Source: an uncultured Candidatus Saccharibacteria bacterium
GTDB taxonomy: Bacteria > Patescibacteriota > Minisyncoccia > Phycocordibacterales > UBA9973
Direction of reading: 5' to 3'
Length of the DNA stretch: 64,000 nucleotides
Assembly (NCBI GenBank): GCA_964398205.1
Contig: CAYNLU010000002.1
Location: forward strand, 1,004-65,003
Shown: positions 1 through 64,000 of the stretch, in pieces
How the letters are laid out: every line of letters starts with the position of its first letter
Numbering within the stretch: the stretch's first letter is position 1
Made by a program: the position numbers and the translations under genes
The notes under the pieces: model-generated
Seen by the model: the letters and a program-made list of their open reading frames with translations, nothing else
The model's database searches: none
What the model was told of the DNA's origin: nothing

Positions 1-310
1 ACTACCTAGTTTGAAAAAAAGTAGAGTATTGGGTGCAATATAATTCTCACCCCATTCATAACCCGCTTTTGTCATTTGTTCTTTTTCAGTATTAAAGTCT
101 TCCATTTTTGAGACCACTAAAACGATATCAATTAATGGTTTTGCTCTCATTCCTGGTATGGAAGTACTTCCAACATGCTCTATTTTTAGAGCTTTGTTTT
201 TAAAAACATCACTCAAAAAAACTTTAATGGAGTTAAATTTATTTACCCAATTTGGATCATATTCAGAAAGAGAATATTTTCTTTTTATATTCTTGTCGAG
301 TTCTTTACTC
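1..310 (-). CDS. GrpB-family (UPF0157) protein; N-terminal part only, gene continues past window start
   Basis: Reverse-strand translation from ATG at 310 gives MSKELDKNIK...EHVGSTSIPGMRAKPLIDIVLVV, the GrpB nucleotidyltransferase-like motif. No stop before position 1. Confidence 0.55.
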
Positions 311-631
311 ATAGTCTTCAAGTGAATAAATATCAAAAGCCATTTCCTCGTATGGATGAACTTTTCTCACAGTCTCGATAACTTCTTTTAAAATAGTTCT
401 AGGAACTATAACCTCGATTTTTTCTTCCTCAACAGCCTCATATCTCAGTGATTCACCAATAGAAGGGTTTGAGTTCTCATTTCCACGATAGCGACCAGTG
501 CCCCTAGTAGAAAAAGAACAAAAATCATAATTACCGATTTTACCCGCCCCCGCATTACCAAGTGTCTCACGCACGATGTCTGTGTGAGTTAATGGTGTAA
601 ATATAATAAGTTTTACATTTTGTGATTGCAT
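305..631 (-). CDS. small PII/CutA-like protein (homolog of the Nif3/YqfO insert domain, COG3323-like)
   Basis: 108 aa. AGAGKIGNYDFCSFSTRGTGRYRGNENSNPSIGE matches the conserved insert-domain motif of YqfO-type Nif3 proteins. Confidence 0.4.
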   Translation of the reverse strand: MQSQNVKLIIFTPLTHTDIVRETLGNAGAGKIGNYDFCSFSTRGTGRYRGNENSNPSIGESLRYEAVEEEKIEVIVPRTILKEVIETVRKVHPYEEMAFDIYSLEDYE

Positions 632-635
632 ATTA

Positions 636-1136
636 TTATTTTTGACTTAGTCTAAGTTTTTCAGCGAGTATTTTTAACTTTTCAGGATCAGCTTTTGGTC
701 CACCACCTGAACAAATCCATCCTTCATATTTATCAAACCAAAACTCTTTACCCGAAAGTACTTGTTGCCATTCTCCACGTTTAAGATTCTCAGTACCGTG
801 CATAGGAACCAATTTTACATGAGCATGGTCAATACCTGTTCCCTCCATGATAACACCCACCCGTCCTGTATCTTCAAAATAATTTTCTAGAATTCCAGCA
901 ACGTATTTGCTTGCAATGATTAATTTTTGTAAAGCCTCGTCTGGCATTTTCATAATATCGCTTCCGTGGTGTTCTTTCGGGATAACACAAGAAAAACCTT
1001 CAGTGTTTGGATCTATTGAAAGAAATGCCATATGCTCATCATCCTGCCAAAAAATTCCAGGGGTATCAAAACGACCCTGTGCGATTTCGCAGAAAATACA
1101 TTTGTTATCTTTAGTTGTTGCGTCGTAGGTTGCCAT
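636..1136 (-). CDS. HIT-family (histidine triad) hydrolase
   Basis: 166 aa. Histidine-triad-like IDHAHVKLVPMHG near the C-terminus. N-terminal CIFCEI typical of HIT proteins. Confidence 0.55.
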   Translation of the reverse strand: MATYDATTKDNKCIFCEIAQGRFDTPGIFWQDDEHMAFLSIDPNTEGFSCVIPKEHHGSDIMKMPDEALQKLIIASKYVAGILENYFEDTGRVGVIMEGTGIDHAHVKLVPMHGTENLKRGEWQQVLSGKEFWFDKYEGWICSGGGPKADPEKLKILAEKLRLSQK

Positions 1137-1142
1137 ATATTC

Positions 1143-1448
1143 TTAGTATCGACTAATGTCGTTATTTTTTAGTTTTGATAAAATTGGGTTCGGTATATTG
1201 TTTAAGACTTGTTTTACTTCTCCGTCAGAAATAATTGTTCTAATGAAAGCTGTGATTTTTTCTAGTAGTTCTTCCTCATAAGTATTTTCAATCAAAGCAA
1301 AGCGTACTGTGTTTTCTTCATCTTGTGCATTTTCAGCCAAAAGTACAAAGTCATTTTCTATAGCATACTTCCGAAGATTACCTCTGAATTTTACTCCGAT
1401 AAGGTTTTCTGTAGCACTATTTACTTGATAAATATCCCAGTACAACAT
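1143..1448 (-). CDS. hypothetical protein (acylphosphatase-like?)
   Basis: ORF in the operon. Start moved to the internal Met to avoid a 38-nt overlap with the upstream gene. Weak resemblance only. Confidence 0.25.
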   Translation of the reverse strand: MLYWDIYQVNSATENLIGVKFRGNLRKYAIENDFVLLAENAQDEENTVRFALIENTYEEELLEKITAFIRTIISDGEVKQVLNNIPNPILSKLKNNDISRY

Positions 1449-1449
1449 A

Positions 1450-2085
1450 TTACAAAATGTAGCTATCAGTATTAAATCCCTCAGCAACAGCTAATTTAAT
1501 AAACTGCTCTCTAGTTTCAGGAGTTTTCTCGTAATGCATTGGTATGACTTTCCCAATCCTTTTAAATTTCTTTGCAAAGTCAAACGCTTCTTGCGGACCA
1601 AATGTATAGAAAGTTCCAACTGGTAGTAGCGCTACATCTACCTCAAGATTTGTTACATCAATACCAGACTCATAAAACATATCTCCTGCAAAATACACTG
1701 TTTTATTGTCAGCAATAATAAGAAATCCGAAGTTTTCTTTTAGTGGAGCAGAAACATTTGGTCCGTGATCTACATTGAAAAACTGCACTTTGATACTATC
1801 CACCACGATCTCATCGCCAACTTTCACTGATACAATTTCTGAAGTCAAAGCTTCTTCCCCAAGTGTTTCAATACACTCTGCGTTTAAATATAGTTTCTTT
1901 GGAGACAATGCCTTTATTTGTTCAAGAGAGAAGTGGTCACCATGAATATGAGACACTAACATTTCATCTACAGTAATTCCATTTAGTTTTTCAACTGGAG
2001 TTTTGTTCCCAATATCAAAAGCGAGGCGAAAGCCTGCCTCTGTTTCAAGAATAAAACCTGATTGTTCAAATTTAGTGAGTTTCAT
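1450..2085 (-). CDS. MBL-fold metallo-hydrolase
   Basis: 211 aa. HIHGDHFS metal-binding motif (HxHxDH). Confidence 0.7.
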   Translation of the reverse strand: MKLTKFEQSGFILETEAGFRLAFDIGNKTPVEKLNGITVDEMLVSHIHGDHFSLEQIKALSPKKLYLNAECIETLGEEALTSEIVSVKVGDEIVVDSIKVQFFNVDHGPNVSAPLKENFGFLIIADNKTVYFAGDMFYESGIDVTNLEVDVALLPVGTFYTFGPQEAFDFAKKFKRIGKVIPMHYEKTPETREQFIKLAVAEGFNTDSYIL

Positions 2086-2086
2086 A

Positions 2087-2641
2087 TTATTTTATCATTT
2101 CACTTAGTACTGATAATGCTTCAGGTAGTTCTGTAAATCCTGCTGATCCATTCAAATGCTTCCCGTTCGGTATAAGAATAAGTTTTCCATCAAGCTGTCT
2201 TGCTATTTCTTCTGCATCAGACACTGGAACATTTGGATCATTGTCTCCGTGAATTACAGCCACATGATCCACTTTATTTTTCATTACTTCCCAGTTGAAA
2301 TCTGCATGCAAAAAATTAACTATTTTATCATTTGTGTTTTGATGACATGGAGCAGATGCAACGATGACACCTTTGAGATTTGGAGAATCAAAATGTTCAA
2401 GGTATCGAAGAATAGCGGTGCCACCCAAACTGTGACCAACGAGGTAAATATCATCGTTTAAATTTTTATCAACATGTCTTTTTATTTCTTCTAGCCATTC
2501 AGAGAGAATCGGCTCATCAGGATTTTGCATAGAAAGAGCACAAGCATATACATCTTGTTTTTCTAGTTCAGCCATAAGCCAAGGTCGCCAGCCACCGTTG
2601 GGACTTCCTTGAAAACCATGAATTAAGAAAACCTTTTTCAT
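2087..2641 (-). CDS. alpha/beta hydrolase (RBBP9/YdeN-like serine hydrolase)
   Basis: 184 aa. GHSLGG nucleophile-elbow motif. Size typical of YdeN/RBBP9 family. Confidence 0.6.
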   Translation of the reverse strand: MKKVFLIHGFQGSPNGGWRPWLMAELEKQDVYACALSMQNPDEPILSEWLEEIKRHVDKNLNDDIYLVGHSLGGTAILRYLEHFDSPNLKGVIVASAPCHQNTNDKIVNFLHADFNWEVMKNKVDHVAVIHGDNDPNVPVSDAEEIARQLDGKLILIPNGKHLNGSAGFTELPEALSVLSEMIK

Positions 2642-2676
2642 AAACCTATTTTATCATTTTTCACTTATTTTTTCCA

Positions 2677-4005
2677 TTATGCTACCAATGTAATTTTCTT
2701 CTCTTTCAGTATCAATCTACTCCTCAAATGTCCCATCAGTTCACGCTTCTCCAGTGGCGTTCCTTCTCTCAGCACATACTTTGCATACTCTCTGGTATTA
2801 ACATCATCCTCGTTGATTGAGTATTTGGGTGTACCTTTAGTTGCAAGTCTCTGGAGTCGATTGAATCTTTTAATCTCTTCTTCTAGCTTCATTCTCATTC
2901 CCAGTTCGTTGATACTGACTTTGTCTATGACTTTAAATAGTTCCTCGATCAGTTCTTCCTCTCGTATATACTTGTTCTTGCAATTCCTGTCTCTCGCCTT
3001 TGAGCAGGAATAGTAGACGTACTTGGCGGTCGTACCATCTTTGAGTTCCTTGTACTTCTCTTGTGCCGTTATTCCTGATTCGCACATTCCACAGGTGAAG
3101 AGTTTGGTAAATGCGAACTCTCGATTTTCTCTCACGATTCTGTCTCGCTTTAATTGCTCTTGGGCTTTTTCAAACAGCTCTTGAGTAATGATCGGCGTAT
3201 GGCTTCCTTGATACCAGTTATCGCTATTCCGTGGATACTCGAATGGTCCATAATAGATGGGCATATTGAAGATACGATAAACCCCTGAGAGCGTCAGGGG
3301 TTTATTTCCTCGGGTATAGAAGTTCAGATCAAATCGTAACCAATTGTATACTTTTCTTCCGCTCCACTTTTCGTACACCACTTTCTCAAACATTTTCTTG
3401 ATGATTGGTGCTCGTTCTGGATCAATTACTATTTGGCACTTCCTATCCATGAGTTTCTGATTCAGGTATCCAAGCGGTGCCATTCCAGGCCATAATCCCA
3501 TCTCCACTCTCGTTCGCAATCCTCGCTTCACATTGATGCCTCGATTATCATTCTCAAGTTTCGCTTGGCTTCCTAATATCATGAGGAGAAATTTCTCATT
3601 CGGATTGTTTCCAAATGTCTGCCCGAAAGTTCTTATCATATGCAATTTACCTGCATCCATCAGGTCTACGATTTTTCCAAGGTCACCTGCATTTCTTGAA
3701 ATACGATCTGGTGCCCAAGTCAGTATTGCATTGAACTTCTCTTGCTTGAGTTCCTCAATGATTTCGTTGAAGACTGGTCGCTGTCCTGTTTCCTTTGCAC
3801 TATGACTCTCACGCTTCATGGTGACCACTTCAAGCCCCTCACGATCTGCCAACTGGAGCATTTCGCTTATCTGGCTATCAATACTCAATACTTGCCGTTC
3901 CTCAGATTCTGTCGATTTTCTTGCGTACAGGCAGTATTTGATCTTCTTTGGTTCGATTACTACTTTCGCTACACCTTGCTCTAGGTTTGGGTTTTCTATC
4001 TTCAT
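2677..4005 (-). mobile_element. large serine recombinase (resolvase/integrase)
   Basis: 442 aa. N-terminal resolvase catalytic domain (YARKSTESEERQ...SIDSQ), central recombinase domain, C-terminal Cys cluster (CGMCESG...YYSCSKARDRNC). Confidence 0.85.
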
Positions 4006-4030
4006 ACCTACATTGATGACGCAACTCGTC

Positions 4031-4393
4031 CTAGGAGTCTAGTGCGTCCCGAGTGCTATCTGTTGGTAACTCAAAGGGGTCAAAATCCTCAATTTCTTTC
4101 CTGAGCCTGTCCATGTTTTTTAGAACTGTTTTATATATTTTTGATATTTCCTTTATCTTTTTTTCATCTAAATTCTCATCACACTCTTCTAAAAAATCGA
4201 CGAGATCATCGTCGATAAAGGATGCCAGTGATATGTATGCCCCGACCAACAACTGTATCCTTTCCTTGATGGCTCGTTTCAAATGCTTTTTTGATTCAGG
4301 AAGAGAAGAGATACGGTTAAAAGGCGTACTTCCGTTCGGTTCGTGATATTTGAAATGCTTGCTGGCATCTATTATTGCTTCAATGTCTTCCAC
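4031..4393 (-). CDS. hypothetical acidic protein
   Basis: 120-aa ORF between recombinase and helicase. No motif recognised. Confidence 0.3.
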   Translation of the reverse strand: MEDIEAIIDASKHFKYHEPNGSTPFNRISSLPESKKHLKRAIKERIQLLVGAYISLASFIDDDLVDFLEECDENLDEKKIKEISKIYKTVLKNMDRLRKEIEDFDPFELPTDSTRDALDS

Positions 4394-4515
4394 ATTTCAA
4401 TGAATGACGCTGATCTTCGTAGAAGTCTAGGGTATCTCCAATTGGCAACTACGCCCTTATATCTCAGTCTTTTTATCTGTCAATTCTGGTGCAGAAATGG
4501 TAAAATCAAATAGCT

Positions 4516-7500
4516 ATGACTACAGTAAAAAACCGTCCAAATGAAACTTCTGCCGAAGTTTTGAGTCCAAATATAAAAGTTTTGAGAGAGTACGAAAAAA
4601 AGATTGTTGATCTTACTCGACGAAACCGTCTCTTGAAATACCCCGCAAAAGCTCGGGCTATTTCTTTTAAAATGAACATCTCTGATTTTGAAGAGAGTTT
4701 CGGTTCTGCTGAAGAAATAGAGATTGAGTTTCCGCATAAAGCAATTCTTCGCGAAGAGGAAGAAGTGGTAGAGGATGCTGAAAAGGATTCATCTATTCCG
4801 CCTACAGACGTTCAAGGTAAAAAGCTTATAACGATGCTTCAAGCTTTGAGGCTTGATAGTAAAAAGAAATTTGAAGAACATGGACTCCATACTCTATACC
4901 TCACGATTGGTCGTGTGCGTTGGAAAGAACCAGGAAATGGTCGTGGCTCAGAAGGAGCACTAGAAGAAAAAGACTATGACTACGATGCCCCACTTCTTCT
5001 TATTCCTGTTTCAGTTGAAGAAACAAAATCTACGCCAAAGAAAACAATAATCAGAACGTATTTAGAAGCGAATGATATTGTTTTTAATCCTGTACTACTT
5101 TTACTCTCTGAATTGGAATACGGGGTTCAGATTTCTGGGATACCCTCATTTGAAGAAATCACCAGTCTCTCTGGGGCATTCGATTCACTTGTCAAAATAT
5201 TAAAAAAATCATTTGCAGAATCTAAAATTAAAAATGATATCACTGACGATATTCGTATCGGTCAGTACTCTTTTTATGGTCAACAAATATACGAAGATCT
5301 AAGAAATAATGAAGAAGCAATTTGTGAACATGAATTTGTTGATGGTCTTATCGGCAAAGGTTCTATCATTCAAGAAGGTTTACCGTCAGACTCACAACCC
5401 GATGATCTTTTGGCTGTTGAAGAAGACTTCACTGTTCTAGATGCCGATGTAAGCCAGATGCGAGTTATTCAGAAAGCTGTTCAAGGTAACAGTCTTGTTG
5501 TTCAAGGTCCTCCTGGAACAGGAAAAAGTCAGACCATCGTTAACCTTGTTTCTAACTTACTTGCTCGTGGCAAAAAAGTACTCGTTGTCTGTGAAAAACA
5601 GGTTGCTCTTGAAGTTGTTTTTAAACGTCTCAAAGATAAAGGACTCGACAAGCTTTGTCTGCCACTTTTTTATCAGAACGCTGATAAAAAAACATTCGCG
5701 AAATCTGTTATAAACGATAGAGACTTTCTAATTGAAGCCTATGGACATAGTAGTTCTAGTGATGATACGGCTCTTGAATTGCGTGAAGGTGTCCATACAA
5801 AACTATGGAATTACGCATGTTCACTGGCTACTGTTGTTGAACCACTCAAGCGATCAGTTCAATGGGTTCACGGAGAGCTTGCTAAAGCACAAGCACTTAA
5901 CTCTGATCGGGCAATACCATGGGGAGAAAGTAATCCACTAGTTATTACTGAGGACACGTATCGGAAAATTCTTACGATTTTGGAAGCTGTTTCTCCAGTC
6001 CTCCACAAGATTTCTGATCCAAAATTTTCAGCATGGAGTCAAATACAAAAAGAAAATTTCTCTCCTGACTTCGCAAGTAGAGTTCGAGTCGTACTTGAGG
6101 ATGCTCATTCTGCGATTGCCGAACTTAATTCTCTACAACCCGAATCAATAGGCTTGGATACAATTCAAGGTCTGCAAAAGAATATGGAGACTGTTGAAAA
6201 ATTGGCACAGTTTGAAACTAGCTTATTGCCAATACCACTACGAGATGAAGTCATTCTTAGTGCTGGAATTCAGATTTTAAAACAAACGGTTGAAGTTATT
6301 TCTGCCTATCAAAAACTTACCGAGAGTTTTGGGGATATCTATAAAGTGCCTACTGTATGGTCTTTGAGTAAGCTAGATGTCCAGTCCGTAAATGACGAGC
6401 GTGAAATTAAAGAGATTCGCACCGCACTCGATTCTGCATCTAAAATTGAAGCGATCCTGTCTTCCTTATATTCAAATGTAGAGGCTTGCAAGAACGACGA
6501 TCTCTTGAATTTACCTATTGCTGAATTAATTCATTATCGAAATATTTTAATTCTCGATCCACTTATTATTGGAATAAAGGATTGGAGCGAAGCATCATCA
6601 TTACAGGCTTCTCTTGGATCACTTACAACATTACAAGCTATTTACCGTAAACTTGAAGAAGCAAATGCGGTATTTGAAAAATGGGCAATTATTCGTGAAA
6701 ACTTAAATAAAGAAGATGTCGAAAAAGTATTTACTGAATTTAATAAAAGGTATCATAAATACCTACATTTTTTCTCCCGTGATTATAGGGCAACTAAAGC
6801 GATAGTTTCAGATTGGTGCAACCTCAATACACCGAAAAAGTATGTAGATATTAATCAAGTTGTTTCTGCTGTACGCGACAGCCAAAACCTTGAAGAAAAA
6901 TTAGGTATTCTTCTTGCTCAATTTAACGAGAAGTACATTGTTTCAGGTAAATCAATAACGGTACACGAAATTCCAATTCTTTCAGGTAGTGCAAAGAATC
7001 TCAGCGAATGGATGCGTCAAGAAAATAAGAGCGAACTCCCTAGTCATCTAAAGCAGGTTGTCGAGAAAAACAGTAGTCCTCGTGCAACGAAAGCTTTTAG
7101 CGATTCGTTAAAAGATTTGGAGGTAGTACTCAGTAGTCATTGGAGCATATTCAGTGTATTTTCTGATCTTGATCGTGTCTCAATTGCAAATGTCGCTTCT
7201 AAATTTGGAGAGCTGACAGAAAATGCTCAGAGCATAATTTCTCTCGAAGAGATTGTGGAAAATTTCTTGATAAAGAATGATTCTTCTCGAACTTTTGGTT
7301 CTCTCAAGAAAGATGTCCAGAATCTTAACCAACTCAAAACATGTTTAGACAAGATTGATCCAGATATTTTCAGCTTATTTACAGAAGAGGAAAATCCCGC
7401 CTCGCTTATAAATAAACGTAAGTCTCTGGAAAAGAATATCCTTGAACTTGAGGATCTCCTCTGGCATATTTCAAAATTGTCTAATTATCAAGGTGATATT

Positions 7501-9417
7501 TCACTAAGTGATTCGATACAATTAACCACAGAAGCAAAAGCAAAACTTGATAAATGGAAGTCAGCACTCACAAATTACGAAAAGCACGCTTCGGCTTTAA
7601 ATAAGCTGTTTGAGAATGAGCAAAGTTTAGCAATCCTTGAACCTCTAAAAATTGAGACATTTCAGGAAAAATTATCGGAAATGATCCAAGACCAAGAAGG
7701 TCTTGAAGCATGGATGGAATATCGTCGTTATTCGCACCAGATGAAAGATCTAGGTTATTCTTGGTTTTTGGAATCAGTTAAGGGTAGCGATATAAAAAAT
7801 CCAGCAGCTTTGTTTGCTGAATCACTTTGGAATTCTTGGCTTGAAAATTACTATCGTACCGATCCTGATCTGCGAGATTTCAATGTAAGTGAACACAAGA
7901 AAACTATCGAAGAGTTCCGCAAACTTGAGAAGCGTGTACTTGATGTTAATGCGAAACGAATACTCCAAAGAATTGCTCCTGAGATTAAAAAAGTGAAAGA
8001 GCGTCGTGGTGAGCTTGAACGCTTCTTGCTTCACCAAAGCCAACTCCAAAAGCAACACAAACCCGTTCGACAGGTTGTTATGAAGTGTACTTCTCATATA
8101 CAGCAATATAAGCCTTGCTGGATGATGAGTCCTTTGACACTGAGTTCATATATTCCATATGGCTCACTCGATTTCGATACGGTTATTTTCGATGAAGCAT
8201 CACAGATGCGTGTTGAACATGCTCTTGGTGCAATTGCTCGTGGAAAGCAAGTCATTATTTTTGGTGACGAACATCAACTTCCTCCAACATCTTTCTTTGA
8301 CGTAGCTTCAGATTCAGATGACGATTCTGAGGATGTCGAAGAACAAGATTATGAAAGTATCCTTCATGCCGCACGAACCGTTCTTCCTGAATCAAGCGAT
8401 TCTCTCTTATATCACTATCGCAGTAAGTACGAAGATCTTATTGCGTTCTCAAACTGTGAAGTGTATAAGGATCGCCTTATTACTTTCCCAAATCCAGATC
8501 ATTCAAGTCGTGGGGTTCAGTTCGAGTATGTTGAGGACGGTATATTCGATGGTGGGATCAAAAAGGAAGGTCATGCGGGAACCCGTCGTAATGATATCGA
8601 AGCAAAACGCGTCGTTGAAATGTGTGCCCAGTCTGCGACTGACTACCCAGACAAGTCCATTGGTGTGATTGCATTTAGTAAATCTCAAGAGGTGGGTATC
8701 AGAGACGCGATGATCGAGTTTCTTAAAACACACCCTGAACTTCAGGAAAAATTAAACGAAGATCAAGACGGTAGCGATGCGTTTTTCATTAAGAATCTTG
8801 AATCTGTACAAGGAGATGAACGAGATATTATCGTACTCTCTATTGGATATGGTAAAGATAAAAATGGCAACTTCTTCAATCGTTTTGGTCCTATCAATAG
8901 CGTCACTGGCTACAGACGTTTGAACGTAGCAGTAACTCGTGCAAAAGAAAAGTTGATTTGCGTATCTTCTTTTAAATCGACTGAAATGAAAGCTGGCGAA
9001 ACTTCGCGAGGTGCAAAAATGCTACAGAAATATTTGGATTATGCTGAAAATGGCGTTAAGACTCTCGACGGTAGCCGTCTTGTCGTTGCAGGAGAGGATG
9101 TTGAAGCTGATAGTCCATTTGAACTGGAGGTTAAACGAGCACTTGAGGAACGCGGTTATGAAGTTAGAAAACAGATTGGTGTATCAGGTTTTAAAATCGA
9201 CTTGGCAATCATCAATCCTAAGACTGGGACTGACTACATTCTTGGAATCGAATGCGATGGTGCATCGTATCACTCTTCATACTCTGCTCGAGTAAATGAT
9301 CGTTTGAGAGAAGATATTCTTAGAAGACTCGGTTGGGATATATATCGTGTTTGGTCTCAACATTGGATTTCACACAAGGAAGCAATAATCGAGGATATTA
9401 TCAAAACAATCTCATAA
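4516..9417 (+). CDS. DUF4011-type Upf1/DNA2-like SF1 helicase with C-terminal Vsr/DUF559-like endonuclease domain (HheA-like)
   Basis: 1633 aa. Walker A GPPGTGKSQT, Walker B VIFDEASQM, motif VI LNVAVTRAKEKLI. C-terminal ~110 aa (ELEVKRALEERGY...KIDLAI...GIECDGASYHS...R) has the restriction-endonuclease-like DUF559/Vsr signature. Confidence 0.8.
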   Translation: MTTVKNRPNETSAEVLSPNIKVLREYEKKIVDLTRRNRLLKYPAKARAISFKMNISDFEESFGSAEEIEIEFPHKAILREEEEVVEDAEKDSSIPPTDVQGKKLITMLQALRLDSKKKFEEHGLHTLYLTIGRVRWKEPGNGRGSEGALEEKDYDYDAPLLLIPVSVEETKSTPKKTIIRTYLEANDIVFNPVLLLLSELEYGVQISGIPSFEEITSLSGAFDSLVKILKKSFAESKIKNDITDDIRIGQYSFYGQQIYEDLRNNEEAICEHEFVDGLIGKGSIIQEGLPSDSQPDDLLAVEEDFTVLDADVSQMRVIQKAVQGNSLVVQGPPGTGKSQTIVNLVSNLLARGKKVLVVCEKQVALEVVFKRLKDKGLDKLCLPLFYQNADKKTFAKSVINDRDFLIEAYGHSSSSDDTALELREGVHTKLWNYACSLATVVEPLKRSVQWVHGELAKAQALNSDRAIPWGESNPLVITEDTYRKILTILEAVSPVLHKISDPKFSAWSQIQKENFSPDFASRVRVVLEDAHSAIAELNSLQPESIGLDTIQGLQKNMETVEKLAQFETSLLPIPLRDEVILSAGIQILKQTVEVISAYQKLTESFGDIYKVPTVWSLSKLDVQSVNDEREIKEIRTALDSASKIEAILSSLYSNVEACKNDDLLNLPIAELIHYRNILILDPLIIGIKDWSEASSLQASLGSLTTLQAIYRKLEEANAVFEKWAIIRENLNKEDVEKVFTEFNKRYHKYLHFFSRDYRATKAIVSDWCNLNTPKKYVDINQVVSAVRDSQNLEEKLGILLAQFNEKYIVSGKSITVHEIPILSGSAKNLSEWMRQENKSELPSHLKQVVEKNSSPRATKAFSDSLKDLEVVLSSHWSIFSVFSDLDRVSIANVASKFGELTENAQSIISLEEIVENFLIKNDSSRTFGSLKKDVQNLNQLKTCLDKIDPDIFSLFTEEENPASLINKRKSLEKNILELEDLLWHISKLSNYQGDISLSDSIQLTTEAKAKLDKWKSALTNYEKHASALNKLFENEQSLAILEPLKIETFQEKLSEMIQDQEGLEAWMEYRRYSHQMKDLGYSWFLESVKGSDIKNPAALFAESLWNSWLENYYRTDPDLRDFNVSEHKKTIEEFRKLEKRVLDVNAKRILQRIAPEIKKVKERRGELERFLLHQSQLQKQHKPVRQVVMKCTSHIQQYKPCWMMSPLTLSSYIPYGSLDFDTVIFDEASQMRVEHALGAIARGKQVIIFGDEHQLPPTSFFDVASDSDDDSEDVEEQDYESILHAARTVLPESSDSLLYHYRSKYEDLIAFSNCEVYKDRLITFPNPDHSSRGVQFEYVEDGIFDGGIKKEGHAGTRRNDIEAKRVVEMCAQSATDYPDKSIGVIAFSKSQEVGIRDAMIEFLKTHPELQEKLNEDQDGSDAFFIKNLESVQGDERDIIVLSIGYGKDKNGNFFNRFGPINSVTGYRRLNVAVTRAKEKLICVSSFKSTEMKAGETSRGAKMLQKYLDYAENGVKTLDGSRLVVAGEDVEADSPFELEVKRALEERGYEVRKQIGVSGFKIDLAIINPKTGTDYILGIECDGASYHSSYSARVNDRLREDILRRLGWDIYRVWSQHWISHKEAIIEDIIKTIS

Positions 9418-9431
9418 ACTTCTCAGGTAAT

Positions 9432-10931
9432 ATGCCTCTTATATCAAAAACAATATTTATTGACTCACGTAACTGTGCTAAAAATACTTGGCTCAAACTA
9501 CACAAACCTGAGCTTCTGGAGAATTTCGAACTTTCCGAATTTGAAAAGCAACTTATCGAGCAAGGTAATGAAGTAGAGTTATGTGCCCGTGGTCTTTTTC
9601 CTAATGGCGTTGAAGTTATAAGTAAAGGTGAAAATGCATGTCTTGAAACAAGAAAATTGATGGAGGCAAAAACTCCAGCTATTTTTCAAGCTACATTTAT
9701 TGCTGATGGCTTTATTGCTCGAAATGACGTTTTGGTTTATGAACCAAAAAATGATTGCTGGGATCTATATGAAATTAAAGGAACAAATTCTCTCAAAGAG
9801 GGTTCTGACGAGAGAAGTCATGTTGAAGATCTTACATTTCAAGCAATAGTCTTAAAACGCTCAGGTGTTAACCTAGGACGTTCATTTTTAATTCACTTGA
9901 ATAAAGAATACGTACGAACTAGCGGTCTTGATATTGACCAGTTATTTACAATTGAAGATCTTACTGAAACCGTAGCTCAAAGATTTGATGAAATGAGTAT
10001 TTTAATGGAAGGGTCACGTGAGTTTCTCAACCAAGAAACAGAACCTGCGAGTGGTTGTGATTGTCATTATCTAGGACGAAGTAGACATTGTGCCACATTT
10101 CAGTACTCCCATCCCGAAGTGCCAGAATATTCAGTTCATGATCTTTCACGTATTGGAAGTAGTAAAAAGAAGATGGAGTTTTTTGTCGATAATAGTATCT
10201 ACAGTCTTGATGATATCCCTACTGATTATGAGTTGTCTCCCATTCAAACCAACCAATTACAAGCTCATCGAACTAAGACTCCAACTATCGATTTGAGTGA
10301 AGTCAGAAATCAGCTTAGTGTCTTGGAATTTCCTCTATATTTCTTAGATTACGAGACATATGCTCCAGCGATTCCACAGTTTGTGAATTATAGCCCTTAT
10401 AAGCGGATACCATTCCAATTTTCACTCCATATTTTACGTGAACCAAATGGCGGAGTTGAGCATGTTGATTTTCTTCATCCTGAACGTACCGATCCATCAG
10501 AATTGGTCGCGCAACTTTTGACTAAGCATATCCATCCCAAAGGTACAGTTATTTCGTGGAACAAGTCGTTTGAGAAAGGAGTTAATTCTGACATTGCAGA
10601 GCGTCTTCCTGAACATCGAGAAGCAATGGAACGTATAAATAATCAAATGTATGATTTGAAGGATATTTTTTCAAAGCAGTATTACGTTCATCCAGATTTT
10701 CAAGGAAGTGCCTCGATCAAAAAAGTATTGCCAGCCTTAATTCCTGACTTAAACTATAGTGACTTAGTTATCCATGAAGGCGGTCAAGCCTCTGAACAGT
10801 GGTGGTTCATGGTTGCACCAGACACAAGCAAGGAAGAACTTGAGGATATTTCTAAAAATCTTAAAATTTATTGTGGTCTTGATACTTATGCTATGTACGC
10901 AATTTGGAAGCACCTTTATGAAAAAATCTAG
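9432..10931 (+). CDS. DUF2779-like two-domain nuclease: N-terminal RecB/Cas4-like PD-(D/E)xK, C-terminal DnaQ-like 3'-5' exonuclease
   Basis: Start moved to ATG 9432 (MPLISK...), 14 nt after the helicase stop. DVLVYEP...DLYEIKG (D...ExK), Cys cluster CDCHYLGRSRHC, then FLDYETY (DxE) and YCGLDTYAMY (Yx3D). Confidence 0.55.
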   Translation: MPLISKTIFIDSRNCAKNTWLKLHKPELLENFELSEFEKQLIEQGNEVELCARGLFPNGVEVISKGENACLETRKLMEAKTPAIFQATFIADGFIARNDVLVYEPKNDCWDLYEIKGTNSLKEGSDERSHVEDLTFQAIVLKRSGVNLGRSFLIHLNKEYVRTSGLDIDQLFTIEDLTETVAQRFDEMSILMEGSREFLNQETEPASGCDCHYLGRSRHCATFQYSHPEVPEYSVHDLSRIGSSKKKMEFFVDNSIYSLDDIPTDYELSPIQTNQLQAHRTKTPTIDLSEVRNQLSVLEFPLYFLDYETYAPAIPQFVNYSPYKRIPFQFSLHILREPNGGVEHVDFLHPERTDPSELVAQLLTKHIHPKGTVISWNKSFEKGVNSDIAERLPEHREAMERINNQMYDLKDIFSKQYYVHPDFQGSASIKKVLPALIPDLNYSDLVIHEGGQASEQWWFMVAPDTSKEELEDISKNLKIYCGLDTYAMYAIWKHLYEKI

Positions 10932-11213
10932 CTGTTGGTAACCGCACTACACAATAATCTCAATGTAAGCTACAGTACAAAAATACCCTTGAAAATGGTA
11001 TAATTCGTTTACAATTTAATAATAGACCTAACCCCTCAATTTATTGAGGATATGGTCGCCAAATCCGTCCAAAGTAAAGAACTCCTAGTCAGAGTCTACT
11101 TTGGACGGTCATATCTGGAAACGGGTATGGGTATACCTCACGGGGTATATCGGATCTGGCTGGGAGCTTTTTGCTACCTATACGATCCTTCATAACAAAA
11201 CCGTCCAAAGTTT

Positions 11214-11675
11214 ATGAATAAAAAATCACATAGTGAAGAAGTATGGGGCAAAGTCCTCAGTGCACACGAAGAAGTTAAGTACGAGTTCTCAGTCGGAAAG
11301 CAGTATATCAATACATACATTATCATCTGGGCGATCATCAGTTTGCCGTTCGTCTTTGCTGTCGTAGGAATTTTCATATTCCTCATCGCATTCTTGTATT
11401 TGAAGTTCTACTTGCCTAAGGCAAACATCTACGGATTTACCGACAAGCGAGTACTGATCCATCGTGGATTTTTCTCAACTAACTTAATCAGCGTTGACTA
11501 TAAGCAGATCACTGATGTTACTGTCCGTGAATCATTTTTAGATAAGACATTCACAAAAAGCGGACAGTTGTTCATCAACACCGCAGGAACAAGTAAAGAA
11601 GAAATCGTCTTGAGCCACATCGCTCATCCGTACGAGGTTAAAAAGAAGCTCGACGAGTTGAGGGATAATCACTAA
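11214..11675 (+). CDS. bacterial PH-domain (bPH_2/YdbT-like) membrane protein
   Basis: 153 aa. Two hydrophobic helices, then GFTDKRVLIHRGFFSTNLISVDYKQITDVTV...GQLFINTAG typical of bPH_2. Confidence 0.5.
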   Translation: MNKKSHSEEVWGKVLSAHEEVKYEFSVGKQYINTYIIIWAIISLPFVFAVVGIFIFLIAFLYLKFYLPKANIYGFTDKRVLIHRGFFSTNLISVDYKQITDVTVRESFLDKTFTKSGQLFINTAGTSKEEIVLSHIAHPYEVKKKLDELRDNH

Positions 11676-11687
11676 TTGATTCTGAAA

Positions 11688-13169
11688 TTACAATAGTTTT
11701 TTAAACTCAGCAGAATATAATTCTGTTATTTCAGCTACGCTGTCGTCGGCATCAAGATTAAATGTAAAGTTAGCCTCGATAATATCGAGAACATAGAGCA
11801 ATGATTTCTCGGTGTATAGATGCTCTGTTACGGTATCTATTAGTTTACTGAGACTATGATTTAGTAGATCAACTTCTTCTTTGTATCGTTCAAAAAACTC
11901 ACTATAGTTCTCGGTCATATCAATATCAAATATAGTCGATGGTTTTTGAGCCAGATTTTTAAATTCGCAGAGTGTCTTATAGTTCTTAACTGGACTTGCG
12001 TGCTTCTTTGTAAAGAGAAACATATTTGCAAGAGGTAGCAGTACTTCAATCTGTTCTTTATACTCCTGCACAAAATTAACCTCTTCTTTGCAGGTATATA
12101 AATTAGTCCCAGTTATTATCTCTACCACTCTTGGCATTCCCAAGAAATCTTTTTCAAGATTTTGTTTTACCAACTTGCCAGTATCAAATAGCTTTTGAAA
12201 ATACTTTTTGGACTTTTGCAGTTCTGTATACCAAGCCATGAACAAATCCTTGTGACTCTTTTTAGTATTACCATTCCATGTGTCAAAACGCTCACTCATA
12301 CTGAGTGGTGAATATTCATTTACGAATAAGCCATCATCTAGCCACCGAGATAGAGTTTCTTTGACCAATAGCTCAATACTCATGTTTTTACTTTTTGCAT
12401 ATTCTTCCACTATCGACAATATGTTTTCTTCGGTAGCATCGTGTGAAATATGTGTATCGTAAGCTAATTTAAAAAATACATCTTTTATTGGTAGCTCCGC
12501 AAAAAAGTGATGGAGTAAAAACCCGCCTTTTTCCGCCATGGTATTTCTTATTTTCTTCGCTCCGTCATAGTACATACAGGAATAGATACGACTGACAATC
12601 AAGTCTTTCTCCTCCTTACTGAGTTTGTTGCTATCCTTGAATCGTTCATAGAGAAAGACCTGGTCTTCCAAGTATTTGGAATCACTAGCAACCGTATCGT
12701 CAAGGAGAAGTAGGTCTTCTTGTGTTTCTTTTGGTAGGTTATTAAATGTGAATATGTGTAACAGTTTTTGATACTCAAAATAAGTAGATTCTGTAAGCAG
12801 TTTGATACTTTCTTCCTCTGGAATATCTTTTGTGAATTGTTGCATTGCTACCCCCTGAAAGCTTCTTGTACCAGAAAGAAAACTATCAAGCACTCTCTGG
12901 TTTCGTAACAGTGATAGCTCTGACCGATACAAAAACATCTGAGCATCCATTTTCATAGAATTCTCTAGTTGAACAATCTTTATGTATCGGTTGTATTCCT
13001 TTACTTCGAGGGTACGAGGACTCCATGCTTGAGTCAAAACATAGATATCAGAATCAGATAGTGCACCTTTGCCGTTCTTTTCTCTGTAAATATCGTTATG
13101 GACAAGTGCAGTCACTCGCTCAAGCGGTGTGATATTTGATCTTCTAAGTAAATCACTTAAGTTTTTCAT
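11688..13169 (-). CDS. hypothetical 493-aa protein, last gene of the methyltransferase operon
   Basis: No catalytic motif recognised. Tightly packed with upstream genes (2-nt gap). Confidence 0.4.
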   Translation of the reverse strand: MKNLSDLLRRSNITPLERVTALVHNDIYREKNGKGALSDSDIYVLTQAWSPRTLEVKEYNRYIKIVQLENSMKMDAQMFLYRSELSLLRNQRVLDSFLSGTRSFQGVAMQQFTKDIPEEESIKLLTESTYFEYQKLLHIFTFNNLPKETQEDLLLLDDTVASDSKYLEDQVFLYERFKDSNKLSKEEKDLIVSRIYSCMYYDGAKKIRNTMAEKGGFLLHHFFAELPIKDVFFKLAYDTHISHDATEENILSIVEEYAKSKNMSIELLVKETLSRWLDDGLFVNEYSPLSMSERFDTWNGNTKKSHKDLFMAWYTELQKSKKYFQKLFDTGKLVKQNLEKDFLGMPRVVEIITGTNLYTCKEEVNFVQEYKEQIEVLLPLANMFLFTKKHASPVKNYKTLCEFKNLAQKPSTIFDIDMTENYSEFFERYKEEVDLLNHSLSKLIDTVTEHLYTEKSLLYVLDIIEANFTFNLDADDSVAEITELYSAEFKKLL

Positions 13170-13170
13170 A

Positions 13171-13368
13171 TCATCTGTTTTTTCTTAATGCGTTTTCCAA
13201 GAACTCGACCCGTTCTTTAAGTTCTGTGTTGGCTATATTCTTTGAAAGCGTAGAAGTAAGCTTGGCAATCATAGATGCCTGCTTGAGTGACATTTCCTTA
13301 TTCATCACTTTGCGGATAGTATCCGAAAGAATATTATTTATTTCTTCTAGGTTAATTGGTTTAGTCAT
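13171..13368 (-). CDS. hypothetical small protein (65 aa)
   Basis: ORF within operon, 1-nt spacing to neighbours. Confidence 0.35.
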   Translation of the reverse strand: MTKPINLEEINNILSDTIRKVMNKEMSLKQASMIAKLTSTLSKNIANTELKERVEFLENALRKNR

Positions 13369-13369
13369 A

Positions 13370-13744
13370 CTAGTTATTTTCTACGATTTCAAACCAAGCC
13401 CTTACTTCATGAGCCTTGCCACTTTTAATAATGTTTTTGTAGAGTGCAAAAATGACATTCGGAGTTAGTTTTCTTGCCCATGAGTTGATGTCTTTGACTA
13501 GTCCATCTTTCTCAAGTCTCTTATTCCAATCAGTGAGCGTGCCAGTATCAATCTTGTATATTTTTGAGAATTCAAGCTGTGTCTTTATCGCAAGCAATTC
13601 AAATACTGACTCTTCTTCAACACCGAACTTTTCGAGTGCTACTCTTGGTTGCCCTTTAAGAAACGAAGGAAGGGACTTCCAAAGAGCATAGGTTTCGTAG
13701 ACCTGCTTTTTATATGGATCTTTAGAAAAATCTTCTTCCTGCAT
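13370..13744 (-). CDS. small HTH-containing protein (phage terminase-small-subunit-like / DNA-binding)
   Basis: 124 aa. Putative helix-turn-helix around KIYKIDTGTLTDWNKR. Confidence 0.35.
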   Translation of the reverse strand: MQEEDFSKDPYKKQVYETYALWKSLPSFLKGQPRVALEKFGVEEESVFELLAIKTQLEFSKIYKIDTGTLTDWNKRLEKDGLVKDINSWARKLTPNVIFALYKNIIKSGKAHEVRAWFEIVENN

Positions 13745-13751
13745 ATATCAC

Positions 13752-14501
13752 TTAAAGCTTTACTGCTGTCTCGCCAGTAAGCTTTTCAAGCCTTGTGAGA
13801 GATGTTTGCACATACGCCTCATCAAGCTCTATGCCGATACACTTTCGACCCAAGTGTGCACAAGCGACAGCAGTTGAACCACTTCCCAGAAAGGGGTCAT
13901 ATACAACATCACCAACTCTCGTTGAGTTAGGAATTATTTTTCTCAATAACCCAATTGGTTTTTGCGTAGGATGAAGGTTAGATTTATGTGGTCTAGGATG
14001 ATAGATAACATTTCTTGCTTTAGACTGTTCCATTTTGTGTTTACCAAACCATCCATAGGCAATGAGTTCGTACATAGACAAATAGTCTTTTCTGCTCATG
14101 ACTGGTTGATTTTTCAGCCAAATAATCATCTGACTGTAATAGAAACCAGCGGACTTCATACCCAAGCGTAAACTTGGAAACATTAGATCGGCATTAAAGA
14201 TATAGACCGTGTTGTACTCTTCTAGGTGCGGGATAGTCGCACCTAAATACTTACTAGTAAATTGCTCGTATTCTTCTTCTGATTGTAGGTGGTCATTGGC
14301 AATAACTTTTTCATTCTTAACGCCGAGTTTTGAGAATCCTATTTTATTTTCTACATAAGCAACGCCATACGGAGGATCAGTCACAACCGCTCGTATTTTA
14401 TTGTTTCCTATAACTTTTGCGACAAAGGCATTGTCTAGAGAATCGCCACAACCGATAATGTGATCACCAATCTTAAAAATATCTCCTTTATTTATTTTCA
14501 T
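13752..14501 (-). CDS. DNA methyltransferase, beta-class N6-adenine/N4-cytosine (PF01555-like)
   Basis: 249 aa. DPPYGVAY (motif IV) precedes DPFLGSGSTAVAC (motif I). Confidence 0.8.
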   Translation of the reverse strand: MKINKGDIFKIGDHIIGCGDSLDNAFVAKVIGNNKIRAVVTDPPYGVAYVENKIGFSKLGVKNEKVIANDHLQSEEEYEQFTSKYLGATIPHLEEYNTVYIFNADLMFPSLRLGMKSAGFYYSQMIIWLKNQPVMSRKDYLSMYELIAYGWFGKHKMEQSKARNVIYHPRPHKSNLHPTQKPIGLLRKIIPNSTRVGDVVYDPFLGSGSTAVACAHLGRKCIGIELDEAYVQTSLTRLEKLTGETAVKL

Positions 14502-15756
14502 AGATTTTCTTCGCCTTAAGGTTGGTAAACTTTTCCCAACGATCTATAACAATAGTCGCAAAGAGTAGATCTTTTTCGACCCCACGCCACACACGATTTA
14601 ATTCCTCACATGCAATAAGGTCACTACCACTACCAGCGAAGCCAGAAAAGATGATGTGCCCAGGTGCAGAGCATCGCTTGAAGGGCTTTTCATTTAAAGA
14701 AATCGGTTTTTGTGTTGGGTGGAGATAGTTTTGAGTGTTATCTCTTTTAACAAGCCAAAGGTCTATCATGTCTTGCAATTCATCCAAGACCTGATTACCA
14801 GTTGTTACTTCTTGATTAAGAATTTCATTTGCATTCCTGAAGTTTGGATTTAGATATGGCTTACCAAGTGTGCCGTATGTACATGGTTCATAGAGCCTGT
14901 TCCAAGCAATTTTAGGAGTGCAGTTCTGATTCGATTTTATCCAAAGACAAACTCTTCTTTTCTTGATCTGATATTTATCGTATAGAGACTGCGTTAATCC
15001 AATGCTGTTTGGGTCTGACCAGTAAAAGAAGTGTGAGTCTGGCTTAGCAAACTTTTTAGCTGTCTCAATACTTTTACTAATGAATTCAGAGTACTCATCC
15101 TCGCTCTTATTATCTTTGTATTCTCCACCATACTTTCCTCCGTATTCCCAAGAAATATTATAGGGCGGATCACAGAAGACAATATCCGCTAGATCATCTT
15201 TCATGAGTTCTTTGACTTGATCTTCGTTGGTAGAGTCGCCAACTAAAAGGCGGTGCTTCCCGAGTTCCCAAACTTCTCCTAAATTCACTTTTGGTGCCAC
15301 TGTTTCTTTAATGGCTTTCTCAACATCAAAATCATCTTCAACAAGATCCACGTCATCAAATAGATTCTGTAATTCTTCATCTCCAAAACCAACATCAAGA
15401 AGCATGTCCATATCGAACTCTTTTAGTAGTTCTTCATCCCACGACCCAGTATTCTTATTAAGTCTCAAGTTGAGTTCTTTTTCTTCTTCGAGGGTTAGTT
15501 CTCGTGAAGGAATCATGCACTCAATTTCTTCAATACCAAGATCCGCATACACTTTTATGCGTTGTTCACCTCCAATAATAATATTGGCTCTTGAGCCGAT
15601 ATTAAGAACAATAGGCACGACCGTTCCAAATTCCTTAACAGATTTTTGCAAGTCTCTCTTTTCACTCTCACTCAACTTTCTCGGGTTGTATCCGTTATTA
15701 ATTAGGTCTACCAACTTGCGAGTAGTGCTAGACCATGTACGCTTTTGCTTAGCCAT
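14488..15756 (-). CDS. ParB-like nuclease domain fused to beta-class DNA methyltransferase
   Basis: 422 aa. N-terminal ParB/Srx-like (PIVLN...IIGGEQR), then DPPYN and FSGFAGSGSD MTase motifs. Confidence 0.8.
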   Translation of the reverse strand: MAKQKRTWSSTTRKLVDLINNGYNPRKLSESEKRDLQKSVKEFGTVVPIVLNIGSRANIIIGGEQRIKVYADLGIEEIECMIPSRELTLEEEKELNLRLNKNTGSWDEELLKEFDMDMLLDVGFGDEELQNLFDDVDLVEDDFDVEKAIKETVAPKVNLGEVWELGKHRLLVGDSTNEDQVKELMKDDLADIVFCDPPYNISWEYGGKYGGEYKDNKSEDEYSEFISKSIETAKKFAKPDSHFFYWSDPNSIGLTQSLYDKYQIKKRRVCLWIKSNQNCTPKIAWNRLYEPCTYGTLGKPYLNPNFRNANEILNQEVTTGNQVLDELQDMIDLWLVKRDNTQNYLHPTQKPISLNEKPFKRCSAPGHIIFSGFAGSGSDLIACEELNRVWRGVEKDLLFATIVIDRWEKFTNLKAKKIYENK

Positions 15757-15873
15757 AGGGTTTTTATTCAGAAGAGGTTCTTAGCTGCTCTTCTACCCTT
15801 ATTCGTCATTGAATGACAAAATGACAATTTCTTTTTACTTCCTCAAAATGAGTAGCGAGAAAATCTTTAATAC

Positions 15874-15908
15874 AAAAGACCTTTTGCTTGAACGAGCAAA
15901 AGGTCTTT
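15874..15908. terminator. bidirectional rho-independent terminator
   Basis: Perfect 14-bp stem aaagaccttttgc/gcaaaaggtcttt with 7-nt loop, T/A runs on both sides. Sits between the ParB-MTase start and the stop of the 15933-16688 gene. Confidence 0.6.
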
Positions 15909-15932
15909 ATTTCGTCATTTTATATGAAATGA

Positions 15933-16688
15933 CTATTTGTCAGCTCTGAGAGAAAACAGGGCTTTATACCCATACCTTTTAGTGTAATGAGAAATTGGGC
16001 TAGACTTCATACCAAAAAACTTCTTTAAACCTTCATTGAGTTCGTATTTAACATTTCTGCCAAATCTTTTGTCCCATTCTGATTTTGTTAGCGAGCCATC
16101 ATATTCTGCCATTATTCGAAGTAGTGCCCATTTATAATCTGGGTTGTTTGTCTTAGTATTCATAAAACCCATATCTTTGTAATCAAACTTTTGTGGCTTC
16201 ATTCCTGGGTAAGAAACCTTAACAAGGTGTCCATCCAAAAACTTTATATCCAATGCTTCCCATGTAGCATTTTGGGGAAGTAGGTATGATGCAACAACAA
16301 CGCTGCTTTCTTTTTTAGCTGATCCAACATCTAAATCTTCAGGGTTAACAATTCTAACCTCCTGAACCATTCTTGCAGGAATAATATAATCATCTTTATC
16401 TATTGTTGGGAATGAGAATCCAGCCAAAACATCCAACGAGGGTCTTACAGATTCAAATGCGGAATTAGCCATCCCAATGCTTTTTTTCAATGATTCTCTC
16501 ATTGGTTCAAAAGCTTTGAGAGTCTTCTCATGTGCCTCAAAAACAGCCTTCAACGGCGAAACAAGCCTTTCTGCTGTAGCAGGGTCATATCCATCCTTTA
16601 TTGCTTGTTGATATACTAATTCGCCTACGGTCATAGTTTGTATTATATCAAAAATTGGCATTTGTTGGCATTTGAGCTTGCGACCCAC
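15933..16688 (-). CDS. hypothetical 251-aa protein
   Basis: ORF. Weak PD-(D/E)xK-like pattern (D...EALDIK), not convincing. Confidence 0.35.
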   Translation of the reverse strand: MGRKLKCQQMPIFDIIQTMTVGELVYQQAIKDGYDPATAERLVSPLKAVFEAHEKTLKAFEPMRESLKKSIGMANSAFESVRPSLDVLAGFSFPTIDKDDYIIPARMVQEVRIVNPEDLDVGSAKKESSVVVASYLLPQNATWEALDIKFLDGHLVKVSYPGMKPQKFDYKDMGFMNTKTNNPDYKWALLRIMAEYDGSLTKSEWDKRFGRNVKYELNEGLKKFFGMKSSPISHYTKRYGYKALFSLRADK

Positions 16689-16834
16689 AAAGCTAAACTT
16701 CTTCAGTCAGAACGTGCTAGAATAGCCTTACAAGGGTTGAACCCACGGGTACCATACCCGAGTACACCGCCACAACAATCTAGTGTCGGAAGACCCGAGT
16801 ACCTAAATTCTCAAAGTTAAGCTAAAATATATAC

Positions 16835-17335
16835 ATGCAACAGTTTTTAGGTAATGAGTTTAATAAAGAAACCGAGGATGCGATATATTTCTATACGCCT
16901 GTATTTTATGCACTTGATAATTTCTCAGCCCACACAATAGAAATATGGGGCAAAAAATTTCAAACATCTGAACATGCGTACCAATGGAAGAAATTTATAG
17001 ATTCAAATCCTGAGATAGCTGAACAAATATTCAACGCAACAAGCCCTAACGAAGTTAAGAAAATCTCTGATATTCATAAAAGCGAAGCTTCTCGTAATTT
17101 TCCTGATTTAAAACTCAAAATAATGGAAGAAATTCTTCGAGCAAAAACTGAGCAACATGAGAAAGTTAGAATAATTTTAAAAGAAAGTGGAAACAAAACT
17201 ATTGTTGAGAATTCTCCTATAGATAGTTTTTGGGGAGTTGGTCCTGATGGAAAAGGAGAAAATGCCTTGGGCAAGCTTTGGATGAAAATAAGAGATTCTA
17301 AAAATTTTACTAATGACCCCGGTCCCTCGGCTTAA
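16835..17335 (+). CDS. NADAR-domain protein (YbiA-like N-glycosidase family)
   Basis: 166 aa. TSEHAYQWKKF and FWGVGPDGKGENALGKLWM match the NADAR/DUF1768 signature. Confidence 0.65.
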   Translation: MQQFLGNEFNKETEDAIYFYTPVFYALDNFSAHTIEIWGKKFQTSEHAYQWKKFIDSNPEIAEQIFNATSPNEVKKISDIHKSEASRNFPDLKLKIMEEILRAKTEQHEKVRIILKESGNKTIVENSPIDSFWGVGPDGKGENALGKLWMKIRDSKNFTNDPGPSA

Positions 17336-17433
17336 TTTATCGAAACCTAATCTTGATAGTAAAAATTACTCCTCCCCCTATCTTCTTCAAAACCCTTCGT
17401 TTTTTAATATCTAAACTATGCTAAAATGTATCT

Positions 17434-18906
17434 ATGAAAGAAAAGCTAGTAATTTATTGGGCAAGGCGGGATTTTAGATTGCGGGATAATCGAGCTTTAT
17501 TAAGCGCAGTTTTGAATGCTAAAAAAGAAAATATTAAATTCTTGCCGGTATTTATTATTGAGCCTTATATGACCCAAGGTAATCCGAAAGAGCAATTCGG
17601 CTACCCTTCTCGATATTTTTTATCAAAAGCTATTCCCCTTTTTAGTAAAAACTTTAAACAATTTTTATTAATAAAAGAGAAACCGGCTTCATTCTTTTTG
17701 AAACTTGCGAAAACTTATGAGCTCGAAATCTACGTAAACGAAGACGTTTATCCTGATTTCTATAAACAACTAAAAAAGATTAAAAATAGCAGTATCAATA
17801 TTAAACTTTTCCGAGATCAAATCACCGTAGATAAAAATACGAAAACCAGTATGAAAGATATCTATTCAGTATTTACTCCTTTTAAAAAGGCAGTTTGGCA
17901 ATCCTTCATAAACGAGAAAGAAGATAAAATTCCAAGCTTCGAAGGTTTAAGTTTTTTCAATCCTGAGAATTTCAAATTTAAAACTTTAAATCCTAAAAAT
18001 CAAAAAGAAATCCTAGCATTATTTAGCGACAAAGAAAGTATTTTGATTGATAGTGAGGTTATAAATCTCAAAGATATATTAAATACCAATAGAAATCTAG
18101 AGAATAATTATTTTAGTGAAGAAGAAGCTTTAAATCATTTTCGTAAATTTTTGAAAAATAAATTAAGTAAATACGACGAAAAAAGAGATTATTTAGATAA
18201 CGAGAATACTTCTAGGATGTCGCTCGCACTTGCTTGGGGACTAGTCTCTTCGAGAACTTTAGTAAAATTAATACAAAAACATTTCAAGAAAAATTTTGAA
18301 AATCCACTCTCCTTTTTAGAGTCGGATAAAGGCCCTTTGCAATTTATAAGTGAATTGATTTGGAGAGAGTTTTATAAATATTTATTATTTCACAACCCAA
18401 ATCTTTTAAATAAACCTTTTCAAAAGAAATTTGAAAATATAAAATGGATCAATCAAAAAGAAGCTTTAGAAAGATTTAAATTATGGATCAAGGGTGAAAC
18501 CGGCTACGCTATAGTAGACGCAGCAATGAACGAACTTCAGGCGACTGGCTATATGCATAATCGCGCCCGAATGATAGTTTCTTCTATACTTACTAAGAAT
18601 CTCGGAGTTTCTTGGCTTTGGGGTCAAGAATATTTTAGAGAAATGCTTATCGATTTAGATGAAGCTTCGAATAACGGAGGTTGGCAATGGGGAGCTTCGG
18701 TGGGCGCAGATCCGAAACCGATTCGGATTTTTAATCCCTATTTACAAGCTTCGAATTATGATCCGGATAATGTTTATCAAAATAAATGGTTAAGTAAAGA
18801 ATACTTAACAAATCCCCCGAAACCGATAATAGAGCATAAAGACGCTCGCGAACTCGCCTTAGAAAGATACGGATTATCAAAAAATATTAAAAATAGAAAC
18901 TATTAA
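17434..18906 (+). CDS. phr: deoxyribodipyrimidine photolyase / cryptochrome family
   Basis: 490 aa. FAD-binding motifs GYMHNRARMIVSSIL and WQWGAS. N-terminal photolyase alpha/beta domain (YWARRDFRLRDN). Confidence 0.85.
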   Translation: MKEKLVIYWARRDFRLRDNRALLSAVLNAKKENIKFLPVFIIEPYMTQGNPKEQFGYPSRYFLSKAIPLFSKNFKQFLLIKEKPASFFLKLAKTYELEIYVNEDVYPDFYKQLKKIKNSSINIKLFRDQITVDKNTKTSMKDIYSVFTPFKKAVWQSFINEKEDKIPSFEGLSFFNPENFKFKTLNPKNQKEILALFSDKESILIDSEVINLKDILNTNRNLENNYFSEEEALNHFRKFLKNKLSKYDEKRDYLDNENTSRMSLALAWGLVSSRTLVKLIQKHFKKNFENPLSFLESDKGPLQFISELIWREFYKYLLFHNPNLLNKPFQKKFENIKWINQKEALERFKLWIKGETGYAIVDAAMNELQATGYMHNRARMIVSSILTKNLGVSWLWGQEYFREMLIDLDEASNNGGWQWGASVGADPKPIRIFNPYLQASNYDPDNVYQNKWLSKEYLTNPPKPIIEHKDARELALERYGLSKNIKNRNY

Positions 18907-18910
18907 ACAT

Positions 18911-19297
18911 ATGGATAAAAATATAGAAAAATTTATTTTAAACTCTACAGCTAAAGCTTTAGCTACTTTAGGTAAAAACGGACTCAACGTCGTCCCAGTA
19001 TCTTCTCTCAAAGTAGTAGATTATGAGATTTGGCTTATAAATTACTTTATGGATAAAACTGTAGAGAATATTAAAGAAAATAATAAAGTTGCTTTAGTTT
19101 GCTGGAATAAAATGTTCGGTTATCAAATCAAAGGCGAAGTAGAATATTTTGAAAACGGAGAAAAATTCGATGAGGCAGTAATTTGGATTAAAGAAATCTT
19201 GCCTGACCGTATAGTCAAAGGATTGCTCGTGCTTAAACCGGAGGAAATCTTCGATATTGCCCCGACTAAAAATACGAAAGATTTCAGATACGAATAA
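18911..19297 (+). CDS. pyridoxamine-5'-phosphate-oxidase-like FMN-binding split-barrel protein
   Basis: 128 aa. Pattern typical of PF01243-like proteins. 4 nt after photolyase. Confidence 0.45.
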   Translation: MDKNIEKFILNSTAKALATLGKNGLNVVPVSSLKVVDYEIWLINYFMDKTVENIKENNKVALVCWNKMFGYQIKGEVEYFENGEKFDEAVIWIKEILPDRIVKGLLVLKPEEIFDIAPTKNTKDFRYE

Positions 19298-19299
19298 AT

Positions 19300-19333
19300 T
19301 TAAAAATCACAAGTTTAAACTTGTGATTTTTAA
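19300..19333. terminator. bidirectional terminator hairpin
   Basis: Perfect palindrome aaaaatcacaagttt/aaacttgtgattttt between convergent genes. Confidence 0.55.
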
Positions 19334-19350
19334 ATTTAATTTTTATATCT

Positions 19351-20301
19351 TTAATAAAGATAACCGCGAGTACGAACCCCTACTACCCCGTCCGCACCTA
19401 AGTAATTATTTTGTTGGAAAAGCAAAACTGCATTTCGAGTTTCATAATCAAAATAATTATCAAAATTATTATTTACTAAATATCCTTTATTTGCTAAAAG
19501 TTGCTTCAAGCAAGATACGTCTGAACCGTACATACCGAATCTTAGAGTTCTATATAGAGAACAACTATTATAAACAGTTGAAACTCCTAATACATTACCG
19601 CTAATTACAGAATTAGAATTCACTACAGTTACGTTTACAGTATTACAAGTTGAAGGATTATTAGAACAAATAGTTAAACTTGAATAACCTGTATTGGAAG
19701 CATAAATAGTAACAGAATTACTATTGTAACTTAGATTTGAAACCAAATAACAAGGTTGACCAGTTATAGTACTGTATTGATTAGCAGAATTACAACCAAG
19801 ATTATTATAATTATTAGAATTATTTACATTCACAACTCCAGAATTTGAATTACTAGAAACGTAAACTCCACTTGCATTATTTCCTAAAGACAAAGTCGCG
19901 CTACTACCTAAAGGCAAAGTTAGACTAGTTATATTAAGTCCATTATTATTATAATTATTTTGATAATAATTATTTGGCCAAGATGCAGTCGTAGATTGCT
20001 GATTGTTCACCATAACATAAACCCCAGTATTGGTATTTATATTATAAGTACTAGTATTTAGAGAAGTAGAGAAATATCCACTATAATTAGTAGTACCTAA
20101 ATACACACTTTGCAAAGAATAATTATTGTTGTAATAGAGAGTGACGTTTGAATTTGGATCTCCGTACACACTAACGAACACAGTATTATTACCATTATTA
20201 GACAAGGATAAAGTCGGTGTCATTGCAGAGACTTTATTAGTAAAACCTAAAAGAGCGAAAGTCAAAAGGGCAAAAACTAACAATTTACTATATATTTTCA
20301 T
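19351..20301 (-). CDS. secreted N/S/T/Y-rich low-complexity protein with C-terminal peptidoglycan-binding domain
   Basis: Signal peptide MKIYSKLLVFALLTFALLG. Long Asn/Ser/Thr/Tyr-rich region. C-terminal LRFGMYGSDVSCLKQLLANKGYL...GVVGVRTRGYL resembles PG_binding_1. Confidence 0.6.
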   Translation of the reverse strand: MKIYSKLLVFALLTFALLGFTNKVSAMTPTLSLSNNGNNTVFVSVYGDPNSNVTLYYNNNYSLQSVYLGTTNYSGYFSTSLNTSTYNINTNTGVYVMVNNQQSTTASWPNNYYQNNYNNNGLNITSLTLPLGSSATLSLGNNASGVYVSSNSNSGVVNVNNSNNYNNLGCNSANQYSTITGQPCYLVSNLSYNSNSVTIYASNTGYSSLTICSNNPSTCNTVNVTVVNSNSVISGNVLGVSTVYNSCSLYRTLRFGMYGSDVSCLKQLLANKGYLVNNNFDNYFDYETRNAVLLFQQNNYLGADGVVGVRTRGYLY

Positions 20302-20414
20302 AATATTTTACTAAATTAGCTTATAATCTACCTATTTACGGTATTACCTTAAAGCCTATACTAATTTGAATAAATTTACAATAAGAAGGGAAAAACTTAT
20401 GTTATACTAAAAAT

Positions 20415-21527
20415 ATGTCTAGAATATTTTTTGGTTTAATAATGGCGCTTTTTTTAATAGGAATTTCTTACTTTAATACCAAAGTTTATAGCTATGGCTT
20501 AAGATTAAGTGATCAAAATACTAAAATTTTATTTTTTGTATTTTTACTCATTCCCCTATTGTTTGCTTTTAGTATGATTTTAGGGTTTGGAGGTTTAATG
20601 CCGAATTTTTTACATAGAATTATGCAAATGATTGCCGGCTTTGGACTTTATTTATTCTTTGGAGCTATCACACTCGGAATTATTTACATTTTTGGATTTT
20701 TATTAAAAATAAACATTCCTTCTTATTTCGGTTATGCATTTTTCATTTTATCTTTAGCACTAGCAAGTATCGGATTTATTCAAGCTCGATTTATCAAAGT
20801 TGTTGATTATACTATTAAAAGTGAAAAAGTTCCGGATTCTTTAGTAGGCAAAAAAGCTATTCTCGTAGCTGATACTCATTTTGGTAGAATCAATCACAAA
20901 GCTTTTTCTGATAAAGTTGTAAATAAAATAATTTCTCTTAATCCTGATTTCGTATTGCATGCTGGAGATTTCTACGATGGACCAAAGAATAATACAAATT
21001 TAATTAGTGAAAGCTGGACTAAACTCGCTTCCAAATATCCCGTCTTCTTAGCCCCAGGGAATCATGAAGAATACGGTGATTATCCGATCTTCATAGAATC
21101 TATGAAGAAAGCTGGGATTATTGTATTGCAAGACGAAAAAGTTAATTATCAAGACATAGAAATTTTCGGTTTAACTTACAAAGAAAATACTACTGGTAAA
21201 AATCAAAATACCTTAGCTTTAGTAGATAAAGTTCTCAAAAAGATAGAAGTTGATGAAAATAAATTCAACATTTTAATTCATCATTCCCCTACTTCTTTGA
21301 ATATAGCAGAGCAAAATAATATTGACTTACAAGTCTCCGGGCACACTCATAAAGGTCAATTCTGGCCACTTAACTATATAGTAGAATATATTTACAAAGA
21401 ATATGCTTATGGGCTTCACCCGTATCAAGACTTACAAGTATTAACTACTTCCGGCGTCGGTACAGCAAGCGTCCCTTCCCGACTATTTAATACTCCAGAA
21501 TTAGTAAGAATTACTTTTACAAAATAA
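20415..21527 (+). CDS. membrane-anchored calcineurin-like metallophosphoesterase
   Basis: Four N-terminal TM helices, then ILVADTHFG, HAGDFYDG, APGNHE, GHTHKGQ motifs. Confidence 0.75.
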   Translation: MSRIFFGLIMALFLIGISYFNTKVYSYGLRLSDQNTKILFFVFLLIPLLFAFSMILGFGGLMPNFLHRIMQMIAGFGLYLFFGAITLGIIYIFGFLLKINIPSYFGYAFFILSLALASIGFIQARFIKVVDYTIKSEKVPDSLVGKKAILVADTHFGRINHKAFSDKVVNKIISLNPDFVLHAGDFYDGPKNNTNLISESWTKLASKYPVFLAPGNHEEYGDYPIFIESMKKAGIIVLQDEKVNYQDIEIFGLTYKENTTGKNQNTLALVDKVLKKIEVDENKFNILIHHSPTSLNIAEQNNIDLQVSGHTHKGQFWPLNYIVEYIYKEYAYGLHPYQDLQVLTTSGVGTASVPSRLFNTPELVRITFTK

Positions 21528-21590
21528 AACATCTATTATTCTTAATTCCTTATAAATCATAATATAGGGATTTTAACTTGCTTGCCAAGA

Positions 21591-21608
21591 TATATATATA
21601 TATATATA
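21591..21608. repeat. (TA)9 dinucleotide microsatellite
   Basis: tatatatatatatatata, about 30 nt upstream of the 21639 ORF. Confidence 0.9.
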
Positions 21609-21638
21609 ATTTAAGTATTATAAATAACATTCAAATTT

Positions 21639-21836
21639 ATGAGTGAAATAACATTAACAGCCGAAGAAGTAAAAACTATTTTTGAAAAATTACAAAAAGG
21701 TGAATCTACTCAAGAAGAAGAATTACAATTATTAAAAACCCTAAACCTAGGGGTAGAAGCTATGCGTGATTTAGCAAAAGAATTTGGTAATGAAATAAAA
21801 GTCGAAGAACTTAAAAATACTAATACAGAAAAATAA
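21639..21836 (+). CDS. hypothetical small protein (65 aa)
   Basis: ORF immediately preceding and 1-nt spaced from the next gene. Confidence 0.35.
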   Translation: MSEITLTAEEVKTIFEKLQKGESTQEEELQLLKTLNLGVEAMRDLAKEFGNEIKVEELKNTNTEK

Positions 21837-21837
21837 C

Positions 21838-22500
21838 ATGAAATTTAATTTTGAAAAACATATAAAAACTCCTGAACCAGAAACAAAAAAAGAGGAATTA
21901 AATGATGAACAAATAGAAGCGAATTATGAACAAGAAATCTTAGCTGAAACTAAAAAACTAGGCACTAATTTAGCATCTTTAAAATCTGAAATAGACGCAT
22001 TAGGTGGTCCAGAAAAATTTAAAGAATATTTTGAAAAACCAGTATTAATGGAGAATGGAAATGAAATAAGAAAAGGTGAGGTTGGAAACATAGAAACAAG
22101 AGGTTCTTACGAAATCCAAAAATTAAGTCAAAAAATAAAAGAAAAGATAAGTTTAAAAGCTGCTGTAGCCTTAGCTTCTATTATGAATTTTATGCATATT
22201 TATGGTATATCCATGATGAATCAAAATATGGGTAATAAAAATATTCAAGAATATTTTAGCCAAGAAACAATGCAAACTATAATAAATAATTTTAATAATT
22301 TTTCAGAAAAAAATGCAGTTAATCAAGGAGCAATGATTACTGGATTAATGTTCAGTGCTATGATATTAAGTATTCAATCAGGCGCGATTTATACAGGGAT
22401 AAAAGATGCTATTGAAAAAAGAAAACTAAAAAGAGAAAAAGCGAAACAAGAATTGAAGTTCAAAATGACTGATACTGATATAGATAAAAAATTTAATTAA
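21838..22500 (+). CDS. hypothetical protein with C-terminal TM helix
   Basis: 220 aa, Lys/Glu-rich with one hydrophobic segment. Confidence 0.4.
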   Translation: MKFNFEKHIKTPEPETKKEELNDEQIEANYEQEILAETKKLGTNLASLKSEIDALGGPEKFKEYFEKPVLMENGNEIRKGEVGNIETRGSYEIQKLSQKIKEKISLKAAVALASIMNFMHIYGISMMNQNMGNKNIQEYFSQETMQTIINNFNNFSEKNAVNQGAMITGLMFSAMILSIQSGAIYTGIKDAIEKRKLKREKAKQELKFKMTDTDIDKKFN

Positions 22501-22503
22501 AAG

Positions 22504-22538
22504 AAACCCCATAGGTCTTACCTATGGGGTTTCTTTTT
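22504..22538. terminator. bidirectional rho-independent terminator
   Basis: aaaccccatagg-tctta-cctatggggttt followed by a T-run, between convergent genes. Confidence 0.7.
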
Positions 22539-22542
22539 AGTG

Positions 22543-23271
22543 CTATTTAAAATTTTTAATTAAATTCTCTTCAAAATTAACGGTATTTTCGGCAAATCCT
22601 CTATCTAAAAGATAAGTTGCGAATTTTTTATCATAACCGGTAATGATAAAAATTCCAGTTAAAATAAATAAAATAGCAAAGACTTTTTTAACTTTCTCTA
22701 AAGTATTTTCGTTTTTAGCGAAAATATTAATAACTTTATTCCCCAAATAAGCAACTAAAAATAGAGCGAGGGTAAGTCCTAAAATAAATCCCAAAAGATA
22801 TAGCAAGCCTTCATTTATACTTTTAGGTAAGACTGTTCCTAGGATAAAAAAGTAAGTCGGGCTACAAGTCGTAAAGACAGGACCTAAAGAAAAACCAATA
22901 AGTACATCTCCATAAGAATTATTTTTCTTATAACCCTCCCCTAAACTTTTATTTGCAGAGAGATTTAAAATTTTTACAAAAGGTAAATTAGCCCAAATAC
23001 TAGGAAACAAAATACTAAATCCTAAAAATATAATTATTAATCCTGAAAAATATTGCCAGAAGGTTTCCGGTATATCTATAAACAAAGTGCTCGCTTTTAA
23101 TAAAATTGTAAAAATAAAAACAGAAAAAGCTAAAGATAATATAACTCTAAAAGTTTTTGCACTAGATTTTCCAGCATCACTACTACCTACTACCACCGGC
23201 AACAAAGGAAAAATACAAGGCGCAAGTATAGTTAAAGCACCAGCTAAAATTGAAATCAAAAACAAAATCAT
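22543..23271 (-). CDS. ccdA: cytochrome c-type biogenesis / thiol-disulfide transporter CcdA (DsbD transmembrane domain)
   Basis: 242 aa polytopic membrane protein. Conserved Cys in TM1 (LAPCIFPLLP) and later TM (FTTCSPT). Confidence 0.7.
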   Translation of the reverse strand: MILFLISILAGALTILAPCIFPLLPVVVGSSDAGKSSAKTFRVILSLAFSVFIFTILLKASTLFIDIPETFWQYFSGLIIIFLGFSILFPSIWANLPFVKILNLSANKSLGEGYKKNNSYGDVLIGFSLGPVFTTCSPTYFFILGTVLPKSINEGLLYLLGFILGLTLALFLVAYLGNKVINIFAKNENTLEKVKKVFAILFILTGIFIITGYDKKFATYLLDRGFAENTVNFEENLIKNFK

Positions 23272-23272
23272 T

Positions 23273-23788
23273 TTATATTTGTTCGATTAGATCTGCTAAG
23301 GTTGGACTACCGGACCATTTCTTGATCAGATTACCATTTGCATCAACTTGTACTAAAGTATGCTGATAAGTTACTCCGTATTTTTTCTTTAAATCTTTAT
23401 ATTCATCATAATCAACATCCAAGATTAATAAATCTTTTGGAATATTGTTACGATTATTTTCTATATCTCTATCCAAAGCTCGACAAGTCGGACACCAAGA
23501 CGCCCTAAAAAATAAAACTACATTCCCTTTATTGGCGAAAGCGAGAGCTGAAGGCTCGTAAGTTTCATACCCAGAAACTAAACCTTCTTCACCTACCCTA
23601 GACTCTAAGTTTTCTTGATTAGATTTTTGATCATCTAAATCACTCTTTAGACTAGATTCGGAATTTATGTTTTTCTCATTATTTAAATTTTGATTTTCTT
23701 TATCAACAAAGAAAAATACAGCGAAGGCACTTATTAACAAAATAACAACAATTAAATTAAAGTAGCTAAAACCTTTTTGATATTTCAT
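23273..23788 (-). CDS. thioredoxin-like TlpA/ResA-family thiol-disulfide oxidoreductase
   Basis: 171 aa. Signal anchor, WCPTC active site. Translationally coupled to ccdA. Confidence 0.7.
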   Translation of the reverse strand: MKYQKGFSYFNLIVVILLISAFAVFFFVDKENQNLNNEKNINSESSLKSDLDDQKSNQENLESRVGEEGLVSGYETYEPSALAFANKGNVVLFFRASWCPTCRALDRDIENNRNNIPKDLLILDVDYDEYKDLKKKYGVTYQHTLVQVDANGNLIKKWSGSPTLADLIEQI

Positions 23789-23870
23789 ATTTTTATAATT
23801 AATATTAATTACTTTAATTATACTATAAAATCAAATTTACTTTTATACACAAAAGTATTAAGATAAATTT

Positions 23871-24296
23871 ATGAAACAATACGAAGAAATTCTAGACAAT
23901 AAAGGGCTTAAAAAAACTGAAATTCGTATTTTATTACTAGATTTCTTGTCTAAAATCAAAAAACCCATAAGTGCTTCAGAAATTTTACTTCAATTAAAGA
24001 AAAATAAACTTGATCAAGTTACTGTTTATCGAACTTTAGAGTCTTTTTTAGAAAAAGGCATCATTAAAAAAGTAGAAACTGGTAAAAGAGAGTCAGAATA
24101 CGAAATAATTGATAAAAAAAACGATCATCATCATATGATCTGCATGAAATGTAACCGAATCGAGGACTTTGTAGGTTGCGACAGCTTAAAAATCGTAGAA
24201 AGTGCATTAAAAAAAGCAAAAAACTTTAAAAAAATTAGTCATCATTCCTTTGATTTATTTGGTCTTTGCAATAATTGCGAGGAAAATAAAAAATAA
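23871..24296 (+). CDS. fur: Fur-family metalloregulator (Fur/PerR/Zur)
   Basis: 141 aa. HHHMICMKCNRIEDF...C..C metal-site motifs, N-terminal winged helix. Confidence 0.8.
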   Translation: MKQYEEILDNKGLKKTEIRILLLDFLSKIKKPISASEILLQLKKNKLDQVTVYRTLESFLEKGIIKKVETGKRESEYEIIDKKNDHHHMICMKCNRIEDFVGCDSLKIVESALKKAKNFKKISHHSFDLFGLCNNCEENKK

Positions 24297-24333
24297 ACTG
24301 TGGATAACTATAAGACATATTAAAAAATATGCC

Positions 24334-24360
24334 AAATACCTTTATATATAAAGGTATTTT
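24334..24360 (+). terminator. rho-independent terminator after fur
   Basis: aaatacctttatatataaaggtattt perfect palindrome followed by a T-run. Confidence 0.6.
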
Positions 24361-24382
24361 TAACTTTGCTCGAGGTATATCA

Positions 24383-24404
24383 AGTATGATAAAATTATCA
24401 TACT
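24383..24404. promoter_or_regulatory. Fur-box-like palindromic operator upstream of nrdB
   Basis: agtatgataaaattatcatact. The core TGATAAAATTATCA closely matches the 7-1-7 Fur box TGATAATnATTATCA. Confidence 0.5.
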
Positions 24405-24449
24405 AAGGGCGAATTTTTTAGAGAAAAATTATAAATTAATTAACATTTT

Positions 24450-25766
24450 ATGACTACAAACAATAATAAAAATCTTGTAAACTGCGTAACCAAAAGAGAT
24501 GGTACGATTGCAGATTTTAATATCAAAAAAATAGAAAACGCTATATATAAAGCGATGATTTCAGTAGGACAAGGTACGAACGAAGACGCAGAAAAAGTAG
24601 CAGAACAAGTGGTCATAAAATTAAATGCAAAATTTGCTACCGAATTAGATCACAGTGATGGAAAATTAGAGGTTTGCCCGAACGTAGAAGAAGTTCAAGA
24701 TATTGTCGAGGAAACCCTAATGGAAAAAGACTTTTTTGAAGTCGCAAAAGCTTATATTATTTACCGTAAAGAAAGAGCTGAGGAAAGAAAACGAGATATT
24801 TTCAAGAAAAGAATTCAATTAAAGCCTTATGAATACCCTGAATTATATGAATACGTTAGTGCTATCCGTCACTCTTATTGGATCCATACTGAATTTAACT
24901 TTGTTAGCGATATTCAAGACTTCAAAGTTAATGTTTCAGAAAACGAAAAATCTGCTATCAAGCACTGCATGCTAGCTATTGCTCAAATCGAGGTAGCAGT
25001 AAAAACTTTCTGGGGAGATATCTATAAAAAAATGCCAAAACCAGAAATCGGAGCAGTTGGAGCTACTTTTGCAGAAAGTGAAGTTCGCCACACAGACGCT
25101 TACTCTCACCTACTTGAAATCCTGGGCCTCAATACTGAATTCGGTAATATTAAAAATATTCCGGCTTTAATGAATAGAGTTAATTATTTAGAAAAAGCTA
25201 TAGCGAACAAAGGTAGTAATGATAATCGTGAATATACTCAATCAATACTCCTATTTTCTTTGTTTATAGAGCACGTTTCCCTCTTCTCTCAATTTCTAAT
25301 CATAATGTCTTTCAATAAGCACAAGAACCTATTCAAAGGAATTTCTAATGCAGTTGAAGCAACCTCCAAAGAAGAGCAAATTCACGGCTTATTCGGTATA
25401 GATCTTATAAATATTATTAGAGCAGAACATCCAGAATGGTTCGACAAAGAATTTGAGGATAGTATTGTGGCTATGTGTCACGAAGCTTTCGAATCAGAAA
25501 AAGGTGTAGTAGATTGGATTTTTGAAAAAGGAGAATTAGATTTTATGCCAAAAGTAGTAGTCTTAGAGTTTATCAAGCAAAGATTCAATAATTCTTTACA
25601 AAGTATAGGAATTAATAAAATCTTTGAAATTGACGAAATGTTCCTTAAAGAATCTGATTGGTTCTACGATGAAGTGATAGCAACTAAGCACGGAGACTTC
25701 TTTAACAAGAAATCGATAAATTACAACAAAAAAGGTAAAAGTATTACAAGCGACGATCTGTTTTAA
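24450..25766 (+). CDS. nrdB: class I ribonucleotide reductase beta subunit (NrdB) with N-terminal ATP-cone
   Basis: 438 aa. ATP-cone VTKRDGTIADFNIKKIENAIYKA, ferritin-like ligands ESEVRHTDAY (Tyr at H+4), LFIEH, EEQIHGLF. Confidence 0.75.
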   Translation: MTTNNNKNLVNCVTKRDGTIADFNIKKIENAIYKAMISVGQGTNEDAEKVAEQVVIKLNAKFATELDHSDGKLEVCPNVEEVQDIVEETLMEKDFFEVAKAYIIYRKERAEERKRDIFKKRIQLKPYEYPELYEYVSAIRHSYWIHTEFNFVSDIQDFKVNVSENEKSAIKHCMLAIAQIEVAVKTFWGDIYKKMPKPEIGAVGATFAESEVRHTDAYSHLLEILGLNTEFGNIKNIPALMNRVNYLEKAIANKGSNDNREYTQSILLFSLFIEHVSLFSQFLIIMSFNKHKNLFKGISNAVEATSKEEQIHGLFGIDLINIIRAEHPEWFDKEFEDSIVAMCHEAFESEKGVVDWIFEKGELDFMPKVVVLEFIKQRFNNSLQSIGINKIFEIDEMFLKESDWFYDEVIATKHGDFFNKKSINYNKKGKSITSDDLF

Positions 25767-25796
25767 TTATTAATAATATAATCATAAAAAATAAAC

Positions 25797-27527
25797 ATGT
25801 ACTGGTTAAATGAAAATAGTAGAAAATTTTTAGCAAAGGGTTACTTAATGGAAGGCGTTACTGCAGAAGAACGTATTCGTGAAATTGCAAATATTGCAGA
25901 AAAGTATTTAAATAAGCCGGGTTTCGCAGATAAGTTTTATGATTATATGTCTCGTGGCTTTTATTCTTTAGCCTCTCCTGTTTGGTCTAACTATGGACTT
26001 AGTAGAGGGTTACCTATAAGCTGTTTTTCAAGTTTTATTGCAGACGATATGTCTCGTATACTTTTTACTCATGCTGAAGTAGGTATGATGACTAAATACG
26101 GAGGAGGTACTGCTGGTCACTTTGCAGGTCTTCGTCCTCGTGGAGCAGTTATTAAAGATAACGGGCATTCTTCAGGAGCAGTACACTTTATGGAACTTTT
26201 TGATAATCTTATAAATATAGTTAGTCAAGGTTCTGTACGTCGTGGTCATTTCGCACCTTATTTACCTGTAGAGCACGGTGATATTGAAGAATTCCTAAAT
26301 ATCGGTAAAGAAGGTCACCCTATACAAGAATCTACTTATGCGGTTACTGTTACAGATGCTTGGATTAAAGATATGGTAGGAGGAGATCAAGAAAAAAGAA
26401 AGATTTGGGCAAAAATAATTCAACGCCGAACTGAAATAGGTTATCCTTATATTTTATTCTCTGATACCGTAAACAATAACACTGTAGACGTATATAAAGA
26501 TAAAAATATGAAAATTTATGGTAGTAATCTTTGTTCAGAAATTTGTTTACCTACTAGTGATGAAATTTCTTTTGTTTGTTGTTTGTCATCTATGAATTTA
26601 CGTCACTACAAAGAATGGAAAGATACTGACGCGGTTGAAACTTTAACTATGTTCCTCGATACTGTTATTTCTGACTTTTTAGCTCGACTCGAAAGTCTAC
26701 GTGATCATGAAGATCCTCAAAAGCAAAGTGCGTTTTATTTTATGCAACGTGCATATAAATTTGCTAAAGAACACAGAGCTTTAGGTTTAGGGGTTTTAGG
26801 TTGGCACACTTTCCTTCAAGAAAACAACATTGCTTTTGAAAGCAAAGAAGCTATCGAACTTAACAAAGAAATCTTTAAATTAATTAACGAGAAATCTTAT
26901 AATGCATCAGCAGAGCTTGCGAAAGAATACGGTGAACCAGAAATTCTAAAAGGTTACGGACGTCGCAATACTACCCTTATCGCTATCGCGCCTACTACTT
27001 CTTCGGCTTTTATCTTAGGTCAAGTTTCTCAAAGTATTGAGCCTATTATGTCTAACGCTTTTGTTAAAGACGTAGACAAGATGAAAGTTACAATCAAAAA
27101 TCCTACTCTAGAAAAATTATTAGAAGAAAAAGGTATGAACACTAATGAAGTTTGGAGTAGTATTCGGGACAATGACGGCTCCGTGCAACACTTAGACGGA
27201 TTAACTGAGCACGAGAAAATGGTATTTAGAACTTTCAGCGAACTTGATCAAAAGATAATCATAGATCAAGCTTCTGATCGTCAAAAATATATCGATCAAG
27301 CTCAATCTTTAAACCTTATGATTGACCCTACTATGCCTACTAAAGACTTAAATGCGCTTTATCTCTATGCTTGGGAAAAGGGGGTTAAAACTCTTTACTA
27401 TCAACACAGTATGAATGCCGCTCAACAATTCGGACGCAAGAAATTGCAAGAAGTTGAGATGAAAAAGAAAGCTCTCAAAGAAGCAGAAGAAAACGGCTAC
27501 AACGTCTGCGTAAGTTGCGAAGGATAA
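25797..27527 (+). CDS. nrdA: class I ribonucleotide reductase catalytic subunit (NrdA-like, no ATP-cone)
   Basis: 576 aa. NLCSEI active-site motif, C-terminal CVSCEG redox cysteines. No N-terminal ATP-cone. Confidence 0.75.
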   Translation: MYWLNENSRKFLAKGYLMEGVTAEERIREIANIAEKYLNKPGFADKFYDYMSRGFYSLASPVWSNYGLSRGLPISCFSSFIADDMSRILFTHAEVGMMTKYGGGTAGHFAGLRPRGAVIKDNGHSSGAVHFMELFDNLINIVSQGSVRRGHFAPYLPVEHGDIEEFLNIGKEGHPIQESTYAVTVTDAWIKDMVGGDQEKRKIWAKIIQRRTEIGYPYILFSDTVNNNTVDVYKDKNMKIYGSNLCSEICLPTSDEISFVCCLSSMNLRHYKEWKDTDAVETLTMFLDTVISDFLARLESLRDHEDPQKQSAFYFMQRAYKFAKEHRALGLGVLGWHTFLQENNIAFESKEAIELNKEIFKLINEKSYNASAELAKEYGEPEILKGYGRRNTTLIAIAPTTSSAFILGQVSQSIEPIMSNAFVKDVDKMKVTIKNPTLEKLLEEKGMNTNEVWSSIRDNDGSVQHLDGLTEHEKMVFRTFSELDQKIIIDQASDRQKYIDQAQSLNLMIDPTMPTKDLNALYLYAWEKGVKTLYYQHSMNAAQQFGRKKLQEVEMKKKALKEAEENGYNVCVSCEG

Positions 27528-27534
27528 AAAAAAT

Positions 27535-27558
27535 AAAAAACCACATTAGTGGTTTTTT
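27535..27558. terminator. bidirectional terminator hairpin
   Basis: aaaaaaccacattagtggtttttt between the nrdA stop and the convergent cob(I)alamin adenosyltransferase gene. Confidence 0.6.
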
Positions 27559-27566
27559 ATTTTTAT

Positions 27567-28139
27567 TTATTTGTAATTTGGTTTTTTGTATGGAAAACCT
27601 TTTTTATAATTAGCATATCTAGCTAAAGCATATAGAACGCTCGATAATCTATTTAAATATTGAAGACTTATAGGATTTACTTCTTTTTCTTTTTTATCAG
27701 ATAGAATGACAAGAGATCTCTCTACCCTTCTCGAAACAGCTCTTAATACGTCCAAATATGCTCCTAATTGGGTTCCACCTGATATTATGAAGGAATCAAT
27801 CGTTGGTAAAAATTTTTCTACTTCCGAAATTCTATTTTCTAAAAAAGAAATATGATCTAATTTTAGATAAAAAGTGTCGCTTGCTAATTCCGCTTGAATA
27901 GAAAATAAATTCTCTTGTATTTCTTCCAAGAAATCTTCATAAGTAAAAATATTTTCTAAAGAAAAATTATCTTCTTTTGCTAAAGTTTTAGCAAAACCAA
28001 TACCAGAATTCAATTCATCAACATTACCTAAAGCTTCAAAGATAAAAGCTCCCTTGGTAATTCTTTCACCTGGTTTAGAATTAAATAATTTTGTCGTACC
28101 ATTATCCCCTTTTCTAGTGTATAACATATTAGATTTCAC
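27567..28139 (-). CDS. PduO-type ATP:cob(I)alamin adenosyltransferase
   Basis: 190 aa. N-terminal MLYTRKGDNGTTKLF is the PduO-type ATR signature. Overlaps the nrdJ stop by 11 nt. Confidence 0.75.
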   Translation of the reverse strand: MKSNMLYTRKGDNGTTKLFNSKPGERITKGAFIFEALGNVDELNSGIGFAKTLAKEDNFSLENIFTYEDFLEEIQENLFSIQAELASDTFYLKLDHISFLENRISEVEKFLPTIDSFIISGGTQLGAYLDVLRAVSRRVERSLVILSDKKEKEVNPISLQYLNRLSSVLYALARYANYKKGFPYKKPNYK

Positions 28140-30399
28140 AAATACCTGCTACGCAAGCAAGCTCTTTTTTAACTTCTGTTTCATCTTCTTTTTCATAAGT
28201 TACAATCTTAGAAAAATCAATTCCTTCAAAATGTTTCAACATAGATTCGTATTTTTCTTTCGTAATTTCTTCATAAGGAGCAAGCGGATAGACGTGATTA
28301 TCTCTTGGCAAAAAAGACAAACCTCCTACTAAATCCCAGTTTTCGTATATCCAGTTTGCTACCGATAACCATTCATAATCTCCAACAGAAATAGTTACAG
28401 AAGGATTATGTTCAGTATAATTAACCTTAACAGTTTTCCAATGTTCAAGCTGATCTAAAGCAGAAATATCATTTTTACAAATCGAACCTTCTGGCGCTTT
28501 TACTGGAAATTCTAATACATAAGTGGTAGCATTTTCTTCATTTTGACCAATTTCTGGGAAATATGGGACTCCTTGATCTTTTAACATTTTAAAAAGTGAA
28601 TCTGTCGCTGAAATACGAACTCTCCTGATATAGTATTCGGAATGTCTAGTATGCATACCAGAGGAACAATCTACAGTCTGAGAAACGGTACCGGAAGGCT
28701 TAACACAAGTAATACAAGTAGATTGATTGATTTCAAATTTTTTTGCGTACTTTTTATTTATTTCAATTGCATAATTTTTTAATTTTTCTAAAACTTTTCC
28801 ATCGCGAGCAACTTTTGAATCCCATTGACCAGTAACAGAAACTCCTAGCAATCTTTCTTTTTCACAATTTTTCTTCCATTCTTTTGAAAGATATGGGAAA
28901 TAAGTAAGAGTTGATTGATAAGTACCTAAAATAGTAGCTAAACGAATTTTACGCATTAAAGTTTCTTCAGTATCTTCTTTACGAGCAATAACTTCAGACA
29001 AATTACAAAATTGTTTTGATTGTAAAATAATTTCTCCACAAGGATTAGTCCCCCAAGCTGGATAAATTCCTCCTTTGAATTGATCTAATCTTCTTTTTGG
29101 TAAAGTTTTAGCTAAACTTCCACGATTAAATATTCCTCTTTCACCAGATCCGGATTTTACCAAAGCATTCCATTCATCCAAAAATTCAGAAGTAGTTGGT
29201 TTTTGTATATAAACAGCTGAATTATTTGCGAGCATTCGTTGTGACTCAGAAATATAAAATTGGCCTTTTTTAGAATCTCTTATAGCTTCATCGTCTAAAT
29301 CAGAAAGAGATATCATAGCACTACGACGCACTCCCCCAGCAACAACACATTCTCCTATTTTACAAATAATATCGTGAGCATCCATATTATTTAGTCGACG
29401 TCCTTGTCTACGCAATATTCTTTCTCGAGAAAAATTGATTAAAGATTTTAATGGTTCTGGTCCAGAGCTTTTTCCACCCATAGTTTTTAAACGAGATCCG
29501 GCTTTACGTATTTTAGAATAATCAAAATTTACATCATTACCATCAAACCAAGTTTCTAAAGCAAAAGTAAAAGCATCTGCCCAACCTTCTTTGCTATCTA
29601 AAACTACATAAGTAGGTAATATTTTTCCAGTTTGTTTTTTAATTTGTGGTAAAGCTTGAATATTTTCACTCTCAACAGACCAACCCACACCCGTACCACA
29701 CATAGATATATACATTATTTCAGCAAAGTCTTTTAAGGCTACAGGGGCAATAAAAGAACAATTGTAAGCACAAACATTAGTTTTACGAGCAGGTTTACCA
29801 GCAAACTGTACCAGCCTCATAGAAGGCATAACTTCTTGATTTAAAATAGCTTCACGAATTTCTTTATATTCAGAATCGCTCAATTTACCGTTTAAATTCT
29901 CTCTCATAAAATCAACATAACGATCAACTGTTTCTATCCAAGTTTCTCTTCGACCCTCTTCCTCAATCCATTTAGCATAAGTACGATAATAAACAAATTC
30001 AGACAAAGAATTCCGAAAATATTTTTTACTTTGATTTACCAAATCTCTAACTTTTTCTGGGACAAAACCTATCTTTTCTCTAACACTAGCTCTTTCTTTA
30101 CGATATAAAATATAAGCCTTTGCTGTTTGCAAAAAATTTGCAGAAATTAATTCATTCTCAACTATGTCCTGAATAGTTTCAACTTTTGGTATGAAGTTTT
30201 TAATTTTATTTTCTTTTTTAAGATTCAAAAGGGCCTTTAACACATTTTGCGTAATTCTTTTAGCATCCACTTCTACCCCTTCTCCGGTCGCATTTAAAGC
30301 TTTAAAAATAGCCCTAAAGATTCTGTTTTCATCGAAAGGCACAATAGAACCATCTCTTTTTTCGATGTTTAGTAGTACACTTTTTTGATTTTTTTTCAT
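28129..30399 (-). CDS. nrdJ: class II (adenosylcobalamin-dependent) ribonucleotide reductase NrdJ with N-terminal ATP-cone
   Basis: 756 aa. ATP-cone IEKRDGSIVPFDENRIFRAI, RNR barrel motifs (NPCGEI, C-terminal Cys pair). Followed by the B12 adenosyltransferase. Confidence 0.75.
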   Translation of the reverse strand: MKKNQKSVLLNIEKRDGSIVPFDENRIFRAIFKALNATGEGVEVDAKRITQNVLKALLNLKKENKIKNFIPKVETIQDIVENELISANFLQTAKAYILYRKERASVREKIGFVPEKVRDLVNQSKKYFRNSLSEFVYYRTYAKWIEEEGRRETWIETVDRYVDFMRENLNGKLSDSEYKEIREAILNQEVMPSMRLVQFAGKPARKTNVCAYNCSFIAPVALKDFAEIMYISMCGTGVGWSVESENIQALPQIKKQTGKILPTYVVLDSKEGWADAFTFALETWFDGNDVNFDYSKIRKAGSRLKTMGGKSSGPEPLKSLINFSRERILRRQGRRLNNMDAHDIICKIGECVVAGGVRRSAMISLSDLDDEAIRDSKKGQFYISESQRMLANNSAVYIQKPTTSEFLDEWNALVKSGSGERGIFNRGSLAKTLPKRRLDQFKGGIYPAWGTNPCGEIILQSKQFCNLSEVIARKEDTEETLMRKIRLATILGTYQSTLTYFPYLSKEWKKNCEKERLLGVSVTGQWDSKVARDGKVLEKLKNYAIEINKKYAKKFEINQSTCITCVKPSGTVSQTVDCSSGMHTRHSEYYIRRVRISATDSLFKMLKDQGVPYFPEIGQNEENATTYVLEFPVKAPEGSICKNDISALDQLEHWKTVKVNYTEHNPSVTISVGDYEWLSVANWIYENWDLVGGLSFLPRDNHVYPLAPYEEITKEKYESMLKHFEGIDFSKIVTYEKEDETEVKKELACVAGICEI

Positions 30400-30401
30400 T
30401 T

Positions 30402-30947
30402 TTAGATTTGCTTAGAATTCAAAAAATTCATAATGAATGAAGTTTCAAATTTTTTATTAGTAATAACAAATTTATACAAGCTAGGACTTAAAACAATAGC
30501 AAAAGAAACATTTCCCAATAAATGCCATAAGGTAAATGGGATTTGTCCTGTTAAAGCTTCTATAAAAGGTTGATTGTAGAATAACGGACCAAAAGATAAA
30601 CCAGTGATTCCGTCAAAAAACAAAGTTCCTATAATTGCGAAAGATACGTAATTCCATTTATTTTCTTTATATTTTTTAAAAAAATAAACTGCTCCAAAAC
30701 CCAAAACTCCATAAGTTGTAGCTGTTAATAATGTCCAATAACCTAATTTTTGAGTTAGTAAATCATAAATAATGATATTCAAGAAAGCAAAAAGAAAACC
30801 AGCGACGCCGCCATAAGCACGACTGAAAGGCATTTGAGTCGCTAAAATAGGTTCTATATTCGGGGGACGAAAAGGAATAAGCCTAATAAGGCTACAAGCA
30901 ACTATACCGAGAGTAAACTTAAACCAATTCTTTCTATATGTCTCCAT
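30402..30947 (-). CDS. small polytopic membrane protein (possible ECF-type vitamin S-component; cobalamin uptake?)
   Basis: 181 aa, ~5 TM helices. 3 nt upstream of nrdJ in the same operon. S-component assignment rests on size, topology and context only. Confidence 0.35.
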   Translation of the reverse strand: METYRKNWFKFTLGIVACSLIRLIPFRPPNIEPILATQMPFSRAYGGVAGFLFAFLNIIIYDLLTQKLGYWTLLTATTYGVLGFGAVYFFKKYKENKWNYVSFAIIGTLFFDGITGLSFGPLFYNQPFIEALTGQIPFTLWHLLGNVSFAIVLSPSLYKFVITNKKFETSFIMNFLNSKQI

Positions 30948-31121
30948 AAATATATTTAATTATTAATAATAATAGTTTTATAAAAAACTACTCGTGTATC
31001 AATTATAATCAACATGTCTCAGTAAAGGAAGGGTGGATAACTTATAGTAAAAAACCCTTAAAAATACAAGACGGCTTAAAAACAATAGACACAAATCCTG
31101 ATATTTTGTTATACTTAATAA

Positions 31122-31586
31122 GTGGAAAATAATAATAAACTATCTTGGGCTGTGCCTGCATATAATCACTCTAAAAAAAGCATTGATTGGTTTTGGGCTT
31201 TAGGTCTTATTGTATTAGTTGGAGCAATAACTTCCTTTATTTTTGATAATTACTTTTTTTCTATTTTACTTGTATTAGGAGGAATACTTATGGGTCACTT
31301 TGCAAACGAAGAACCTGAAACTCTATATTATGAATTGAACGAAAAAGGTTTAACTATCAAAGACCGCATATATCCTTTTAAGGCAATCAAATCTTATTAC
31401 ATAAACACTGAAAAGAACCCTACCCTATTTATTAAAACAGACAGGTTCTTCTTGCCTGTAATACCAGTCGCTATTAACCTAAATGTGGCTCAAAAAATCA
31501 ACGAAATATTTGAAAAAGAAGGTATAGAAGTAGAAGAAATGAGTGAAGGGCCAATAGAGCAAATAATGGATATGATAGGTTACTAA
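31122..31586 (+). CDS. hypothetical membrane protein
   Basis: 154 aa with two N-terminal TM helices. Confidence 0.4.
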   Translation: MENNNKLSWAVPAYNHSKKSIDWFWALGLIVLVGAITSFIFDNYFFSILLVLGGILMGHFANEEPETLYYELNEKGLTIKDRIYPFKAIKSYYINTEKNPTLFIKTDRFFLPVIPVAINLNVAQKINEIFEKEGIEVEEMSEGPIEQIMDMIGY

Positions 31587-31640
31587 CTAGATTTTTTTAT
31601 TAAAACCTGATAAGGTATTCTAAGTAAGTCTTTTAGATTT

Positions 31641-31712
31641 GCTTCCGTCGTTCAATGGATAGGACGCAACTTTGCGGAAGTTGTGATGCAGGTTCGATTC
31701 CTGCCGGGAGCA
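31641..31712 (+). tRNA. tRNA-Arg (anticodon GCG)
   Basis: Cloverleaf: acceptor GCTTCCG/CGGGAGC, D-stem GTTC/GGAC, anticodon stem CAACT/AGTTG with loop TTGCGGA, T-arm GCAGG-TTCGATT-CCTGC. 72 nt, no encoded CCA. Confidence 0.75.
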
Positions 31713-31715
31713 CAA

Positions 31716-32435
31716 ATGATATTTCCTATACGTATAAATAAATATTTAAGTGAAAAGGGTTATGCGACCCGCAGAGAAGCCGATAGACTTATCGAAGATG
31801 GTAAGGTTTTTTTAAATGGCAAGAAGGCTAAGCTCGGAGATAAAGTAAACGAGAGCGATAAAGTAGAACTCAAAGGTGAGAAAAAAGTTTATTCATATTA
31901 CGCTTATAATAAAGCTCGCGGAGTATTAACTAACAAAGATAACGAAGAAGACCAAGATATTAAAAATGCTTTAAAAAAGGAAAACTTAAAAGAAAACATC
32001 TTCCCTATTGGCAGATTAGACAAAGATTCTCACGGGCTTATAATACTCACTAATGATGGGCGAATTACAGATAAATTGTTAAATCCAGACTACTATCACG
32101 AAAAAGAATACGTGGTAAAAACCAAAAATAAATTAAGAAATAATTTTAAAGAAAAGATGGAGGCTGGAGTTATACTTAAAGGCAATAAAAATACGAAAGA
32201 CTATAAAACTAAACCTTGTAAAGTTAAAATCATAAACGATTATACTTTTAGTATAATTTTAACCGAAGGCAAAAAACATCAAATTCGCCGCATGTGTGAC
32301 GCACTCTTTGCAGAAGTTTTAGAGCTTAAAAGAGTTCGAATTATGAATATCGAACTAAAAAAACTTCAAGCAAATTCTATACGCAAAATCGAAGGTAAAG
32401 AATTAGAAACTTTCTTGAAAAGCTTAGGATTTTAA
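31716..32435 (+). CDS. RluB/RsuA-family pseudouridine synthase (S4 domain + PseudoU_synth_2)
   Basis: Start moved to ATG 31716 to clear the tRNA. S4 motif INKYLSEKGYATRREADRLIEDGKVFLNG. Catalytic GRLDKDSHGLIILTNDG. Confidence 0.75.
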   Translation: MIFPIRINKYLSEKGYATRREADRLIEDGKVFLNGKKAKLGDKVNESDKVELKGEKKVYSYYAYNKARGVLTNKDNEEDQDIKNALKKENLKENIFPIGRLDKDSHGLIILTNDGRITDKLLNPDYYHEKEYVVKTKNKLRNNFKEKMEAGVILKGNKNTKDYKTKPCKVKIINDYTFSIILTEGKKHQIRRMCDALFAEVLELKRVRIMNIELKKLQANSIRKIEGKELETFLKSLGF

Positions 32436-32692
32436 TCCTCAGCCCACTCTTTAAGCTCTTTATAAGTAGCTTCTCCACAAATAAATTTTTTATTTTTAGT
32501 ATTATAGAAAAACGGTACCCCCCCGCAAAGATCTTTGTCTAACTCTAAAAGTCTTTTTTCATTTTCTTCATTGTGCCAAACTTCTAAAGCTTCTACCTTG
32601 ATTCCCTTTTCCTTTTCGAGCTTAACTACAAGTTTATGCATATCTAAACAATGAGGACATTCTTCTCCATAAAATTCTAATAAATGTGACAT
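32432..32692 (-). CDS. glutaredoxin/thioredoxin-like small redox protein
   Basis: 86 aa. CPHC active site near the N-terminus. Confidence 0.6.
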   Translation of the reverse strand: MSHLLEFYGEECPHCLDMHKLVVKLEKEKGIKVEALEVWHNEENEKRLLELDKDLCGGVPFFYNTKNKKFICGEATYKELKEWAED

Positions 32693-32722
32693 ACTTATAT
32701 TATATAAAAAATATCACAAATT

Positions 32723-32746
32723 AAAAACTCCCTTATGGGAGTTTTT
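32723..32746 (-). terminator. rho-independent terminator downstream of rpsT
   Basis: aaaaactccc-ttat-gggagttttt hairpin with flanking T-run on the minus strand. Confidence 0.6.
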
Positions 32747-32748
32747 AA

Positions 32749-33000
32749 TTATTTTACTAATTTAGTTAAGCGAGATTTCTTGCGAGAAGCGTTATTTTTC
32801 TTAATAACTCCTCTTTTCGCTGCTTTATCGATTGCTTGATAAGCTTGAGAAAGTATCTTTTCTGCTTCTTTTTTGTCTTTTTTAGCAGTTTTTTCGATTT
32901 TCTTGATAAGCTCTTTCATAACCTTCTTGCGACGGTCATTAACAGCCTTTTTACGAGAAGAAACTCGAATATTCTTTTTTGCTGATTTTGTTATTGGCAT
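32749..33000 (-). CDS. rpsT: 30S ribosomal protein S20
   Basis: 83 aa, very basic. MPITKSAKKNIRVSSRKKAVNDRRKK...AKRGVIKKNNASRKKSRL is S20-like. Confidence 0.8.
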   Translation of the reverse strand: MPITKSAKKNIRVSSRKKAVNDRRKKVMKELIKKIEKTAKKDKKEAEKILSQAYQAIDKAAKRGVIKKNNASRKKSRLTKLVK

Positions 33001-33054
33001 AAAACTAATATAACAGAAAAATTGAGAAAAGGCAAATTTTAAAAGAAAATTTTA

Positions 33055-33450
33055 TTACAAGAAATTAATAGTAAAATTATACATACCCATACTACAAGTA
33101 CCGGTTAAAGGCACACCAGAAACAGGCACACCAATATCAATAACCTCTTCTCCAGTTTGAGGTAGGATCTTTTGATAGTTAATAGACCTAATAGTTAAAG
33201 CAGCAGAACAATCAAAAACTCCGTTAGTCTTCACGATGAGCTTAGTAGGAATACCGGCTTTTGCTTGTGTGACTCTAGGAAAGTAACCTCCTCCTGCATT
33301 AATAGTGATATATTGAACCCCATCAATAATTTCTACTTTTTGCTGGTTTTGCTCTATGTTATTATTTGGTTTATTTTTTATAATTAGAGCTAAACCTACC
33401 AATAACAACACAGCTACTATACTCAGGAAAATTTTTGAATTAAATTTCAT
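33055..33450 (-). CDS. secreted small protein, possibly metal-binding (Cys/Met motifs)
   Basis: 131 aa. Signal peptide. DCS...CSMGMY. Last gene of the copper operon. Confidence 0.35.
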   Translation of the reverse strand: MKFNSKIFLSIVAVLLLVGLALIIKNKPNNNIEQNQQKVEIIDGVQYITINAGGGYFPRVTQAKAGIPTKLIVKTNGVFDCSAALTIRSINYQKILPQTGEEVIDIGVPVSGVPLTGTCSMGMYNFTINFL

Positions 33451-33459
33451 ATTTCTAAA

Positions 33460-34467
33460 TTATATATTAAATAACGGATTAATAATACCCAAAGCGACAA
33501 GCCCACCCAAAAATGCAAATAAACCGAGTCCTATCACGACTATTCCAGCAGATTTAAAGAAAAGATTAGCATACTTGGAATTAGCAAAAGAAGACGAACC
33601 AAAAGACAATAATAGAAGTACCGGCAAAGTCCCTAAAGCAAAAGCAAACATAATTAAACTTCCATTAAGAAATGATCCACTCGATAGAGCCACAACTTGC
33701 ATCGATTGAGTAAAACCACAAGGCAAGAAAAAAGTACCAAAACCAACGAGCAAAGGAGTGAGAGTTTTATGTTCTATTTTTCTAAAGAATTTAAAAATCC
33801 CAGAGTGCAATACGATTTTATTCTTTGAAAATACTCCCACCAAATTCAAACCGAGGAATATCATGACGATAGATGCGATTATACCCAAAATAGCAGTCAA
33901 GGTAAAATTAATACCAATAATATTTCCCACTAACCCCAAAGCTCCACCGAGCAAACCGAAACTAACTAATCTCCCAACGTGGAACAAAATGAAGGTTCTC
34001 TTGTCGCTCACATTGTCTTGAGACATCTTGGCGGACAAAGACAATACGAGCCCTCCAACAATAGCCAAACACGAAGACACTGAAGCTATAAGTCCGATAA
34101 TAAAACTTGTAATTGGTGTAGTTTTGCCTCCAATACCTAAGTTTAAAATTCCAGATTTTTGAAGCATAAAGAAAAGCGCTAAAAAACCTAAGCCGATAGG
34201 TATTGCTTGCCATAAAATATCATTGCTCTTTTTTTCTACTTTAAGATTCTCAGCTGAAAGAATATAGCCATTGGTTTTAATAAGACTCCCCAGTATTTCA
34301 ATTAACTCTTCTTTACTTTTCGGACTATCAGTCTCAATATCTACTGTCTTAGTTTTTAAATTAACTTCTACTTTTTTTACTATATCCTCTTCCCCTAAAA
34401 CATCTTCAATTAATATTTTGCAAGATGCACAATGTGTCCCCGAAACATGAAATGTATATTTATTCAT
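33460..34467 (-). CDS. HMA (heavy-metal-associated) domain fused to CcdA/DsbD-like transmembrane protein
   Basis: 335 aa. N-terminal GTHCASCK HMA motif. Polytopic membrane domain with conserved Cys (SVSSCLAIVGG, FFLPCGFTQ). Confidence 0.6.
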   Translation of the reverse strand: MNKYTFHVSGTHCASCKILIEDVLGEEDIVKKVEVNLKTKTVDIETDSPKSKEELIEILGSLIKTNGYILSAENLKVEKKSNDILWQAIPIGLGFLALFFMLQKSGILNLGIGGKTTPITSFIIGLIASVSSCLAIVGGLVLSLSAKMSQDNVSDKRTFILFHVGRLVSFGLLGGALGLVGNIIGINFTLTAILGIIASIVMIFLGLNLVGVFSKNKIVLHSGIFKFFRKIEHKTLTPLLVGFGTFFLPCGFTQSMQVVALSSGSFLNGSLIMFAFALGTLPVLLLLSFGSSSFANSKYANLFFKSAGIVVIGLGLFAFLGGLVALGIINPLFNI

Positions 34468-34476
34468 AAATTTATT

Positions 34477-36735
34477 TTATAATTTTTTACTTTTAATTCT
34501 TAATGAATTTCCAACGACAGAAACGGAAGACATAGCCATAGCTAAACCTGCAAAAATAGGATTAAGTAGCCATCCAGTAATTGGATAAAAAACTCCAGCA
34601 GCCAAAGGTATACCTATAACATTAAATATAAAAGCCCAAAAAAGATTTTGCCTAATACCAAGCATCGTTATTTTTGATAACTTTATTGCTTTTGCAATTT
34701 TAATAATATCTCCCCCCAATAAAGTAATAGAAGCTGACTCGATAGCCACATCTGTTCCTGTTCCCATAGCAATACCTACGTCTGCTTTCGCTAAAGCCGG
34801 GGCATCATTAATACCGTCTCCCACCATAACAACCACTTTATTTTCTTTTTGTAATTCTTGAATCTTACCAGCTTTTTCTTTCGGCAACACCCCAGAAATA
34901 ACTTCATCTATACCTAATTGCTTAGCTATATATTTTGCTGTTAGACTGTTGTCTCCTGTAAGCATAACAGTTTTAATATTTAATTTATGCAATATTTTAA
35001 CCAATTCCACTGACTCAGTTTTTAAAGTATCACTCAATGCAATTAAGCCTGCTTGTTTTTTGTTTACTTCAACGATTATTACTGTTTTCCCTTGTTCTTG
35101 CAATTTAACTATCTGAGTATTTTTTAAATCTAAGTCAGTTGGTTTATGAATATAAATTGAAAGATTATTTATTTCACCTATAACCCCGACTCCTTCTTGA
35201 GCTATAAATTTTTCTACTTTGTACAAATCAAGATTTTGTTCAACAGCTTTTTTTACAACTGCATAAGCGAGTGGATGCTCTGATAGGTTTTCTACACTTG
35301 CAGCAATTTTTAAAATTTCTTGATCAGAAAAACTATTGTCTAAATTAATCAAATCAGTAACTTCTGGTTTACCTTTTGTTAAGGTTCCAGTTTTATCCAT
35401 AACAACAATACTAGCTTTACTTAATTTTTCCAAAGATTCTGCGTCTTTAATCAAGATACCGTTTTCTGCTCCCTTTCCAACTCCTACGATAATAGCCGTT
35501 GGAGTAGCAAGTCCAAGAGCACAAGGACAAGCAATAACTAATATACCCACAAAAGATAAAATTCCAAATGATAGGGCTTGCGAAAAACCTAAAAACATAG
35601 TTCCCACAGTTAACCACAAAATTAAAGTCACAATAGAAATTATTAAAACTAAAGGCACAAATATGTTTGAAATTTTATCAGCCAAACTTTGAATTGGAGC
35701 TCTAGAACCTTCAGCTTGTTCTACCATCTTTATAATTTGTGACAAAAAAGTGTCTTTACCAATTTTATTAGTTTTAAATTTAAAATTACCTTGAATATTC
35801 ATAGTTGCTCCAAAAACGATGTCACCAGTTTTTTTATCTACCGGAATAGGTTCCCCCGTTATCATTGATTCATCGACTGAAGATTGACCTTCTATTATTT
35901 CTCCATCTACTGGAATTTTTTCACCAGGACGAACAACGACAATATCTCCAATTTTCACTTCACTAATAGGTATTTCAACTTCAATTCCATTTTTTAGAAC
36001 TCGAGCAGTTTTTGCCTGTAAATTTAATAATTTTTCAATTGCTTCTCCGGTTCTGATTTTTGATTTCATTTCAAGATATTTACCGAAAATCACAAAACCG
36101 ATAACTACTATGGTTACATCGAAATATGTCACTTCGCTCAGATTAAGCAACAATCTAATATCAGGGAATAACACTACAAAAACACTATAAAAATAAGCGA
36201 CAGAAGTTCCAATACCTATTAAAGTATCCATATTAGCAACGCGGTATTTTATAAATCTTAATACTCCTTTTAGGAAAGATTGTCCTGACCAAAAAAGTAA
36301 AATAGTTCCTAAAATTAAAGAAATAGCATTGTGTAAATTCATGGGAATCGGGAAATTAGGCACAAAGGCAAATAGCTTTGAACCAATTTCCCACATCATC
36401 AAAAAGAATACAAGCAAAGCAACAGGGAGAGCAAAATACATTTTGCTTTTAATTTCTAATAATTCTTTTTGTTTTTCGTTTTTAGATTTATTAACATCAT
36501 TACCAGAAATATCCTCAATTGAATCTTCATCAATAAAACTATAACCTAACTTGTTTATCTCGTCATTCATCTTCGAAACAGATATTTTATCCAAATCAAA
36601 TAATAATTCGGCTTTTTCGGTAGCGTAATTTATTTTTACAGAATCAACACCTTCTAATTTTGAAACTTTTTTAGTAATAATAGCTGAACAACTAGCGCAA
36701 TGCATTCCTTTAACTTTAAGAGTTTTATTTATCAT
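34477..36735 (-). CDS. copA: copper-translocating P1B-type ATPase
   Basis: 752 aa. [14 protein letters not shown] in TM6 ([11 protein letters not shown]), DKTGTLT phosphorylation site, [10 protein letters not shown]. Confidence 0.9.
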
Positions 36736-36741
36736 AAAAAA

Positions 36742-37305
36742 TTAAATATTATACCAATCCTTTCTCCAGTTCTTAAAAATTTCTAAAGTATCTTTAAGAA
36801 AAGTTTCGACCGCATCTGCATTATTCAAAACCTCCAATCTACTTGATTTGGTTTTTATTTCTTTTGTCATAAGTAAACCCATTTCATGATGAGCAATAAG
36901 TGCATTCAAAAAACGCAAATCAAAATTATCATCGTAAACTCCTAAGTTTACAACAACTGGGTCTTTGATATTACGAGTATCTTTATACCAATCTTTTTTC
37001 CAGGTATACAGTTCGTCTATAGCCGAAGGCTCATTGGTTAATATTTTTTCAGCTAAACCTTTTATTTCAGGGCGTTCGGAGTATAAAGCAGCCTCTTGCG
37101 CTAGAAGCATTGCTCCCCTATGATGAGATATCATCGCATTTAGATATCTTAAATCTAAATTTCTATCAGCTCGACCAAAATCCATTTCAGACTTGTCATA
37201 CATACTAACCTTATATTCAGGATTTACAAAAAATCCTAAAAGCAAACCTGAAACAAAAGACACAACTATTAATGCTATCGCTAAAATTGTAGATATTTTT
37301 GACAT
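36742..37305 (-). CDS. DUF305-family protein (periplasmic, copper-resistance associated)
   Basis: 187 aa, signal anchor. Duplicated N(A)(M/L)I(S/A)HH...A motif characteristic of DUF305. Confidence 0.7.
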   Translation of the reverse strand: MSKISTILAIALIVVSFVSGLLLGFFVNPEYKVSMYDKSEMDFGRADRNLDLRYLNAMISHHRGAMLLAQEAALYSERPEIKGLAEKILTNEPSAIDELYTWKKDWYKDTRNIKDPVVVNLGVYDDNFDLRFLNALIAHHEMGLLMTKEIKTKSSRLEVLNNADAVETFLKDTLEIFKNWRKDWYNI

Positions 37306-37310
37306 ATATT

Positions 37311-37574
37311 TTATTTTTTCTTTAATTGATAAACTTTTAAAATTTCATTGGTGGCTTTTTCGGTTTCGCCTTTTTTAATTTGATTCACTAAACAATGACT
37401 TAAATGACTCTGAAGCAATAAATCTTCTACCCCAGAAAGGGCTTGTTTAATTGCCGAAGTTTGAGTAATAATATCAATACAATAAGTATTTTTTTCTATT
37501 AAATTTTGTAAACCTCTAACTTGCCCTTCTATTATTTTTAATCTCTTTTTTATTTTTTGTTTATTTATATCCAT
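37311..37574 (-). CDS. csoR: CsoR/RcnR-family metal-sensing transcriptional repressor
   Basis: 87 aa. RLKIIEGQVRGLQNLIEKNTYCIDIITQ...HLSHC matches the CsoR signature including Cys/His metal ligands. Confidence 0.8.
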   Translation of the reverse strand: MDINKQKIKKRLKIIEGQVRGLQNLIEKNTYCIDIITQTSAIKQALSGVEDLLLQSHLSHCLVNQIKKGETEKATNEILKVYQLKKK

Positions 37575-37634
37575 GTTTATATGGTATACCCACCGGGGGT
37601 ATATGTCAAATAGTATGTGTGCTATAATGGAATT

Positions 37635-38201
37635 ATGTTTGGAAGCATAAAAGGTAAGATTATCTTAATAAAAGAAAAATTTGTAGTTATTGAGACCACT
37701 GAAGGGATTGGTTACAAAGTCTACTTATCCCCTAGCGATATGGCTTTTTTAGAAAATAACAAAAGTGAAATATCTTTCTGGATACATCATCATATTCGCG
37801 AAGACGCTTCTTTGCTTTATGGATTTAAAGAATACGAGGATTTAGAATTTTTTGAAATGCTTATTAACGTTTCTGGAATTGGACCGAAAGGTGCAATGAC
37901 TATATTAGGTATAGCAAACCCGAAAATCATCAAAAAGGCTATCCGTAATAATGATTTAGCATACTTAACTAAAATTTCTGGTATTGGTAAAAAAACAGCC
38001 GAAAAAATGATCTTGGAATTACGAGATAAATTAGGAGACTTAGATAATAACGATTTGGGAGATGATTTAGATGTACTAGAGGCTTTAAAAGCTCTCGGCT
38101 ACAATCAGTACAAAATTCGTGAAGTTTTAAAAGACTTAAAATCTGATTTAGATACTAATACAAAAATAAGAGAAGCCTTAAAAGTTTTAGGGAAAAAATA
38201 A
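37635..38201 (+). CDS. ruvA: Holliday junction helicase subunit RuvA
   Basis: Start moved to MFGSIKGKI (typical RuvA N-terminus). HhH GIGPKGA and ISGIGKKTAEKMILEL. Confidence 0.8.
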   Translation: MFGSIKGKIILIKEKFVVIETTEGIGYKVYLSPSDMAFLENNKSEISFWIHHHIREDASLLYGFKEYEDLEFFEMLINVSGIGPKGAMTILGIANPKIIKKAIRNNDLAYLTKISGIGKKTAEKMILELRDKLGDLDNNDLGDDLDVLEALKALGYNQYKIREVLKDLKSDLDTNTKIREALKVLGKK

Positions 38202-38202
38202 A

Positions 38203-39138
38203 ATGCCTGAATTACCTGAAGTAGAAAATCTTAGAATTGGTTTAGAAAAATATATTCTAAATCAAAAAATTCTAAAAATAGAAGTCAGTAAACCGAAACT
38301 TGTAAGTGGAAACGGAACTAAAAGAACAGCTTCCAAGAAAAAGGTTTTAGAATTTATAGAAGGCTTAACTAATGCTAAATTTTTAAAGGTAGAAAGAGTT
38401 GCAAAAAACCTTATCTTTAGATTGACTAAAGATAAAACTATTTTAGTTCACCTTAAAATGACTGGGCAATTTGTTTACCTGCCTTCGCATAAAGCTACGG
38501 CAAGGCAAGTAAATCAAAAATCTTATCTAGAAGGTAAAATAGATGGGGGTCATCCGATAGAACTTTCTGAAACTACTTTGCCTAATAAGCATACTCATAT
38601 TATTTTTGAATTAGAAAAAGGTACGCTTTATTATAACGATACGCGAATGTTTGGATATGTATTATATTTTGAAAATCAAAAAGAATTTGATAAATTAAAT
38701 CATTTTAAAAAATATGGACTTGAACCTTTAGACAAAAACTTTACCGTAGAGTATTTCGAAAAATCTTTAAAGGCAAAGAAAAGTTCAATCAAAAAAGTCC
38801 TCCTTGATCAAGATATCGTAGTAGGTATCGGTAATATTTATGCTGATGAAAGTTTATTTGAAGCAGGCATCTCCCCTAACCGTAATGCAAATACTTTAAA
38901 AATAAAAGAAGTAGAAAAACTTCATCAAGCTATAATAAGGATAATTAAAAGAGCTATCGAGGTCGGAGGTTCTTCTGTTGCGACTTATAGACTAATAGAC
39001 GAAGCCCGAGGTAATTATGCGCGAGAGCATAAAGTTTACGGTAAAGATGGCGAGGATTGCTATATTTGTAGAAAGCCTTTAAAAAGAATTTTAATTGGGA
39101 GTCGAACTACTATTTTCTGTGAAAAGTGTCAGAAATAA
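38203..39138 (+). CDS. mutM: formamidopyrimidine-DNA glycosylase (Fpg/MutM family)
   Basis: Starts MPELPEVE (catalytic Pro2/Glu3). H2TH and C-terminal zinc finger CYICRKP...CEKCQ. Confidence 0.85.
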   Translation: MPELPEVENLRIGLEKYILNQKILKIEVSKPKLVSGNGTKRTASKKKVLEFIEGLTNAKFLKVERVAKNLIFRLTKDKTILVHLKMTGQFVYLPSHKATARQVNQKSYLEGKIDGGHPIELSETTLPNKHTHIIFELEKGTLYYNDTRMFGYVLYFENQKEFDKLNHFKKYGLEPLDKNFTVEYFEKSLKAKKSSIKKVLLDQDIVVGIGNIYADESLFEAGISPNRNANTLKIKEVEKLHQAIIRIIKRAIEVGGSSVATYRLIDEARGNYAREHKVYGKDGEDCYICRKPLKRILIGSRTTIFCEKCQK

Positions 39139-39174
39139 ATATTCAAAAAACAAAATCTAGTATATAATAAAAAT

Positions 39175-39324
39175 ATGAAAATGTTATTAGGATTTTTTGG
39201 AATAATTGCAATTATGTGGATAGCTTGGTATTTTAGCGGAGGAGTTTATCGTTTTGAACAAGAAAATCCAGGCAAATTTATAAAACCACTAGAATTAGAC
39301 AAGGAAGCAGAAACTTATAATTAA
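39175..39324 (+). CDS. small membrane peptide (49 aa), not in ORF track
   Basis: ATG 39175 to TAA 39324. MKMLLGFFGIIAIMWIAWYFSGG... single TM helix. Confidence 0.3.
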   Translation: MKMLLGFFGIIAIMWIAWYFSGGVYRFEQENPGKFIKPLELDKEAETYN

Positions 39325-39797
39325 AGTTTCAAAACTCCGTACAAGAAAATCCCCAAAGATACCGATACGTTTAGGGATTCCTTTTTCCCACGCATCGGTA
39401 TTTCCCCTATTTGATCGCATTTTGCTAAAGTCTTTTTATCAATACCTAAAACTTCGTTTCCCACAAGGAAAGCGTTTTTCTCTCCAAGTTTAATTTTACG
39501 ATAATGTACTGAATTTTTATCTTGCTCAAGCGCTATGATTTGATAACCGTCTTTCTTAAGTTTATTTAAAAGCATACTAAAGCTTTTTTTTATTTCCCAA
39601 GGCACAGATTCTTCAGCTCCGAGCGCTGACTTTGCGATATCATTACGTTTTTTACCGAACCTATCTAATGGCGCCGGGGTATATCCGGTAATATATATCT
39701 TATCTATACCTACCGCATCGGAAGTTCTAAAAATAGCTCCGACGTTCTCGGTACTACGTATATTATTCAGTATTAAAATATTTGTTTGTTTTTTCAT
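39321..39797 (-). CDS. SpoU/TrmH-family RNA 2'-O-methyltransferase
   Basis: 158 aa. SPOUT motifs incl. GNEVLGI and C-terminal knot region. Confidence 0.7.
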   Translation of the reverse strand: MKKQTNILILNNIRSTENVGAIFRTSDAVGIDKIYITGYTPAPLDRFGKKRNDIAKSALGAEESVPWEIKKSFSMLLNKLKKDGYQIIALEQDKNSVHYRKIKLGEKNAFLVGNEVLGIDKKTLAKCDQIGEIPMRGKKESLNVSVSLGIFLYGVLKL

Positions 39798-39798
39798 A

Positions 39799-40995
39799 TT
39801 ATTTTAAAAAATTTTTATTGCGCATTTGTTTATGATAAGTTATAGCGAAACGATGAGCTTCCGAATTCACTAATAGGATTTCTCGTTCGTATTTCCGAGC
39901 GAAGGTTTTATCACCTAGTATATCTTTCGGTTTATGACGCTCATCTTTTAAAACTGAAACTATCAGTATATCGAGATTAAATTGCTTAAGAATTTTATTA
40001 GTTATATTTAATTGAGCCTTACCTCCGTCTACAACGATCAGATTAGGGATAGGCCACTCGGAATGATTAAATCTTCTCTCTAAAATTTCAGCTAAAGCTC
40101 CAGTATCGTCTGCCTCAAATTTAGTTTTAATTTTAAATTTCTTATATTCTCGTTTAGCTACTTCCCCATTTAAAAGCACAGTCATAACTCCTACCATATT
40201 TTTACCGCTCATATGAGCTATATCATAAGCTTCTATCCTAAAATCAGATTGATTACCTGAATTATTTAAATCTTCTTTAATAAGAGCGATATCGTTAATA
40301 TGCTCTAAGGCAAAAATCTTTCTTTTGACTTCACCGGCTTTTTCAAAAGCTTTTTCTTTCGCATATTGATTCATCTCTTTTTTAAAAAGAGAAATTATTT
40401 TCTTTTTCTTACCTTCAAAGAAAAGAATTATATTTTTAATATTCTTTTTATTCTCTTCGTTAGTTTCAGGATTGAGAGCAAGTTGCTTATAAAATTCTTC
40501 TTTACCTTTTGTGCCTTTGCGGTCTTCTATATACGGGAAAAATTTACGAATAATTTTCAAAGCTTCCCGTAAAGAATTCCCCGAAGTAAAAGGGCCGAAA
40601 ACTTTTTTAAACTTTTTTATTTCTTGTGAGTACAATAATTCTTTACCCCTTATAGTTCCTAATTTATAGTCTTGAGTTATATAAACATAGTTGAAACTCT
40701 TATCGGATTTCTCTTTGGTATTATATTTCGGTTGATATTTCTTTATTAAATTTGCCTCAAGAATTAAAGCCTCAAGAACGCTAGGAGTAATCTCAAATTT
40801 TAAATCATCAGCTTTAAAAACCATATCTAAGATAAGTGGCCCGCGAGTATTTATCAAATCAGGAGAAAAATAACTTTTAACTCTATCTTTTAAATTAGTT
40901 GCTTTACCGATATATATAATCTCCCCCTTCTCCATAAAGAAATAAACTCCGGGTTTTTCAGGTAGGTTATATTTTTTAATATCTTGACTTTTCAT
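39799..40995 (-). CDS. uvrC: excinuclease ABC subunit C, short form (GIY-YIG + UVR + RNase H-like domain, no HhH)
   Basis: 398 aa. GIY-YIG GVYFFMEKGEIIYIGKATNLKDRVKSY, UVR-like KEKAFEKAGEVKRKIFALEHI, C-terminal RIEAYDIAHMSG...VDGGKAQL...EAHRFAI. Confidence 0.7.
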   Translation of the reverse strand: MKSQDIKKYNLPEKPGVYFFMEKGEIIYIGKATNLKDRVKSYFSPDLINTRGPLILDMVFKADDLKFEITPSVLEALILEANLIKKYQPKYNTKEKSDKSFNYVYITQDYKLGTIRGKELLYSQEIKKFKKVFGPFTSGNSLREALKIIRKFFPYIEDRKGTKGKEEFYKQLALNPETNEENKKNIKNIILFFEGKKKKIISLFKKEMNQYAKEKAFEKAGEVKRKIFALEHINDIALIKEDLNNSGNQSDFRIEAYDIAHMSGKNMVGVMTVLLNGEVAKREYKKFKIKTKFEADDTGALAEILERRFNHSEWPIPNLIVVDGGKAQLNITNKILKQFNLDILIVSVLKDERHKPKDILGDKTFARKYEREILLVNSEAHRFAITYHKQMRNKNFLK

Positions 40996-41057
40996 AGAAA
41001 TATTCTAATATAAATACTGACAAAAGTACATTTTTAACATTTCAAACAAATACCACA

Positions 41058-41177
41058 ATGGAAGCACTAAATGCATTATTGGTTTTTTTAGTTACCGGTT
41101 TAGCAATGCTTGGGATCGTCAAAATTTGCGAATTTTTTAAAAATTATTCTTCTAACTTTAAAAAAAGTGAGAGATGA
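41058..41177 (+). CDS. small hydrophobic peptide (39 aa), not in ORF track
   Basis: ATG 41058 to TGA 41177. MEALNALLVFLVTGLAMLGIVKICEFF... Confidence 0.25.
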   Translation: MEALNALLVFLVTGLAMLGIVKICEFFKNYSSNFKKSER

Positions 41178-41395
41178 ATGGATTGTGGCTAATATTTATA
41201 GGCTTGTGTATGGTTGTTTTTTTAATAAAAGCTTTTGAGGATGAACTTGAAGAGATTTTAAGTAAAATAGCAACTTTTTTTGGGACTTATCATAGGTTCC
41301 TATCGTTTGGCTTAATAGCCATATTTGAAACAATGAAACCACGTACAGATACGTGGTACCAGAAAAAAGTTAAAGAGTTTGAAGCCCTTAAATAG
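41174..41395 (+). CDS. small membrane protein (73 aa)
   Basis: ORF with N-terminal TM helix. Overlaps the preceding small ORF. Confidence 0.3.
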   Translation: MNGLWLIFIGLCMVVFLIKAFEDELEEILSKIATFFGTYHRFLSFGLIAIFETMKPRTDTWYQKKVKEFEALK

Positions 41396-41402
41396 GGCTT
41401 TT

Positions 41403-44141
41403 TTATTTTCTCAAAATCTTCTTGAGGTAAAATCCAGTATGGGAATTCTTGTTATTCGCTACTTCTTCTGGAGTTCCTTTTGCTATTAATTTACCTCCTC
41501 CGATTCCTCCTTCAGGACCGAAGTCTAGTAAATAATCCGAATTCTTAATAATATCTAGATTGTGCTCTATCAATACTACTGTATTACCTTTACTTACTAA
41601 TTTATTTAAAACTTCTAGAAGTTTATGAACGTCATCGTAGTGAAGCCCTACGGTCGGCTCGTCGAGTAGGTAGATAGTTTTCTCTAAATGCGGACGATAA
41701 AGTTCACTTGAAATTTTAACTCTTTGAGCTTCTCCTCCAGAAAGCGTAGTCGCACTTTGACCTAATTCTAAATATCCGAGCCCTACGTCCATCAGGGTTT
41801 GCAATCTATCATAAATAGCCGGAATATCTTTAAAGAATTTTAATCCTTCTTCAACTGTCATCCGTAAAACTTCATAAATATTTTTCTTCTTGTATTTTAC
41901 AGTCAAAGTTTCTTTATCAAATCTCTTACCTCCACAAACGTCACAAGTAACGTAAACCGTCGGCAAGAAATGCATCTCAACCGCAATCTCACCGTTCCCT
42001 TCACAAGCTTCGCAACGCCCACCTTTGACGTTAAAAGAAAACCGATTAGACTTCCAACCTCGAAGCCGAGCTTCTTCAGTTTCCGCAAATAAATCTCGAA
42101 TATGAGTAAAAGTTCCTGTATAAGTCGCGATATTAGAACGAGGAGTTCGTCCGATTGGAGACTGATCTATTAGAATCACTCGAGATAGATACTCGGTACC
42201 CGAGAAAGAACTACAATTAAAAACTTGCGCGGTGCGATATTTCCTCTCTAGACGAGCTTGAAGATTTTTAAATAAAACTTCATACATAAAAGAAGATTTA
42301 CCAGAACCTGAAACCCCAGTAATAGTAGTCATAACTCCGAGAGGAATTTCAGCATTCAAATTATCAATATTAAAAATCTTTGCTCCAACTACTTTTAGAG
42401 AACCCTTACCTTCGCGTCTTTTTTCTGGAATTTCGATTTTAATTTCTTCTCTTAAATATCCTAATGTGCGAGAATTACTAGTATTCTTTTTAGCAGTTAA
42501 TAAATCTTCTAAATATCCTGACGCTACTACTTCCCCTCCGTGCACTCCTGCTTTCGGGCCTATATCTACTATATAATCCGAAGCATAAATAGTATCTTCG
42601 TCATGCTCAACTACTAAAATAGTATTTCCTAAATCTCTTAAATCAAGTAAAGTTTTAATAAGTCTATCGTTATCGCGTTGATGAAGTCCAATAGTCGGCT
42701 CGTCTAATACGTATAAAGCTCCTACGAGTTTCGAGCCAAGTTGAGAAGCGAGACGTATTCTTTGGGCTTCTCCTCCTGAGAGAGTATTTGCTTTTCTAGA
42801 AAGCTCTAGATAATCAAGTCCTACGTCTAGCATAAATTTAAGTCTATCTTCTATCTCACGAACTACAGGCAAAGATATCTCGCGTTCTTTCGGAGAAAGT
42901 TTTAAGTTTTTGAAAAATTCATAAGCGTCTTTAATAGACATAGAAGTTAAATCTAAAATATTTATTCTATCTTTATTTTCTTTGCCCTTATCTCCGCCCA
43001 GACCTCGGGACTGATTTTTTTTACTACTCACCCCGAGGTCTGGGCGGGAGTCTTTAATTAAAAATACGTTAAGAGCTTCTACTCTTAAACGTGCACCCTT
43101 ACAATCATCGCAAGGTTCGTCCCCTCCAAAATATTTACTACCGAGACCGTTACAAGTAGGACAAGCTCCATAAGGAGAATTAAAAGAAAAAAGTCTAGGT
43201 TCTACTTCTGGGAAAGAAAAACCGTCATTCTTACAAGCAAATTTATTTGAGAAAAGGAATTCAAAACCCCCTAAATCCCCCTTATCAGGGGGATTATTCT
43301 TCCCCTGATAAGGGGAAGTTAGATGGGGTTCTTGCCCAATATCAATCAGTACTAACCCATCCGCCTCGAGCAAAGCTCGCTCGACTGCTTCCGCTAGTCT
43401 AGCTCGCGCCTCATCTTTATTGTCAAAAAATTCGTGCACTAAAAATTGATCTACTAAAATATCAATATTATGAGCTTTATTTTTAGAAAGAGTTATTTGC
43501 TCGCGGAGACTTTTCATAACTCCGTCTAAGCGAATATTAGAAAATCCTTTAGAAAGTAAATCATAAAGCATTTGATAATATTCCCCTTTTCTACCTCTAA
43601 CTACTGGCGCGTAAATATTTATAGGAGTATCATCCCAAGAAACTCCCAAAACACTTTTCTTGGATTTTTGATTTTTATTTAAAGTATTTATTTTTTCTAA
43701 AATAAAATTAATGATTTCTTCGTTAGAAAGTTTTTTGATTTCTTCTTTACAGATTGGACAATGCGGTACCCCTATCCGCGCATACATAACGCGAAGATAA
43801 TCATATATTTCCGTAATAGTTGCTACAGTCGAACGAGGATTATTGCTTCGTGATTTTTGATCAATAGAGATAGCTGGAGATAAGCCTGTGATTTCGTCGA
43901 TATCAGGCTTCGGCATTTGATTTAGAAATTGTCTAGCATAAGAAGAAAGACTCTCTACGTAGCGTCTTTGCCCTTCAGCAAAAATAGTATCGAAAGCCAA
44001 AGAAGACTTACCCGAACCCGAAACTCCGGTAATCACAGTCATTTTATTCCTAGGCATAGAAACGGAGATATTTTTCAGATTATGAGTCCGAGCTCCTTTT
44101 ACTATTATCTCGTCTATTTTTTTATCTTCCTTTTTCGCCAT
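41403..44141 (-). CDS. uvrA: excinuclease ABC subunit A
   Basis: 912 aa. Two ABC modules ([28 protein letters not shown]), signature LSGGEAQR x2, Zn modules [14 protein letters not shown] and CEACEG...CDVC. Insertion domain appears absent. Contains two in-frame palindromic insertions. Confidence 0.9.
42992..43050. repeat. near-perfect 18/19-bp inverted repeat (23-nt loop) inside uvrA, translated in-frame
   Basis: ctccgcccagacctcggg...cccgaggtctgggcgggag. Encodes [23 protein letters not shown], extra relative to E. coli UvrA at this position. Confidence 0.8.
43261..43330. repeat. palindromic doublet of the CCCCTGATAAGGGGA(T)TTAGGGGTT repeat family inside uvrA, in-frame
   Basis: aaaaccccctaaatcccccttatcaggggg + cccctgataaggggaagttagatggggtt. 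Encodes [25 protein letters not shown]. Confidence 0.8.
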
Positions 44142-44173
44142 AAAACTTGATTATAACATAAAAGAGCTTTATT

Positions 44174-46360
44174 TTAAAGCTCTTTTTCCATCCTATTTTT
44201 TAGTACTATGATTTCATCGCGAAGTATTGCAGCAGTTTCGAAGTCTAGTTCTTTTACGGCTTTATTCATTTCTTTCTCTTTCATTTTGATTATCTTTTCG
44301 TAAACGAGTTTATTTCTCTCTTCATCAGAGAGCATAGTATTTTTAATACTATCACTTTCGTTTTTACCTTTATTGCTTTTATCTTTTGCAAAAGCTTTTT
44401 TGAAAAGCTCAATATCGAGTTCTAATTCTGCATTCACCTTTTTGCCGTGCTCGCTTTCCATAGCTTCGGTTATATCTTTAATATTTTTGATAATCGTTTG
44501 CGGAGTAATTCCGTTTTTCTTATTATAAGCTATTTGAATATCGCGACGGCGTTTAGTTTCTTTGAGTGCATTCTCTAAAGAATTAGTTAGTCTGTCTGCA
44601 TAAAGAATAACTCGCCCTTCAGAATTACGCGCAGCCCGTCCGATAGTTTGAATAAGTGAAGTTTCACTACGCAAGAAACCTTCTTTATCCGCATCGAAAA
44701 TACCGATTAACGCTACTTCCGGCAAGTCTAAACCTTCACGAAGTAGATTAACTCCAACTAAAACGTCATACTTACCTTTGCGAAACTCTGTAATAATTTT
44801 AATTCTATCTATAGTCTTAACGTCACTATGCAAATACTCAGCTTTTATATTCCGTTCTTTTAAATAGCCAGATAAATCTTCAGCCATTTTTTTAGTGAGA
44901 GTTGTCGCTAAAACTCTAAAACCTTTCTTGATTGTGATTTCAGTTTCTTTGATAAAATCTTGTACTTGGCCTTCGTATTTATCTTGCGATAATACAGGGC
45001 GCACAATAGTTTCCGGATCAAGGAGCCCTGTGGGACGAATAATTTGCTCTACTATTTGCTCACTTTCTTTCTTTTCGTATTCACTAGGAGTCGCCGAAAC
45101 ATAAATCACGTTAGATATTCTTTCTTCAAATTCATCATACTTTAAAGGGCGATTGTCTTTCGCACTAGGTAAACGAAAACCGTATTCAACTAAAGTCTTT
45201 TTACGAGAAGCATCACCCGCATACATTCCCCCTAATTGAGGCAAAGTTACGTGAGACTCGTCAATAATAGTAAGGAAATCTGGAACAAGTGATGAAAATT
45301 TCTTTTTCGAATGGTCTGGTTCTACTTGCGACCCGAGGACCTGAGAAAAAGAATTTTTCATCGCGGAATGAGGAAAATATGAAAGCAAAGTTTCAGGAGC
45401 TTCTCCTTCTACCTTACCTGATAAATGCCTAGAATAATTCTCGATTCCTGAACAATACCCAATCTCGCGAATCATAGCGAGATCGTAATTAGTGCGTCTT
45501 TTAATTCTTTCAGCTTCGAGCAATTTCCCCTCTTTTTCAAACTTTTTAATTTGAAGTTTTAATTCTTTTTCAATATTTTTAATCGCAACTTTAGTTTTTT
45601 CGTCTTCGGTTATAAAATGCTTAGCTGGGAAAATAAATACAAATTCTTCTTCTTTTAAGATTTTAGAAGAAACCGGATCTATGCGTAAGATTTTAGAAAT
45701 ATTAGAACCTTTCATCTCAATATAATAACTAAAAGTTTCCGAAGTCGGCATAAATTCTACGTTATTCCCCACAGAACGAAATTGTCCCGAAGAGAGATCA
45801 GCATTAGTTCTTTCAAAATGAATATTGACTAACTTTTTCATTAAAGTAGTTCGATCCATCTTCATCCCGACTTCAAGTTTAAGATTTACTTTTTGATATT
45901 CTTCCGGACTACCTAGACCGTAAATACAAGAAACCGAAGCAACTATAATCACATCTTTACGAGTGAGAAGTGCTTGCGTAGTAGCGTGACGAAGTCTATC
46001 TATTTCTTTGTTTATTTGAGCGTCTTTTTCGATATAAGTATCTGAGACTGGCATATAAGCTTCAGGTTGATAGTAATCATAATAAGACACGAAATAATGC
46101 ACCGCTGCATCAGGAAAAAATTCTTTAAACTCACTTGCGAGTTGAGCTGCAAGAGTTTTATTATGAGCTATTACTAGAGTCGGTTTATTGTATTTCTCTA
46201 TCACGTTTGCAATAGTAAAGGTTTTACCGGTACCTGTAGCTCCAAGTAAGGTTTGCTTTTTCATTCCCTTTTTAAGCCCTTCAAACAAAGACGAAATAGC
46301 TTCCGGTTGATCTCCGGAAGGCTTAAAATTACTTTTTAATTTAAAGACTTTCTCGCTCAT
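44174..46360 (-). CDS. uvrB: excinuclease ABC subunit B
   Basis: 728 aa. Walker A GATGTGKTF, helicase motifs, C-terminal UVR domain (LDFETAAILRDEIIVLK). Confidence 0.9.
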   Translation of the reverse strand: MSEKVFKLKSNFKPSGDQPEAISSLFEGLKKGMKKQTLLGATGTGKTFTIANVIEKYNKPTLVIAHNKTLAAQLASEFKEFFPDAAVHYFVSYYDYYQPEAYMPVSDTYIEKDAQINKEIDRLRHATTQALLTRKDVIIVASVSCIYGLGSPEEYQKVNLKLEVGMKMDRTTLMKKLVNIHFERTNADLSSGQFRSVGNNVEFMPTSETFSYYIEMKGSNISKILRIDPVSSKILKEEEFVFIFPAKHFITEDEKTKVAIKNIEKELKLQIKKFEKEGKLLEAERIKRRTNYDLAMIREIGYCSGIENYSRHLSGKVEGEAPETLLSYFPHSAMKNSFSQVLGSQVEPDHSKKKFSSLVPDFLTIIDESHVTLPQLGGMYAGDASRKKTLVEYGFRLPSAKDNRPLKYDEFEERISNVIYVSATPSEYEKKESEQIVEQIIRPTGLLDPETIVRPVLSQDKYEGQVQDFIKETEITIKKGFRVLATTLTKKMAEDLSGYLKERNIKAEYLHSDVKTIDRIKIITEFRKGKYDVLVGVNLLREGLDLPEVALIGIFDADKEGFLRSETSLIQTIGRAARNSEGRVILYADRLTNSLENALKETKRRRDIQIAYNKKNGITPQTIIKNIKDITEAMESEHGKKVNAELELDIELFKKAFAKDKSNKGKNESDSIKNTMLSDEERNKLVYEKIIKMKEKEMNKAVKELDFETAAILRDEIIVLKNRMEKEL

Positions 46361-46412
46361 AGATATAATATAGCATAGACAAGTTAGAAAGTAGAAAGTT
46401 AAAAGTTACAAA

Positions 46413-46485
46413 GTCCCCTGATAAGGGGATTAGGGGTTAAAATAAAAAGACCTGCACAAGATTCCATCAGGAATCCAGGCAGGTC
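46413..46485. repeat. intergenic copy of the CCCCTGATAAGGGGATTAGGGGTT element plus adjacent hairpin
   Basis: gtcccctgataaggggattaggggttaaaataaaaag then gacctgc...gcaggtc hairpin. Shares core and A-rich linker with copy at 51.8 kb. Confidence 0.7.
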
Positions 46486-46512
46486 AAGTGCGGTAAGTTG
46501 GGATTAAAAATA

Positions 46513-47055
46513 TTATTTCTTAAAAATCTTTTTTACATCAAGTTCAGTGATGAAACCAAAACCAAAAAAATTTTCTTTTTGGGAAAGATTTTTACCTAAT
46601 TCTACAAAAAGTACAATCTCACCTTTTTCATCATGAAAAAAATATTCTGTTCCAAGAGATATTCTTTTCTCGTGGTGAAAATGTTCTCCTTCAGCCTCTT
46701 GAATGGAGTCAAATCCATAAGCAAAAAAAAGGTAAGATCCCAAATTATCATTCCATAAGTAACCTTGAGTAGTATTTAATTCATTACTGAAAAAATCATA
46801 AGCTAAAAAATGGTAAGTTTTTGGAGACAGGTATAAAATATCTCCACCTAAAAGGATATTAGGATTTTCAAATTTTTTTGTTTTTACTCCGGAAAACCCG
46901 AAGAACATATTAAAATGAATTCCTAAATCTTCACCGTGCTCAGACGGCTCAATTTTCTCTTCGGTTTTTTCTTCCCCTTCAGCCAAGGCTAAGGTTTGAG
47001 AAAAAAGTGATAAAGAAAAAAAATGACAAAGAACTAATAAATAAAGTTTTTTCAT
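46513..47055 (-). CDS. secreted hypothetical protein
   Basis: 180 aa. Signal peptide MKKLYLLVLCHFFSLSLFSQT. Confidence 0.4.
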   Translation of the reverse strand: MKKLYLLVLCHFFSLSLFSQTLALAEGEEKTEEKIEPSEHGEDLGIHFNMFFGFSGVKTKKFENPNILLGGDILYLSPKTYHFLAYDFFSNELNTTQGYLWNDNLGSYLFFAYGFDSIQEAEGEHFHHEKRISLGTEYFFHDEKGEIVLFVELGKNLSQKENFFGFGFITELDVKKIFKK

Positions 47056-47125
47056 ATCGAAAAAATTTAATGATTATTTAATTTTATTTCGTTAAAATAC
47101 TAACACGTTTTAACTAAAAAGTAAA

Positions 47126-47143
47126 ATCCCGCTTTCGCGGGAT
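47126..47143 (-). terminator. terminator hairpin downstream of tRNA-Lys
   Basis: atcccgc-tttc-gcgggat followed (minus strand) by a T-run. Confidence 0.5.
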
Positions 47144-47148
47144 CCTTG

Positions 47149-47221
47149 TGCGCTCGGAAGGAATCGAACCTTCGACCATCTCCTTAAAAGGGAGCTGCTC
47201 TACCGACTGAGCTACGAGCGC
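47149..47221 (-). tRNA. tRNA-Lys (anticodon UUU)
   Basis: Reverse complement folds: acceptor GCGCTCG/CGAGCGC, D-arm GCTC-AGTCGGTA-GAGC, anticodon loop CTTTTAA, T-arm GAAGG-TTCGATT-CCTTC. 73 nt. Confidence 0.8.
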
Positions 47222-47325
47222 ATTTCTAAATAGCTACAAAACTTAGTTATTAACTTATATAAACAATAAAATAAATATACCTTAAATATATTTAAAAATC
47301 AAGGATTTAATGTTATAATTTTTAT

Positions 47326-47655
47326 ATGAAAGAAACACCAGAAACAAAACATGTTAAAAGACCTCCTGATAAATATCAGGCGGTAAATGAAGTAGGTGCA
47401 TTAAAAAGAGAAATGAAACTTCTAAATTCAATGCCTTCAAAAATTAAAGAAACCTTTATAAATAAAATTCAAATTGAACCTGAAGATTTAGAAAAAATCT
47501 ACGATAAAACACCAGAAGAAAGGCTACAATATTTAGAAGAAAAATTCATAAAAAATAATTCTCCTGAGGAATCTTTAGAAGAAATAGTAAGGAGAATTAA
47601 CGAATCCTTAGAAGAATTTGAAAAGAACAAGAAACTTACACCACCTCAAGAATAA
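47326..47655 (+). CDS. hypothetical acidic protein
   Basis: 109-aa ORF, Glu/Lys-rich. Confidence 0.3.
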   Translation: MKETPETKHVKRPPDKYQAVNEVGALKREMKLLNSMPSKIKETFINKIQIEPEDLEKIYDKTPEERLQYLEEKFIKNNSPEESLEEIVRRINESLEEFEKNKKLTPPQE

Positions 47656-48280
47656 ACTTCTCGAACATTGCTTCGTCATCTTTCCCTTCCTTGCGAGACT
47701 CCGATAATAAATAAGAAAGCTTAAAACTAATATCTTTTAGTTCTTCTTCCTTATATTTTAAAAATCTTTTATTTAAAATCATATCTTTCACTTTCCAAAA
47801 CAAAACTCCGGAAAGCTCTTCTAGAGATACTCCTATATCTACTGCTTGCCTATAATAAAGCCAAAGCTTAATTTTATCTCTGAGTGCGAAAGCGTCTGCG
47901 AGGAGAAAGTTATTAAACTTTTCTTTTTGCTCTTTTTTAAGCTCAAAAATACTGATTTCTGCTTTTACTTTTTTAAAAGCTTCGAGTGGAGCTTTGAGTA
48001 ATTTACTTTCATTAAAAATGAAAATATTATTAGAAGAACTCATATAATCTAAATTCTTAAAAAGAAAATCCGCGTTATCTGTATCTTCTAAGATATTAGA
48101 GAAAAAAACTATACTTTTAGCATCAAATAAATTTCCCCCGCTATATAAACCCTCAATCATATTAGGGTCAAAGTTATTACGATTAATAGTATATAAAGGA
48201 AAATTACTTAATTTACCAAGTAGATTTTCGTAAGCTTTTATTTTATTTTTAATATCGTCGCCAACGAAAAGATATATCAT
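47636..48280 (-). CDS. DNA polymerase III delta subunit-like (HolA-like, short)
   Basis: 214 aa. N-terminus MIYLFVGDD resembles HolA MIYLxxGED. Rest weakly similar. Confidence 0.35.
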   Translation of the reverse strand: MIYLFVGDDIKNKIKAYENLLGKLSNFPLYTINRNNFDPNMIEGLYSGGNLFDAKSIVFFSNILEDTDNADFLFKNLDYMSSSNNIFIFNESKLLKAPLEAFKKVKAEISIFELKKEQKEKFNNFLLADAFALRDKIKLWLYYRQAVDIGVSLEELSGVLFWKVKDMILNKRFLKYKEEELKDISFKLSYLLSESRKEGKDDEAMFEKFILEVV

Positions 48281-48281
48281 A

Positions 48282-48791
48282 TTAGAATTTTACTTTCTTT
48301 TTATACTCGATATAAGGTGTCCCATATTTTTCTACAAGAATAGCTTCTTGTTGTTTCAAGAAAATTAACTTAGCAAATACAAAAGAAATAATAGTCGCAA
48401 TAACTAAGAAGAAAGCGTTTATAACTAAAGCAAAACCTAAAACTAAAAAGAAAAGTCCGAAATTCGTAGGAGTACGAGTATAGCAATACGGACCTTTACA
48501 GAAAGTTTCTACAGTTATTTCTTTTTTAATGTCTAATCTATGAGAAGTTCTTTGCGCCCAAAATATTAAAAAAGTAGATAAAATAATTATTATCATACCG
48601 ATACCGAGAGTGATGGCTGGGTGGATTGAAATCTTGATTGGGAAAAATAAATCAAAACTAAGCCCTATCAAAAATAAAATAAAATAAGAATAATAAGAAT
48701 GCGCTAAAGTATGATGCACTTTAGTTTTGTGATGTTTGACAGCCTTATCTTCTTGTAATCCGAAATTATCCATACCTAAATCATAGCACAA
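48282..48791 (-). CDS. isoprenylcysteine carboxyl methyltransferase (ICMT)-family membrane protein
   Basis: 169 aa multi-TM. KGPYCYTRTPTNFGLFF resembles the ICMT/PEMT GPY..RHP.Y.G motif. Confidence 0.4.
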   Translation of the reverse strand: MCYDLGMDNFGLQEDKAVKHHKTKVHHTLAHSYYSYFILFLIGLSFDLFFPIKISIHPAITLGIGMIIIILSTFLIFWAQRTSHRLDIKKEITVETFCKGPYCYTRTPTNFGLFFLVLGFALVINAFFLVIATIISFVFAKLIFLKQQEAILVEKYGTPYIEYKKKVKF

Positions 48792-48796
48792 AATGA

Positions 48797-51187
48797 TTAT
48801 TTTACATCTCCCAAAGAATCCCCTACTTTATAATTCACAAGTATTGGTATGGGAGTTTTATATTTCAAATAAGACCTAGATAATACTGATTCCATAGCCT
48901 CTTTGATTATAGGTATAGCTTTATCTAGAGCTTCCTCTTTAATTTCAAAAACTAATTCGTCGTGAATCTGAAGCAACAAATTTACATCCTTTAATAAATC
49001 ATTATTCTTCAAATCTTGCCAAACGAAAAGTATAGCAAGTTTGATAATATCCGCAGCGGTTCCCTGCACCGGTGCGTTGATAGCAGTCCTCTCGGCCATA
49101 GAAGCCAAAAAAGGGATACGAGAATTAATATCTTTAAAATATCTTTTTCGCCCGAATAAAGTTTCAGTATAAGAATTCTTCTTAGCAAAAGCTTTAACAC
49201 TCTCTAAATAATTTGAGACCCCGGAGAATTGATTAAAATAATTATCATAAAACTTTTGAGCTTCTACTCGAGTAACCTCTTTACCTAAATTCTTACGCAA
49301 AGCTGAAACCCCCATACCGTAAATAATACCGAAGTTGATAACCTTTGCTCTTCGACGCATCTCGCTATCAACTTTCTCGGGATCTACTCCAAATACAAAA
49401 CTCGCAACTCCAGTATGAATATCTTTTCCTTCTCTAAAGATTTCAGTCATTTTTGGATCCCCGGATAAAATCGCTATAGTCCGTAATTCAATCTGAGAAT
49501 AATCAAAAGCACAAAGCTTATAACCTTTATCTGTAATAAAACCGTCTCGTATCTTTTTACCTAATTCAGTTTTGACTGGTAGATTTTGCAAATTTGGATC
49601 AAGAGAAGAAAATCTACCGGTTGTAGTAGCGTTTTGAATAAATTTAGAATGAAGCCTACCATCTTCCCCTATCATTTTAGGAATAACATCAATATAAGTC
49701 GAAAGTAGTTTTTGTAATTCGCGATATTCCATAATCAAACTAATTATAGGATTATCTTCTTCTAATTCTTCTAAGATTTCTATCTTAGTCGAGAAATTTC
49801 CACTAGCATTTTTCTTCTTAGAATTTTTAATACCCATCTTAACAAACAAAACTTCACCTAATTGTTTCGGAGAATTTATATTAAATTCTGTACCGGCTAT
49901 ATCGTATATCTTTTGAGTTAAAATATCTAAAGACTTATGATAATCTTTAGATAATTTTTCAAAATACTTTTGATCAATCAAAATTCCCCTCTCACCCATA
50001 GATTTTACAATAGGCAAAATCGGTAATTCTATCTCTTTGTAAATATTTATTAAATTTTTTTTCTCTACTTCTTTATAAATAATATCGCGAGCCTCATTAA
50101 AAGTAAGCTTATAATTTTTAGTTAAGTTTTTAGCATAATTTAATATATCTTCTTGGTTCGGATTACTGATTTCAGTATTTAAAATCCAAAGTAATAAAGA
50201 GGCTTCTTCTACCTTTTCAAGAGGTACAACTTCTGCGTCTTTAATAAAGTTTTCTAATTCTTCTTCACTCTTATAATTTCCAAAAAAGCTCTTGAGTCTA
50301 GTCATCAAACTACGAAAACCAAATTCCAAAAAAGTTTTCTCAATTTTCTCAAAACTTATATTTTCCCAAAAGGTTTTCTCGGGCAATTTGAAATCTATCG
50401 GGGCATCGCGACGAATAGTCGCTAAAACCTTTGAGAATAAAGCTTCTTCTTCATTATTCTTTATCAAATCTAAAATCCGTGGAGTAAGGCCTAAATCTTT
50501 GAAAACTTTTTCATCTTTTTTAACTTGCTTATAGATTTCTTCTATAGTTCCAAAATGACTTATGAGAGTAGTCGCAGTTTTCTCACCTATACCTTTAATA
50601 CCGATAATATTATCCGAAGGGTCTCCGCGTAATCCTTTATAATCCGGCAAGAATTTCGGTTTAAAATTAAATCGCTCTACAACCTTATCTTCATCATAAA
50701 GTATAGTGTCCGTAATCCCCTTTTTCAAAGTATAAACTTGCACTCGTTTACCGTCGACGAGTTGCATCGTATCCATATCTCCGGAAGCAATAATAATATT
50801 TATATTTTGATCTTTCAAAATCTCGCAAATAGTTCCTAATTCATCATCGGCTTCGAAACCTGGAGCATCATAAATCGGAATATTAAAAGCTTCGAAAATT
50901 TTTCTCGAACTTATTAGTTGTGCGATTAAAGCTTCGTCCGCTTTCGCTCTACCGGCTTTATATGCATCGTAAGCTTCATGACGAAAAGTTTTCTGAGGTA
51001 AATCATAACAAGCTACGATATAGTCCGGTTTCAAATCCGAAACTATTTTCATAAGCATATTAGATAATCCATAAAGCGCCCCAGTAGGAACTCCATCGTT
51101 AGACATAAAGTCTGGGAGTGCGTGATAAGCACGGTGAATTATAGCGTGAGAATCGAGCAGTACTAAAAGCTTAGGTTTTTCTTTCAT
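48797..51187 (-). CDS. polA: DNA polymerase I (5' nuclease + polymerase; 3'-5' exonuclease domain vestigial)
   Basis: 796 aa. 5'-3' exonuclease N-terminus. Pol A motifs RRRAKVINFGIIYG, QIHDELVFE, DYSQIELR. Only ~100 aa between the nuclease and polymerase domains. Confidence 0.9.
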   Translation of the reverse strand: MKEKPKLLVLLDSHAIIHRAYHALPDFMSNDGVPTGALYGLSNMLMKIVSDLKPDYIVACYDLPQKTFRHEAYDAYKAGRAKADEALIAQLISSRKIFEAFNIPIYDAPGFEADDELGTICEILKDQNINIIIASGDMDTMQLVDGKRVQVYTLKKGITDTILYDEDKVVERFNFKPKFLPDYKGLRGDPSDNIIGIKGIGEKTATTLISHFGTIEEIYKQVKKDEKVFKDLGLTPRILDLIKNNEEEALFSKVLATIRRDAPIDFKLPEKTFWENISFEKIEKTFLEFGFRSLMTRLKSFFGNYKSEEELENFIKDAEVVPLEKVEEASLLLWILNTEISNPNQEDILNYAKNLTKNYKLTFNEARDIIYKEVEKKNLINIYKEIELPILPIVKSMGERGILIDQKYFEKLSKDYHKSLDILTQKIYDIAGTEFNINSPKQLGEVLFVKMGIKNSKKKNASGNFSTKIEILEELEEDNPIISLIMEYRELQKLLSTYIDVIPKMIGEDGRLHSKFIQNATTTGRFSSLDPNLQNLPVKTELGKKIRDGFITDKGYKLCAFDYSQIELRTIAILSGDPKMTEIFREGKDIHTGVASFVFGVDPEKVDSEMRRRAKVINFGIIYGMGVSALRKNLGKEVTRVEAQKFYDNYFNQFSGVSNYLESVKAFAKKNSYTETLFGRKRYFKDINSRIPFLASMAERTAINAPVQGTAADIIKLAILFVWQDLKNNDLLKDVNLLLQIHDELVFEIKEEALDKAIPIIKEAMESVLSRSYLKYKTPIPILVNYKVGDSLGDVK

Positions 51188-51199
51188 GTATACTATTAT

Positions 51200-51284
51200 A
51201 GCATCTAAAGTACTTTTTTAGATGGTCTGGCCGAGCGTAATCGCGAGGAGAACCGAGGACCTCTTAAAAAGTATTTTAGATGCT
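51200..51284. repeat. ~85-nt element: 21-nt terminal inverted repeats flanking a GC-rich core, between tsaE and polA
   Basis: agcatctaaagtactttttta ... ttaaaaagtattttagatgct around ggtctggccgagcgtaatcgcgaggagaaccgaggacctc. Core has a tRNA D-arm-like TGGCCGAGCG. Confidence 0.55.
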
Positions 51285-51762
51285 AGAAATCAAAAATTCT
51301 TGAATTATCTCCGTTGTGTTTTATTTTAATTTTAAGTACTTTTTTAGGTAAATTTTTACCTAAGATTTCCGGCCATTCTATAAAAATTATATTTTTAGGA
51401 TTATTTAAAATATCTTGAAATTTTAAAAGTTGTAATTCTTTTTTAATATCTTTACCTTCTAAACGATAAGCGTCTATATGATATAAATTCTCCCATACAT
51501 AGGTCTTGCCTATGGGGTAGCGTTTCATTAATACAAAAGTCGGACTAACTACTTTCTTTTGAATTTTTAAAATTTTAGCCACACTTTGCACGAAAGTAGT
51601 TTTCCCTGCCCCTAGATCTCCAGAAAGAGTTACAATAGTAGCTTGCTTTACTTGCGTTAGGTCCCCGCCTAGCGGACGGGCAGGTTGCTTAACGTAAAGT
51701 TTATCTATAAAAATCTTTGCAATTTTTTCTATATCTTTAATATTTTCAGTAATGTATTTCAC
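51283..51762 (-). CDS. tsaE: tRNA threonylcarbamoyladenosine biosynthesis protein TsaE
   Basis: 159 aa. P-loop GDLGAGKTTFVQ and YHIDAYRL typical of YjeE/TsaE. Confidence 0.75.
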   Translation of the reverse strand: MKYITENIKDIEKIAKIFIDKLYVKQPARPLGGDLTQVKQATIVTLSGDLGAGKTTFVQSVAKILKIQKKVVSPTFVLMKRYPIGKTYVWENLYHIDAYRLEGKDIKKELQLLKFQDILNNPKNIIFIEWPEILGKNLPKKVLKIKIKHNGDNSRIFDF

Positions 51763-51783
51763 TTTTAAATAATAGCATAAGTC

Positions 51784-51866
51784 ACCTGATAAGGGGATTT
51801 AGGGGTTGTAAAAATAAAAAAGCACTCCAGGACGAACCTTGAAGTGCTTATCTTTTACCCCTAATA
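51784..51866. repeat. intergenic copy of the CCTGATAAGGGGATTTAGGGGTT element with internal hairpin and terminal inverted repeat
   Basis: cctgataaggggatttaggggtt-gtaaaaataaaaa-aagcact...agtgctt-...acccctaata. Termini ttaggggt/acccctaa are inverted. Confidence 0.7.
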
Positions 51867-51896
51867 CTTTTTCAAATAAAAGCTAAGGGTTTGCTT

Positions 51897-52664
51897 TTAT
51901 CTGTATCCCATTCTCACAAATTGGTTTTGGTAAGCCTCTTTGTGAATACCGAAGTCGGCGTAGTCAGCATCGCTGAACTCACGCCAATAATAAATTTTTC
52001 CTTCCCAGTTGGGCTGAGATGGCCCTTGGTCGACTAAGGCTGCAGCTTCGGATTGCGGAAGTCTCTTCCATTTTCCAGTAGCTCCTCCCCAACCCGACCA
52101 TTTTGAACATCTTGCGTACGTATAGACTTCTCTAACATACACAAAGTTCTCCCCAGGAGGCATTCTTTCATAAATCACATACTCCTGGGGAGGATTTTGT
52201 AATTTATTTTCGGGAGATACCCACTCCCTTTTTGGAGCAGGTTGCTCCATTTTTTTTAAAACCTTCTCCGGGGTCTTTTCCCCTTCGTAAGCTTCTAAAA
52301 AAACCAATAAATTACCACAGACTGTGGCGTAAATTTTTCCATCCGAACTTCGGACTACTTTCGTAGTCCCCTCAAGCTCACAAATGTGAGCCATCCCGTT
52401 AGGAGAAAAATTTAAAAACAATCCTCGGCCATTAAGACCGATTTGGGGGAAAATTTCCCCCAAATTCTGAGTTTCCTCAGAAGAATTTATCTTTTTAAAA
52501 AATGGCCCGGTTTCACCCGGAACCTTTTGAGAGCCGTAGTAGGCTCTTTCTTTCCCTACAAGGAAACGGGTTCCTTGTGGTTCATAACTATACCCAGATT
52601 GGGCAGTAGTTATTGTTAAAGAAAAAAATAAACCGAACGCTATTATAAAAAAAACTTTTCTCAT
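51897..52664 (-). CDS. secreted hypothetical protein
   Basis: 255 aa. Signal peptide MRKVFFIIAFGLFFSLTITTA. Confidence 0.4.
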   Translation of the reverse strand: MRKVFFIIAFGLFFSLTITTAQSGYSYEPQGTRFLVGKERAYYGSQKVPGETGPFFKKINSSEETQNLGEIFPQIGLNGRGLFLNFSPNGMAHICELEGTTKVVRSSDGKIYATVCGNLLVFLEAYEGEKTPEKVLKKMEQPAPKREWVSPENKLQNPPQEYVIYERMPPGENFVYVREVYTYARCSKWSGWGGATGKWKRLPQSEAAALVDQGPSQPNWEGKIYYWREFSDADYADFGIHKEAYQNQFVRMGYR

Positions 52665-52851
52665 TTTAATGAATTTTAATTTTGTTTGAAAAAGTTTTGC
52701 TAAGAAATACTTCCAAACAAGACTTTTCCAAACAATTTTTAATCTAAAAAATGAGATTTTACAAAGAACAATTTACCTATATAGTATAGCATATTTTAGG
52801 TAAAAAGTCAAGGGGGCAGGAAGATAAAAAATCCTGTATAATTAAGGCTAT

Positions 52852-54549
52852 ATGCACGATTTTGATGAAGATAAACAAAATAAGCAACTCGCAGATCTCA
52901 AGAGAAAAGAAGAAGAAGATTTGGTTTCCCTATTGGCTGAAACTAAATATAACCTCCCCTACGCTGATTTATATAAAGTTGGTATAGATAACGAAGCCTT
53001 ACGAGCAATAGACGAACGAGATGCTCACGAAAAACACATTGCTCCTTTTAAAATTATTGGTAAAAAAATTTATATCGCTCTACGCACTCCAACAGAAGAA
53101 TTAAAACAAGAATTAATCGAGGATATGGGACGTAAAGATTTAGAAGCTGTGTTTTATATGACTTCTCTCGCTAGTATAGAAAAAGTTTGGGACCGATATA
53201 AAGAGCTTTCAATGGCTGAAAGTTCTAAGATAGGAGGCATTGATATATCTTCTGAGATTTTAAGAGAAACAGCTAAAAATATCAAAAGGATGCAAGATAT
53301 CAAACTTGCTTTAGAGCAAGAAATGGAAAGTGGTAAAATTCACAAAATCACTCGCTTACTTGAGATAATCCTTGCTGGAGCTATCGCTATTAATGCTTCT
53401 GATATTCATATCAAGCCCGAAGAAAATGGAGCAAAACTTCGCTTGCGCTTAGATGGAGTACTTCAAGATATAGAATTCTTTAATACTAATATTTATCACC
53501 TGCTAAATTCTCGCATCAAATTACTCTCTGGAATGAAATTAACTTCTCTTGGAGCTCAAGATGGTAGATTTGCGATAGTCGAAGACGAAACCGAAATCAG
53601 TATTCGTACTTCTCTGATTCCAGGATCTTACGGAGAAACTATCGTGATGCGTATACTTGATCCAAAATCAATTCAAATTAATATCGAAGATATGGGTATG
53701 GATCCTTATTTATACGAAATAGTTCTAAAAGAAATCGCAAAACCCAACGGGCTAATTCTAGTAACAGGTCCTACAGGCTCCGGTAAAACTACTACCTTAT
53801 ACGCTTTCTTAAGAAGAATCTATTCCACAGAAATAAACATAATCACTATCGAAGACCCGGTAGAATATAGACTGAAAGGTATTACCCAAACTCAAATCAG
53901 TGATAAAAAAGATTACGGATTTGCTGAAGGATTAAAGGCCGCTCTCCGTCAGGACCCCGACGTAATAATGGTTGGAGAAATCCGCGATAGCGAAACTGCT
54001 AAAACTGCAGTACAATCTGCTCTCACCGGTCACTTGGTTTTCTCTACTTTGCACACTAATAATGCAGCTGGAGTTATCCCTCGACTTTCGGACCTAGAAG
54101 TAAATCCCAAAATTATGCCTTCTGCTTTATCTCTCTCTATTGCTCAAAGATTAGTTAGAAAACTTTGTGAAAAGTGTAAAAAAGAAAAAGAAGCAAAAGA
54201 AAAAGAAATCAATACTCTAAAAACAATAGTAGATAAAATGATAATAAATGGTAAGGATTTAAATAGGTATAATTTAAACAAAGACGGTCCTATAAAATTA
54301 TATGAGGCAGTAGGTTGCGAAGAATGTAACATGACTGGATACAAAGGGCGTATAGGAATATTTGAGGCAATTATGACCAACGAAGATATAGAAAAAATAA
54401 TGCCAAATAATCCTTCGGAAAGAGAAATAAAACAGGTTGCAAACAAACAAGGAATATTATCAATGCGTGAGGATGGTTTAGTAAAAATACTTCGCGGTGT
54501 TACGTCTTATGAAGAAGTATTAAGTGTTGTCGATCTTAATGAAGAATAA
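52852..54549 (+). CDS. pilB: type IV pilus / type II secretion assembly ATPase (PilB/GspE family)
   Basis: 565 aa. Walker A GPTGSGKTTTL, Asp box, His box, tetracysteine CEKC...CEEC. Confidence 0.85.
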   Translation: MHDFDEDKQNKQLADLKRKEEEDLVSLLAETKYNLPYADLYKVGIDNEALRAIDERDAHEKHIAPFKIIGKKIYIALRTPTEELKQELIEDMGRKDLEAVFYMTSLASIEKVWDRYKELSMAESSKIGGIDISSEILRETAKNIKRMQDIKLALEQEMESGKIHKITRLLEIILAGAIAINASDIHIKPEENGAKLRLRLDGVLQDIEFFNTNIYHLLNSRIKLLSGMKLTSLGAQDGRFAIVEDETEISIRTSLIPGSYGETIVMRILDPKSIQINIEDMGMDPYLYEIVLKEIAKPNGLILVTGPTGSGKTTTLYAFLRRIYSTEINIITIEDPVEYRLKGITQTQISDKKDYGFAEGLKAALRQDPDVIMVGEIRDSETAKTAVQSALTGHLVFSTLHTNNAAGVIPRLSDLEVNPKIMPSALSLSIAQRLVRKLCEKCKKEKEAKEKEINTLKTIVDKMIINGKDLNRYNLNKDGPIKLYEAVGCEECNMTGYKGRIGIFEAIMTNEDIEKIMPNNPSEREIKQVANKQGILSMREDGLVKILRGVTSYEEVLSVVDLNEE

Positions 54550-54568
54550 TTAATTAATAAAAACAGAA

Positions 54569-55237
54569 ATGAAAAAAATAGAAAATCAAATTAAAAACCA
54601 ACAAGAAAATCCAGATTTTTTTAGAGTATCAATCTTTGGTAGTGCAAAAATTAAAAAGAATGACCCAATCTACAAAAGTGTTAAAAATTTAGCAAAAGAA
54701 TTAGCAAAAATGGAAATTGACCTTGTTACAGGTGGAGGTAAAGGATTAATGGAAGCTGCAAGTCTAGGCCACAAACAAGGTAAGAAAAATGCAAATGTTA
54801 GAACTATTGGAGTAGGAGTTAAGTTACCTTGGAATCAAGGTTTTAACGAAGCAATAGAATACAAAAAAGAGTATGGAAGATTTTCAGGACGCTTAGATGA
54901 ATTTATGCTTTTATCAAACGCAGTTATTGTAACCCCGGGAGGTATTGGAACTTTATTAGAACTTTTTTATACTTGGCAACTAGTTCAAGTTCACCATATT
55001 TGCAACATTCCTATTATACTGATGGGAGAACAATGGAACGGTTTACTTACTTGGATCAAGAACAATCCTCTAAAAACTGAATACTTAACTAAAAGAGATT
55101 TTGATTTAGTTTTTTATGCAAAAAATGAAGAAGAGGTTTTAGATATGATTCACGATGTTCACACTCACTTCAAAAATAAAGGTAAAGATTTCTGCTTAAA
55201 CTACAAAAGATATAACAAATTTAAAAACCCGAAATAA
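54569..55237 (+). CDS. LOG-family protein (TIGR00730; cytokinin riboside 5'-monophosphate phosphoribohydrolase-like)
   Basis: 222 aa. GGGKGLMEAASLG and PGGIGTLLELF motifs. Confidence 0.7.
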   Translation: MKKIENQIKNQQENPDFFRVSIFGSAKIKKNDPIYKSVKNLAKELAKMEIDLVTGGGKGLMEAASLGHKQGKKNANVRTIGVGVKLPWNQGFNEAIEYKKEYGRFSGRLDEFMLLSNAVIVTPGGIGTLLELFYTWQLVQVHHICNIPIILMGEQWNGLLTWIKNNPLKTEYLTKRDFDLVFYAKNEEEVLDMIHDVHTHFKNKGKDFCLNYKRYNKFKNPK

Positions 55238-55248
55238 TTCGGGTTTTT
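55223..55248 (+). terminator. rho-independent terminator after LOG gene
   Basis: aaaaacccgaa-ataa-ttcgggttttt overlapping the stop codon. Confidence 0.65.
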
Positions 55249-55271
55249 AAATTGAGAAATAAAAAAGAGCA

Positions 55272-55410
55272 TTAATCTCTAAACAATCCTTTGTAAGCTT
55301 AGCCCACAAAGTAACAGATCGCCATAGGATAGCCCCAGAAGTATTATAAATAAAACCAAGTCGTCCTAATCAGAAATGTAGAACCTAAGGCTGATTGCTT
55401 AGAGATTAAC
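55272..55410. ncRNA. candidate structured RNA / long imperfect inverted repeat in the 390-nt LOG-ruvB intergenic region
   Basis: cattaatctctaaacaatcc ... gattgcttagagattaac arms enclose ~100 nt of relatively GC-rich sequence. No known RNA family recognised by eye. Confidence 0.25.
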
Positions 55411-55629
55411 ACCCTCTTAATATAATTTTACTATTTCATTTTACAACCGTAAACAAAAGTTGTGGAAAATATTGTGAATAAACTGTATATAACTTTTCTT
55501 AATCTTTCTAGAGTATAGCATATTATTAAAATAATGTCAATACCCTTTTCTTTAAACCGATAAATTAAGGGTTTTTAAGAAATAAATACTTATATGAGTG
55601 TTGTATTTAAAATATGTTAAAATATAGAG

Positions 55630-56637
55630 ATGGAAGACAAAGAACCAACTAAAAAAACCAGAGAAAACAAAGAAGAATCTTTCTTGGATCAAGCCCTAAG
55701 ACCAAATACATTCAAAGAATACATAGGTCAAGAACACATCAAAGACAATATCAACATATTATTAACCGCGGCGAAAGAACGCGGACACACTCCTGAACAT
55801 ATTTTATTCTACGGACCTCCAGGACTCGGTAAAACCACCCTTGCTCACCTGATAGCAAAAGAAACTGGAAAACAAATCAAAATTACTTCTGGCCCAGCAA
55901 TAGAAAAAGTTGGTGATTTAGCTTCAATACTTACGAATTTATCTCCGGGAGATATTTTATTTATTGATGAAATTCATCGTCTAAACAAAATGATAGAAGA
56001 AATCCTCTACCCCGCTATGGAATCTGGAGTTTTAGATATTATTATTGGTAAAGGTCCTTCAGCGCGATCAATACAACTCGACTTACCTCCTTTTACTCTT
56101 ATCGCAGCAACAACTAGAGTTTCTATGATATCTTCGCCGTTGCGTTCTAGGTTTTCAGGAGGAGTATTTCGTTTAGAGTTTTATTCTGACAACGAATTAG
56201 CTGAAATAGTAAAAAGATCTAGTAAACTTTTAAATACAAATTTAGAAGGAGAAGCAATTTTAGAAATTGCGAAACGAAGTAGATTTACTCCTCGAACTGC
56301 AAACTATTTTCTTAAACGTGTTCGTGATTATGCTCAAGTTTATAAAAAAGATTTAAATCAAGAAACAGTTAAGCAAGCACTAAATATGCTTTCAATAGAC
56401 GAGCTCGGACTAGACGCTTCTGATAGAAAATTTTTAGAAATCCTAATAGATAAATTCGGTGGTGGCCCAGTAGGACTTAAAACTATTGCTGCAGCGCTCG
56501 GCGAAGAAGAAGCAACAATCGAAGAAGTGATTGAACCCTATTTAATTCAACTAGGCTTAATAGAAAAAACTGCTCGCGGCCGCGTAGCAACCGATAAAGC
56601 GTATTTACATTTAGGTTTTGAAATTAAAGAAAAATAA
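55630..56637 (+). CDS. ruvB: Holliday junction branch-migration ATPase RuvB
   Basis: 335 aa. Walker [12 protein letters not shown], Walker [11 protein letters not shown], sensor motifs. Confidence 0.9.
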
Positions 56638-56638
56638 T

Positions 56639-57124
56639 ATGAAAATATTAGGAATTGATCCAGGTTATGAAAGGTTGGGTATAGCTATACTAGAGAAAAA
56701 TAAAGGCGATAAAAAAGAGACACTAATTTATAGTGAGTGTTTTAAAACTTCTAGTAAGTTAGATTTTAATGAGAGGTTACTTATGATTGGTAGTAAAATA
56801 AAAGAAATTCTCAAAGAATATGAACCGGCAATTCTTTCTATTGAAACACTTTTTTTAAACACCAATCAAAAGACAGTAATGCAAGTAGCAGAAGTAAGAG
56901 GAATAATTATTTACCTTGCCAAAGAACATAAACTAGAAATCTTTGAAGCCTCCCCTCCTCAAATCAAGAATAGTATTACTGGATATGGTAAATCAGACAA
57001 AGAACAAATTCGCAAAATGGTAGGACTTTTAATAGATCTACCTAAAGATAAAAAAAATAGCCTGGACGATGAATTAGACGCTATAGCGATAGCCTTAACG
57101 GCTTTTGCCCACAAAAGATTTTAG
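56639..57124 (+). CDS. ruvC: Holliday junction resolvase RuvC
   Basis: Start moved to MKILGIDPGYERLGIAI (canonical RuvC N-terminus with catalytic Asp). C-terminal DDELDAIAIAL. Confidence 0.8.
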   Translation: MKILGIDPGYERLGIAILEKNKGDKKETLIYSECFKTSSKLDFNERLLMIGSKIKEILKEYEPAILSIETLFLNTNQKTVMQVAEVRGIIIYLAKEHKLEIFEASPPQIKNSITGYGKSDKEQIRKMVGLLIDLPKDKKNSLDDELDAIAIALTAFAHKRF

Positions 57125-57240
57125 TTATCCACAATATTCAATAAAAAGAATTTGCTTTGGGATTATCTTTTTGATAAAACTATAATAGTTAAAAATAATT
57201 TTTTATTAAGGTCGTTTAAAAAAATAAATTTAAAAATAAA

Positions 57241-57420
57241 ATGGACGAATTTGAAAACGATATAAATGGATCTGATTTCTATGGTGGTAGTTATACTGAG
57301 GATGATGTTTACGATCCTCTACTATTAGACGATGACTTGGATATTGGAGATGACGAGATGGAAGGTATGCATATTGCCGACGAAGATGATGAAGAAGATC
57401 CAGATGATAAGTTTCACTAG
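57241..57420 (+). CDS. small highly acidic protein (59 aa), not in ORF track
   Basis: MDEFENDINGSDFYGGSYTEDDVYDPLLLDDDLDIGDDEMEGMHIADEDDEEDPDDKFH. Followed directly by a strong terminator. Confidence 0.35.
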   Translation: MDEFENDINGSDFYGGSYTEDDVYDPLLLDDDLDIGDDEMEGMHIADEDDEEDPDDKFH

Positions 57421-57430
57421 TTTTAAAATA

Positions 57431-57458
57431 AAAAATACCAGCTAAGCTGGTATTTTTT
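57431..57458. terminator. bidirectional terminator
   Basis: aaaaataccagc-taa-gctggtatttttt between the acidic ORF and the convergent tyrS. Confidence 0.65.
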
Positions 57459-58629
57459 ATTTTATCTCTATGAATAACTTTTTACCTATTTTAAACTTCT
57501 GACCTTTTTTTGGAATATATTTAAAATCTAAAATCTTTTCTTTACTTTCCAAATCTAGCACCGCCCCTTCTTCAAACAATCTCCGTGCTTGATTTTTAGA
57601 AGTTATTAATTTGTTTCCAATAAGAATATCAATAAGCTCTCCCTCACCAAAAACTTGGATCAAGTCATCTGGTATTTCTTTATTTTGGAACTTTTTTACC
57701 CAATCTTCTTGAGCTAGATTAGCTTTTTTATCTCCATGATAGATTTTAGTAATTTCCAAAGCTAATTGCATTTTTTGGTCTTTGGGATTATTGGTGTTTA
57801 TGATTTCTTTTTCTTCTAGATTTGTACAAAGCTCAAAACCAATTTTAATCAAAGAATCATTCCAACTCATAATCTTACCAAACATATCTTCCGGATTATC
57901 TTCAAAAGAAATCATGTTTCCTTCGGTTTTACCCATCTTTTTGCCAGTATTATCTGCAAGCAATTTCATTGCAATTACTGATTTATCCTTTTTAAGAATT
58001 TCATGAACTAAATCTCTACCCATAAGCATATTAAAGGTTTGATCGTTACCTCCAACTTCTACATCTATATCCATAGCAACCGAATCATATCCTTGCATAA
58101 GAGGATAAAAGAATTCATGACCAAAGATAGGCTTACCTTCTTCGTGCCTACGAACAAACATATCTCTTTTTAGCATTTGATCAACGGTGATTTTAGAAGA
58201 TAATTCTAATACTTCTTTAAAATTCATCTTCATTAACCACTTAGAATTAAATTTAATCTGGGCAGGATTTTTACCGGTAAAACTTAAAAATTTGGAAGCT
58301 TGTTTTTTGTATTTTTTTAAATTAGTTAAAACTTCTTTATGAGTTAATTGTTTTCGCGCTGAGGATTTGTCAGTAGGATCCCCTATCATTGCTGTAAAAT
58401 CTCCCATAAGCAGAATTACCTGATGACCTAAATCTTGAAATTCTTTTAACTTCATCATTGGTATTGTGTGACCCATATGCAAGGTTGGCCCGGTTGGATC
58501 AATACCTAAATAAACCTTTAGTCTTTTACCAGAAAGTAATTTGTTTTTTAATGTTTCTTTTACAAAAATATTTTCTACCCCTCGACTTAATAGTCTTTCA
58601 ATTTTATTTTGGTCGGTTATAACTTTCAT
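57457..58629 (-). CDS. tyrS: tyrosyl-tRNA synthetase
   Basis: 390 aa. HIGH-type motif (GPTLHMGH), KMSKS-type KMGKT, C-terminal S4 domain. Confidence 0.8.
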   Translation of the reverse strand: MKVITDQNKIERLLSRGVENIFVKETLKNKLLSGKRLKVYLGIDPTGPTLHMGHTIPMMKLKEFQDLGHQVILLMGDFTAMIGDPTDKSSARKQLTHKEVLTNLKKYKKQASKFLSFTGKNPAQIKFNSKWLMKMNFKEVLELSSKITVDQMLKRDMFVRRHEEGKPIFGHEFFYPLMQGYDSVAMDIDVEVGGNDQTFNMLMGRDLVHEILKKDKSVIAMKLLADNTGKKMGKTEGNMISFEDNPEDMFGKIMSWNDSLIKIGFELCTNLEEKEIINTNNPKDQKMQLALEITKIYHGDKKANLAQEDWVKKFQNKEIPDDLIQVFGEGELIDILIGNKLITSKNQARRLFEEGAVLDLESKEKILDFKYIPKKGQKFKIGKKLFIEIK

Positions 58630-58667
58630 AAGTCGAATTATAACATATTTATTGATATAATAAATAA

Positions 58668-61202
58668 ATGAAAAAGTGGTTAAAAAAAATAAAAAAATTA
58701 GTTCATAAACACAAAAAGCAAGACTTTTGGCACGAAGTCTTTTTATTCTTAATTGGTTTTATTCTTATTTGTATTTCAGTCGTAATTTTTTGGGTAGCAA
58801 CCTTAAAAATACCTGATTTTAGTGATTTCGAAGAAAGGTTAATAATTAACTCAACTAAGATTTACGACCGGACTGGTGAGGTTTTACTTTATAATGTTCA
58901 TCAAGACATAAAAAGAACCAATATTCCTTTCGAGGAAATGGGTAATAATATTAAAAATGCTACTTTAGCCATTGAAGATAAAGAATTTTATAATCACGGT
59001 GGGGTTAGAATAACTTCAACTATTCGTGCTATTATTTCTAATTTATCAGGATTCGGTATTGGAGGAGGAGGTTCAACCATAACTCAACAATTAATAAAAA
59101 ATACTTTGCTTACCTCAAAAAGAAGTATAATTCGAAAAGTTAAAGAATGGATTTTAGCAGTTAAAATAGAAAACGCTTTAACTAAAGACGAAATATTCGA
59201 GCTTTATCTAAACGAAGTTCCTTATGGAGGAACGGTTTATGGAGTAGAAGAAGCAAGTAAAACTTATTTTAATAAAAAAGCTATAGACTTAACCATCGCC
59301 GAGGCTGCGTATTTAGCAGCTATTCCTCAATCCCCTACTAGACTTTCTCCTTTTGGTAAAAATTTAGATAAATTAGAAGAAAGAAAAAATCTAGTTTTAT
59401 ATCAAATGTATGATGCTAATTTTATAACCAAAGAAGAATATGAATCTGCAAAAATAGAAGTTGTAGAATTTCAAAAACAAAATATAAGTAATATTAAAGC
59501 TCCTCATTTTGTATTTTATATTAAAGAATATTTAGAAGAAAAATACGGTAAAGATGTAGTTGAAAAGGGTGGTTTAAAAGTTATAACTACTTTAGATTGG
59601 AAGATGCAAGAAAAAGCTGAAGAAATAGTAAAAGAAGGCGCTTTAAAAAACGACAAAGAATGGAATGGTAAGAATGCCGCATTGGTTGCAATAGACCCTA
59701 AAACCGGGCAAATACTTTCTATGGTTGGATCAAGGGATTATTTTGATAAAGACATAGATGGAAACTTTAATGTAGCTACAGCATTAAGACAACCAGGTTC
59801 TTCTTTTAAGCCTTTTATTTACGCTACAGCTTTCAATAAAGGTTTTACAGATGATACTGTTTTATTTGATTTACCTACTGAATTCCAAACTACCTGTGAT
59901 GCTTACGGTAAAGCAATAACAGGTAGTCAAAGTAATTGTTATAGTCCTCAGAACTATGATGGAAAATTTAGAGGCCCTATGAGTCTAAGAAACGCCCTTG
60001 CTCAATCAATAAACATCCCAGCAATTAAATTGTTTTATTTAGCAGGGCTTAGAGATTCACTAAAAACAGCCGAAGATATGGGTATTAGCACCTTAGGAGA
60101 TATTAACCGTTATGGTTTAACTTTAGTTATTGGAGGTGGTGAAGTAACATTACTTGATATAACTTCTGCTTACGGGGTTTTTGCGAACAGTGGTATAAAA
60201 AATAAACACACTGGGGTTTTAGAAGTCATAGACAGAAACGGCGAAAGTTTAGAAAAATATAATCAAAAAGAAATAGAAGTTTTACCTAAAAATACTGCTT
60301 TAACAATATCTTCTATTATGTCTGATAATGTAGCCCGAGTTCCTACTTTTGGAAATGGCTCTGCTTTAGAAGTTCCTGGATATAAGGTGGCGGTTAAAAC
60401 CGGTACCACAAACAGCAACAAAGACGCTTGGACAGTAGGTTACACCCCTTCTTTAGTAGTTGGTGTGTGGGCGGGAAATAACGATAATAAACCGATGAGA
60501 AAAGGAGGTTCTGCTTTAGCTGGGCCTATTTGGAACGCTTTTATGAGGCACGCTTTACCTTTAGTATCTAGTGAAACTTTTGAAGAACCAATACCTTACG
60601 ACAAAAACATAAAACCAATCCTAAGAGGCGTTTGGTGGGGAAACGAAAGTTATGTTGTAGATTCAGTAACAGGAAAATTAGCTACAGAATTTACACCAGA
60701 ACAGACTAAGGTAGAAAAAACTGTAACAAACGTAAAATCTATTTTGTATTGGGTAGACAGAAACAACATATTAGGAGATAGACCAACAGGAATAGAAAAT
60801 AGTAGGGTTTTTATTAACTGGAATACCCCAATTCAAGATTGGTGGGAAAAAAATAAATATAAATATGACAACACTACAATAAACGAAATACCTAAAGAAT
60901 ATGATAATATACATGGAAATTATAAACCGGAAGTTTTATTGATAGAACCTAAAAACAATAAATTGTATGGTAGTAATGAATTAATTCAAATAAAAACAGA
61001 AACCAATAGCTTATATCCTATAATTAAAATGGATGTATTTATTAATGGTTCTTTTGTTGGAACATTAGAACCTCCTTTTAATTATAGTTTTACACCGGAA
61101 AGCTTAGAAAACTTAAAAGACGAAAATGAAATTAGGATAAATGTGTACGATAGTATTTATAACTCCAAAGAAATTATATCAACTTTTAGGGTTGGACTTT
61201 AA
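58668..61202 (+). CDS. class A penicillin-binding protein (bifunctional glycosyltransferase/transpeptidase, PBP1A-like)
   Basis: 844 aa. N-terminal TM. GT51 motifs EDKEFYNHGG, GGSTITQQL. Transpeptidase SSFKP (SxxK), KTGTTN (KTG). Confidence 0.9.
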   Translation: MKKWLKKIKKLVHKHKKQDFWHEVFLFLIGFILICISVVIFWVATLKIPDFSDFEERLIINSTKIYDRTGEVLLYNVHQDIKRTNIPFEEMGNNIKNATLAIEDKEFYNHGGVRITSTIRAIISNLSGFGIGGGGSTITQQLIKNTLLTSKRSIIRKVKEWILAVKIENALTKDEIFELYLNEVPYGGTVYGVEEASKTYFNKKAIDLTIAEAAYLAAIPQSPTRLSPFGKNLDKLEERKNLVLYQMYDANFITKEEYESAKIEVVEFQKQNISNIKAPHFVFYIKEYLEEKYGKDVVEKGGLKVITTLDWKMQEKAEEIVKEGALKNDKEWNGKNAALVAIDPKTGQILSMVGSRDYFDKDIDGNFNVATALRQPGSSFKPFIYATAFNKGFTDDTVLFDLPTEFQTTCDAYGKAITGSQSNCYSPQNYDGKFRGPMSLRNALAQSINIPAIKLFYLAGLRDSLKTAEDMGISTLGDINRYGLTLVIGGGEVTLLDITSAYGVFANSGIKNKHTGVLEVIDRNGESLEKYNQKEIEVLPKNTALTISSIMSDNVARVPTFGNGSALEVPGYKVAVKTGTTNSNKDAWTVGYTPSLVVGVWAGNNDNKPMRKGGSALAGPIWNAFMRHALPLVSSETFEEPIPYDKNIKPILRGVWWGNESYVVDSVTGKLATEFTPEQTKVEKTVTNVKSILYWVDRNNILGDRPTGIENSRVFINWNTPIQDWWEKNKYKYDNTTINEIPKEYDNIHGNYKPEVLLIEPKNNKLYGSNELIQIKTETNSLYPIIKMDVFINGSFVGTLEPPFNYSFTPESLENLKDENEIRINVYDSIYNSKEIISTFRVGL

Positions 61203-61456
61203 TAAAAATTTTTTATATTTTTATCCATACCATATTCTTTAATTTTACTTAAAATGAGATCTTTGTTTAAAAAGATCTCATTTTTATATAAAGGATGAAT
61301 ATCTAATTTTAATACACCATTCTTAAAAGATATTTTTTCTTTCGGTATATCTATTTTTAAAACATCTAAAATCACATCTCTAATGATAGATATTTTTAAT
61401 TCTTCATTATCTACTAGTTTATTAAATCGAATTAATAAATCTTTAATTTCAATCAT
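61199..61456 (-). CDS. small conserved protein downstream of dnaN (DUF721/DciA-like or YaaA-like)
   Basis: 85 aa. Position immediately after dnaN mirrors the dnaA-dnaN-(small protein) arrangement. No motif confirmed. Confidence 0.3.
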   Translation of the reverse strand: MIEIKDLLIRFNKLVDNEELKISIIRDVILDVLKIDIPKEKISFKNGVLKLDIHPLYKNEIFLNKDLILSKIKEYGMDKNIKNFY

Positions 61457-62553
61457 TATCTATTCATAGGCATTATTAAATAAGTAAAACTATTATCAGA
61501 AACAGGGTTTATTATCATAGGTTTAAAAGATCCATCTAGTTTAATAGAAACACTGTCTGTAGACAAAGAAGGAAAACAGTCTAAAAAGTATTTATAATTA
61601 AAAGAAAGAACAACATCTTCCCCTTTCAAAACAGCATCTAGATAGGTGTTATTTTCTCCTATATCGTTATTAGAGGAAGATAATTCACAAACCTTATCTT
61701 TTATATTAATATTTAAATTTAATTGATTAAATTTATCTGAAAATATATTTGAAATTTTTAAAGCATTAAGTAAATCTTGTTTCAGTAAAATTATTTCTGT
61801 TTTATTTTCTTTTGGTATTATTTGTCTATAATCAGGGTAAATCCCATCTATTATTCTTGAGGTTAAGTAAACACCATCTAATGAAAAAGAAATTTGATTT
61901 TTATTAAAACAAACTTTTACATTTTGATTACCTTCACCTAAAACCCTTAAAATTTCACCTATATTTTTAAAAGGGATTAAAATATTAAAATCTTCTATAT
62001 TCTTTTTTAATTTTATTTTCTTCTCAGCTAAACGAAAAGAATCTGTTGACACGAAAACTAAATTATCATTTTCGCTATAAATATAAACACTAGATATTTC
62101 TGGTTTTATATCTGAAGGAGAAGCGCTATAATAAACAGCTTTTATACCTTCTACGAGCTTTTTAGACTCTATCTCAAAACTTTCCCCAGAAACATTCGGA
62201 ATAGTAGGAAAATCTTCATAAGACATACCTTTTAATTTAATTTTATTCTTTTTGGTTTTAATAGAAAGATTTCCTTCTTCCCCTGTTAGTATAATATTTT
62301 CTTTTTGTACAATATTTGTAAAAACCGAAGCGAGAGCATTGCCAGAAATAGCTAAAGTTCCTTCTTGTTCAACTTTTGCTGGTATTTCTATTTCAACACC
62401 TAGAGATAAATTCATAGCCTTAAGTTTTAAAACTTTATTTGAAGCTTCAAGTAGAATAGAACTTAATACAGGTAGAGTTAAATTTCTTCCAGTTATTTTT
62501 TCTGCTAATAAAATTCCATTCTTTAATTTTTCAATTTCACATTCTACCTTCAT
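61456..62553 (-). CDS. dnaN: DNA polymerase III beta sliding clamp
   Basis: 365 aa, three-domain clamp length. Adjacent to dnaA. C-terminal ...MPMNR. Confidence 0.85.
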   Translation of the reverse strand: MKVECEIEKLKNGILLAEKITGRNLTLPVLSSILLEASNKVLKLKAMNLSLGVEIEIPAKVEQEGTLAISGNALASVFTNIVQKENIILTGEEGNLSIKTKKNKIKLKGMSYEDFPTIPNVSGESFEIESKKLVEGIKAVYYSASPSDIKPEISSVYIYSENDNLVFVSTDSFRLAEKKIKLKKNIEDFNILIPFKNIGEILRVLGEGNQNVKVCFNKNQISFSLDGVYLTSRIIDGIYPDYRQIIPKENKTEIILLKQDLLNALKISNIFSDKFNQLNLNINIKDKVCELSSSNNDIGENNTYLDAVLKGEDVVLSFNYKYFLDCFPSLSTDSVSIKLDGSFKPMIINPVSDNSFTYLIMPMNR

Positions 62554-62596
62554 ATGTTTATATTTTATATATTTAATCTATTAATATTGTTAGCCC

Positions 62597-62613
62597 TGTG
62601 GATATGTGGATAA
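62597..62613. promoter_or_regulatory. tandem DnaA boxes (TGTGGATAT / TGTGGATAA) in dnaN-dnaA intergenic region
   Basis: cctgtggatatgtggataag. Second box is a perfect TTATCCACA reverse complement. Confidence 0.6.
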
Positions 62614-62758
62614 GATATTTATATTTATATTTTATAAGGGTTTTTTCGGCTTTTTTAATTTAATAACTTTCTAATTTTATTTTTAAATTGTTAATAATTT
62701 TTATTTTTAATTTAACCACTATTCTTTATAAGAAATTATCAACAAACATTTTTACACT

Positions 62759-62767
62759 TTATCCACA
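62759..62767. promoter_or_regulatory. DnaA box TTATCCACA immediately 3' of dnaA stop
   Basis: Perfect consensus 9-mer in the AT-rich dnaN-dnaA spacer. Confidence 0.55.
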
Positions 62768-64000
62768 CTATTTAAACATGATTCTTATATTCTCTATTTC
62801 TTGCATTAATTGAGGATCCTCTTTTAAATCTTCTTTGATTTTTAAATACGAGTGAATAACTGTTGTGTGATCTCTACCCCCTAATTTTTGACCAATTAAA
62901 GGATAAGAAACATTAAAATCTTCTCTAAGTAAATACATAACAACTTGTCTCGCTTTTACTATTTCTTTTCTTCTTGTTTTATCATATACAGCATCCTCCT
63001 CTATTTCGTAATGATCACTCACAATTTTAACAACATCCTTCACTGATATGTTTTTCTTAGGTTTAATATTGTTTTTAAGTATATTTTTTACATCTAAAAG
63101 AGAAAGAGGTTTGTTTTTTATTTTATATTGCATAACAATAGCATTTAAACTACCTTCTAATTCCCGAATATTACCCCTTATTGTTTCTGCTATGTAATTT
63201 ACTACTCCCTCATCTAAATCAACCCCTTGATCTCGCAATTTAACCTTAAGTATAGCTAATCTAGACTCGTATTCTGGCTCAGAAACATCAACAATCATCC
63301 CTTGAGCAAAACGAGATTTTAATCTATCAGCTAGTTCTGGTATATAGTTTGGGTGTTTATCAGACGAAAATATTATTTGCTTATTGTTCTCATAAAAAGT
63401 ATTAAATGTGTGAAATAATTCTTCTTGAATTTTCTCCATTTTTCCAATAAATTGAATATCATCTATGATTAAAAGATCATATTTACGGTATTTTTCCTTA
63501 AAAGAATTAGCTTTGTTTGATTGTAGTGAATTAATGAAATCAGTAGCGAATCTCTCAAGGGTTATATAATGAACCTTTTTGTTTTGATATTTTTCTTTTA
63601 TAGCGTTACCAACCGCTTGTAGTAGGTGGGTTTTACCTAAACCGGTATTACCATAAACAAAGTAAGGGTTATATTTGGTTCCAGGGTTTTCTATTATCGC
63701 CTGAGAAGCCGCATAAGCTAATTCATTAAAACCTCCTACAATAAAAGAATCAAATCTGTATCTAGGGTTTAAATTATCTTCTGGGCTTATATATAAATCT
63801 TTTAAAGGTAATTCTTTGTTAACACTTACTTCTATTGTGTTTGTTTTTGAATCGTCTTCTTTATTTTCTACTTTAGCAATTACATACTCAACAGCTCTCA
63901 TGTTTTCATAAATATCAGCAATAGTTTTAGTTATTAGTTTATGATATTTATTAAAAAGCCAATCTCTAACAAATTCATTTGGCACAGCTATGTATATAAT
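62768..64000 (-). CDS. dnaA: chromosomal replication initiator DnaA (N-terminus beyond window end)
   Basis: AAA+ Walker A GNTGLGKTHLL, Walker B LLIIDDIQF, C-terminal DNA-binding domain (YPLIGQKLGGRDHTTVIHS). Reading frame stays open to position 64000. Confidence 0.9.
   Translation of the reverse strand: MIYIAVPNEFVRDWLFNKYHKLITKTIADIYENMRAVEYVIAKVENKEDDSKTNTIEVSVNKELPLKDLYISPEDNLNPRYRFDSFIVGGFNELAYAASQAIIENPGTKYNPYFVYGNTGLGKTHLLQAVGNAIKEKYQNKKVHYITLERFATDFINSLQSNKANSFKEKYRKYDLLIIDDIQFIGKMEKIQEELFHTFNTFYENNKQIIFSSDKHPNYIPELADRLKSRFAQGMIVDVSEPEYESRLAILKVKLRDQGVDLDEGVVNYIAETIRGNIRELEGSLNAIVMQYKIKNKPLSLLDVKNILKNNIKPKKNISVKDVVKIVSDHYEIEEDAVYDKTRRKEIVKARQVVMYLLREDFNVSYPLIGQKLGGRDHTTVIHSYLKIKEDLKEDPQLMQEIENIRIMFK

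Follow-up and report, generated by a model that had tools for sequence, protein, structure and literature searches.

The first 17 kb of the DNA analysed here (a stretch of 64,000 nucleotides, hereafter the window) are richer in G+C than the remainder and encode a serine recombinase, which raises the question of whether this region is a mobile element and, if so, where it ends and how it inserts. The first-pass annotation had described a G+C-richer island extending to 17,350, with an excess of G/C-ending codons. Sliding GC, codon-usage and tetranucleotide analyses show that the shift is significant: GC is 0.380 in 1-16770 and 0.316 in 16771-64000, 16800 is the best single GC change point of the window, island and host genes differ both in per-gene GC (Mann-Whitney p=1.9e-7) and in GC3 (p=6e-6), and tetranucleotide usage correlates with that of the host part at 0.75-0.84 in 1-16 kb and at 0.96-0.985 elsewhere. 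The shift stops at about 16.8 kb and not at 17.35 kb, since the NADAR gene (16835-17335) has a GC3 of 0.251 and lies beyond the element, which ends at 16770 (see below), and is therefore host DNA. With respect to codons, against a host GC3 with a mean of 0.229 (sd 0.05), the excess holds for the recombinase (0.456), the neighboring 120-aa ORF (0.413), the bPH gene (0.526) and the core block at 11.7-16.6 kb (0.31-0.37), in which the methylases lie, but not for the helicase, for which it had been claimed (only 0.289), the DUF2779 gene (0.270) or the five genes at 305-2641 (0.23-0.27, host-like, p=0.14). The host-like GC3 of the helicase, the DUF2779 gene and the bay B genes at 305-2641 counts against an element; in its favor, the change point at 16800 agrees with a junction found independently by sequence comparison.

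The recombinase and its partner are the following:

2677-4005, minus strand: large serine recombinase, 442 aa (Pfam, PHROG and homologs)
4031-4393, minus strand: 120-aa protein, directly upstream of the recombinase

All three domains of the large serine recombinases, as which this gene had been annotated, are found in the protein (Pfam Resolvase 3.6e-20, Recombinase 3.7e-13, Zn_ribbon_recom 5.6e-9), together with a match to PHROG 95 integrase (1.6e-63) and a readable catalytic motif, Y-A-R-K-S31. At least 173 species-level genomes of candidate-phyla-radiation (CPR) bacteria encode relatives of it (59-98% identity), and in some family members two divergent recombinases are adjacent. The 120-aa protein, which gave no family match, could be an accessory or directionality factor; about 20 family members have a homolog of 40-76% identity immediately upstream of their recombinase. 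One might suppose that the mobile unit is insertion-sequence-like and consists of the recombinase alone, with or without the 120-aa gene (2650-4500), the other genes belonging to the host or to unrelated islands; it is these two genes whose GC3 deviates most and whose identity across genomes is highest, and the DNA similarity to the Nomurabacteria genome L021 is mostly limited to them and to the LOOT region. We regard this as very improbable, as only 20-45 nt are conserved around the recombinase ORF, where repeats are absent, while sharp conservation boundaries are found at two arms 17.8 kb apart and DNA identity between two other members of the family (L023 and L025, see below) spans 15.2 kb and not 1.5 kb.

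Instead, window positions 1-16770 quite probably represent the larger part of an integrated mobile element of about 17.8 kb, from about -1006 to 16770, whose right end is marked by these features:

16695-16770, minus strand: distal terminal arm of the element, conserved inward from the exact junction base
16767-16770: crossover core GCGG/CCGC, at the junction between 16770 and 16771
16775-16803, minus strand: relic tRNA-proximal arm from a sibling element of the clade with ~73% recombinase identity, outside the present element (local alignments)

The right junction had been expected near a 146-nt segment (16689-16834) and is now placed inside it, to the base, between 16770 and 16771, its inner side being kept in more than 50 family members and its outer side unrelated among them. 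Conservation starts at exactly 16770 inward in the window, in L031-L035, in L055 and in 43 metagenome junctions, where the distal arm starts with GCGGTG directly after unrelated outer flanks; on the minus strand, the 24 nt at 16747-16770 read GCGGTGTACTCGGGTATGGTACCC. The segment is relatively GC-rich, as noted before (0.432, with host intergenic regions at 0.10-0.39), but the true non-coding stretch is 16635-16834 (200 nt), because the last gene of the element has its conserved start at the ATG at 16634. Both direct repeats reported in this region exist, though with another meaning: GGCATTTG, at 16657 and 16667, forms a conserved tandem repeat of 10 bp that overlies the –35 region of the core-operon promoter, and the two copies of ACCCGAGTAC, at 16756 and 16793, lie one in the distal arm and one in the relic arm just past the junction. 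The relic aligns locally to arms of L073, L031, L069, L078 and others, and in a shuffle test 0/2000 sequences reached the score for L073, L078, L069, L031, L079 and L083, with p<=0.001 for L066 and L085; a second recombinase, a second LOOT or a second distal arm is absent from the window. A tRNA-3'-end-like stretch had also been read at 16732-16754, where neither ARAGORN nor Rfam detects a tRNA or a fragment of one. The idea of a tRNA remnant at the right end was thus rejected, the stretch being the conserved terminal arm of the element itself, with the tRNA-Ser link at the opposite end.

The left boundary lies upstream of the window, as had been suspected, and, to the disadvantage of the element reading, had to be placed from metagenome contigs 99.95-100% identical to it in the overlap (L001, L002 and L004; 6 mismatches in 12641 nt for L001). 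Leftward from the window, over about 1.09 kb, these contigs contain, in order, the rest of a GrpB-family gene, a terminator hairpin, a 61-nt tRNA-proximal arm and a tRNA-Ser gene (in L001, GrpB at 12330-13541 and tRNA-Ser(TGA) at 13649-13734), so that the element ends at the 3' end of a tRNA-Ser, ~1.0 kb left of position 1. The window lineage, L028, L029, L033 and L036 have nearly the same tRNA-proximal arm despite differing anticodons, and the sequence of the arm follows the recombinase clade and not the host. Characterised large serine recombinase sites are ~40-50 bp long, quasi-palindromic and usually located inside protein genes. Here both arms are without obvious dyad symmetry, each is conserved over more than 60 nt, and the host-side half-site beyond the tRNA varies; such asymmetry, arm length and non-conserved host half-site are atypical for these enzymes and count against the reading as an element.

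The association with tRNA-Ser extends to the family, as an opposite-strand tRNA-Ser is the first tRNA downstream of the recombinase in 50 of the 78 mapped loci (anticodons GCT 17, TGA 16, GGA 12 and ACT 5), at distances of 116 to 8616 nt. Horizontal acquisition by means of the recombinase, as originally proposed, is supported by identical copies beside different tRNA-Ser genes and hosts: between L023 and L025 there are 0 mismatches in 15232 nt, after which identity falls to 26%, the divergence beginning 13 nt into a tRNA-Ser(GGA) gene that is a different one in each, with different host genes beyond it. Likewise, conspecific contigs of the window element agree in every base as far as 6 nt into the tRNA, past which L001, L002 and L004 continue into tRNA-Ser(TGA) and L003 into tRNA-Ser(GCT), and L008 breaks at exactly the same base; this TGA/GCT difference could instead stem from a fork in the assembly between two co-resident elements, without movement of a single one. 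In addition, 14 of 38 distinct distal junctions adjoin the proximal arm of a sibling element, in some cases with the sibling recombinase present, which indicates tandem stacking. These data bear on a different explanation, a non-mobile, vertically inherited variable region, that is, a recombination hotspot at tRNA-Ser with a domesticated recombinase, whose composition reflects its gene content and not recent transfer. Neither an empty site nor an excised circle was found for the window species, the island being carried by every conspecific contig sampled (~24/24 with identical flank proteins), in genome L021 a related recombinase lies close to the same DUF5652-RuvX-tRNA_bind-PilM neighborhood, and part of the island has the host-like GC3 described above. 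Vertical inheritance is nevertheless hardly to be expected of identical 15.2-kb copies in unrelated flanks, of arms that follow the recombinase clade, of a recombinase GC3 twice the host mean, or of L028, whose recombinase is 98% identical while its core genes are only ~75% identical in DNA and its tRNA-Ser is another isoacceptor, and we judge it quite improbable.

Within the mobile element, the anatomy from the tRNA is: proximal arm, bay B, recombinase with the 120-aa partner, bay A, LOOT leader with the bPH gene, convergent core operon and distal arm. End arms, core operon, two variable cargo bays and LOOT RNA are shared by the members. The core operon and its promoter comprise:

11688-13169, minus strand: p493, family-specific all-helical protein, 493 aa
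13171-13368, minus strand: p65
13370-13744, minus strand: p124, with a helix-turn-helix-like segment
13752-14501, minus strand: N6_N4_Mtase (Pfam)
14488-15756, minus strand: ParB_N-N6_N4_Mtase fusion (Pfam)
15933-16634, minus strand: p233, first gene of the operon, 233 aa
16642-16694, minus strand: promoter-like site ATGCCA-18-TATAAT with TG extension (promoter scan)
16654-16673, minus strand: tandem repeat AAATGCCAAC AAATGCCAAT, overlapping the promoter-like site and kept in all members examined
16679-16694, minus strand: 16-nt inner repeat AGCTTTGTGGGTCGCA, following the tandem repeat

These six genes (p233, ParB-methylase, methylase, p124, p65 and p493) keep the same order in L023-26, L028, L033, L035, L037, L049, L050, L055 and metagenome loci. 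The methylases, previously counted as cargo, belong to this core, with 73-96% identity and a fixed order among members; their matches include PADLOC MTase_II and PHROG 498, and DPPY and FxGxG-type motifs are readable in both. Identity is 75-97% for p65 and 84-95% for p124, a sub-threshold MarR being the sole Pfam match for this pair, and p233 may be regulator-like, its C-terminal domain weakly resembling an OmpR/PhoB-type winged helix. The 16-mer AGCTTTGTGGGTCGCA is found again at the opposite end, at a distance of 45 nt from the tRNA. None of the core proteins could be linked to replication, packaging or transfer, which counts against the reading as an element, and neither phage nor conjugation genes were found. 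A decayed prophage or phage satellite, with the recombinase as integrase, the methylases as early genes and the structural genes lost or supplied by a helper, would account for the PHROG matches of integrase, methylases and ParB-like proteins; ParB_N-methylase fusions are typical of phages, and the helix-turn-helix segment of p124 is, we presume, reminiscent of small terminase subunits. This origin is quite improbable, given that about 100 mapped family members are without a capsid, portal, terminase or tail match (window proteins and precomputed Pfam lists), that IMG/VR (2.9 million viral contigs) contains no p493 relative, only distant ParB-methylases and 0 matches to a 23-mer of the distal arm, and that a structural comparison of p493 with viral proteins gave no match.

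Next to the core stands the RNA leader of the element:

11025-11213, plus strand: LOOT RNA (11025-11151; Rfam RF03000) and 3' leader up to the bPH start codon
11214-11675, plus strand: membrane protein with a bacterial PH domain (Pfam bPH_2 3.4e-9), the first ORF 3' of the leader

The RNA scores 81.2 bits (gathering score 46.4), and the fold z-score is -5.3; the stem strand 11065-11075 recurs at 11201-11211, and the loop 11076-11088 is complementary to 11160-11172. A purpose-built covariance model gave 42 matches in 83 sources, most of them upstream of the recombinase on the opposite strand, and in this element family LOOT is always 49-68 nt upstream of an ORF. The stem-strand repeat, located at the start codon, co-varies with the LOOT stem across loci, and this points to a leader that acts in cis. 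The bPH protein also matches PHROG 3707 'membrane-flanked domain'.

The cargo consists of the bPH gene, the helicase and DUF2779 genes of bay A and the hydrolase genes at 1-2641:

1-312, minus strand: 5' part of the GrpB-family gene, last gene of bay B, the rest lying left of the window (L001/L002/L004)
305-2641, minus strand: bay B, five small genes between the recombinase and the tRNA-proximal arm
within 305-2641, minus strand: 108-aa gene, weakly P-II-like (Pfam)
636-1136, minus strand: HIT hydrolase (Pfam)
1143-1448, minus strand: 101-aa gene
1450-2085, minus strand: MBL-fold hydrolase (Pfam)
2087-2641, minus strand: Ser_hydrolase (Pfam)
4516-9417, plus strand: bay A, fusion of DUF4011, SF1 helicase and MTES_1575/DUF559 nuclease, 1633 aa (Pfam)
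9432-10931, plus strand: bay A, DUF2779 protein, 499 aa (Pfam DUF2779 4.7e-41)

Cargo may be exchanged between elements, as suggested by L102, an element of a different clade (recombinase 61% identical in protein and 68% in DNA) in which the Ser_hydrolase and the 108-aa/GrpB module occupy the same bay at 95% nt identity. The helicase-nuclease, with its DUF4011, SF1 helicase and Vsr-like nuclease, is like Hhe, ProA and PADLOC PDC-S37 (PDC-S37 5e-291, Hhe 5e-151) but falls below both NCBIfam equivalog cutoffs (ProA 912 bits, cutoff 1500; Hhe 707 bits, cutoff 2000), and is a candidate anti-phage protein paired with DUF2779.

Taken at face value, this anatomy suggests that the recombinase inserts a circular form by conservative site-specific recombination between a compound attachment site, made of the distal arm (16695-16770) and the 61-nt tRNA-proximal arm joined as ...CAGGTTGTCAAT-GCGG-TGTACTCGGG..., and the extreme 3' end of a host tRNA-Ser gene. 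The crossover would fall inside GCGG/CCGC, which covers the final two bases of the acceptor stem, the discriminator base and the base after it, so that the tRNA would be kept intact and just 4-6 nt would be common to both junctions. The methylases may shield the incoming DNA from host restriction, p233 may autoregulate the core promoter via the AAATGCCAA repeats, LOOT may switch translation of the first downstream cargo gene, and the helicase-nuclease would protect the host from phage. The element encodes no recognisable transfer vehicle, and our guess is that it moves from cell to cell by natural transformation or hitch-hiking.

Several known systems share part of these traits. As in phage large serine integrases (SPbeta SprA, TP901-1, phiC31, Bxb1), the recombinase has the three-domain architecture and the catalytic motif, although its best match among solved structures, SprA, reaches only E=2e-10, and the element has long, asymmetric arms, a tRNA end as its target and no phage genes. 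Prochlorococcus tycheposons and Islander-type islands are also site-specific at tRNA 3' ends, including tRNA-Ser, and they likewise combine a conserved module with cargo, form tandem junctions and reside in streamlined genomes without classical transfer systems (bioRxiv 10.1101/2020.12.28.424599). In that study, however, 910/937 elements are driven by tyrosine recombinases and leave behind a displaced piece of tRNA, tens of nt in length, and many carry recognisable replication genes, unlike the large serine recombinase, the 4-6 nt shared core and the lack of a recognisable replication gene here. LOOT is typed in Rfam as gene/sRNA, whereas the window copy lies upstream of an ORF, as would a cis-acting leader. 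SCC elements (SCCmec, CcrAB/CcrC) are similar in being large-serine-recombinase cassettes inserted at the very 3' end of a conserved housekeeping gene, which is preserved, in having variable cargo around a conserved module and no transfer genes of their own, and in stacking in tandem, as every insertion restores a target that can be used again. They differ in target (rlmH instead of tRNA-Ser), in host, in recombinase (NCBIfam CcrB 125 bits here, cutoff 900), in their unrelated core genes and in the structured RNA leader present here. The large-serine-recombinase elements at tRNA-Ser 3' ends in CPR bacteria form a widespread and apparently undescribed family.

The chances are about even that the G+C-richer part of the window is a copy of a serine-recombinase cassette whose family, spread across the CPR, is undescribed. 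Members of the family would take any tRNA-Ser as a landing pad, pile up in tandem and swap cargo modules between clades, and the orphan LOOT RNA would serve as a cis-regulatory switch for some of the cargo. Such a family would be one of the main channels of gene flow in bacteria without plasmids and conjugation, and its recombinases would differ from the known large serine recombinases in using long, asymmetric attachment sites that are tolerant in the host-side half-site. Literature searches found no described CPR element of such kind.

The compositional island reported in the first-pass annotation is borne out by measurement: GC is 0.380 in 1-16770 vs 0.316 in the remainder of the window, the best single change point by maximum likelihood is 16800, and 1-kb bins lie at 0.35-0.43 as far as 17 kb and then mostly at 0.28-0.34. 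The tetranucleotide check agrees (correlation with the host part of 0.75-0.84 over the first 16 kb vs 0.96-0.985 elsewhere), and island and host genes differ both in per-gene GC (Mann-Whitney, p=1.9e-7) and in GC3 (p=6e-6). The abundance of G/C-ending codons, which had been ascribed to the whole island, stands for the recombinase, its 120-aa neighbour, the gene of bPH (a membrane protein with a bacterial PH domain) and the block at 11.7-16.6 kb, and does not hold for the helicase, the DUF2779 gene and the genes at 305-2641.

GC3 of island genes and of the adjoining NADAR gene (host mean 0.229, sd 0.05)
recombinase: 0.456
120-aa neighbour of the recombinase: 0.413
bPH gene: 0.526
block 11.7-16.6 kb: 0.31-0.37
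helicase: 0.289
DUF2779 gene: 0.270
five genes, 305-2641: 0.23-0.27
NADAR: 0.251

The AT-rich host part does encode the photolyase, two ribonucleotide reductases and PolA, and likewise UvrA, UvrB, PBP and PilB. Its sole strong GC3 outlier is a 255-aa ORF at 51897-52664 (-) with GC 0.421 and GC3 0.375, for which no Pfam match and no Rfam family were found. Where the PNPOx gene ends, at 19273-19334 (+), Rfam gives Spd-sr07 below threshold (45 bits vs a gathering score of 55); the feature is an A+T-rich hairpin, most likely no more than a terminator.

The genes of the element are listed from left to right.

left end, - strand: GrpB (truncated by the window start), 108-aa protein, HIT, 101-aa protein, MBL-fold hydrolase, Ser_hydrolase, in that order
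right of Ser_hydrolase, - strand: large serine recombinase (442 aa), then a 120-aa ORF
after the 120-aa ORF, + strand: DUF4011-helicase-nuclease, 1633 aa (PADLOC PDC-S37, 5e-291)
after the helicase-nuclease, + strand: DUF2779
after DUF2779, + strand: LOOT RNA (Rfam, 81.2 bits)
after LOOT, + strand: bPH membrane protein
right part of the element, - strand: p493, p65, p124, N6/N4 methylase, ParB_N-methylase, p233, in that order

The methylases, earlier counted as cargo, are assigned to the element core, the helicase and the hydrolases being the cargo. The architecture of the helicase-nuclease agrees with that of the Hhe and ProA anti-phage helicases despite NCBIfam scores below the equivalog cutoffs (ProA 912 bits, cutoff 1500; Hhe 707, cutoff 2000). 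For p493 an all-helical fold is predicted with confidence (pLDDT 86), and a structure search with this fold gave no informative neighbours. The tRNA-proximal cargo region (bay B, window 1-2641) holds a small hydrolase-type set, namely GrpB, the P-II-like 108-aa protein, HIT, the MBL-fold protein and Ser_hydrolase; the MBL-fold hydrolase has a faint precomputed match to Anti-Pycsar Apyc1, and a role of these genes in nucleotide signalling or counter-defence is possible.

The recombinase carries a catalytic domain (Pfam Resolvase, 3.6e-20, residues 26-170), with the nucleophilic serine readable in the translation as Y27-A-R-K-S31 and aligned with the SprA N-terminus, and C-terminal PF07508 (3.7e-13) and PF13408 (5.6e-9, zinc ribbon) domains; the closest solved structure is SPbeta SprA, at E=2e-10 only. 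Homologs with 76-93% identity are found in records annotated as Uhr-, Nomura-, Kaiser- and Niyogibacteria and Paceibacterota, relatives occur in 173 genomes in a scan of one genome per species, and 80 loci with recombinase identity of 59-98% were retained. In the relatives L023-L026 the six core genes keep the order they have in the window (250 aa, ParB-methylase, methylase, 124, 64 and 495 aa), followed past the core by differing opposite-strand cargo, LOOT RNA, the recombinase, further cargo and tRNA-Ser, and a tblastn and ARAGORN map of all loci shows this layout time and again. A second, divergent large serine recombinase (~54% identity) lies tail-to-tail right after the first at L044 1423-2685, L056 11364-12626, L057 6696-7958 and L058 11364-12626, bringing to mind CcrA/CcrB pairs.

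The first tRNA past the recombinase is an opposite-strand tRNA-Ser in 50 of 78 loci, with four anticodons and at distances of 116-8616 nt. Within the ~60% clades, the recombinase of a few members looks instead towards tRNA-Asp, Gln, Asn, Arg or Trp. The left boundary, which was to be sought upstream of the window, is reached in contig L001 (6 mismatches to the window over 12641 nt), which extends leftwards and has an intact tRNA-Ser at the element's left end, its 3' end towards the element (L001 13649-13734, ~1 kb left of the window). The order leftwards is the GrpB end, a terminator hairpin, a 61-nt arm AGCTTTGTGGGTCGCACTTAGTACATAACTAAATGGGTCATCAAAACTAACAGGTTGTCAA(T) and the 3' end of tRNA-Ser(TGA). 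This proximal arm is near-identical beside tRNA-Ser(TGA), (GGA) and (GCT) (L028, L029, L033, L036 and other loci) and varies systematically with recombinase clade. Bay B was first taken for host DNA from its GC3; since the conserved arm adjoins tRNA-Ser, genes 1-2641 lie within the element despite their host-like GC3.

The distal end common to the window and the relatives L031-L035 and L055 runs from |GCGGTG(T/C)ACTCGGGTATGGTACCC inward to the p233 ATG, and includes a second copy of AGCTTTGTGGGTCGC and a tandem AAATGCCAAC-AAATGCCAAT. A metagenome scan with a distal-arm 23-mer yielded 43 junctions, each with unrelated sequence on the left side of GCGGTG. The window's copy of the arm lies at 16747-16770 (-), so the junction falls at 16770|16771, and the compositional shift ends at about 16.8 kb rather than at 17.35 kb; NADAR (16835-17335) and all to its right belong to the chromosome. 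The 146-nt segment 16689-16834 is indeed GC-rich (0.432 vs 0.10-0.39 in host intergenic regions). The repeats described with it are present, the second ACCCGAGTAC copy being due to a relic arm at 16775-16803. The supposed tRNA-3'-end-like stretch was not upheld, as neither ARAGORN nor Rfam (E<=1) found a tRNA in 16689-16834 and the 23-mer concerned (16732-16754) is within the conserved distal arm. Nor did a fuzzy search of the window with up to 5 mismatches find a displaced tRNA-Ser 3' fragment, as expected of a serine rather than a tyrosine recombinase.

Judged from these sequence comparisons, the element is ~17.8 kb long, 16770 bp of it in the window. The two junctions share GCGG(A/T)G only; the crossover is confined to GCGG, the arms are conserved over >60 nt and, judged by eye, lack dyad symmetry, and the half-site on the host side shows no conservation. 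The attP and attB of characterised large serine recombinases are short (about 40-50 bp) and quasi-palindromic, with a central dinucleotide. The predicted attP would read ...AACAGGTTGTCAAT GCGG TGTACTCGGGTATGG... and the predicted attB tRNA-Ser ...CACCGCCTCCGC|CACAACAATCTAGTG... An exact 16-nt direct repeat, AGCTTTGTGGGTCGCA, is present in both arms (window 16679-16694 and L001 13587-13602, ~45 nt from tRNA-Ser) and is conserved in the family; in the circular form its copies would flank the crossover, ~140 nt apart, and an accessory protein may bind there. An inverted terminal repeat at 16679-16694 was ruled out, the locus orientation showing a direct repeat inside both arms.

The element occurs in differing genomic contexts. 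L023 and L025 are identical over 15232 nt (0 mismatches) and then drop to 26% identity from 13 nt inside the tRNA, beyond which their tRNA-Ser(GGA) sequences and their host genes differ. L003 and L011 are the same contig, and over 14.8 kb L011 matches the window at 100%; L003 equals L001 as far as 6 nt into the tRNA, and from there on reads tRNA-Ser(GCT) where L001 has (TGA). One element sequence is thus joined to tRNA-Ser(GCT) in L003 (13649-13779) and to tRNA-Ser(TGA) in L001, L002 and L004, with the same NADAR flank, and L002 and L013, again a single contig, run from NADAR through the element to tRNA-Ser(TGA)-DUF5652-RuvX. The last base in common is precisely where contig L008 stops, and several further contigs break close by. 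Strain polymorphism, two co-resident elements, an inversion between such elements or a fork in the assembly could each account for the TGA/GCT alternative, and the window's own left tRNA may be either isoacceptor. No empty site was found in the same species, all contigs with identical Ser_hydrolase, NADAR and 108-aa proteins being occupied, and the route through the photolyase gave no relative among one-genome-per-species contigs. The attP-like junctions of L124, L134 and L163, considered as excised circles, look like tandem neighbours.

Tandem stacking is indicated by the distal junctions, where a sibling's proximal arm abuts 14 of 38 distinct cases, with the sibling recombinase visible in three. 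The neighbour at L163 comprises 7.7 kb of cargo without recombinase; its apparent cargo (L163 3020-9800) includes bacteriorhodopsin-like, CIA30, class IV aminotransferase, DUF305, 6-phosphogluconolactonase-like and ClpP genes. The window itself retains at 16775-16803 a 29-nt relic of the arm of the ~73% clade (nine arm comparisons, p from 0/2000 shuffles to 0.001); a second tandem element was rejected, as this relic is present without a second recombinase, LOOT or distal arm. Short tRNA-Ser 3' fragments beyond the distal arm in L142 (contig Ga0208375_1000018; TTCAAATCCCTCCGCCTC, ~50-70 nt away, inverted vs the tRNA-Ser at the other end) and in L035 (TGCGGAGGCGGTGAGAA, ~230 nt away) were probably left behind by past integrations or rearrangements.

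Cargo modules also pass between clades: locus L102, whose recombinase has just 61% protein identity (68% for the DNA) and whose arm differs from the window's, carries at 6160-9263 the Ser_hydrolase and 108-aa+GrpB module at 95% nucleotide identity, without MBL-101aa-HIT. Such exchange may explain the host-like codon usage of the bay B cargo. A bay B-type module is also located at L040 11342-11890.

LOOT is not known to have been described from anything but metagenomes or to have a function; Rfam classes it as an sRNA. The window copy scores 81.2 bits vs a gathering score of 46.4 over the full-length model (1-121), and a covariance model trained on four copies detected 42 LOOT copies in 83 sources, mostly in bay A (the cargo region on the helicase/DUF2779 side) and on the cargo strand. 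About 22 of 37 distinct copies are followed, 49-68 nt downstream, by the start of an ORF, and there the 9-14 nt preceding the start codon are a second copy of the 5' strand of the LOOT central stem.

LOOT leader of the window
11065-11075, +: stem 5' strand CCGTCCAAAGT
11098-11108: stem partner strand
11201-11211, +: exact repeat of the stem 5' strand, 2 nt ahead of the bPH start
11214: bPH ATG

The repeated word varies by locus and co-varies with the stem (longest common word on average 7.9 nt with the own LOOT vs 5.6 nt with others', Wilcoxon p=9e-5), the central loop (11076-11088) is complementary to 11160-11172, just 3' of the Rfam motif, in a pairing that also co-varies, and the leader folds far better than shuffled sequence (z=-5.3). 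Together, the repeat at the start codon, the co-variation, the loop complementarity and the fold suggest that LOOT acts in cis to switch the translation of the cargo gene that follows it. Leader-like behaviour is seen at window 11025-11213 (+) and in L021, L023, L027, L028, L031, L037, L045, L054, L055, L092 and other loci.

Among known classes, the element resembles SCC in its serine recombinase, the 3' end of a conserved gene as target, tandem stacking and cargo without transfer genes, but it has neither a Ccr recombinase nor an rlmH target, using tRNA-Ser; the NCBIfam Ccr models score far under cutoff (CcrB 125, cutoff 900; CcrA 70, cutoff 700; CcrC 62, cutoff 900). Tycheposons and other tRNA islands resemble it functionally, whereas the element is without tyrosine recombinase and displaced tRNA fragment. 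No element ORF has a Pfam or NCBIfam match to a relaxase, coupling protein or type IV secretion. A viral nature was considered and rejected, the IMG/VR scans being negative or giving distant matches only: they hold no p493 relative and no distal-arm copy, and ParB-methylases are only distant (three scans). No phage structural or packaging genes were found in the element; its PHROG matches comprise only an integrase, methylase and ParB matches and a membrane moron.

The genomes of CPR bacteria are tiny, few mobile elements are known from them, and there is no genetics in culture. In the window, 1-16770 are to be annotated as mobile-element genes and NADAR and rightwards as chromosome. For the orphan LOOT RNA the family supplies a genomic setting, along with a cis-regulatory model that can be tested. 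Cassettes that integrate themselves, have ends defined to the base and are present in well over 100 species would explain the movement of defence, transport and hydrolase genes among CPR, and the family would offer a natural recombinase and site, the universal tRNA-Ser end, that could be developed for engineering CPR organisms.

What the first reader, a model, noticed from the sequence alone, without database searches (positions are those of the whole stretch)
4516..10931. HheA-like giant helicase-endonuclease with a tightly linked second nuclease (PD-(D/E)xK + DEDD exonuclease): candidate two-gene defense module
The 1633-aa protein has a long motif-poor N-terminal region, a complete Upf1/DNA2-like SF1 core (GPPGTGKSQT, VIFDEASQM, NVAVTRAKEKL) and a C-terminal Vsr/DUF559-type endonuclease fold (EVKRALEE...KIDLAI...ECDGASYH). 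This is the architecture I recall for the single-gene Hhe (helicase + Vsr endonuclease) anti-phage system reported in the 2020 systematic defense screen. Here a 500-aa protein starts 14 nt downstream on the same strand. It has RecB/Cas4-like motifs (DVLVYEP, DLYEIKG, Cys cluster CDCHYLGRSRHC) followed by DnaQ-like exonuclease motifs (FLDYETY, WNKSF, YCGLDTYAMY). A dedicated dual nuclease partner is not part of canonical Hhe, so this may be an undescribed two-component variant. The pair sits beside a serine recombinase and orphan methyltransferases, a typical defense-island context.
Basis: partly seen in the sequence, partly recalled or inferred. Interest (0 to 1): 0.8.

Follow-up and report, generated by a model that had tools for sequence, protein, structure and literature searches.

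The report
Defence helicase-nuclease beside a dual exonuclease
A candidate-phyla-radiation bacterium carries, on a small mobile island, a giant Hhe-like helicase-endonuclease followed 14 bases later by a Cas4-like plus proofreading-type exonuclease; relatives repeat this pairing in about six of ten lineages, but the partners are freely swapped, so it looks like a loose alliance and not a fixed two-part machine.

Summary
Window 4516-9417 encodes a 1633-aa protein with DUF4011, a split Upf1-like SF1 helicase and a Vsr-like MTES_1575 endonuclease. Window 9432-10931 encodes a 499-aa DUF2779 protein. Its catalytic residues are invariant and its model is confident, with Cas4 and MGME1 as best fold matches.

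The helicase matches PADLOC's single-gene candidate PDC-S37 better than Hhe. It falls below NCBIfam's ProA and Hhe cut-offs.

A Cas4-like plus exonuclease gene is the immediate neighbour in 6 of about 10 lineages of this helicase clade. It is absent near all 88 distant DUF4011 helicases examined.

The linkage is facultative and the two gene trees disagree. Helicases 81% identical sit beside DUF2779 proteins 41% identical. DUF2779 proteins 65% identical sit beside helicases 39% identical.

In the window's closest DUF2779 relatives, restriction-modification genes occupy the helicase's slot. On plasmids of other phyla, DUF2779 sits beside other ATPases, helicases and WYL regulators.

An unreported third element, a LOOT small RNA at 11025-11151, is present in the window and lies within about 9 kb of the helicase in 5 of the 8 lineages for which DNA was held.

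Best reading: a loosely coupled defence cassette on a serine-recombinase island. Main rival: mere co-residence in that island.

The parts
2677..4005 (-). Large serine recombinase (integrase) at the left end of the mobile block
   Evidence: Pfam Resolvase + Recombinase + Zn_ribbon_recom. PHROG integrase phrog_95, 1.6e-63. It is 99% identical in L097 although the downstream backbone there is only 40-49% identical.
4031..4393 (-). 120-aa ORF of unknown function, flanked by two copies of a ~60-nt element (4012-4072 and 4399-4452). Absent from L001 and L097.
   Evidence: sequence and alignment. No significant family hit.
4477..4506 (+). Promoter-like site (CTGTCA-18-TAAAAT with TG) upstream of the helicase gene
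   Evidence: This is a consensus match only.
4516..9417 (+). 1633-aa helicase-endonuclease: DUF4011 N-domain, Upf1/Dna2-like SF1 helicase split by an ~830-aa insertion, C-terminal Vsr-like MTES_1575 endonuclease
4600..5100 (+). DUF4011 domain (aa 29-195)
   Evidence: Pfam PF13195, 2.4e-16.
5446..5637 (+). Helicase domain 1A start with Walker A GPPGTGKSQT (aa 331-340)
   Evidence: Pfam AAA_11 / AAA_19 / AAA_30. G331-T340 are invariant in 24 homologues.
8386..8970 (+). Helicase domain 2A (AAA_12, aa 1291-1485). Motif II DEAS at aa 1226-1229 lies just upstream.
   Evidence: Pfam PF13087, 3e-16. Invariant D1226, E1227, Q1230, R1467, R1468, R1475.
9118..9411 (+). Vsr-like / PD-(D/E)xK endonuclease domain (MTES_1575, aa 1535-1632)
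   Evidence: Pfam PF18741, 2.3e-32 over the whole profile; DUF559 weak. Invariant E1536, D1562, E1579, D1581, H1586, R1592, D1595.
9432..10931 (+). 499-aa DUF2779 protein. N-terminal Cas4-like PD-(D/E)xK nuclease with four conserved Cys (aa ~1-230). C-terminal DEDDy 3'-5' exonuclease (aa ~300-499).
   Evidence: Pfam PF11074, 4.2e-41. Invariant C15, D99, E114, K116, Q137, C209, C211, C220, D306, E308, D408, Y480, D484. AlphaFold model pLDDT 91.7. Top fold hits are Cas4 (7mi4_A, 4r5q) and MGME1, followed by RNase T and 3'hExo.
11025..11151 (+). LOOT small RNA gene (Rfam RF03000), with TGGTATAAT at about 10997-11005 upstream and a stem plus T-run after it. It marks the right end of the block shared with L001, L003 and L097.
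   Evidence: 81.2 bits against a gathering score of 46.4. Block boundaries. Recurs near the helicase in L012, L013, L099 and L104.
11688..15756 (-). Island backbone shared with helicase-free relatives: 493-aa ORF (its counterpart in the same position in L097 hits Terminase_6C), 124-aa ORF, N6_N4 methyltransferase, ParB_N-methyltransferase
   Evidence: These genes are 62-70% identical to L004 and L007, which carry a Type III-like restriction-modification operon in place of the helicase.

Best explanation
This is a loosely coupled defence cassette carried on a ~14-kb serine-recombinase island (about 2.7-16.8 kb) in a Paceibacteria (candidate phyla radiation) genome.

Gene 1 is a self-sufficient, Hhe / PDC-S37-type enzyme. 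Its DUF4011 domain and giant insertion presumably sense or bind foreign DNA. The Upf1/Dna2-like SF1 motor translocates or unwinds. The C-terminal Vsr-like endonuclease nicks or cuts.

Gene 2 is probably co-transcribed: the gap is 14 nt and there is no terminator. It encodes a stand-alone end-processing nuclease with two activities. The Cas4-like Fe-S domain would resect 5'->3'. The DEDDy domain would resect 3'->5'. Together they would degrade the ends or flaps that the helicase-nuclease creates, much as RecBCD/AddAB finishes restricted DNA.

The partnership is facultative and acts through DNA intermediates, not through a fixed protein complex. The helicase also occurs alone. DUF2779 also sits behind other helicase- or ATPase-based systems.

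Shown: domain content, conserved catalytic residues, operon-like spacing, recurrent adjacency, partner swapping.
Inferred: every biochemical activity, the defence role and the order of action.
For: 1. Domains and residues.

2. The helicase matches models of defence proteins. PDC-S37 gives 5.3e-291 and Hhe 5.3e-151. ProA and Hhe also hit in NCBIfam.

3. A Cas4-like plus exonuclease gene is the immediate neighbour of the helicase in 6 of about 10 lineages.
- Window group: 14-nt gap.
- L098/L099: 8-nt gap.
- L013/14: overlapping.
- L104/105: 31-nt gap.
- L106/107: convergent, 8-nt overlap.
- L102/103: convergent; the neighbour is a PDDEXK_1 + RNase_H_2 protein of the same architecture.
One given gene among roughly 1000 would be an immediate neighbour by chance about 0.2% of the time (my estimate).

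4. Helicase, DUF2779 and LOOT form one discrete 6.8-kb block (4442 to about 11225). It is 88-95% identical in three otherwise diverged backgrounds.

5. DUF2779 also sits in tight same-strand arrays behind other NTPase or nuclease genes.
- A Type III-like Res gene, 6-13 nt away.
- On plasmids: QatD and an SF1 helicase 2 nt away, a PD-(D/E)XK nuclease 2 nt away, and double-AAA ATPases 48-79 nt away with a WYL regulator 2-6 nt downstream.
Against: - The trees disagree. Window against L099: helicase 81%, DUF2779 41%. L099 against L104: DUF2779 65%, helicase 39%. This argues against a co-evolving complex.
- Three or four helicase lineages have no such neighbour.
- None of 88 distant DUF4011 helicase loci has DUF2779 within 10 kb.
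- The window-type DUF2779 nests among helicase-free orthologues. These include one in a plain housekeeping context and ones with restriction-modification genes in the helicase's slot. That pattern fits a cargo slot next to a resident gene.
- DUF2779 has no PADLOC hit.
- DUF2779 is reported as quasi-essential in a minimal Mycoplasma (PMC13621843), which suggests a housekeeping role.
- There is no experimental evidence of any kind.
Confidence: 0.45

Rival explanations
1. Co-residence without functional coupling. DUF2779 is a resident gene, either a housekeeping nuclease of Paceibacteria or a backbone gene of this island family. The slot between the serine recombinase and DUF2779 is a cargo or defence hotspot. 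The single-gene helicase system is just one of several cargoes that land there.
For: - The same slot holds a Type III-like Mod-Res operon in L004-L007. Their downstream backbone (124-aa ORF, methyltransferase, ParB-methyltransferase) is orthologous to the window's at 62-70%.
- In L008 an MvaI/BcnI endonuclease gene and a LexA-methyltransferase gene lie directly upstream of DUF2779, with no shared downstream backbone.
- The window-type DUF2779 branches ladder-like among helicase-free orthologues. One sits in a housekeeping context on a 394-kb contig.
- The gene trees are discordant.
- The helicase is often next to a serine recombinase and occurs without DUF2779.
- PADLOC's PDC-S37 and Hhe are single-gene models.
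- Core-gene-flanked defence hotspots are known (10.1101/2022.11.11.516204).
Against: - Adjacency recurs with four mutually ~40%-identical DUF2779 types and one PF13482-type analogue, in both orientations and with different mobile-element geometries. One hotspot or one integration site does not easily explain this.
- In the four co-directional cases, genes that are not recognisable housekeeping genes lie on both sides of DUF2779, and mobile-element or island genes lie nearby.
- Gaps of -1 to 31 nt leave no room for an independent promoter.
- Helicase, DUF2779 and LOOT were transferred together between backbones.
Confidence: 0.3
2. Obligate two-component defence system. The helicase-nuclease and the dual nuclease form one machine, and neither works alone.
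For: The 14-nt spacing. Recurrence of the pair in 6 of about 10 lineages. Co-transfer of the block.
Against: - Helicases 80-84% identical to the window's, with all catalytic residues intact, lack the partner.
- All four of the closest DUF2779 lineages sampled outside the near-identical contigs lack the helicase.
- Partners are swapped freely.
- Two of the six pairs are convergent, so they are not operons.
Confidence: 0.07
3. Not immunity but DNA end-resection, repair or mobile-element maintenance. An SF1B Dna2-like helicase plus a Cas4/AddB-like Fe-S nuclease and a DEDD exonuclease would act as a split Dna2/AddAB-type resection module for the host or for the island's own recombination or replication.
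For: - The helicase core's only solved relatives are Upf1, IGHMBP2, Sen1 and DNA2.
- DUF2779 folds like Cas4 and MGME1.
- DUF2779 is reported as quasi-essential in JCVI-syn3.0 (PMC13621843).
- Neighbours include RmuC and PIF1 in L104 and WYL regulators on plasmids.
Against: - The helicase is patchy, horizontally mobile and embedded among restriction-modification and CBASS-like genes, DpnI, Fic and MmeI-type genes. That pattern is typical of defence genes, not repair genes.
- Its best profile matches are defence models.
Confidence: 0.1

Closest known systems
Hhe (HheA), the single-gene helicase + Vsr endonuclease anti-phage system (Gao et al. 2020, from my own knowledge; NCBIfam NF042953; PADLOC PDLC02194)
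   Same: DUF4011 N-domain, AAA_11/AAA_12 SF1 helicase with a large insertion, and a Vsr-like (MTES_1575/DUF559) endonuclease in the same order.
   Different: It scores 707 bits against an equivalog cut-off of 2000. The match ends at profile position 1679 of 1797. No DUF3320 (PF11784) was detected, although distant relatives have it. PDC-S37 fits better. It belongs to a clade of its own found mainly in candidate phyla radiation and Dependentiae genomes (37-100% identity).
PADLOC PDC-S37 (single-gene phage-defence candidate) and NCBIfam 'anti-phage protein ProA' (NF058533)
   Same: These are the best-scoring profiles: PDC-S37 at 5.3e-291 and 967 bits, ProA at 912 bits. The architecture is the same.
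   Different: ProA's cut-off of 1500 is missed, and the match begins at position 358 of its profile (358-1703 of 1903). I found no paper for either name, so their experimental status is unknown to me. Neither model set includes a DUF2779 partner.
DUF2779 / PF11074 family, e.g. MMSYN1_0389 of JCVI-syn3.0
   Same: The same fusion of a Cas4-like PD-(D/E)xK domain with an RNase H-like 3'-5' exonuclease (PMC3985635; PMC13621843). D-E-K and DEDDy residues are conserved.
   Different: The window protein keeps four conserved Cys, as Cas4 does, whereas MMSYN1_0389 is reported to have only two. Here the gene lies on a mobile island behind a defence helicase.
Hachiman (HamA nuclease + HamB helicase) and Gabija (GajA + GajB), two-gene helicase/nuclease defence systems (from my own knowledge)
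   Same: This is a 'works like' comparison only: a helicase paired with a PD-(D/E)xK-type nuclease encoded by adjacent genes.
   Different: There is no sequence relationship. PADLOC gives no Ham or Gaj hit. Here the helicase carries its own nuclease and the partner is dispensable in relatives.
Dna2 and AddAB/RecBCD end-resection machines (from my own knowledge)
   Same: An SF1 helicase combined with a RecB/Cas4-family Fe-S nuclease. The helicase core's solved relatives include DNA2.
   Different: The functions are split over two genes, with an extra Vsr-like domain and an extra DEDDy domain. The distribution is patchy and island-borne.
Defence hotspots flanked by conserved genes, such as P. 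aeruginosa cDHS1 (10.1101/2022.11.11.516204)
   Same: Different defence cargoes (this helicase, a Type III-like restriction-modification operon) occupy one slot between conserved neighbours in related genomes.
   Different: Here the slot lies inside a small serine-recombinase island. The conserved neighbour is itself a nuclease that recurs next to the same helicase clade in unrelated contexts.

Membership tests
Hhe (HheA) | DUF4011 N-terminal domain | tested here: met
   PF13195, aa 29-195, 2.4e-16, 60.5 bits against a cut-off of 22.2.
Hhe (HheA) | SF1 (AAA_11/AAA_12, Upf1-like) helicase with intact ATPase motifs | tested here: met
   AAA_11 at 3.7e-18 and AAA_12 at 3e-16. Walker A, DEAS, Q and Arg fingers are invariant.
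Hhe (HheA) | Vsr-like (DUF559/MTES_1575) endonuclease with conserved acidic and His residues | tested here: met
   PF18741 at 2.3e-32. E1536, D1562, E1579, D1581 and H1586 are invariant in 24 sequences. Which of these are catalytic is inferred, not shown.
Hhe (HheA) | Reaches the curated equivalog score of NCBIfam NF042953 | tested here: not met
   707 bits against a cut-off of 2000. The best stretch covers profile positions 905-1679 of 1797.
Hhe (HheA) | Hhe is the best-matching defence profile | tested here: not met
   PADLOC gives Hhe 502.7 bits and PDC-S37 967.1 bits.
Hhe (HheA) | Protects against phage as a single gene | not testable with these tools
   Needs heterologous expression and phage challenge.
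PADLOC PDC-S37 | Strong match to the PDC-S37 profile | tested here: inconclusive
   5.3e-291 and 967 bits in 3 stretches. The best stretch aligns aa 1002-1632 with profile positions 716-1338 of 1550. The tool shows no curated cut-off, and no literature was found.
NCBIfam ProA (NF058533) | Reaches the equivalog cut-off over the full length | tested here: not met
   911.7 bits against 1500. Only profile positions 358-1703 of 1903 are matched.
DUF2779 (PF11074) | Pfam domain above the gathering score | tested here: met
   140.6 bits against 23.3, over profile positions 1-126 of 126.
DUF2779 (PF11074) | N-terminal Cas4-like PD-(D/E)xK domain with D..ExK and a Cys cluster | tested here: met
   D99, E114, K116, Q137, C15, C209, C211 and C220 are invariant. 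The best fold matches are Cas4 7mi4_A and 4r5q at probability 1.00, although E-values are only 2.5e-3 to 9e-3.
DUF2779 (PF11074) | C-terminal DEDD-type 3'-5' exonuclease motifs | tested here: met
   D306, E308, D408, Y480 and D484 are invariant. Fold hits to RNase T, 3'hExo and a polymerase exonuclease domain are weak. The family was assigned to the exonuclease clade in PMC3985635.
UU173 family (NF045869) | Reaches the subfamily cut-off | tested here: not met
   43.3 bits against 225.
   Present in 6 of about 10 lineages of this helicase clade. Absent from all 88 distant DUF4011 helicase loci.
   Unpaired helicases. Unpaired DUF2779 genes. Identity mismatches of 81% against 41% and 39% against 65%.
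LOOT RNA (RF03000) | Covariance-model score above the gathering threshold over the full model | tested here: met
   81.2 bits against 46.4, over model positions 1-121 of 121.

The most novel reading that the evidence does not exclude
Helicase-nuclease, DUF2779 dual exonuclease and LOOT small RNA together form a mobile, three-part immune cassette specific to the candidate phyla radiation. In this reading the orphan LOOT RNA is a functional component, for example a regulator, an antitoxin-like brake or a cofactor of the helicase. DUF2779 would be a promiscuous 'finisher' nuclease that plugs into several helicase- or ATPase-based defence systems: this helicase, Type III-like restriction-modification and Qat-like clusters. 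That would give both LOOT RNA and DUF2779 their first biological role.
Probability: 0.12. Interest if true: 0.8.

Novelty: new variant of a known kind. Interest (0 to 1): 0.5.

Why it matters
Candidate phyla radiation bacteria have tiny genomes, and none of their defence systems has, to my knowledge, been tested experimentally.

This locus suggests that their Hhe-like helicase-nucleases travel on small serine-recombinase islands. It also suggests that they are often, though not always, coupled to a Cas4-like plus DEDDy exonuclease whose family (DUF2779) has no assigned function. That family is reported as quasi-essential in a minimal Mycoplasma. Here it also turns up beside restriction-modification genes in relatives and, on plasmids of other phyla, beside Qat genes, AAA ATPases and WYL regulators.

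If the coupling is functional, DUF2779 would be a general accessory 'end-degrader' for DNA-targeting immunity in organisms that may lack RecBCD/AddAB. If it is not, the locus defines a cargo slot useful for mining new defence genes in these genomes.

The recurrent proximity of the orphan LOOT RNA to this helicase is, as far as I could find, the first reported gene association for that RNA.

Tried and rejected
- LOOT RNA pairing with the 5' end of the helicase mRNA. The idea came from AACCGTCCAAA occurring at helicase codons 5-9 and in the LOOT stem. RNAduplex energies against shuffled controls gave z from -1.6 to +0.6 in five lineages, so there is no signal.
- The 13-mer AAAACCGTCCAAA (4529-4541 and 11197-11209) and the 11-mer CTGTTGGTAAC (4060 and 10932) as att-like direct repeats. 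Matches of this length between a 360-nt region and the 64-kb window are about what chance gives. However, homology with L001 and L097 does end right after the 11197-11209 copy.
- One fixed integration site in DUF2779 for the recombinase-helicase unit. The geometry differs between lineages: 5' side, 3' side, recombinase upstream or downstream, or a tyrosine integrase instead.
- A CRISPR link for the Cas4-like gene. The window holds no repeat array.
- A phage origin for DUF2779. There is no tblastn hit in 50,697 phage records and no PHROG hit.
- Sequence search of solved structures with gene 2, alone or as a profile, found nothing.
- Literature searches for PDC-S37 and ProA found nothing. The LOOT description is not in the main text of the 2017 paper, and no supplement is held.
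- The genome-contig scan with the clade alignment used very general peptide patterns. Apart from L015 it returned only distant DUF4011 helicases, so it served as a negative control and not as a clade survey.

Full report
**1. What is at the coordinates**

Window 4516-9417 (+) is an intact 1633-aa ORF. The next gene starts at the ATG at 9432, 14 nt after the stop, and ends at 10931, giving 499 aa.

Pfam finds four domains in gene 1:
- DUF4011 (aa 29-195).
- AAA_11, beginning at aa 311.
- AAA_12 (aa 1291-1485).
- A full-length MTES_1575 restriction-endonuclease-like domain (aa 1535-1632, 2.3e-32), with a weak DUF559 hit on the same stretch.

Walker A is at aa 331-340 and motif II at aa 1226-1229. 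The 'motif-poor' region is therefore an insertion of about 830 aa inside helicase domain 1, not an N-terminal extension. The only solved relatives by sequence are the helicase cores of Upf1, IGHMBP2, Sen1 and DNA2.

In an alignment of 24 homologues (36-81% identical to the window protein), two sets of residues are invariant:
- The ATPase motifs.
- E1536, D1562, E1579, D1581, H1586, R1592 and D1595 of the Vsr-like domain.

**2. Gene 2**

Pfam gives DUF2779 (4.2e-41). PADLOC gives nothing. In 41 sequences the following are invariant:
- C15, D99, E114, K116 and Q137.
- C209, C211 and C220. With C15 and the D..ExK residues above, this is a Cas4-type set.
- D306, E308, D408, Y480 and D484, a DEDDy set.

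An AlphaFold model built on that alignment is confident: pLDDT 91.7, pTM 0.85. Its best matches among solved structures are Cas4 (7mi4_A, 4r5q) and MGME1 for the N-half. RNase T, 3'hExo and a polymerase exonuclease domain match the C-half. E-values are modest.

This architecture is already in the literature. DUF2779 was placed in the 3'-5' exonuclease clade of RNase H-like proteins and noted to co-occur with a PD-(D/E)xK domain (PMC3985635). The quasi-essential MMSYN1_0389 of JCVI-syn3.0 was described as a Cas4-like plus exonuclease fusion (PMC13621843).

**3. Which known family is the helicase?**

PADLOC's best model is the single-gene candidate PDC-S37 (5.3e-291, 967 bits). Hhe is second (5.3e-151, 503 bits).

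NCBIfam's best models are 'anti-phage protein ProA' (912 bits, cut-off 1500) and Hhe (707 bits, cut-off 2000). Both are below their curated cut-offs.

The protein therefore belongs to the DUF4011 / Hhe-like superfamily but cannot be filed as Hhe or ProA. Full-length homologues form a clade of proteins about 1630 aa long (37-100% identical). Where sources name them, they come from Paceibacterota, Gribaldobacteria, Dependentiae and Babeliales. A 99%-identical copy lies on a contig of 'Candidatus Paceibacterota bacterium isolate CTOTU14249' (L015).

**4. Is the pairing recurrent?**

I examined every context I could retrieve for helicases of this clade, choosing them by identity level and contig length.

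A Cas4-like plus exonuclease gene is the immediate neighbour in these lineages:
- The window group (window, L015, L001-3, L097): helicase 88-99% identical at DNA level, 14-nt gap.
- L098/L099: helicase 81%.
- L013/14: helicase 48%, genes overlapping, followed by an SNase gene.
- L104/105: helicase 40%, 31-nt gap, followed by a 352-aa ORF and RmuC.
- L106/107: helicase 37%, convergent, 8-nt overlap.
- L102/103: helicase 43%, convergent. The neighbour is a 505-aa PDDEXK_1 + RNase_H_2 protein, not DUF2779 itself. Its N-terminal domain aligns weakly with the DUF2779 profile.

It is absent in these lineages:
- L012/L100 (80%), where a serine recombinase and CBASS-like SAVED/SMODS genes follow.
- The P0126 contig (82%) and L096 (84%). 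Both are followed by DUF4238 and an MmeI-type enzyme, so they are possibly one lineage.
- P0151/L101 (46%).

That makes 6 of 9-10 lineages. For one particular gene among roughly 1000, immediate adjacency by chance is about 0.2% per lineage (my estimate). The association is therefore not random.

In contrast, none of 79 + 9 loci with distant DUF4011 helicases from across Bacteria, Archaea and viral contigs has a DUF2779 within 10 kb.

**5. But the linkage is loose**

Beyond the near-identical contigs, the window's DUF2779 has its closest relatives in loci without the helicase.
- L004-6 (76%) and L007 (about 63%) have a Type III-like Mod-Res operon ending 6-13 nt before DUF2779.
- L008/9 (62%) have an MvaI/BcnI endonuclease and a LexA-methyltransferase upstream.
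- L010/11 (59%) lie in a housekeeping neighbourhood on a 394-kb contig.

The downstream genes of L004 and L007 (124-aa ORF, methyltransferase, ParB-methyltransferase) are orthologous to the window's at 62-70%. These are therefore the same locus with a different cargo in front of DUF2779.

Identities are discordant:

| Comparison | Helicase | DUF2779 |
|---|---|---|
| Window vs L099 | 81% | 41% |
| L099 vs L104 | 39% | 65% |

The window-type DUF2779 nests among the helicase-free ones in the tree. Partners have thus been exchanged repeatedly. That is hard to reconcile with a co-evolving protein complex. It is compatible either with cooperation through DNA intermediates or with no cooperation at all.

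**6. The mobile context**

Window 1-16 kb has 35-40% G+C against about 30% in most of the rest of the window. Beyond about 16.8 kb the genes are housekeeping: NADAR, photolyase and ribonucleotide reductases.

Comparison with related contigs shows a mosaic:

| Compared with window | Recombinase | Helicase | DUF2779 | Downstream methyltransferases |
|---|---|---|---|---|
| L097 | 99% | 91% | 93% | 49% and 40% |
| L001 | 75% | 97% | 95% | 25-35% |

- In L097, DNA homology with the window runs from 2682 to about 11221. Its left flank matches window 34.5-36.2 kb.
- In L001, L003 and L097 the high-identity block starts at 4442 and ends at about 11221-11225.

Helicase and DUF2779, plus about 290 nt downstream, therefore moved together between different backbones. 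The whole region is a small island with a large serine recombinase (PHROG integrase) at one end.

**7. A third element**

The conserved 290 nt downstream of DUF2779 contain a LOOT RNA (Rfam RF03000) at 11025-11151, scoring 81.2 bits against a gathering score of 46.4. A TGGTATAAT box lies upstream and a stem plus T-run follows it.

LOOT also lies near the helicase in other lineages:
- L012, beside the recombinase, with no DUF2779 present.
- L013, 4 kb upstream.
- L099, 9 kb downstream.
- L104, 4.4 kb downstream.

That is 5 of the 8 helicase lineages for which DNA was held. It was found in none of the 4 helicase-free DUF2779 lineages.

I recall, from my own knowledge, that LOOT was described in 2017 as an orphan small RNA of the OD1, OP11 and TM7 lineages. 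I could not retrieve the text. A test for base-pairing with the helicase mRNA was negative.

**8. DUF2779 elsewhere**

Thirty plasmids from Campylobacterota, Proteobacteria, Cyanobacteria, Bacillota and Rhodothermota encode DUF2779 proteins 29-35% identical to the window's. No phage record does.

Of the nine plasmid contexts read, seven show it next to NTPases or nucleases, five of them in tight same-strand arrays:
- Planktothrix: SF2 helicase, HATPase_c_3, DUF2779, PLD.
- Rhodoferax and Diaphorobacter: double-AAA ATPase, DUF2779, WYL.
- Sphingobium: WYL, DUF2779, with an AAA ATPase alongside.
- Aliarcobacter cryaerophilus: QatABCD, DUF2779, a 927-aa AAA_11/AAA_12 helicase, dGTPase, with 2-nt gaps on either side of DUF2779.
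- A. butzleri: PD-(D/E)XK nuclease, DUF2779, WYL.
- Selenomonas: a looser same-strand run of NERD, AAA ATPase, metallophosphoesterase and a hypothetical gene upstream of DUF2779.

The Helicobacter and Salinibacter contexts showed nothing comparable.

DUF2779 is therefore a frequent member of variable, defence- or repair-type gene clusters in general.

**9. Synthesis**

The obligate two-component reading is unlikely (about 0.07).

Two readings remain:
- A facultative partnership. The helicase-nuclease is self-sufficient, and DUF2779 acts as a dual-polarity end-degrader that is co-transcribed here (0.45).
- Mere co-residence, with DUF2779 as a resident gene next to the island's cargo slot (0.30).

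A repair or resection role instead of immunity keeps about 0.10.

The tight spacing to different upstream partners favours coupling. So does adjacency that recurs across four DUF2779 types and one analogous family, in different element geometries. The cargo replacement in close relatives, the discordant trees and the frequent solo occurrence of both genes favour co-residence.

Every activity and the defence role itself are inferred from homology and context. Nothing here was tested experimentally.

**10. Novelty and score**

- The helicase is a diverged member, restricted to the candidate phyla radiation and Dependentiae, of a known kind (DUF4011 / Hhe-like; PADLOC candidate PDC-S37).
- The architecture of DUF2779 is published.
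- New as far as I could find: the recurrent but facultative helicase-DUF2779 adjacency, the placement of DUF2779 behind other helicase- or ATPase-based systems, and the LOOT RNA association.

I rate it a new variant of a known kind, with interest 0.5.

Noticed in passing
window 11025-11151 (+); also L012 9649-9773, L013 3815-3936 (-), L099 21029-21150 (-), L104 19328-19445: A LOOT small RNA (Rfam RF03000, function unknown) lies 94 nt downstream of DUF2779. It recurs within about 9 kb of this helicase clade in 5 of the 8 lineages for which DNA was held. It was found in none of 4 helicase-free DUF2779 lineages. The shared high-identity block ends about 60-70 nt after it.
   Followed up: partly
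L004 3093-8643, L005 5989-11539, L007 122-5668: In the closest helicase-free relatives, a Type III-like Mod (N6_N4_Mtase, ~569 aa) and Res (ResIII, ~765 aa) operon ends 6-13 nt before DUF2779. This is the same slot the helicase occupies in the window.
   Followed up: partly
L108-L116 (plasmids of Planktothrix, Rhodoferax, Aliarcobacter, Sphingobium, Diaphorobacter, Selenomonas): DUF2779 on plasmids sits beside double-AAA ATPases, SF1/SF2 helicases, PLD or PD-(D/E)XK nucleases and, repeatedly, WYL-domain regulators. In Aliarcobacter cryaerophilus it lies between QatABCD and a 927-aa AAA_11/AAA_12 helicase, with 2-nt gaps.
   Followed up: partly
window 2682-11225 against L097 2616-10771; L097 16-1765 against window 34514-36251: The recombinase-helicase-DUF2779-LOOT block is 88-90% identical at DNA level to L097 (recombinase protein 99% identical). 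The downstream methyltransferases are only 40-49% identical. The left flank of L097 corresponds to a window region 30 kb away. The block is mobile and sits at different genomic sites.
   Followed up: partly
window 4012-4072 and 4399-4452: A ~60-nt element that lies just upstream of the recombinase start is duplicated on the far side of a 120-aa ORF (4031-4393, -). That ORF is absent from L001 and L097, so it looks like a small insertion that carried its own copy of the upstream region.
   Followed up: no
window 11688-13169 (-); L097 11687-13147 (-): The 493-aa ORF has no family hit. The 486-aa ORF in the same position in L097 hits Terminase_6C (3.7e-7); tblastn detected no similarity between the two. 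L004 and L007 hold 24-30% identical genes in the same position. The island may be a phage-derived or satellite-like element.
   Followed up: no
L001 11133-12017; L013 14500-15333: A staphylococcal-nuclease (SNase) gene follows DUF2779 in two helicase lineages. In L013 it overlaps the DUF2779 stop. This is a possible further nuclease partner.
   Followed up: no
L012 12272-15735; P0126 contig; L096 5864-8847; L099 4526-6828: Other defence-type genes flank helicases of this clade. They include S24 peptidase + SAVED + SMODS (CBASS-like), DUF4238 + MmeI-type restriction-modification, Abi_C, DpnI and Fic.
   Followed up: no
window 16835-17335 (+): Just outside the island lies a 166-aa NADAR-domain protein. 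It has a weak hit to PADLOC candidate PDC-M42C (8.3e-7) and a strong hit to PHROG 1017.
   Followed up: no
L139 13023-14486 (IMG/VR contig IMGVR_UViG_3300032737_000190): One predicted viral contig carries a DUF2779 gene (495 bits to my profile) 6.4 kb from a distant SF1 helicase. GenBank phage records have no DUF2779 hit.
   Followed up: no

What the first reader, a model, noticed from the sequence alone, without database searches (positions are those of the whole stretch)
11688..16688. Tightly packed five-gene operon: ParB-nuclease-MTase fusion, second beta-class MTase and three unknown proteins
Five minus-strand genes are separated by -14 to +7 nt, so they are one transcription unit. They are a ParB-like domain fused to a DPPY/FxGxGS methyltransferase, a second DPPY methyltransferase, a 124-aa HTH-like protein, a 65-aa protein and a 493-aa protein with no recognisable domain. 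Two orphan-looking methyltransferases co-transcribed with a large unknown protein suggest either a phage-derived anti-restriction/packaging module or a methylation-dependent system whose effector is the unrecognised 493-aa or neighbouring 251-aa protein. The 251-aa upstream gene (15933-16688) is separated by a strong bidirectional terminator and shows a weak D...E-x-K pattern.
Basis: inference. Interest (0 to 1): 0.7.

Follow-up and report, generated by a model that had tools for sequence, protein, structure and literature searches.

The report
Core operon of a CPR mobile island
The five tightly packed genes are the conserved core of a widespread, apparently undescribed family of small phage-derived DNA islands that insert next to tRNA-Ser genes in ultra-small (CPR/Patescibacteria) bacteria and carry anti-phage defence genes. 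In this branch an unknown 493-aa protein sits where sister islands carry a phage DNA-packaging enzyme.

Summary
In detail: five minus-strand genes (11688-15756) are spaced -14 to +7 nt. They encode a ParB-N/beta-class MTase fusion, a second DPPY MTase, and three proteins with no family match (124, 65 and 493 aa).

The operon is not a stand-alone methylation system. The same five genes, in the same order and sizes, recur in more than 45 CPR/Patescibacteria loci.

Each copy lies between a sharply defined, conserved element end (GC|GGTGTACTCGGGTATGGTACCC, window 16770 downward) and a same-strand large serine recombinase (window 2677-4005). Variable cargo, mostly defence systems, lies in between. 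Where the far end is visible, it abuts the 3' end of a tRNA-Ser gene.

The upstream gene (251 aa here) and the operator-like DNA in front of the operon are swapped together, like an immunity cassette.

Sister elements share the same end motif, MTase pair and recombinase, but carry true TerS and TerL exactly where this lineage has p124-p65-p493. None of them has capsid, portal or tail genes.

p493 has a confident, mostly helical predicted structure that matches no solved or viral structure. It is not a terminase.

Best reading: this is the backbone operon of a phage-derived, satellite-like integrative element. The packaging or hijack role of p124-p65-p493 is inferred, not shown.

The parts
14488..15756 (-). 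ParB-N domain fused to a beta-class N6A/N4C DNA methyltransferase (422 aa); first gene of the operon
   Evidence: Pfam PF02195 and PF01555, phrog_498 E 3e-85. Full-length homologues at about 31% identity in 233 phage records. 64-97% identical in related CPR loci.
13752..14501 (-). Second beta-class DPPY DNA methyltransferase (249 aa); overlaps the first by 14 nt
   Evidence: PF01555 E 5e-33, PADLOC MTase_II. 73-95% identical across loci.
13370..13744 (-). p124: very conserved helix-turn-helix protein, remotely related to the HTH_Tnp_1_2 / small-terminase-type HTH
   Evidence: 231 homologues at 62-95% identity. HTH_28 weak hits in 22 of 38 members. hhalign gives 96% probability (E 2e-9) to an L072 131-aa protein that itself hits PF13022 (30.7 bits, above cut-off) and TerS PHROGs. 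There is no direct similarity to the sister elements' TerS.
13171..13368 (-). p65: small basic helical protein, 1 nt from both neighbours
   Evidence: Conserved in all loci. Only weak hits to phrog_8384, of unknown function (8 of 17 members, best E 2.8e-4).
11688..13169 (-). p493: acidic, mostly alpha-helical protein of unknown fold; occupies the position of the large terminase in sister elements
15757..15932 (-). Regulatory spacer: GTCAT..ATGAC inverted repeats, a 14-bp terminator hairpin (about 15880-15913), a putative promoter TTGTCA-N17-GAATAA with the operator GTCATTCAATGAC in its spacer, and a short leader hairpin
   Evidence: Sequence, folding. Conserved only in loci with a p251-type upstream gene, and replaced wholesale where the upstream gene is of another type.
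15933..16688 (-). p251: candidate element regulator (swappable 'immunity' gene); own transcription unit
   Evidence: 45-98% identical homologues in about half of the loci; the rest have unrelated 370-393-aa genes in the same slot. It co-varies with the downstream operator region. No domain hit.
16689..16770 (-). Conserved element end ('head'): GC crossover candidate (16770-16769), the arm GGTGTACTCGGGTATGGTACCC, conserved blocks, the direct repeats AAATGCCAAC/AAATGCCAAT, and an extended -10 promoter for p251
   Evidence: Similarity to about 15 genome loci and 40 metagenome loci starts exactly at GC|GGTGTAC, and the upstream flanks are unrelated. The motif is unique in the window. Promoter at 16671-16642.
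16771..16803 (-). Tail-type arm (GGTACTCGGGTCTTCCGACA...GTG) abutting the head; looks like a relic or tandem junction
   Evidence: Resembles the arms that precede GC|tRNA-Ser or GC|head in other loci. No second recombinase in the window.
11214..11675 (+). Cargo: bacterial PH-domain membrane protein, convergent with p493
   Evidence: PF03703 E 3e-9. Same position in L006, L012 and L036.
11025..11151 (+). LOOT RNA motif (Rfam RF03000) at the backbone/cargo border, directly 5' of the bPH gene
   Evidence: 81 bits against a 46-bit gathering score. Recurs in 12 of 16 related loci and in sister elements.
9333..10931 (+). Cargo: DUF2779 protein
   Evidence: PF11074 E 5e-41.
4516..9417 (+). Cargo: 1633-aa SF1 helicase with a DUF4011 N-terminus and a C-terminal MTES_1575/DUF559 nuclease (Hhe / PDC-S37-type defence candidate)
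   Evidence: Pfam. PADLOC PDC-S37 E 5e-291, Hhe E 5e-151.
4031..4393 (-). p120: acidic small protein just upstream of the recombinase, present in only a few related loci
2677..4005 (-). Large serine recombinase (442 aa) of the element, on the same strand as the operon
   Evidence: Resolvase, Recombinase and Zn_ribbon_recom domains. Best NCBIfam hit is CcrB, below cut-off. 74-98% identical copies lie downstream of the module in more than 20 loci.
1..2641 (-). Tightly packed genes behind the recombinase (Ser hydrolase, MBL-fold, HIT, GrpB-like...). Probably post-recombinase cargo; the true far end of the element is not in the window.
   Evidence: GC 0.35 against about 0.30 for the host. Pfam. 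No tail arm in the window. Cargo sits between the recombinase and the tail in L002 and L020.

Best explanation
The five genes are the conserved backbone operon of a family of small (about 8-20 kb) site-specific integrative elements of CPR/Patescibacteria bacteria. These elements derive from the 'methylase-terminase' start of a temperate phage late operon.

Element layout (shown): conserved end with a recombinase half-site and promoter; a swappable regulator gene with its cognate operator; ParB-MTase; MTase; p124; p65; p493; LOOT RNA and variable cargo, mostly anti-phage systems; a large serine recombinase; a tail arm; then GC joined to the 3' end of a tRNA-Ser gene.

Function (inferred):
- The recombinase integrates and excises the element at a GC crossover.
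- The regulator keeps the operon off until induction.
- The two MTases methylate the element DNA so that it survives restriction in a new host, and possibly mark a packaging site.
- p124 (HTH DNA binder), p65 and p493 together do the job that TerS and TerL do in sister elements. That job is getting element DNA recognised and moved into particles made by a helper phage, or otherwise redirecting a helper's packaging machinery. This would make it a phage-satellite-like life style without capsid genes.
For: - Synteny. The five genes keep the same order and sizes in all 29 loci with sufficient flank, plus L036-L041 and six metagenome loci. This holds even for p493 relatives at only E 1e-18 to 1e-39.
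- Selection. dN/dS is 0-0.17.
- Recombinase. A same-strand large serine recombinase lies 0.2-10 kb downstream in more than 20 loci. In L020 it follows p493 directly.
- Ends. The conserved head begins exactly at GC|GGTGTACTCGGGTATGGTACCC in about 55 loci with unrelated flanks. Tails end in arm-GC-tRNA-Ser 3' end in L002, L004, L020, L039 and L073.
- Island signature. GC is 0.37-0.41 against about 0.30 for the host.
- Cargo differs in every locus: Hhe/PDC-S37, type I and type III R-M, a DGR, Shedu, SNase, GmrSD, and transporters.
- The regulator and operator co-vary.
- Phage precedent. In Streptococcus phage Javan239 the order is ParB-MTase, MTase, small ORFs, TerS, TerL, portal.
- Sister elements have the identical head motif, MTases 40-50% identical and recombinases up to 86-87% identical. 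They carry TerS (PF13022, TerS PHROGs) and TerL (phrog_38 E 1e-77 to 1e-83, Terminase_6C) in the p124-p65-p493 slot, then cargo or the recombinase, and never a portal or capsid gene.
- p124 links to the HTH_Tnp_1_2/TerS-type HTH family through an intermediate.
Against: - No function of p124, p65 or p493 is demonstrated.
- p493 has no similarity to any packaging, structural, replication or transfer protein in sequence or predicted structure.
- p124 is not directly similar to the sister TerS.
- In L072 a p124-like gene coexists with a TerS-like gene, but in the regulator slot. p124 may therefore be a regulator rather than a TerS analogue.
- No replication module was found.
- No p493-type element or head motif occurs in IMG/VR viral contigs.
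- The far end of the window's own element is not resolved.
- It is not fully settled which arm is P and which is B, or whether tail-GC-head junctions are tandem copies, relics or circles.
Confidence: 0.55

Rival explanations
1. p124-p65-p493 (with or without the MTases) is an anti-phage or interference module. It would be a new defence or abortive-infection system that senses or blocks phage packaging, carried as fixed cargo by the element.
For: The elements are loaded with defence systems. Satellites commonly interfere with helper packaging (established knowledge of SaPI Ppi and PICI Rpp). p493 is more divergent (43-97%) than its neighbours (p124 83-100%), as expected in an arms race. Patescibacteria-restricted orphan defence proteins of unknown fold exist, and one system is escaped by a T4 TerL mutation (PMC12366544).
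Against: No PADLOC hit. The module has a fixed position, is translationally coupled and sits under an element-specific repressor/operator cassette. It is replaced as a block by TerS and TerL in sister elements, which argues for a life-cycle function. p493 conservation is uniform along its length, with no hypervariable domain.
Confidence: 0.17
2. A methylation-dependent restriction-like system: the two MTases mark self DNA, and p493 (or p251) is an unrecognised nuclease effector.
For: Two MTases are co-transcribed with unknown proteins. p493 has invariant His/Asp/Glu residues and a TWNG-TK..H motif.
Against: The same MTase pair occurs with TerS and TerL and no p493. Full-length ParB-MTase homologues occur in 233 phage records, and in the phage examined (Javan239) the ParB-MTase and a second MTase lie upstream of TerS and TerL. 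p493 is helical with no nuclease, ATPase or known catalytic fold. p251 is replaced by unrelated genes in half of the loci and co-varies with an operator.
Confidence: 0.07
3. p124-p65-p493 is a maintenance or replication module for the excised circular form, with p493 as a novel initiator or partition-type protein. The element spreads by natural transformation rather than in phage particles.
For: No other replication gene is present. CPR bacteria are thought to be naturally competent (general knowledge, and genetic manipulation of Patescibacteria as cited in PMC12366544). SCC elements, the closest recombinase relatives by NCBIfam, carry their own replication genes.
Confidence: 0.12
4. A decaying prophage remnant with no current function.
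For: Phage-type MTases are present and there are no structural genes.
Against: Hundreds of intact, colinear copies in many CPR lineages, dN/dS 0-0.17, translational coupling, intact ends and recombinase, and actively exchanged modules.
Confidence: 0.03

Closest known systems
Phage-inducible chromosomal islands and other phage satellites (SaPI/PICI, P4, PLE, PICMI)
   Same: Small size (8-20 kb). An integrase at one end and a repressor-type control region. A packaging-related module derived from phages. No capsid, tail or lysis genes. Accessory defence cargo. Site-specific insertion, sometimes in tandem.
   Different: The integrase is a large serine recombinase, not a tyrosine one. No primase/replicase module was detected. 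Two DNA MTases are part of the backbone. The packaging slot holds either TerS and TerL (sisters) or three proteins of unknown fold (this lineage). No helper phage is known, and the host clade is CPR.
Staphylococcal cassette chromosome elements (SCCmec and relatives) with Ccr large serine recombinases
   Same: A large serine recombinase (best NCBIfam hit is CcrB). Insertion at the 3' end of a conserved RNA-related gene. Highly variable cargo next to a conserved core. Tandem or composite arrays and cargo-only derivatives. The transfer route is unknown.
   Different: The recombinase scores far below the Ccr cut-off. The target is tRNA-Ser, not rlmH. The conserved core is MTases plus p124-p65-p493 (or a terminase), not a cch helicase or polymerase.
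Start of the late operon of temperate siphophages (for example Streptococcus phage Javan239): ParB-MTase, second MTase, small ORFs, TerS, TerL, portal
   Same: The same gene order for the first two genes, with full-length ParB-MTase homology of about 31%. An HTH protein and a protein of about 490 aa follow.
   Different: No portal or any structural gene follows. p493 is not a terminase. The module is bounded by a serine recombinase and att-type ends.
Sister CPR elements found here: MTase-MTase-TerS-TerL-(cargo)-serine recombinase (L044, L069, L084-L091)
   Same: An identical head motif. MTases 40-50% identical and recombinases up to 86-87% identical. The same cargo types and the LOOT RNA. The same overall length.
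   Different: They have bona fide TerS and TerL. The window's lineage has p124, p65 and p493 instead. The TerL family is much larger (more than 3,400 proteins against about 200).

Membership tests
Beta-class N6A/N4C DNA methyltransferases (PF01555) | The catalytic motif IV (D/S)PP(Y/F) lies N-terminal to the SAM-binding motif I FxGxG, and the Pfam score is above cut-off | tested here: met
   Both proteins: 115.5 and 69.3 bits against a 26.7-bit cut-off. DPPY comes before FLGSGS / FAGSGS in the sequences. N6A versus N4C, and the target sequence, cannot be determined here.
ParB/Srx N-terminal domain fusion | A ParB_N domain at the N-terminus | tested here: inconclusive
   PF02195 gives 25.3 bits, just under the 26.3 cut-off. 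However, phrog_620, phrog_8071 and phrog_940 (ParB-like/nuclease) hit at E 2e-24 to 2e-13, and ParB_N is precomputed for the homologues.
Large terminase subunit (for p493) | An N-terminal Walker A/B ATPase and a C-terminal RNaseH-like nuclease (Terminase_6C or similar) | tested here: not met
Portal / capsid / other virion proteins (for p493) | Sequence or fold similarity to known virion proteins | tested here: not met
   BFVD best E 0.08, TM < 0.2. No tblastn hit in 50,697 phage records. No p493 relative in IMG/VR.
Small terminase subunit (for p124) | An N-terminal HTH DNA-binding domain of TerS type plus an oligomerisation region, encoded next to TerL | tested here: inconclusive
   An HTH is present. 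There is a transitive link to PF13022 and TerS PHROGs via the L072 protein. There is no direct similarity to the sister TerS, and the AF2 model is poor (pLDDT 55).
Intact prophage | Structural (capsid, portal, tail) and lysis genes between the att sites | tested here: not met
   None in the window element or in any related or sister locus.
Phage satellite of PICI type | Integrase, repressor-controlled region, small size, packaging gene(s), and no structural genes | tested here: met
   Recombinase. Regulator/operator cassette. Size about 8-20 kb. TerS and TerL in sisters. No structural genes.
Phage satellite of PICI type | Own replication module (primase/replicase plus origin) | tested here: not met
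   No such domain in the backbone genes of the window or of related loci.
Phage satellite of PICI type | Induction by, and packaging into particles of, a helper phage | not testable with these tools
   No helper is known. Testing needs virome, VLP or culture data.
Large serine recombinase integrative element | Resolvase catalytic domain, recombinase domain and zinc ribbon. Defined junctions sharing a crossover dinucleotide. A specific target. | tested here: met
   Domains. GC is conserved at head and tail junctions in about 55 loci. The target is the tRNA-Ser 3' end in 5 loci. Recombination activity itself is not testable here.
Restriction-modification or other known defence system (the operon itself) | An MTase with a cognate nuclease or other recognised effector | tested here: not met
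   PADLOC hits only the MTases. No nuclease or ATPase domain in p124, p65, p493 or p251.

The most novel reading that the evidence does not exclude
p124-p65-p493 is a previously unknown, terminase-free machine that gets a mobile element's DNA packaged or transferred, for instance by capturing a helper phage's terminase or procapsid. That would make these islands, together with their TerS/TerL sisters, the first phage satellites of CPR/Patescibacteria bacteria. The LOOT RNA would be a cis element of the same system.
Probability: 0.2. Interest if true: 0.85.

Novelty: new variant of a known kind. Interest (0 to 1): 0.66.

Why it matters
CPR/Patescibacteria make up a large share of bacterial diversity, yet almost nothing is known about their mobile elements, phages or defence. 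The literature read here states that only one phage has been described and that few defence systems have been identified (PMC12366544).

This analysis defines a widespread element family with clear ends, a target (tRNA-Ser) and a serine recombinase. It has a swappable control region and a cargo bay that delivers defence systems across CPR lineages. The family therefore offers:
- a handle for finding defence islands in CPR genomes;
- candidate serine integrases and att sites for genetic tools in these hard-to-manipulate organisms;
- a genomic home for the orphan LOOT RNA motif;
- a well-conserved protein family (p493) with a confident predicted structure, no known fold relative and a defined positional equivalence to TerL, which makes its function directly testable.

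Tried and rejected
- A profile search of 1.84 billion representatives found only the same family. Its distant members also have no Pfam domain.
- The AFDB Foldseek library was unavailable.
- p124 structure prediction gave a low-confidence model (pLDDT 55), so no fold search was run on it. p124 versus the sister TerS by hhalign was negative.
- p65 has no PDB hit and only a weak unknown-function PHROG.
- p251 versus the 370-393-aa upstream genes of other loci showed no real homology at 16-22% identity. These are treated as alternative cassettes.
- The search for the far (tail) end in the window found no tail arm, so the left boundary stays open.
- Literature searches for a prior description of such CPR elements found none, within the limits of the library.
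- The LOOT description is not in the held text of Weinberg 2017.

Full report
**1. Observation**

On the minus strand they are:

| Gene | Coordinates | Spacing to the next gene upstream |
|---|---|---|
| p493 | 11688-13169 | +1 nt |
| p65 | 13171-13368 | +1 nt |
| p124 | 13370-13744 | +7 nt |
| 249-aa MTase | 13752-14501 | 14-nt overlap |
| 422-aa ParB-MTase | 14488-15756 | 176-nt spacer |
| p251 | 15933-16688 | - |

- Both MTases score well above the PF01555 cut-off. In both, DPPY lies ahead of FxGxG, the beta-class order.
- The 422-aa protein carries a ParB_N domain at its N-terminus.
- p493, p65 and p251 have no significant hit in Pfam, PHROGs, NCBIfam or PADLOC.
- p124 has a helix-turn-helix.
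- The spacer holds a 14-bp hairpin with dG about -19 to -21 kcal/mol on either strand.

**2. The operon is part of a larger unit**

- GC content is 0.37-0.41 from about 2 to 17 kb, against about 0.30 for the rest of the window.
- A large serine recombinase lies on the same strand at 2677-4005.
- Between the recombinase and p493 lie four features:
  - a 1633-aa helicase-nuclease that matches the PADLOC models PDC-S37 (E 5e-291) and Hhe;
  - a DUF2779 protein;
  - a LOOT RNA motif;
  - a bacterial PH-domain gene.

**3. Conservation elsewhere**

- p493 has at least 142 full-length homologues at 44-95% identity.
- The 30 genome loci found come from Patescibacteria/CPR MAGs, apart from two records titled only 'bacterium': Paceibacterota, Nomurabacteria, Vogelbacteria and others.
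- L006 (DALYEI010000002.1) is 95-97% identical to the window.
- In every locus with enough flank, ParB-MTase, MTase, p124, p65 and p493 are colinear with the same sizes. This holds even for relatives detectable only by profile.
- A large serine recombinase 74-98% identical to the window's follows on the same strand, 0.2 to 10 kb downstream.
- The DNA in between differs in each locus. It includes type I and type III R-M, a diversity-generating retroelement, Shedu, SNase, GmrSD, ABC transporters and PPDK.
- dN/dS is 0-0.17 for all six genes. dS differs several-fold between neighbouring genes, which indicates recombination between elements.

**4. Element ends**

- Alignment of about 15 genome loci shows that similarity begins abruptly at GC|GGTGTACTCGGGTATGGTACCC (window 16770 downward), with unrelated DNA upstream.
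- An exact-match scan of metagenome contigs found 40 more copies with the same sharp border.
- On the other side, several loci show the recombinase stop, then 110-125 nt or extra cargo, then an arm (GGGTC..CCGATA..N17), then GC joined to the 3' end of a tRNA-Ser gene.
- Some heads are preceded by such an arm instead of host DNA. This is the case in the window itself at 16771-16803, and it suggests tandem insertions, relics or circle junctions.
- A cargo-only cassette with the same ends (L073) and short repeated units carrying 17 nt of the tRNA end (L004) also exist.
- I did not find the tail in the window. The tightly packed genes left of the recombinase (GC 0.35) are probably cargo, as in L002 and L020, and the element probably runs past the window start.

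**5. Control region**

- The gene upstream of the operon comes in at least three unrelated types: p251, about 380 aa, and about 393 aa.
- The 230 nt in front of the ParB-MTase gene changes together with the gene type.
- In p251-type loci this region holds conserved GTCAT..ATGAC inverted repeats. One sits between a TTGTCA -35 box and the -10 box.
- This is the pattern of a repressor with its operator, exchanged as a cassette. I read p251 as the regulator (inference).
- The head promoter with its AAATGCCAA repeats is shared by p251-type and about-380-aa-type loci.

**6. What the module is related to**

- Full-length ParB-MTase homologues occur in 233 phage records.
- In Streptococcus phage Javan239 the order is ParB-MTase, second MTase, small ORFs, TerS, TerL, portal.
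- Among the loci found through the head motif, L044 and L069 have the same MTase pair (40-50% identity) followed by different genes:
  - a 143-162-aa protein that hits PF13022 and TerS PHROGs;
  - a 487-519-aa protein that hits phrog_38 terminase large subunit (E 1e-77 to 1e-83) and Terminase_6C.
- This TerL family has more than 3,400 members, and the named sources are Patescibacteria.
- In a 1-Mb CPR genome, in other MAGs and in IMG/VR contigs, its neighbourhood is always MTase-MTase-TerS-TerL-(cargo)-serine recombinase, with no portal, capsid or tail gene.
- Recombinases of these sisters are up to 86-87% identical to the window's.
- The same backbone therefore carries either TerS and TerL, or p124-p65-p493, in the same slot.

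**7. The three unknown proteins**

p493:
- It gives a confident AF2 model (pLDDT 85.8, pTM 0.78), mostly helical with long helices and two small hairpins.
- Foldseek against viral models returns nothing.
- There is no sequence hit in PDB chains, phage genomes or viral contigs. hhalign against the sister TerL is negative.
- Conservation is even along its length, and the protein is acidic (pI 5.3).

p124:
- It is extremely conserved, at 83-100% identity among elements whose p493 is only 43-64% identical.
- It matches an L072 protein (hhalign 96% probability) that belongs to PF13022.
- It is not similar to the sister TerS. In L072 the p124-like gene sits in the regulator slot.

p65:
- It shows only a weak, recurrent link to a phage family of unknown function.

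**8. Interpretation**

Shown:
- An integrative element family with defined ends, a serine recombinase and a tRNA-Ser target.
- A regulator cassette, a conserved five-gene operon and variable defence cargo.
- Phage ancestry of the MTase part.
- Positional replacement of TerS and TerL by p124-p65-p493.

Inferred:
- The MTases protect the element's DNA after transfer, or mark it for packaging.
- p124-p65-p493 serves DNA recognition and packaging, or helper hijacking. This would make the elements satellite-like.

I give this combined reading 0.55. The rivals are:

| Rival | Confidence |
|---|---|
| Interference or defence module | 0.17 |
| Replication or maintenance module | 0.12 |
| R-M-like system with p493 as effector | 0.07 |
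| Dead remnant | 0.03 |

**9. Comparison with known systems and novelty**

- The elements work like PICI-type satellites and like SCC cassettes in different respects, but fail membership tests for both. They have no replication module, no tyrosine integrase and no Ccr-level recombinase score.
- They are not prophages and not a recognised defence system.
- Searches of the held literature found no description of such CPR elements. That library is incomplete, so prior description cannot be excluded.
- I rate the finding as a new variant of a known kind (a phage-derived site-specific island) that contains a protein family of unknown fold.

Noticed in passing
window 11025-11151 (+); also L009, L010, L012, L015, L016, L021, L022, L033, L036, L037, L038, L041, L072, L084, L085: The LOOT RNA motif (Rfam RF03000) sits in the window and in 11 of 15 related p493-type loci scanned, as well as in a distant p493-type locus (L041), in two TerL-type sister elements (L084, L085) and in L072. 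In almost all of these loci it lies at the border between backbone and cargo; where the neighbouring gene was examined, it is directly 5' of a single variable gene (bPH, SNase, a 305-aa or a 314-aa protein). This gives the motif a genomic home and suggests a cis leader or an element-specific signal.
   Followed up: partly
window 16771-16803: Immediately outside the element head there is a tail-type arm (GGTACTCGGGTCTTCCGACA...). The junction therefore looks like tail-GC-head, although the window holds no second recombinase. The same configuration occurs in L047, L069, L073, L077 and L079. It could be a relic of an earlier element, a tandem junction, or a sign that B and P arms are alike.
   Followed up: partly
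L073 577-7870: A 7.3-kb cassette has the same head motif and a tail-GC-tRNA-Ser junction, but no recombinase, MTases or p493. It encodes CapA-like and surface proteins, and looks like a non-autonomous, cargo-only derivative.
   Followed up: partly
L004 5566-5950: Two units of about 170 nt each start with 17 nt of the tRNA-Ser 3' end and end in ...GAATCATT-GC, just before the element head. They are miniature att-bounded repeats of unknown origin.
   Followed up: no
window 1-2641 (-): Tightly packed genes lie behind the recombinase: Ser hydrolase, MBL-fold hydrolase, a 114-aa protein, HIT-like, a 108-aa protein, and a GrpB-like protein cut by the window edge. GC is 0.35. They are probably post-recombinase cargo, so the element likely extends beyond the window start.
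   Followed up: partly
window 4516-10931 (+): A 1633-aa DUF4011 / SF1 helicase / MTES_1575 nuclease protein (PADLOC PDC-S37 and Hhe) overlaps by 85 nt with a DUF2779 protein. This is a likely two-gene defence cargo, conserved at 96-99% in L006.
   Followed up: partly
window 15757-15800 (-) and homologous positions in p251-type loci: A conserved short hairpin (AGAAGAG..CTCTTCT) sits in the leader just before the ParB-MTase start codon. Its stability is modest (dG -11 kcal/mol, z -1.8). It could be a second operator or a translational control element.
   Followed up: no
window versus L006, genes 11688-16688: Synonymous divergence differs strongly between adjacent genes of the same two elements: dS is 0.025 for p65, 0.09 for p124 and p493, and 0.44-0.53 for the MTases. 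Likewise p493 is only 64% identical in L010, where all its neighbours are 93-97% identical. Recombination between elements appears frequent.
   Followed up: partly
L037 4704-6017, L054, L062, L081, L044: Some elements carry a second, divergent serine recombinase (36-49% identity) on the opposite strand, directly inside the head, with its stop about 130 nt from the GC junction.
   Followed up: no
window 16835-18906 (+): A NADAR-domain protein and a photolyase flank the element on the host side. GC drops to about 0.30 from here on.
   Followed up: no
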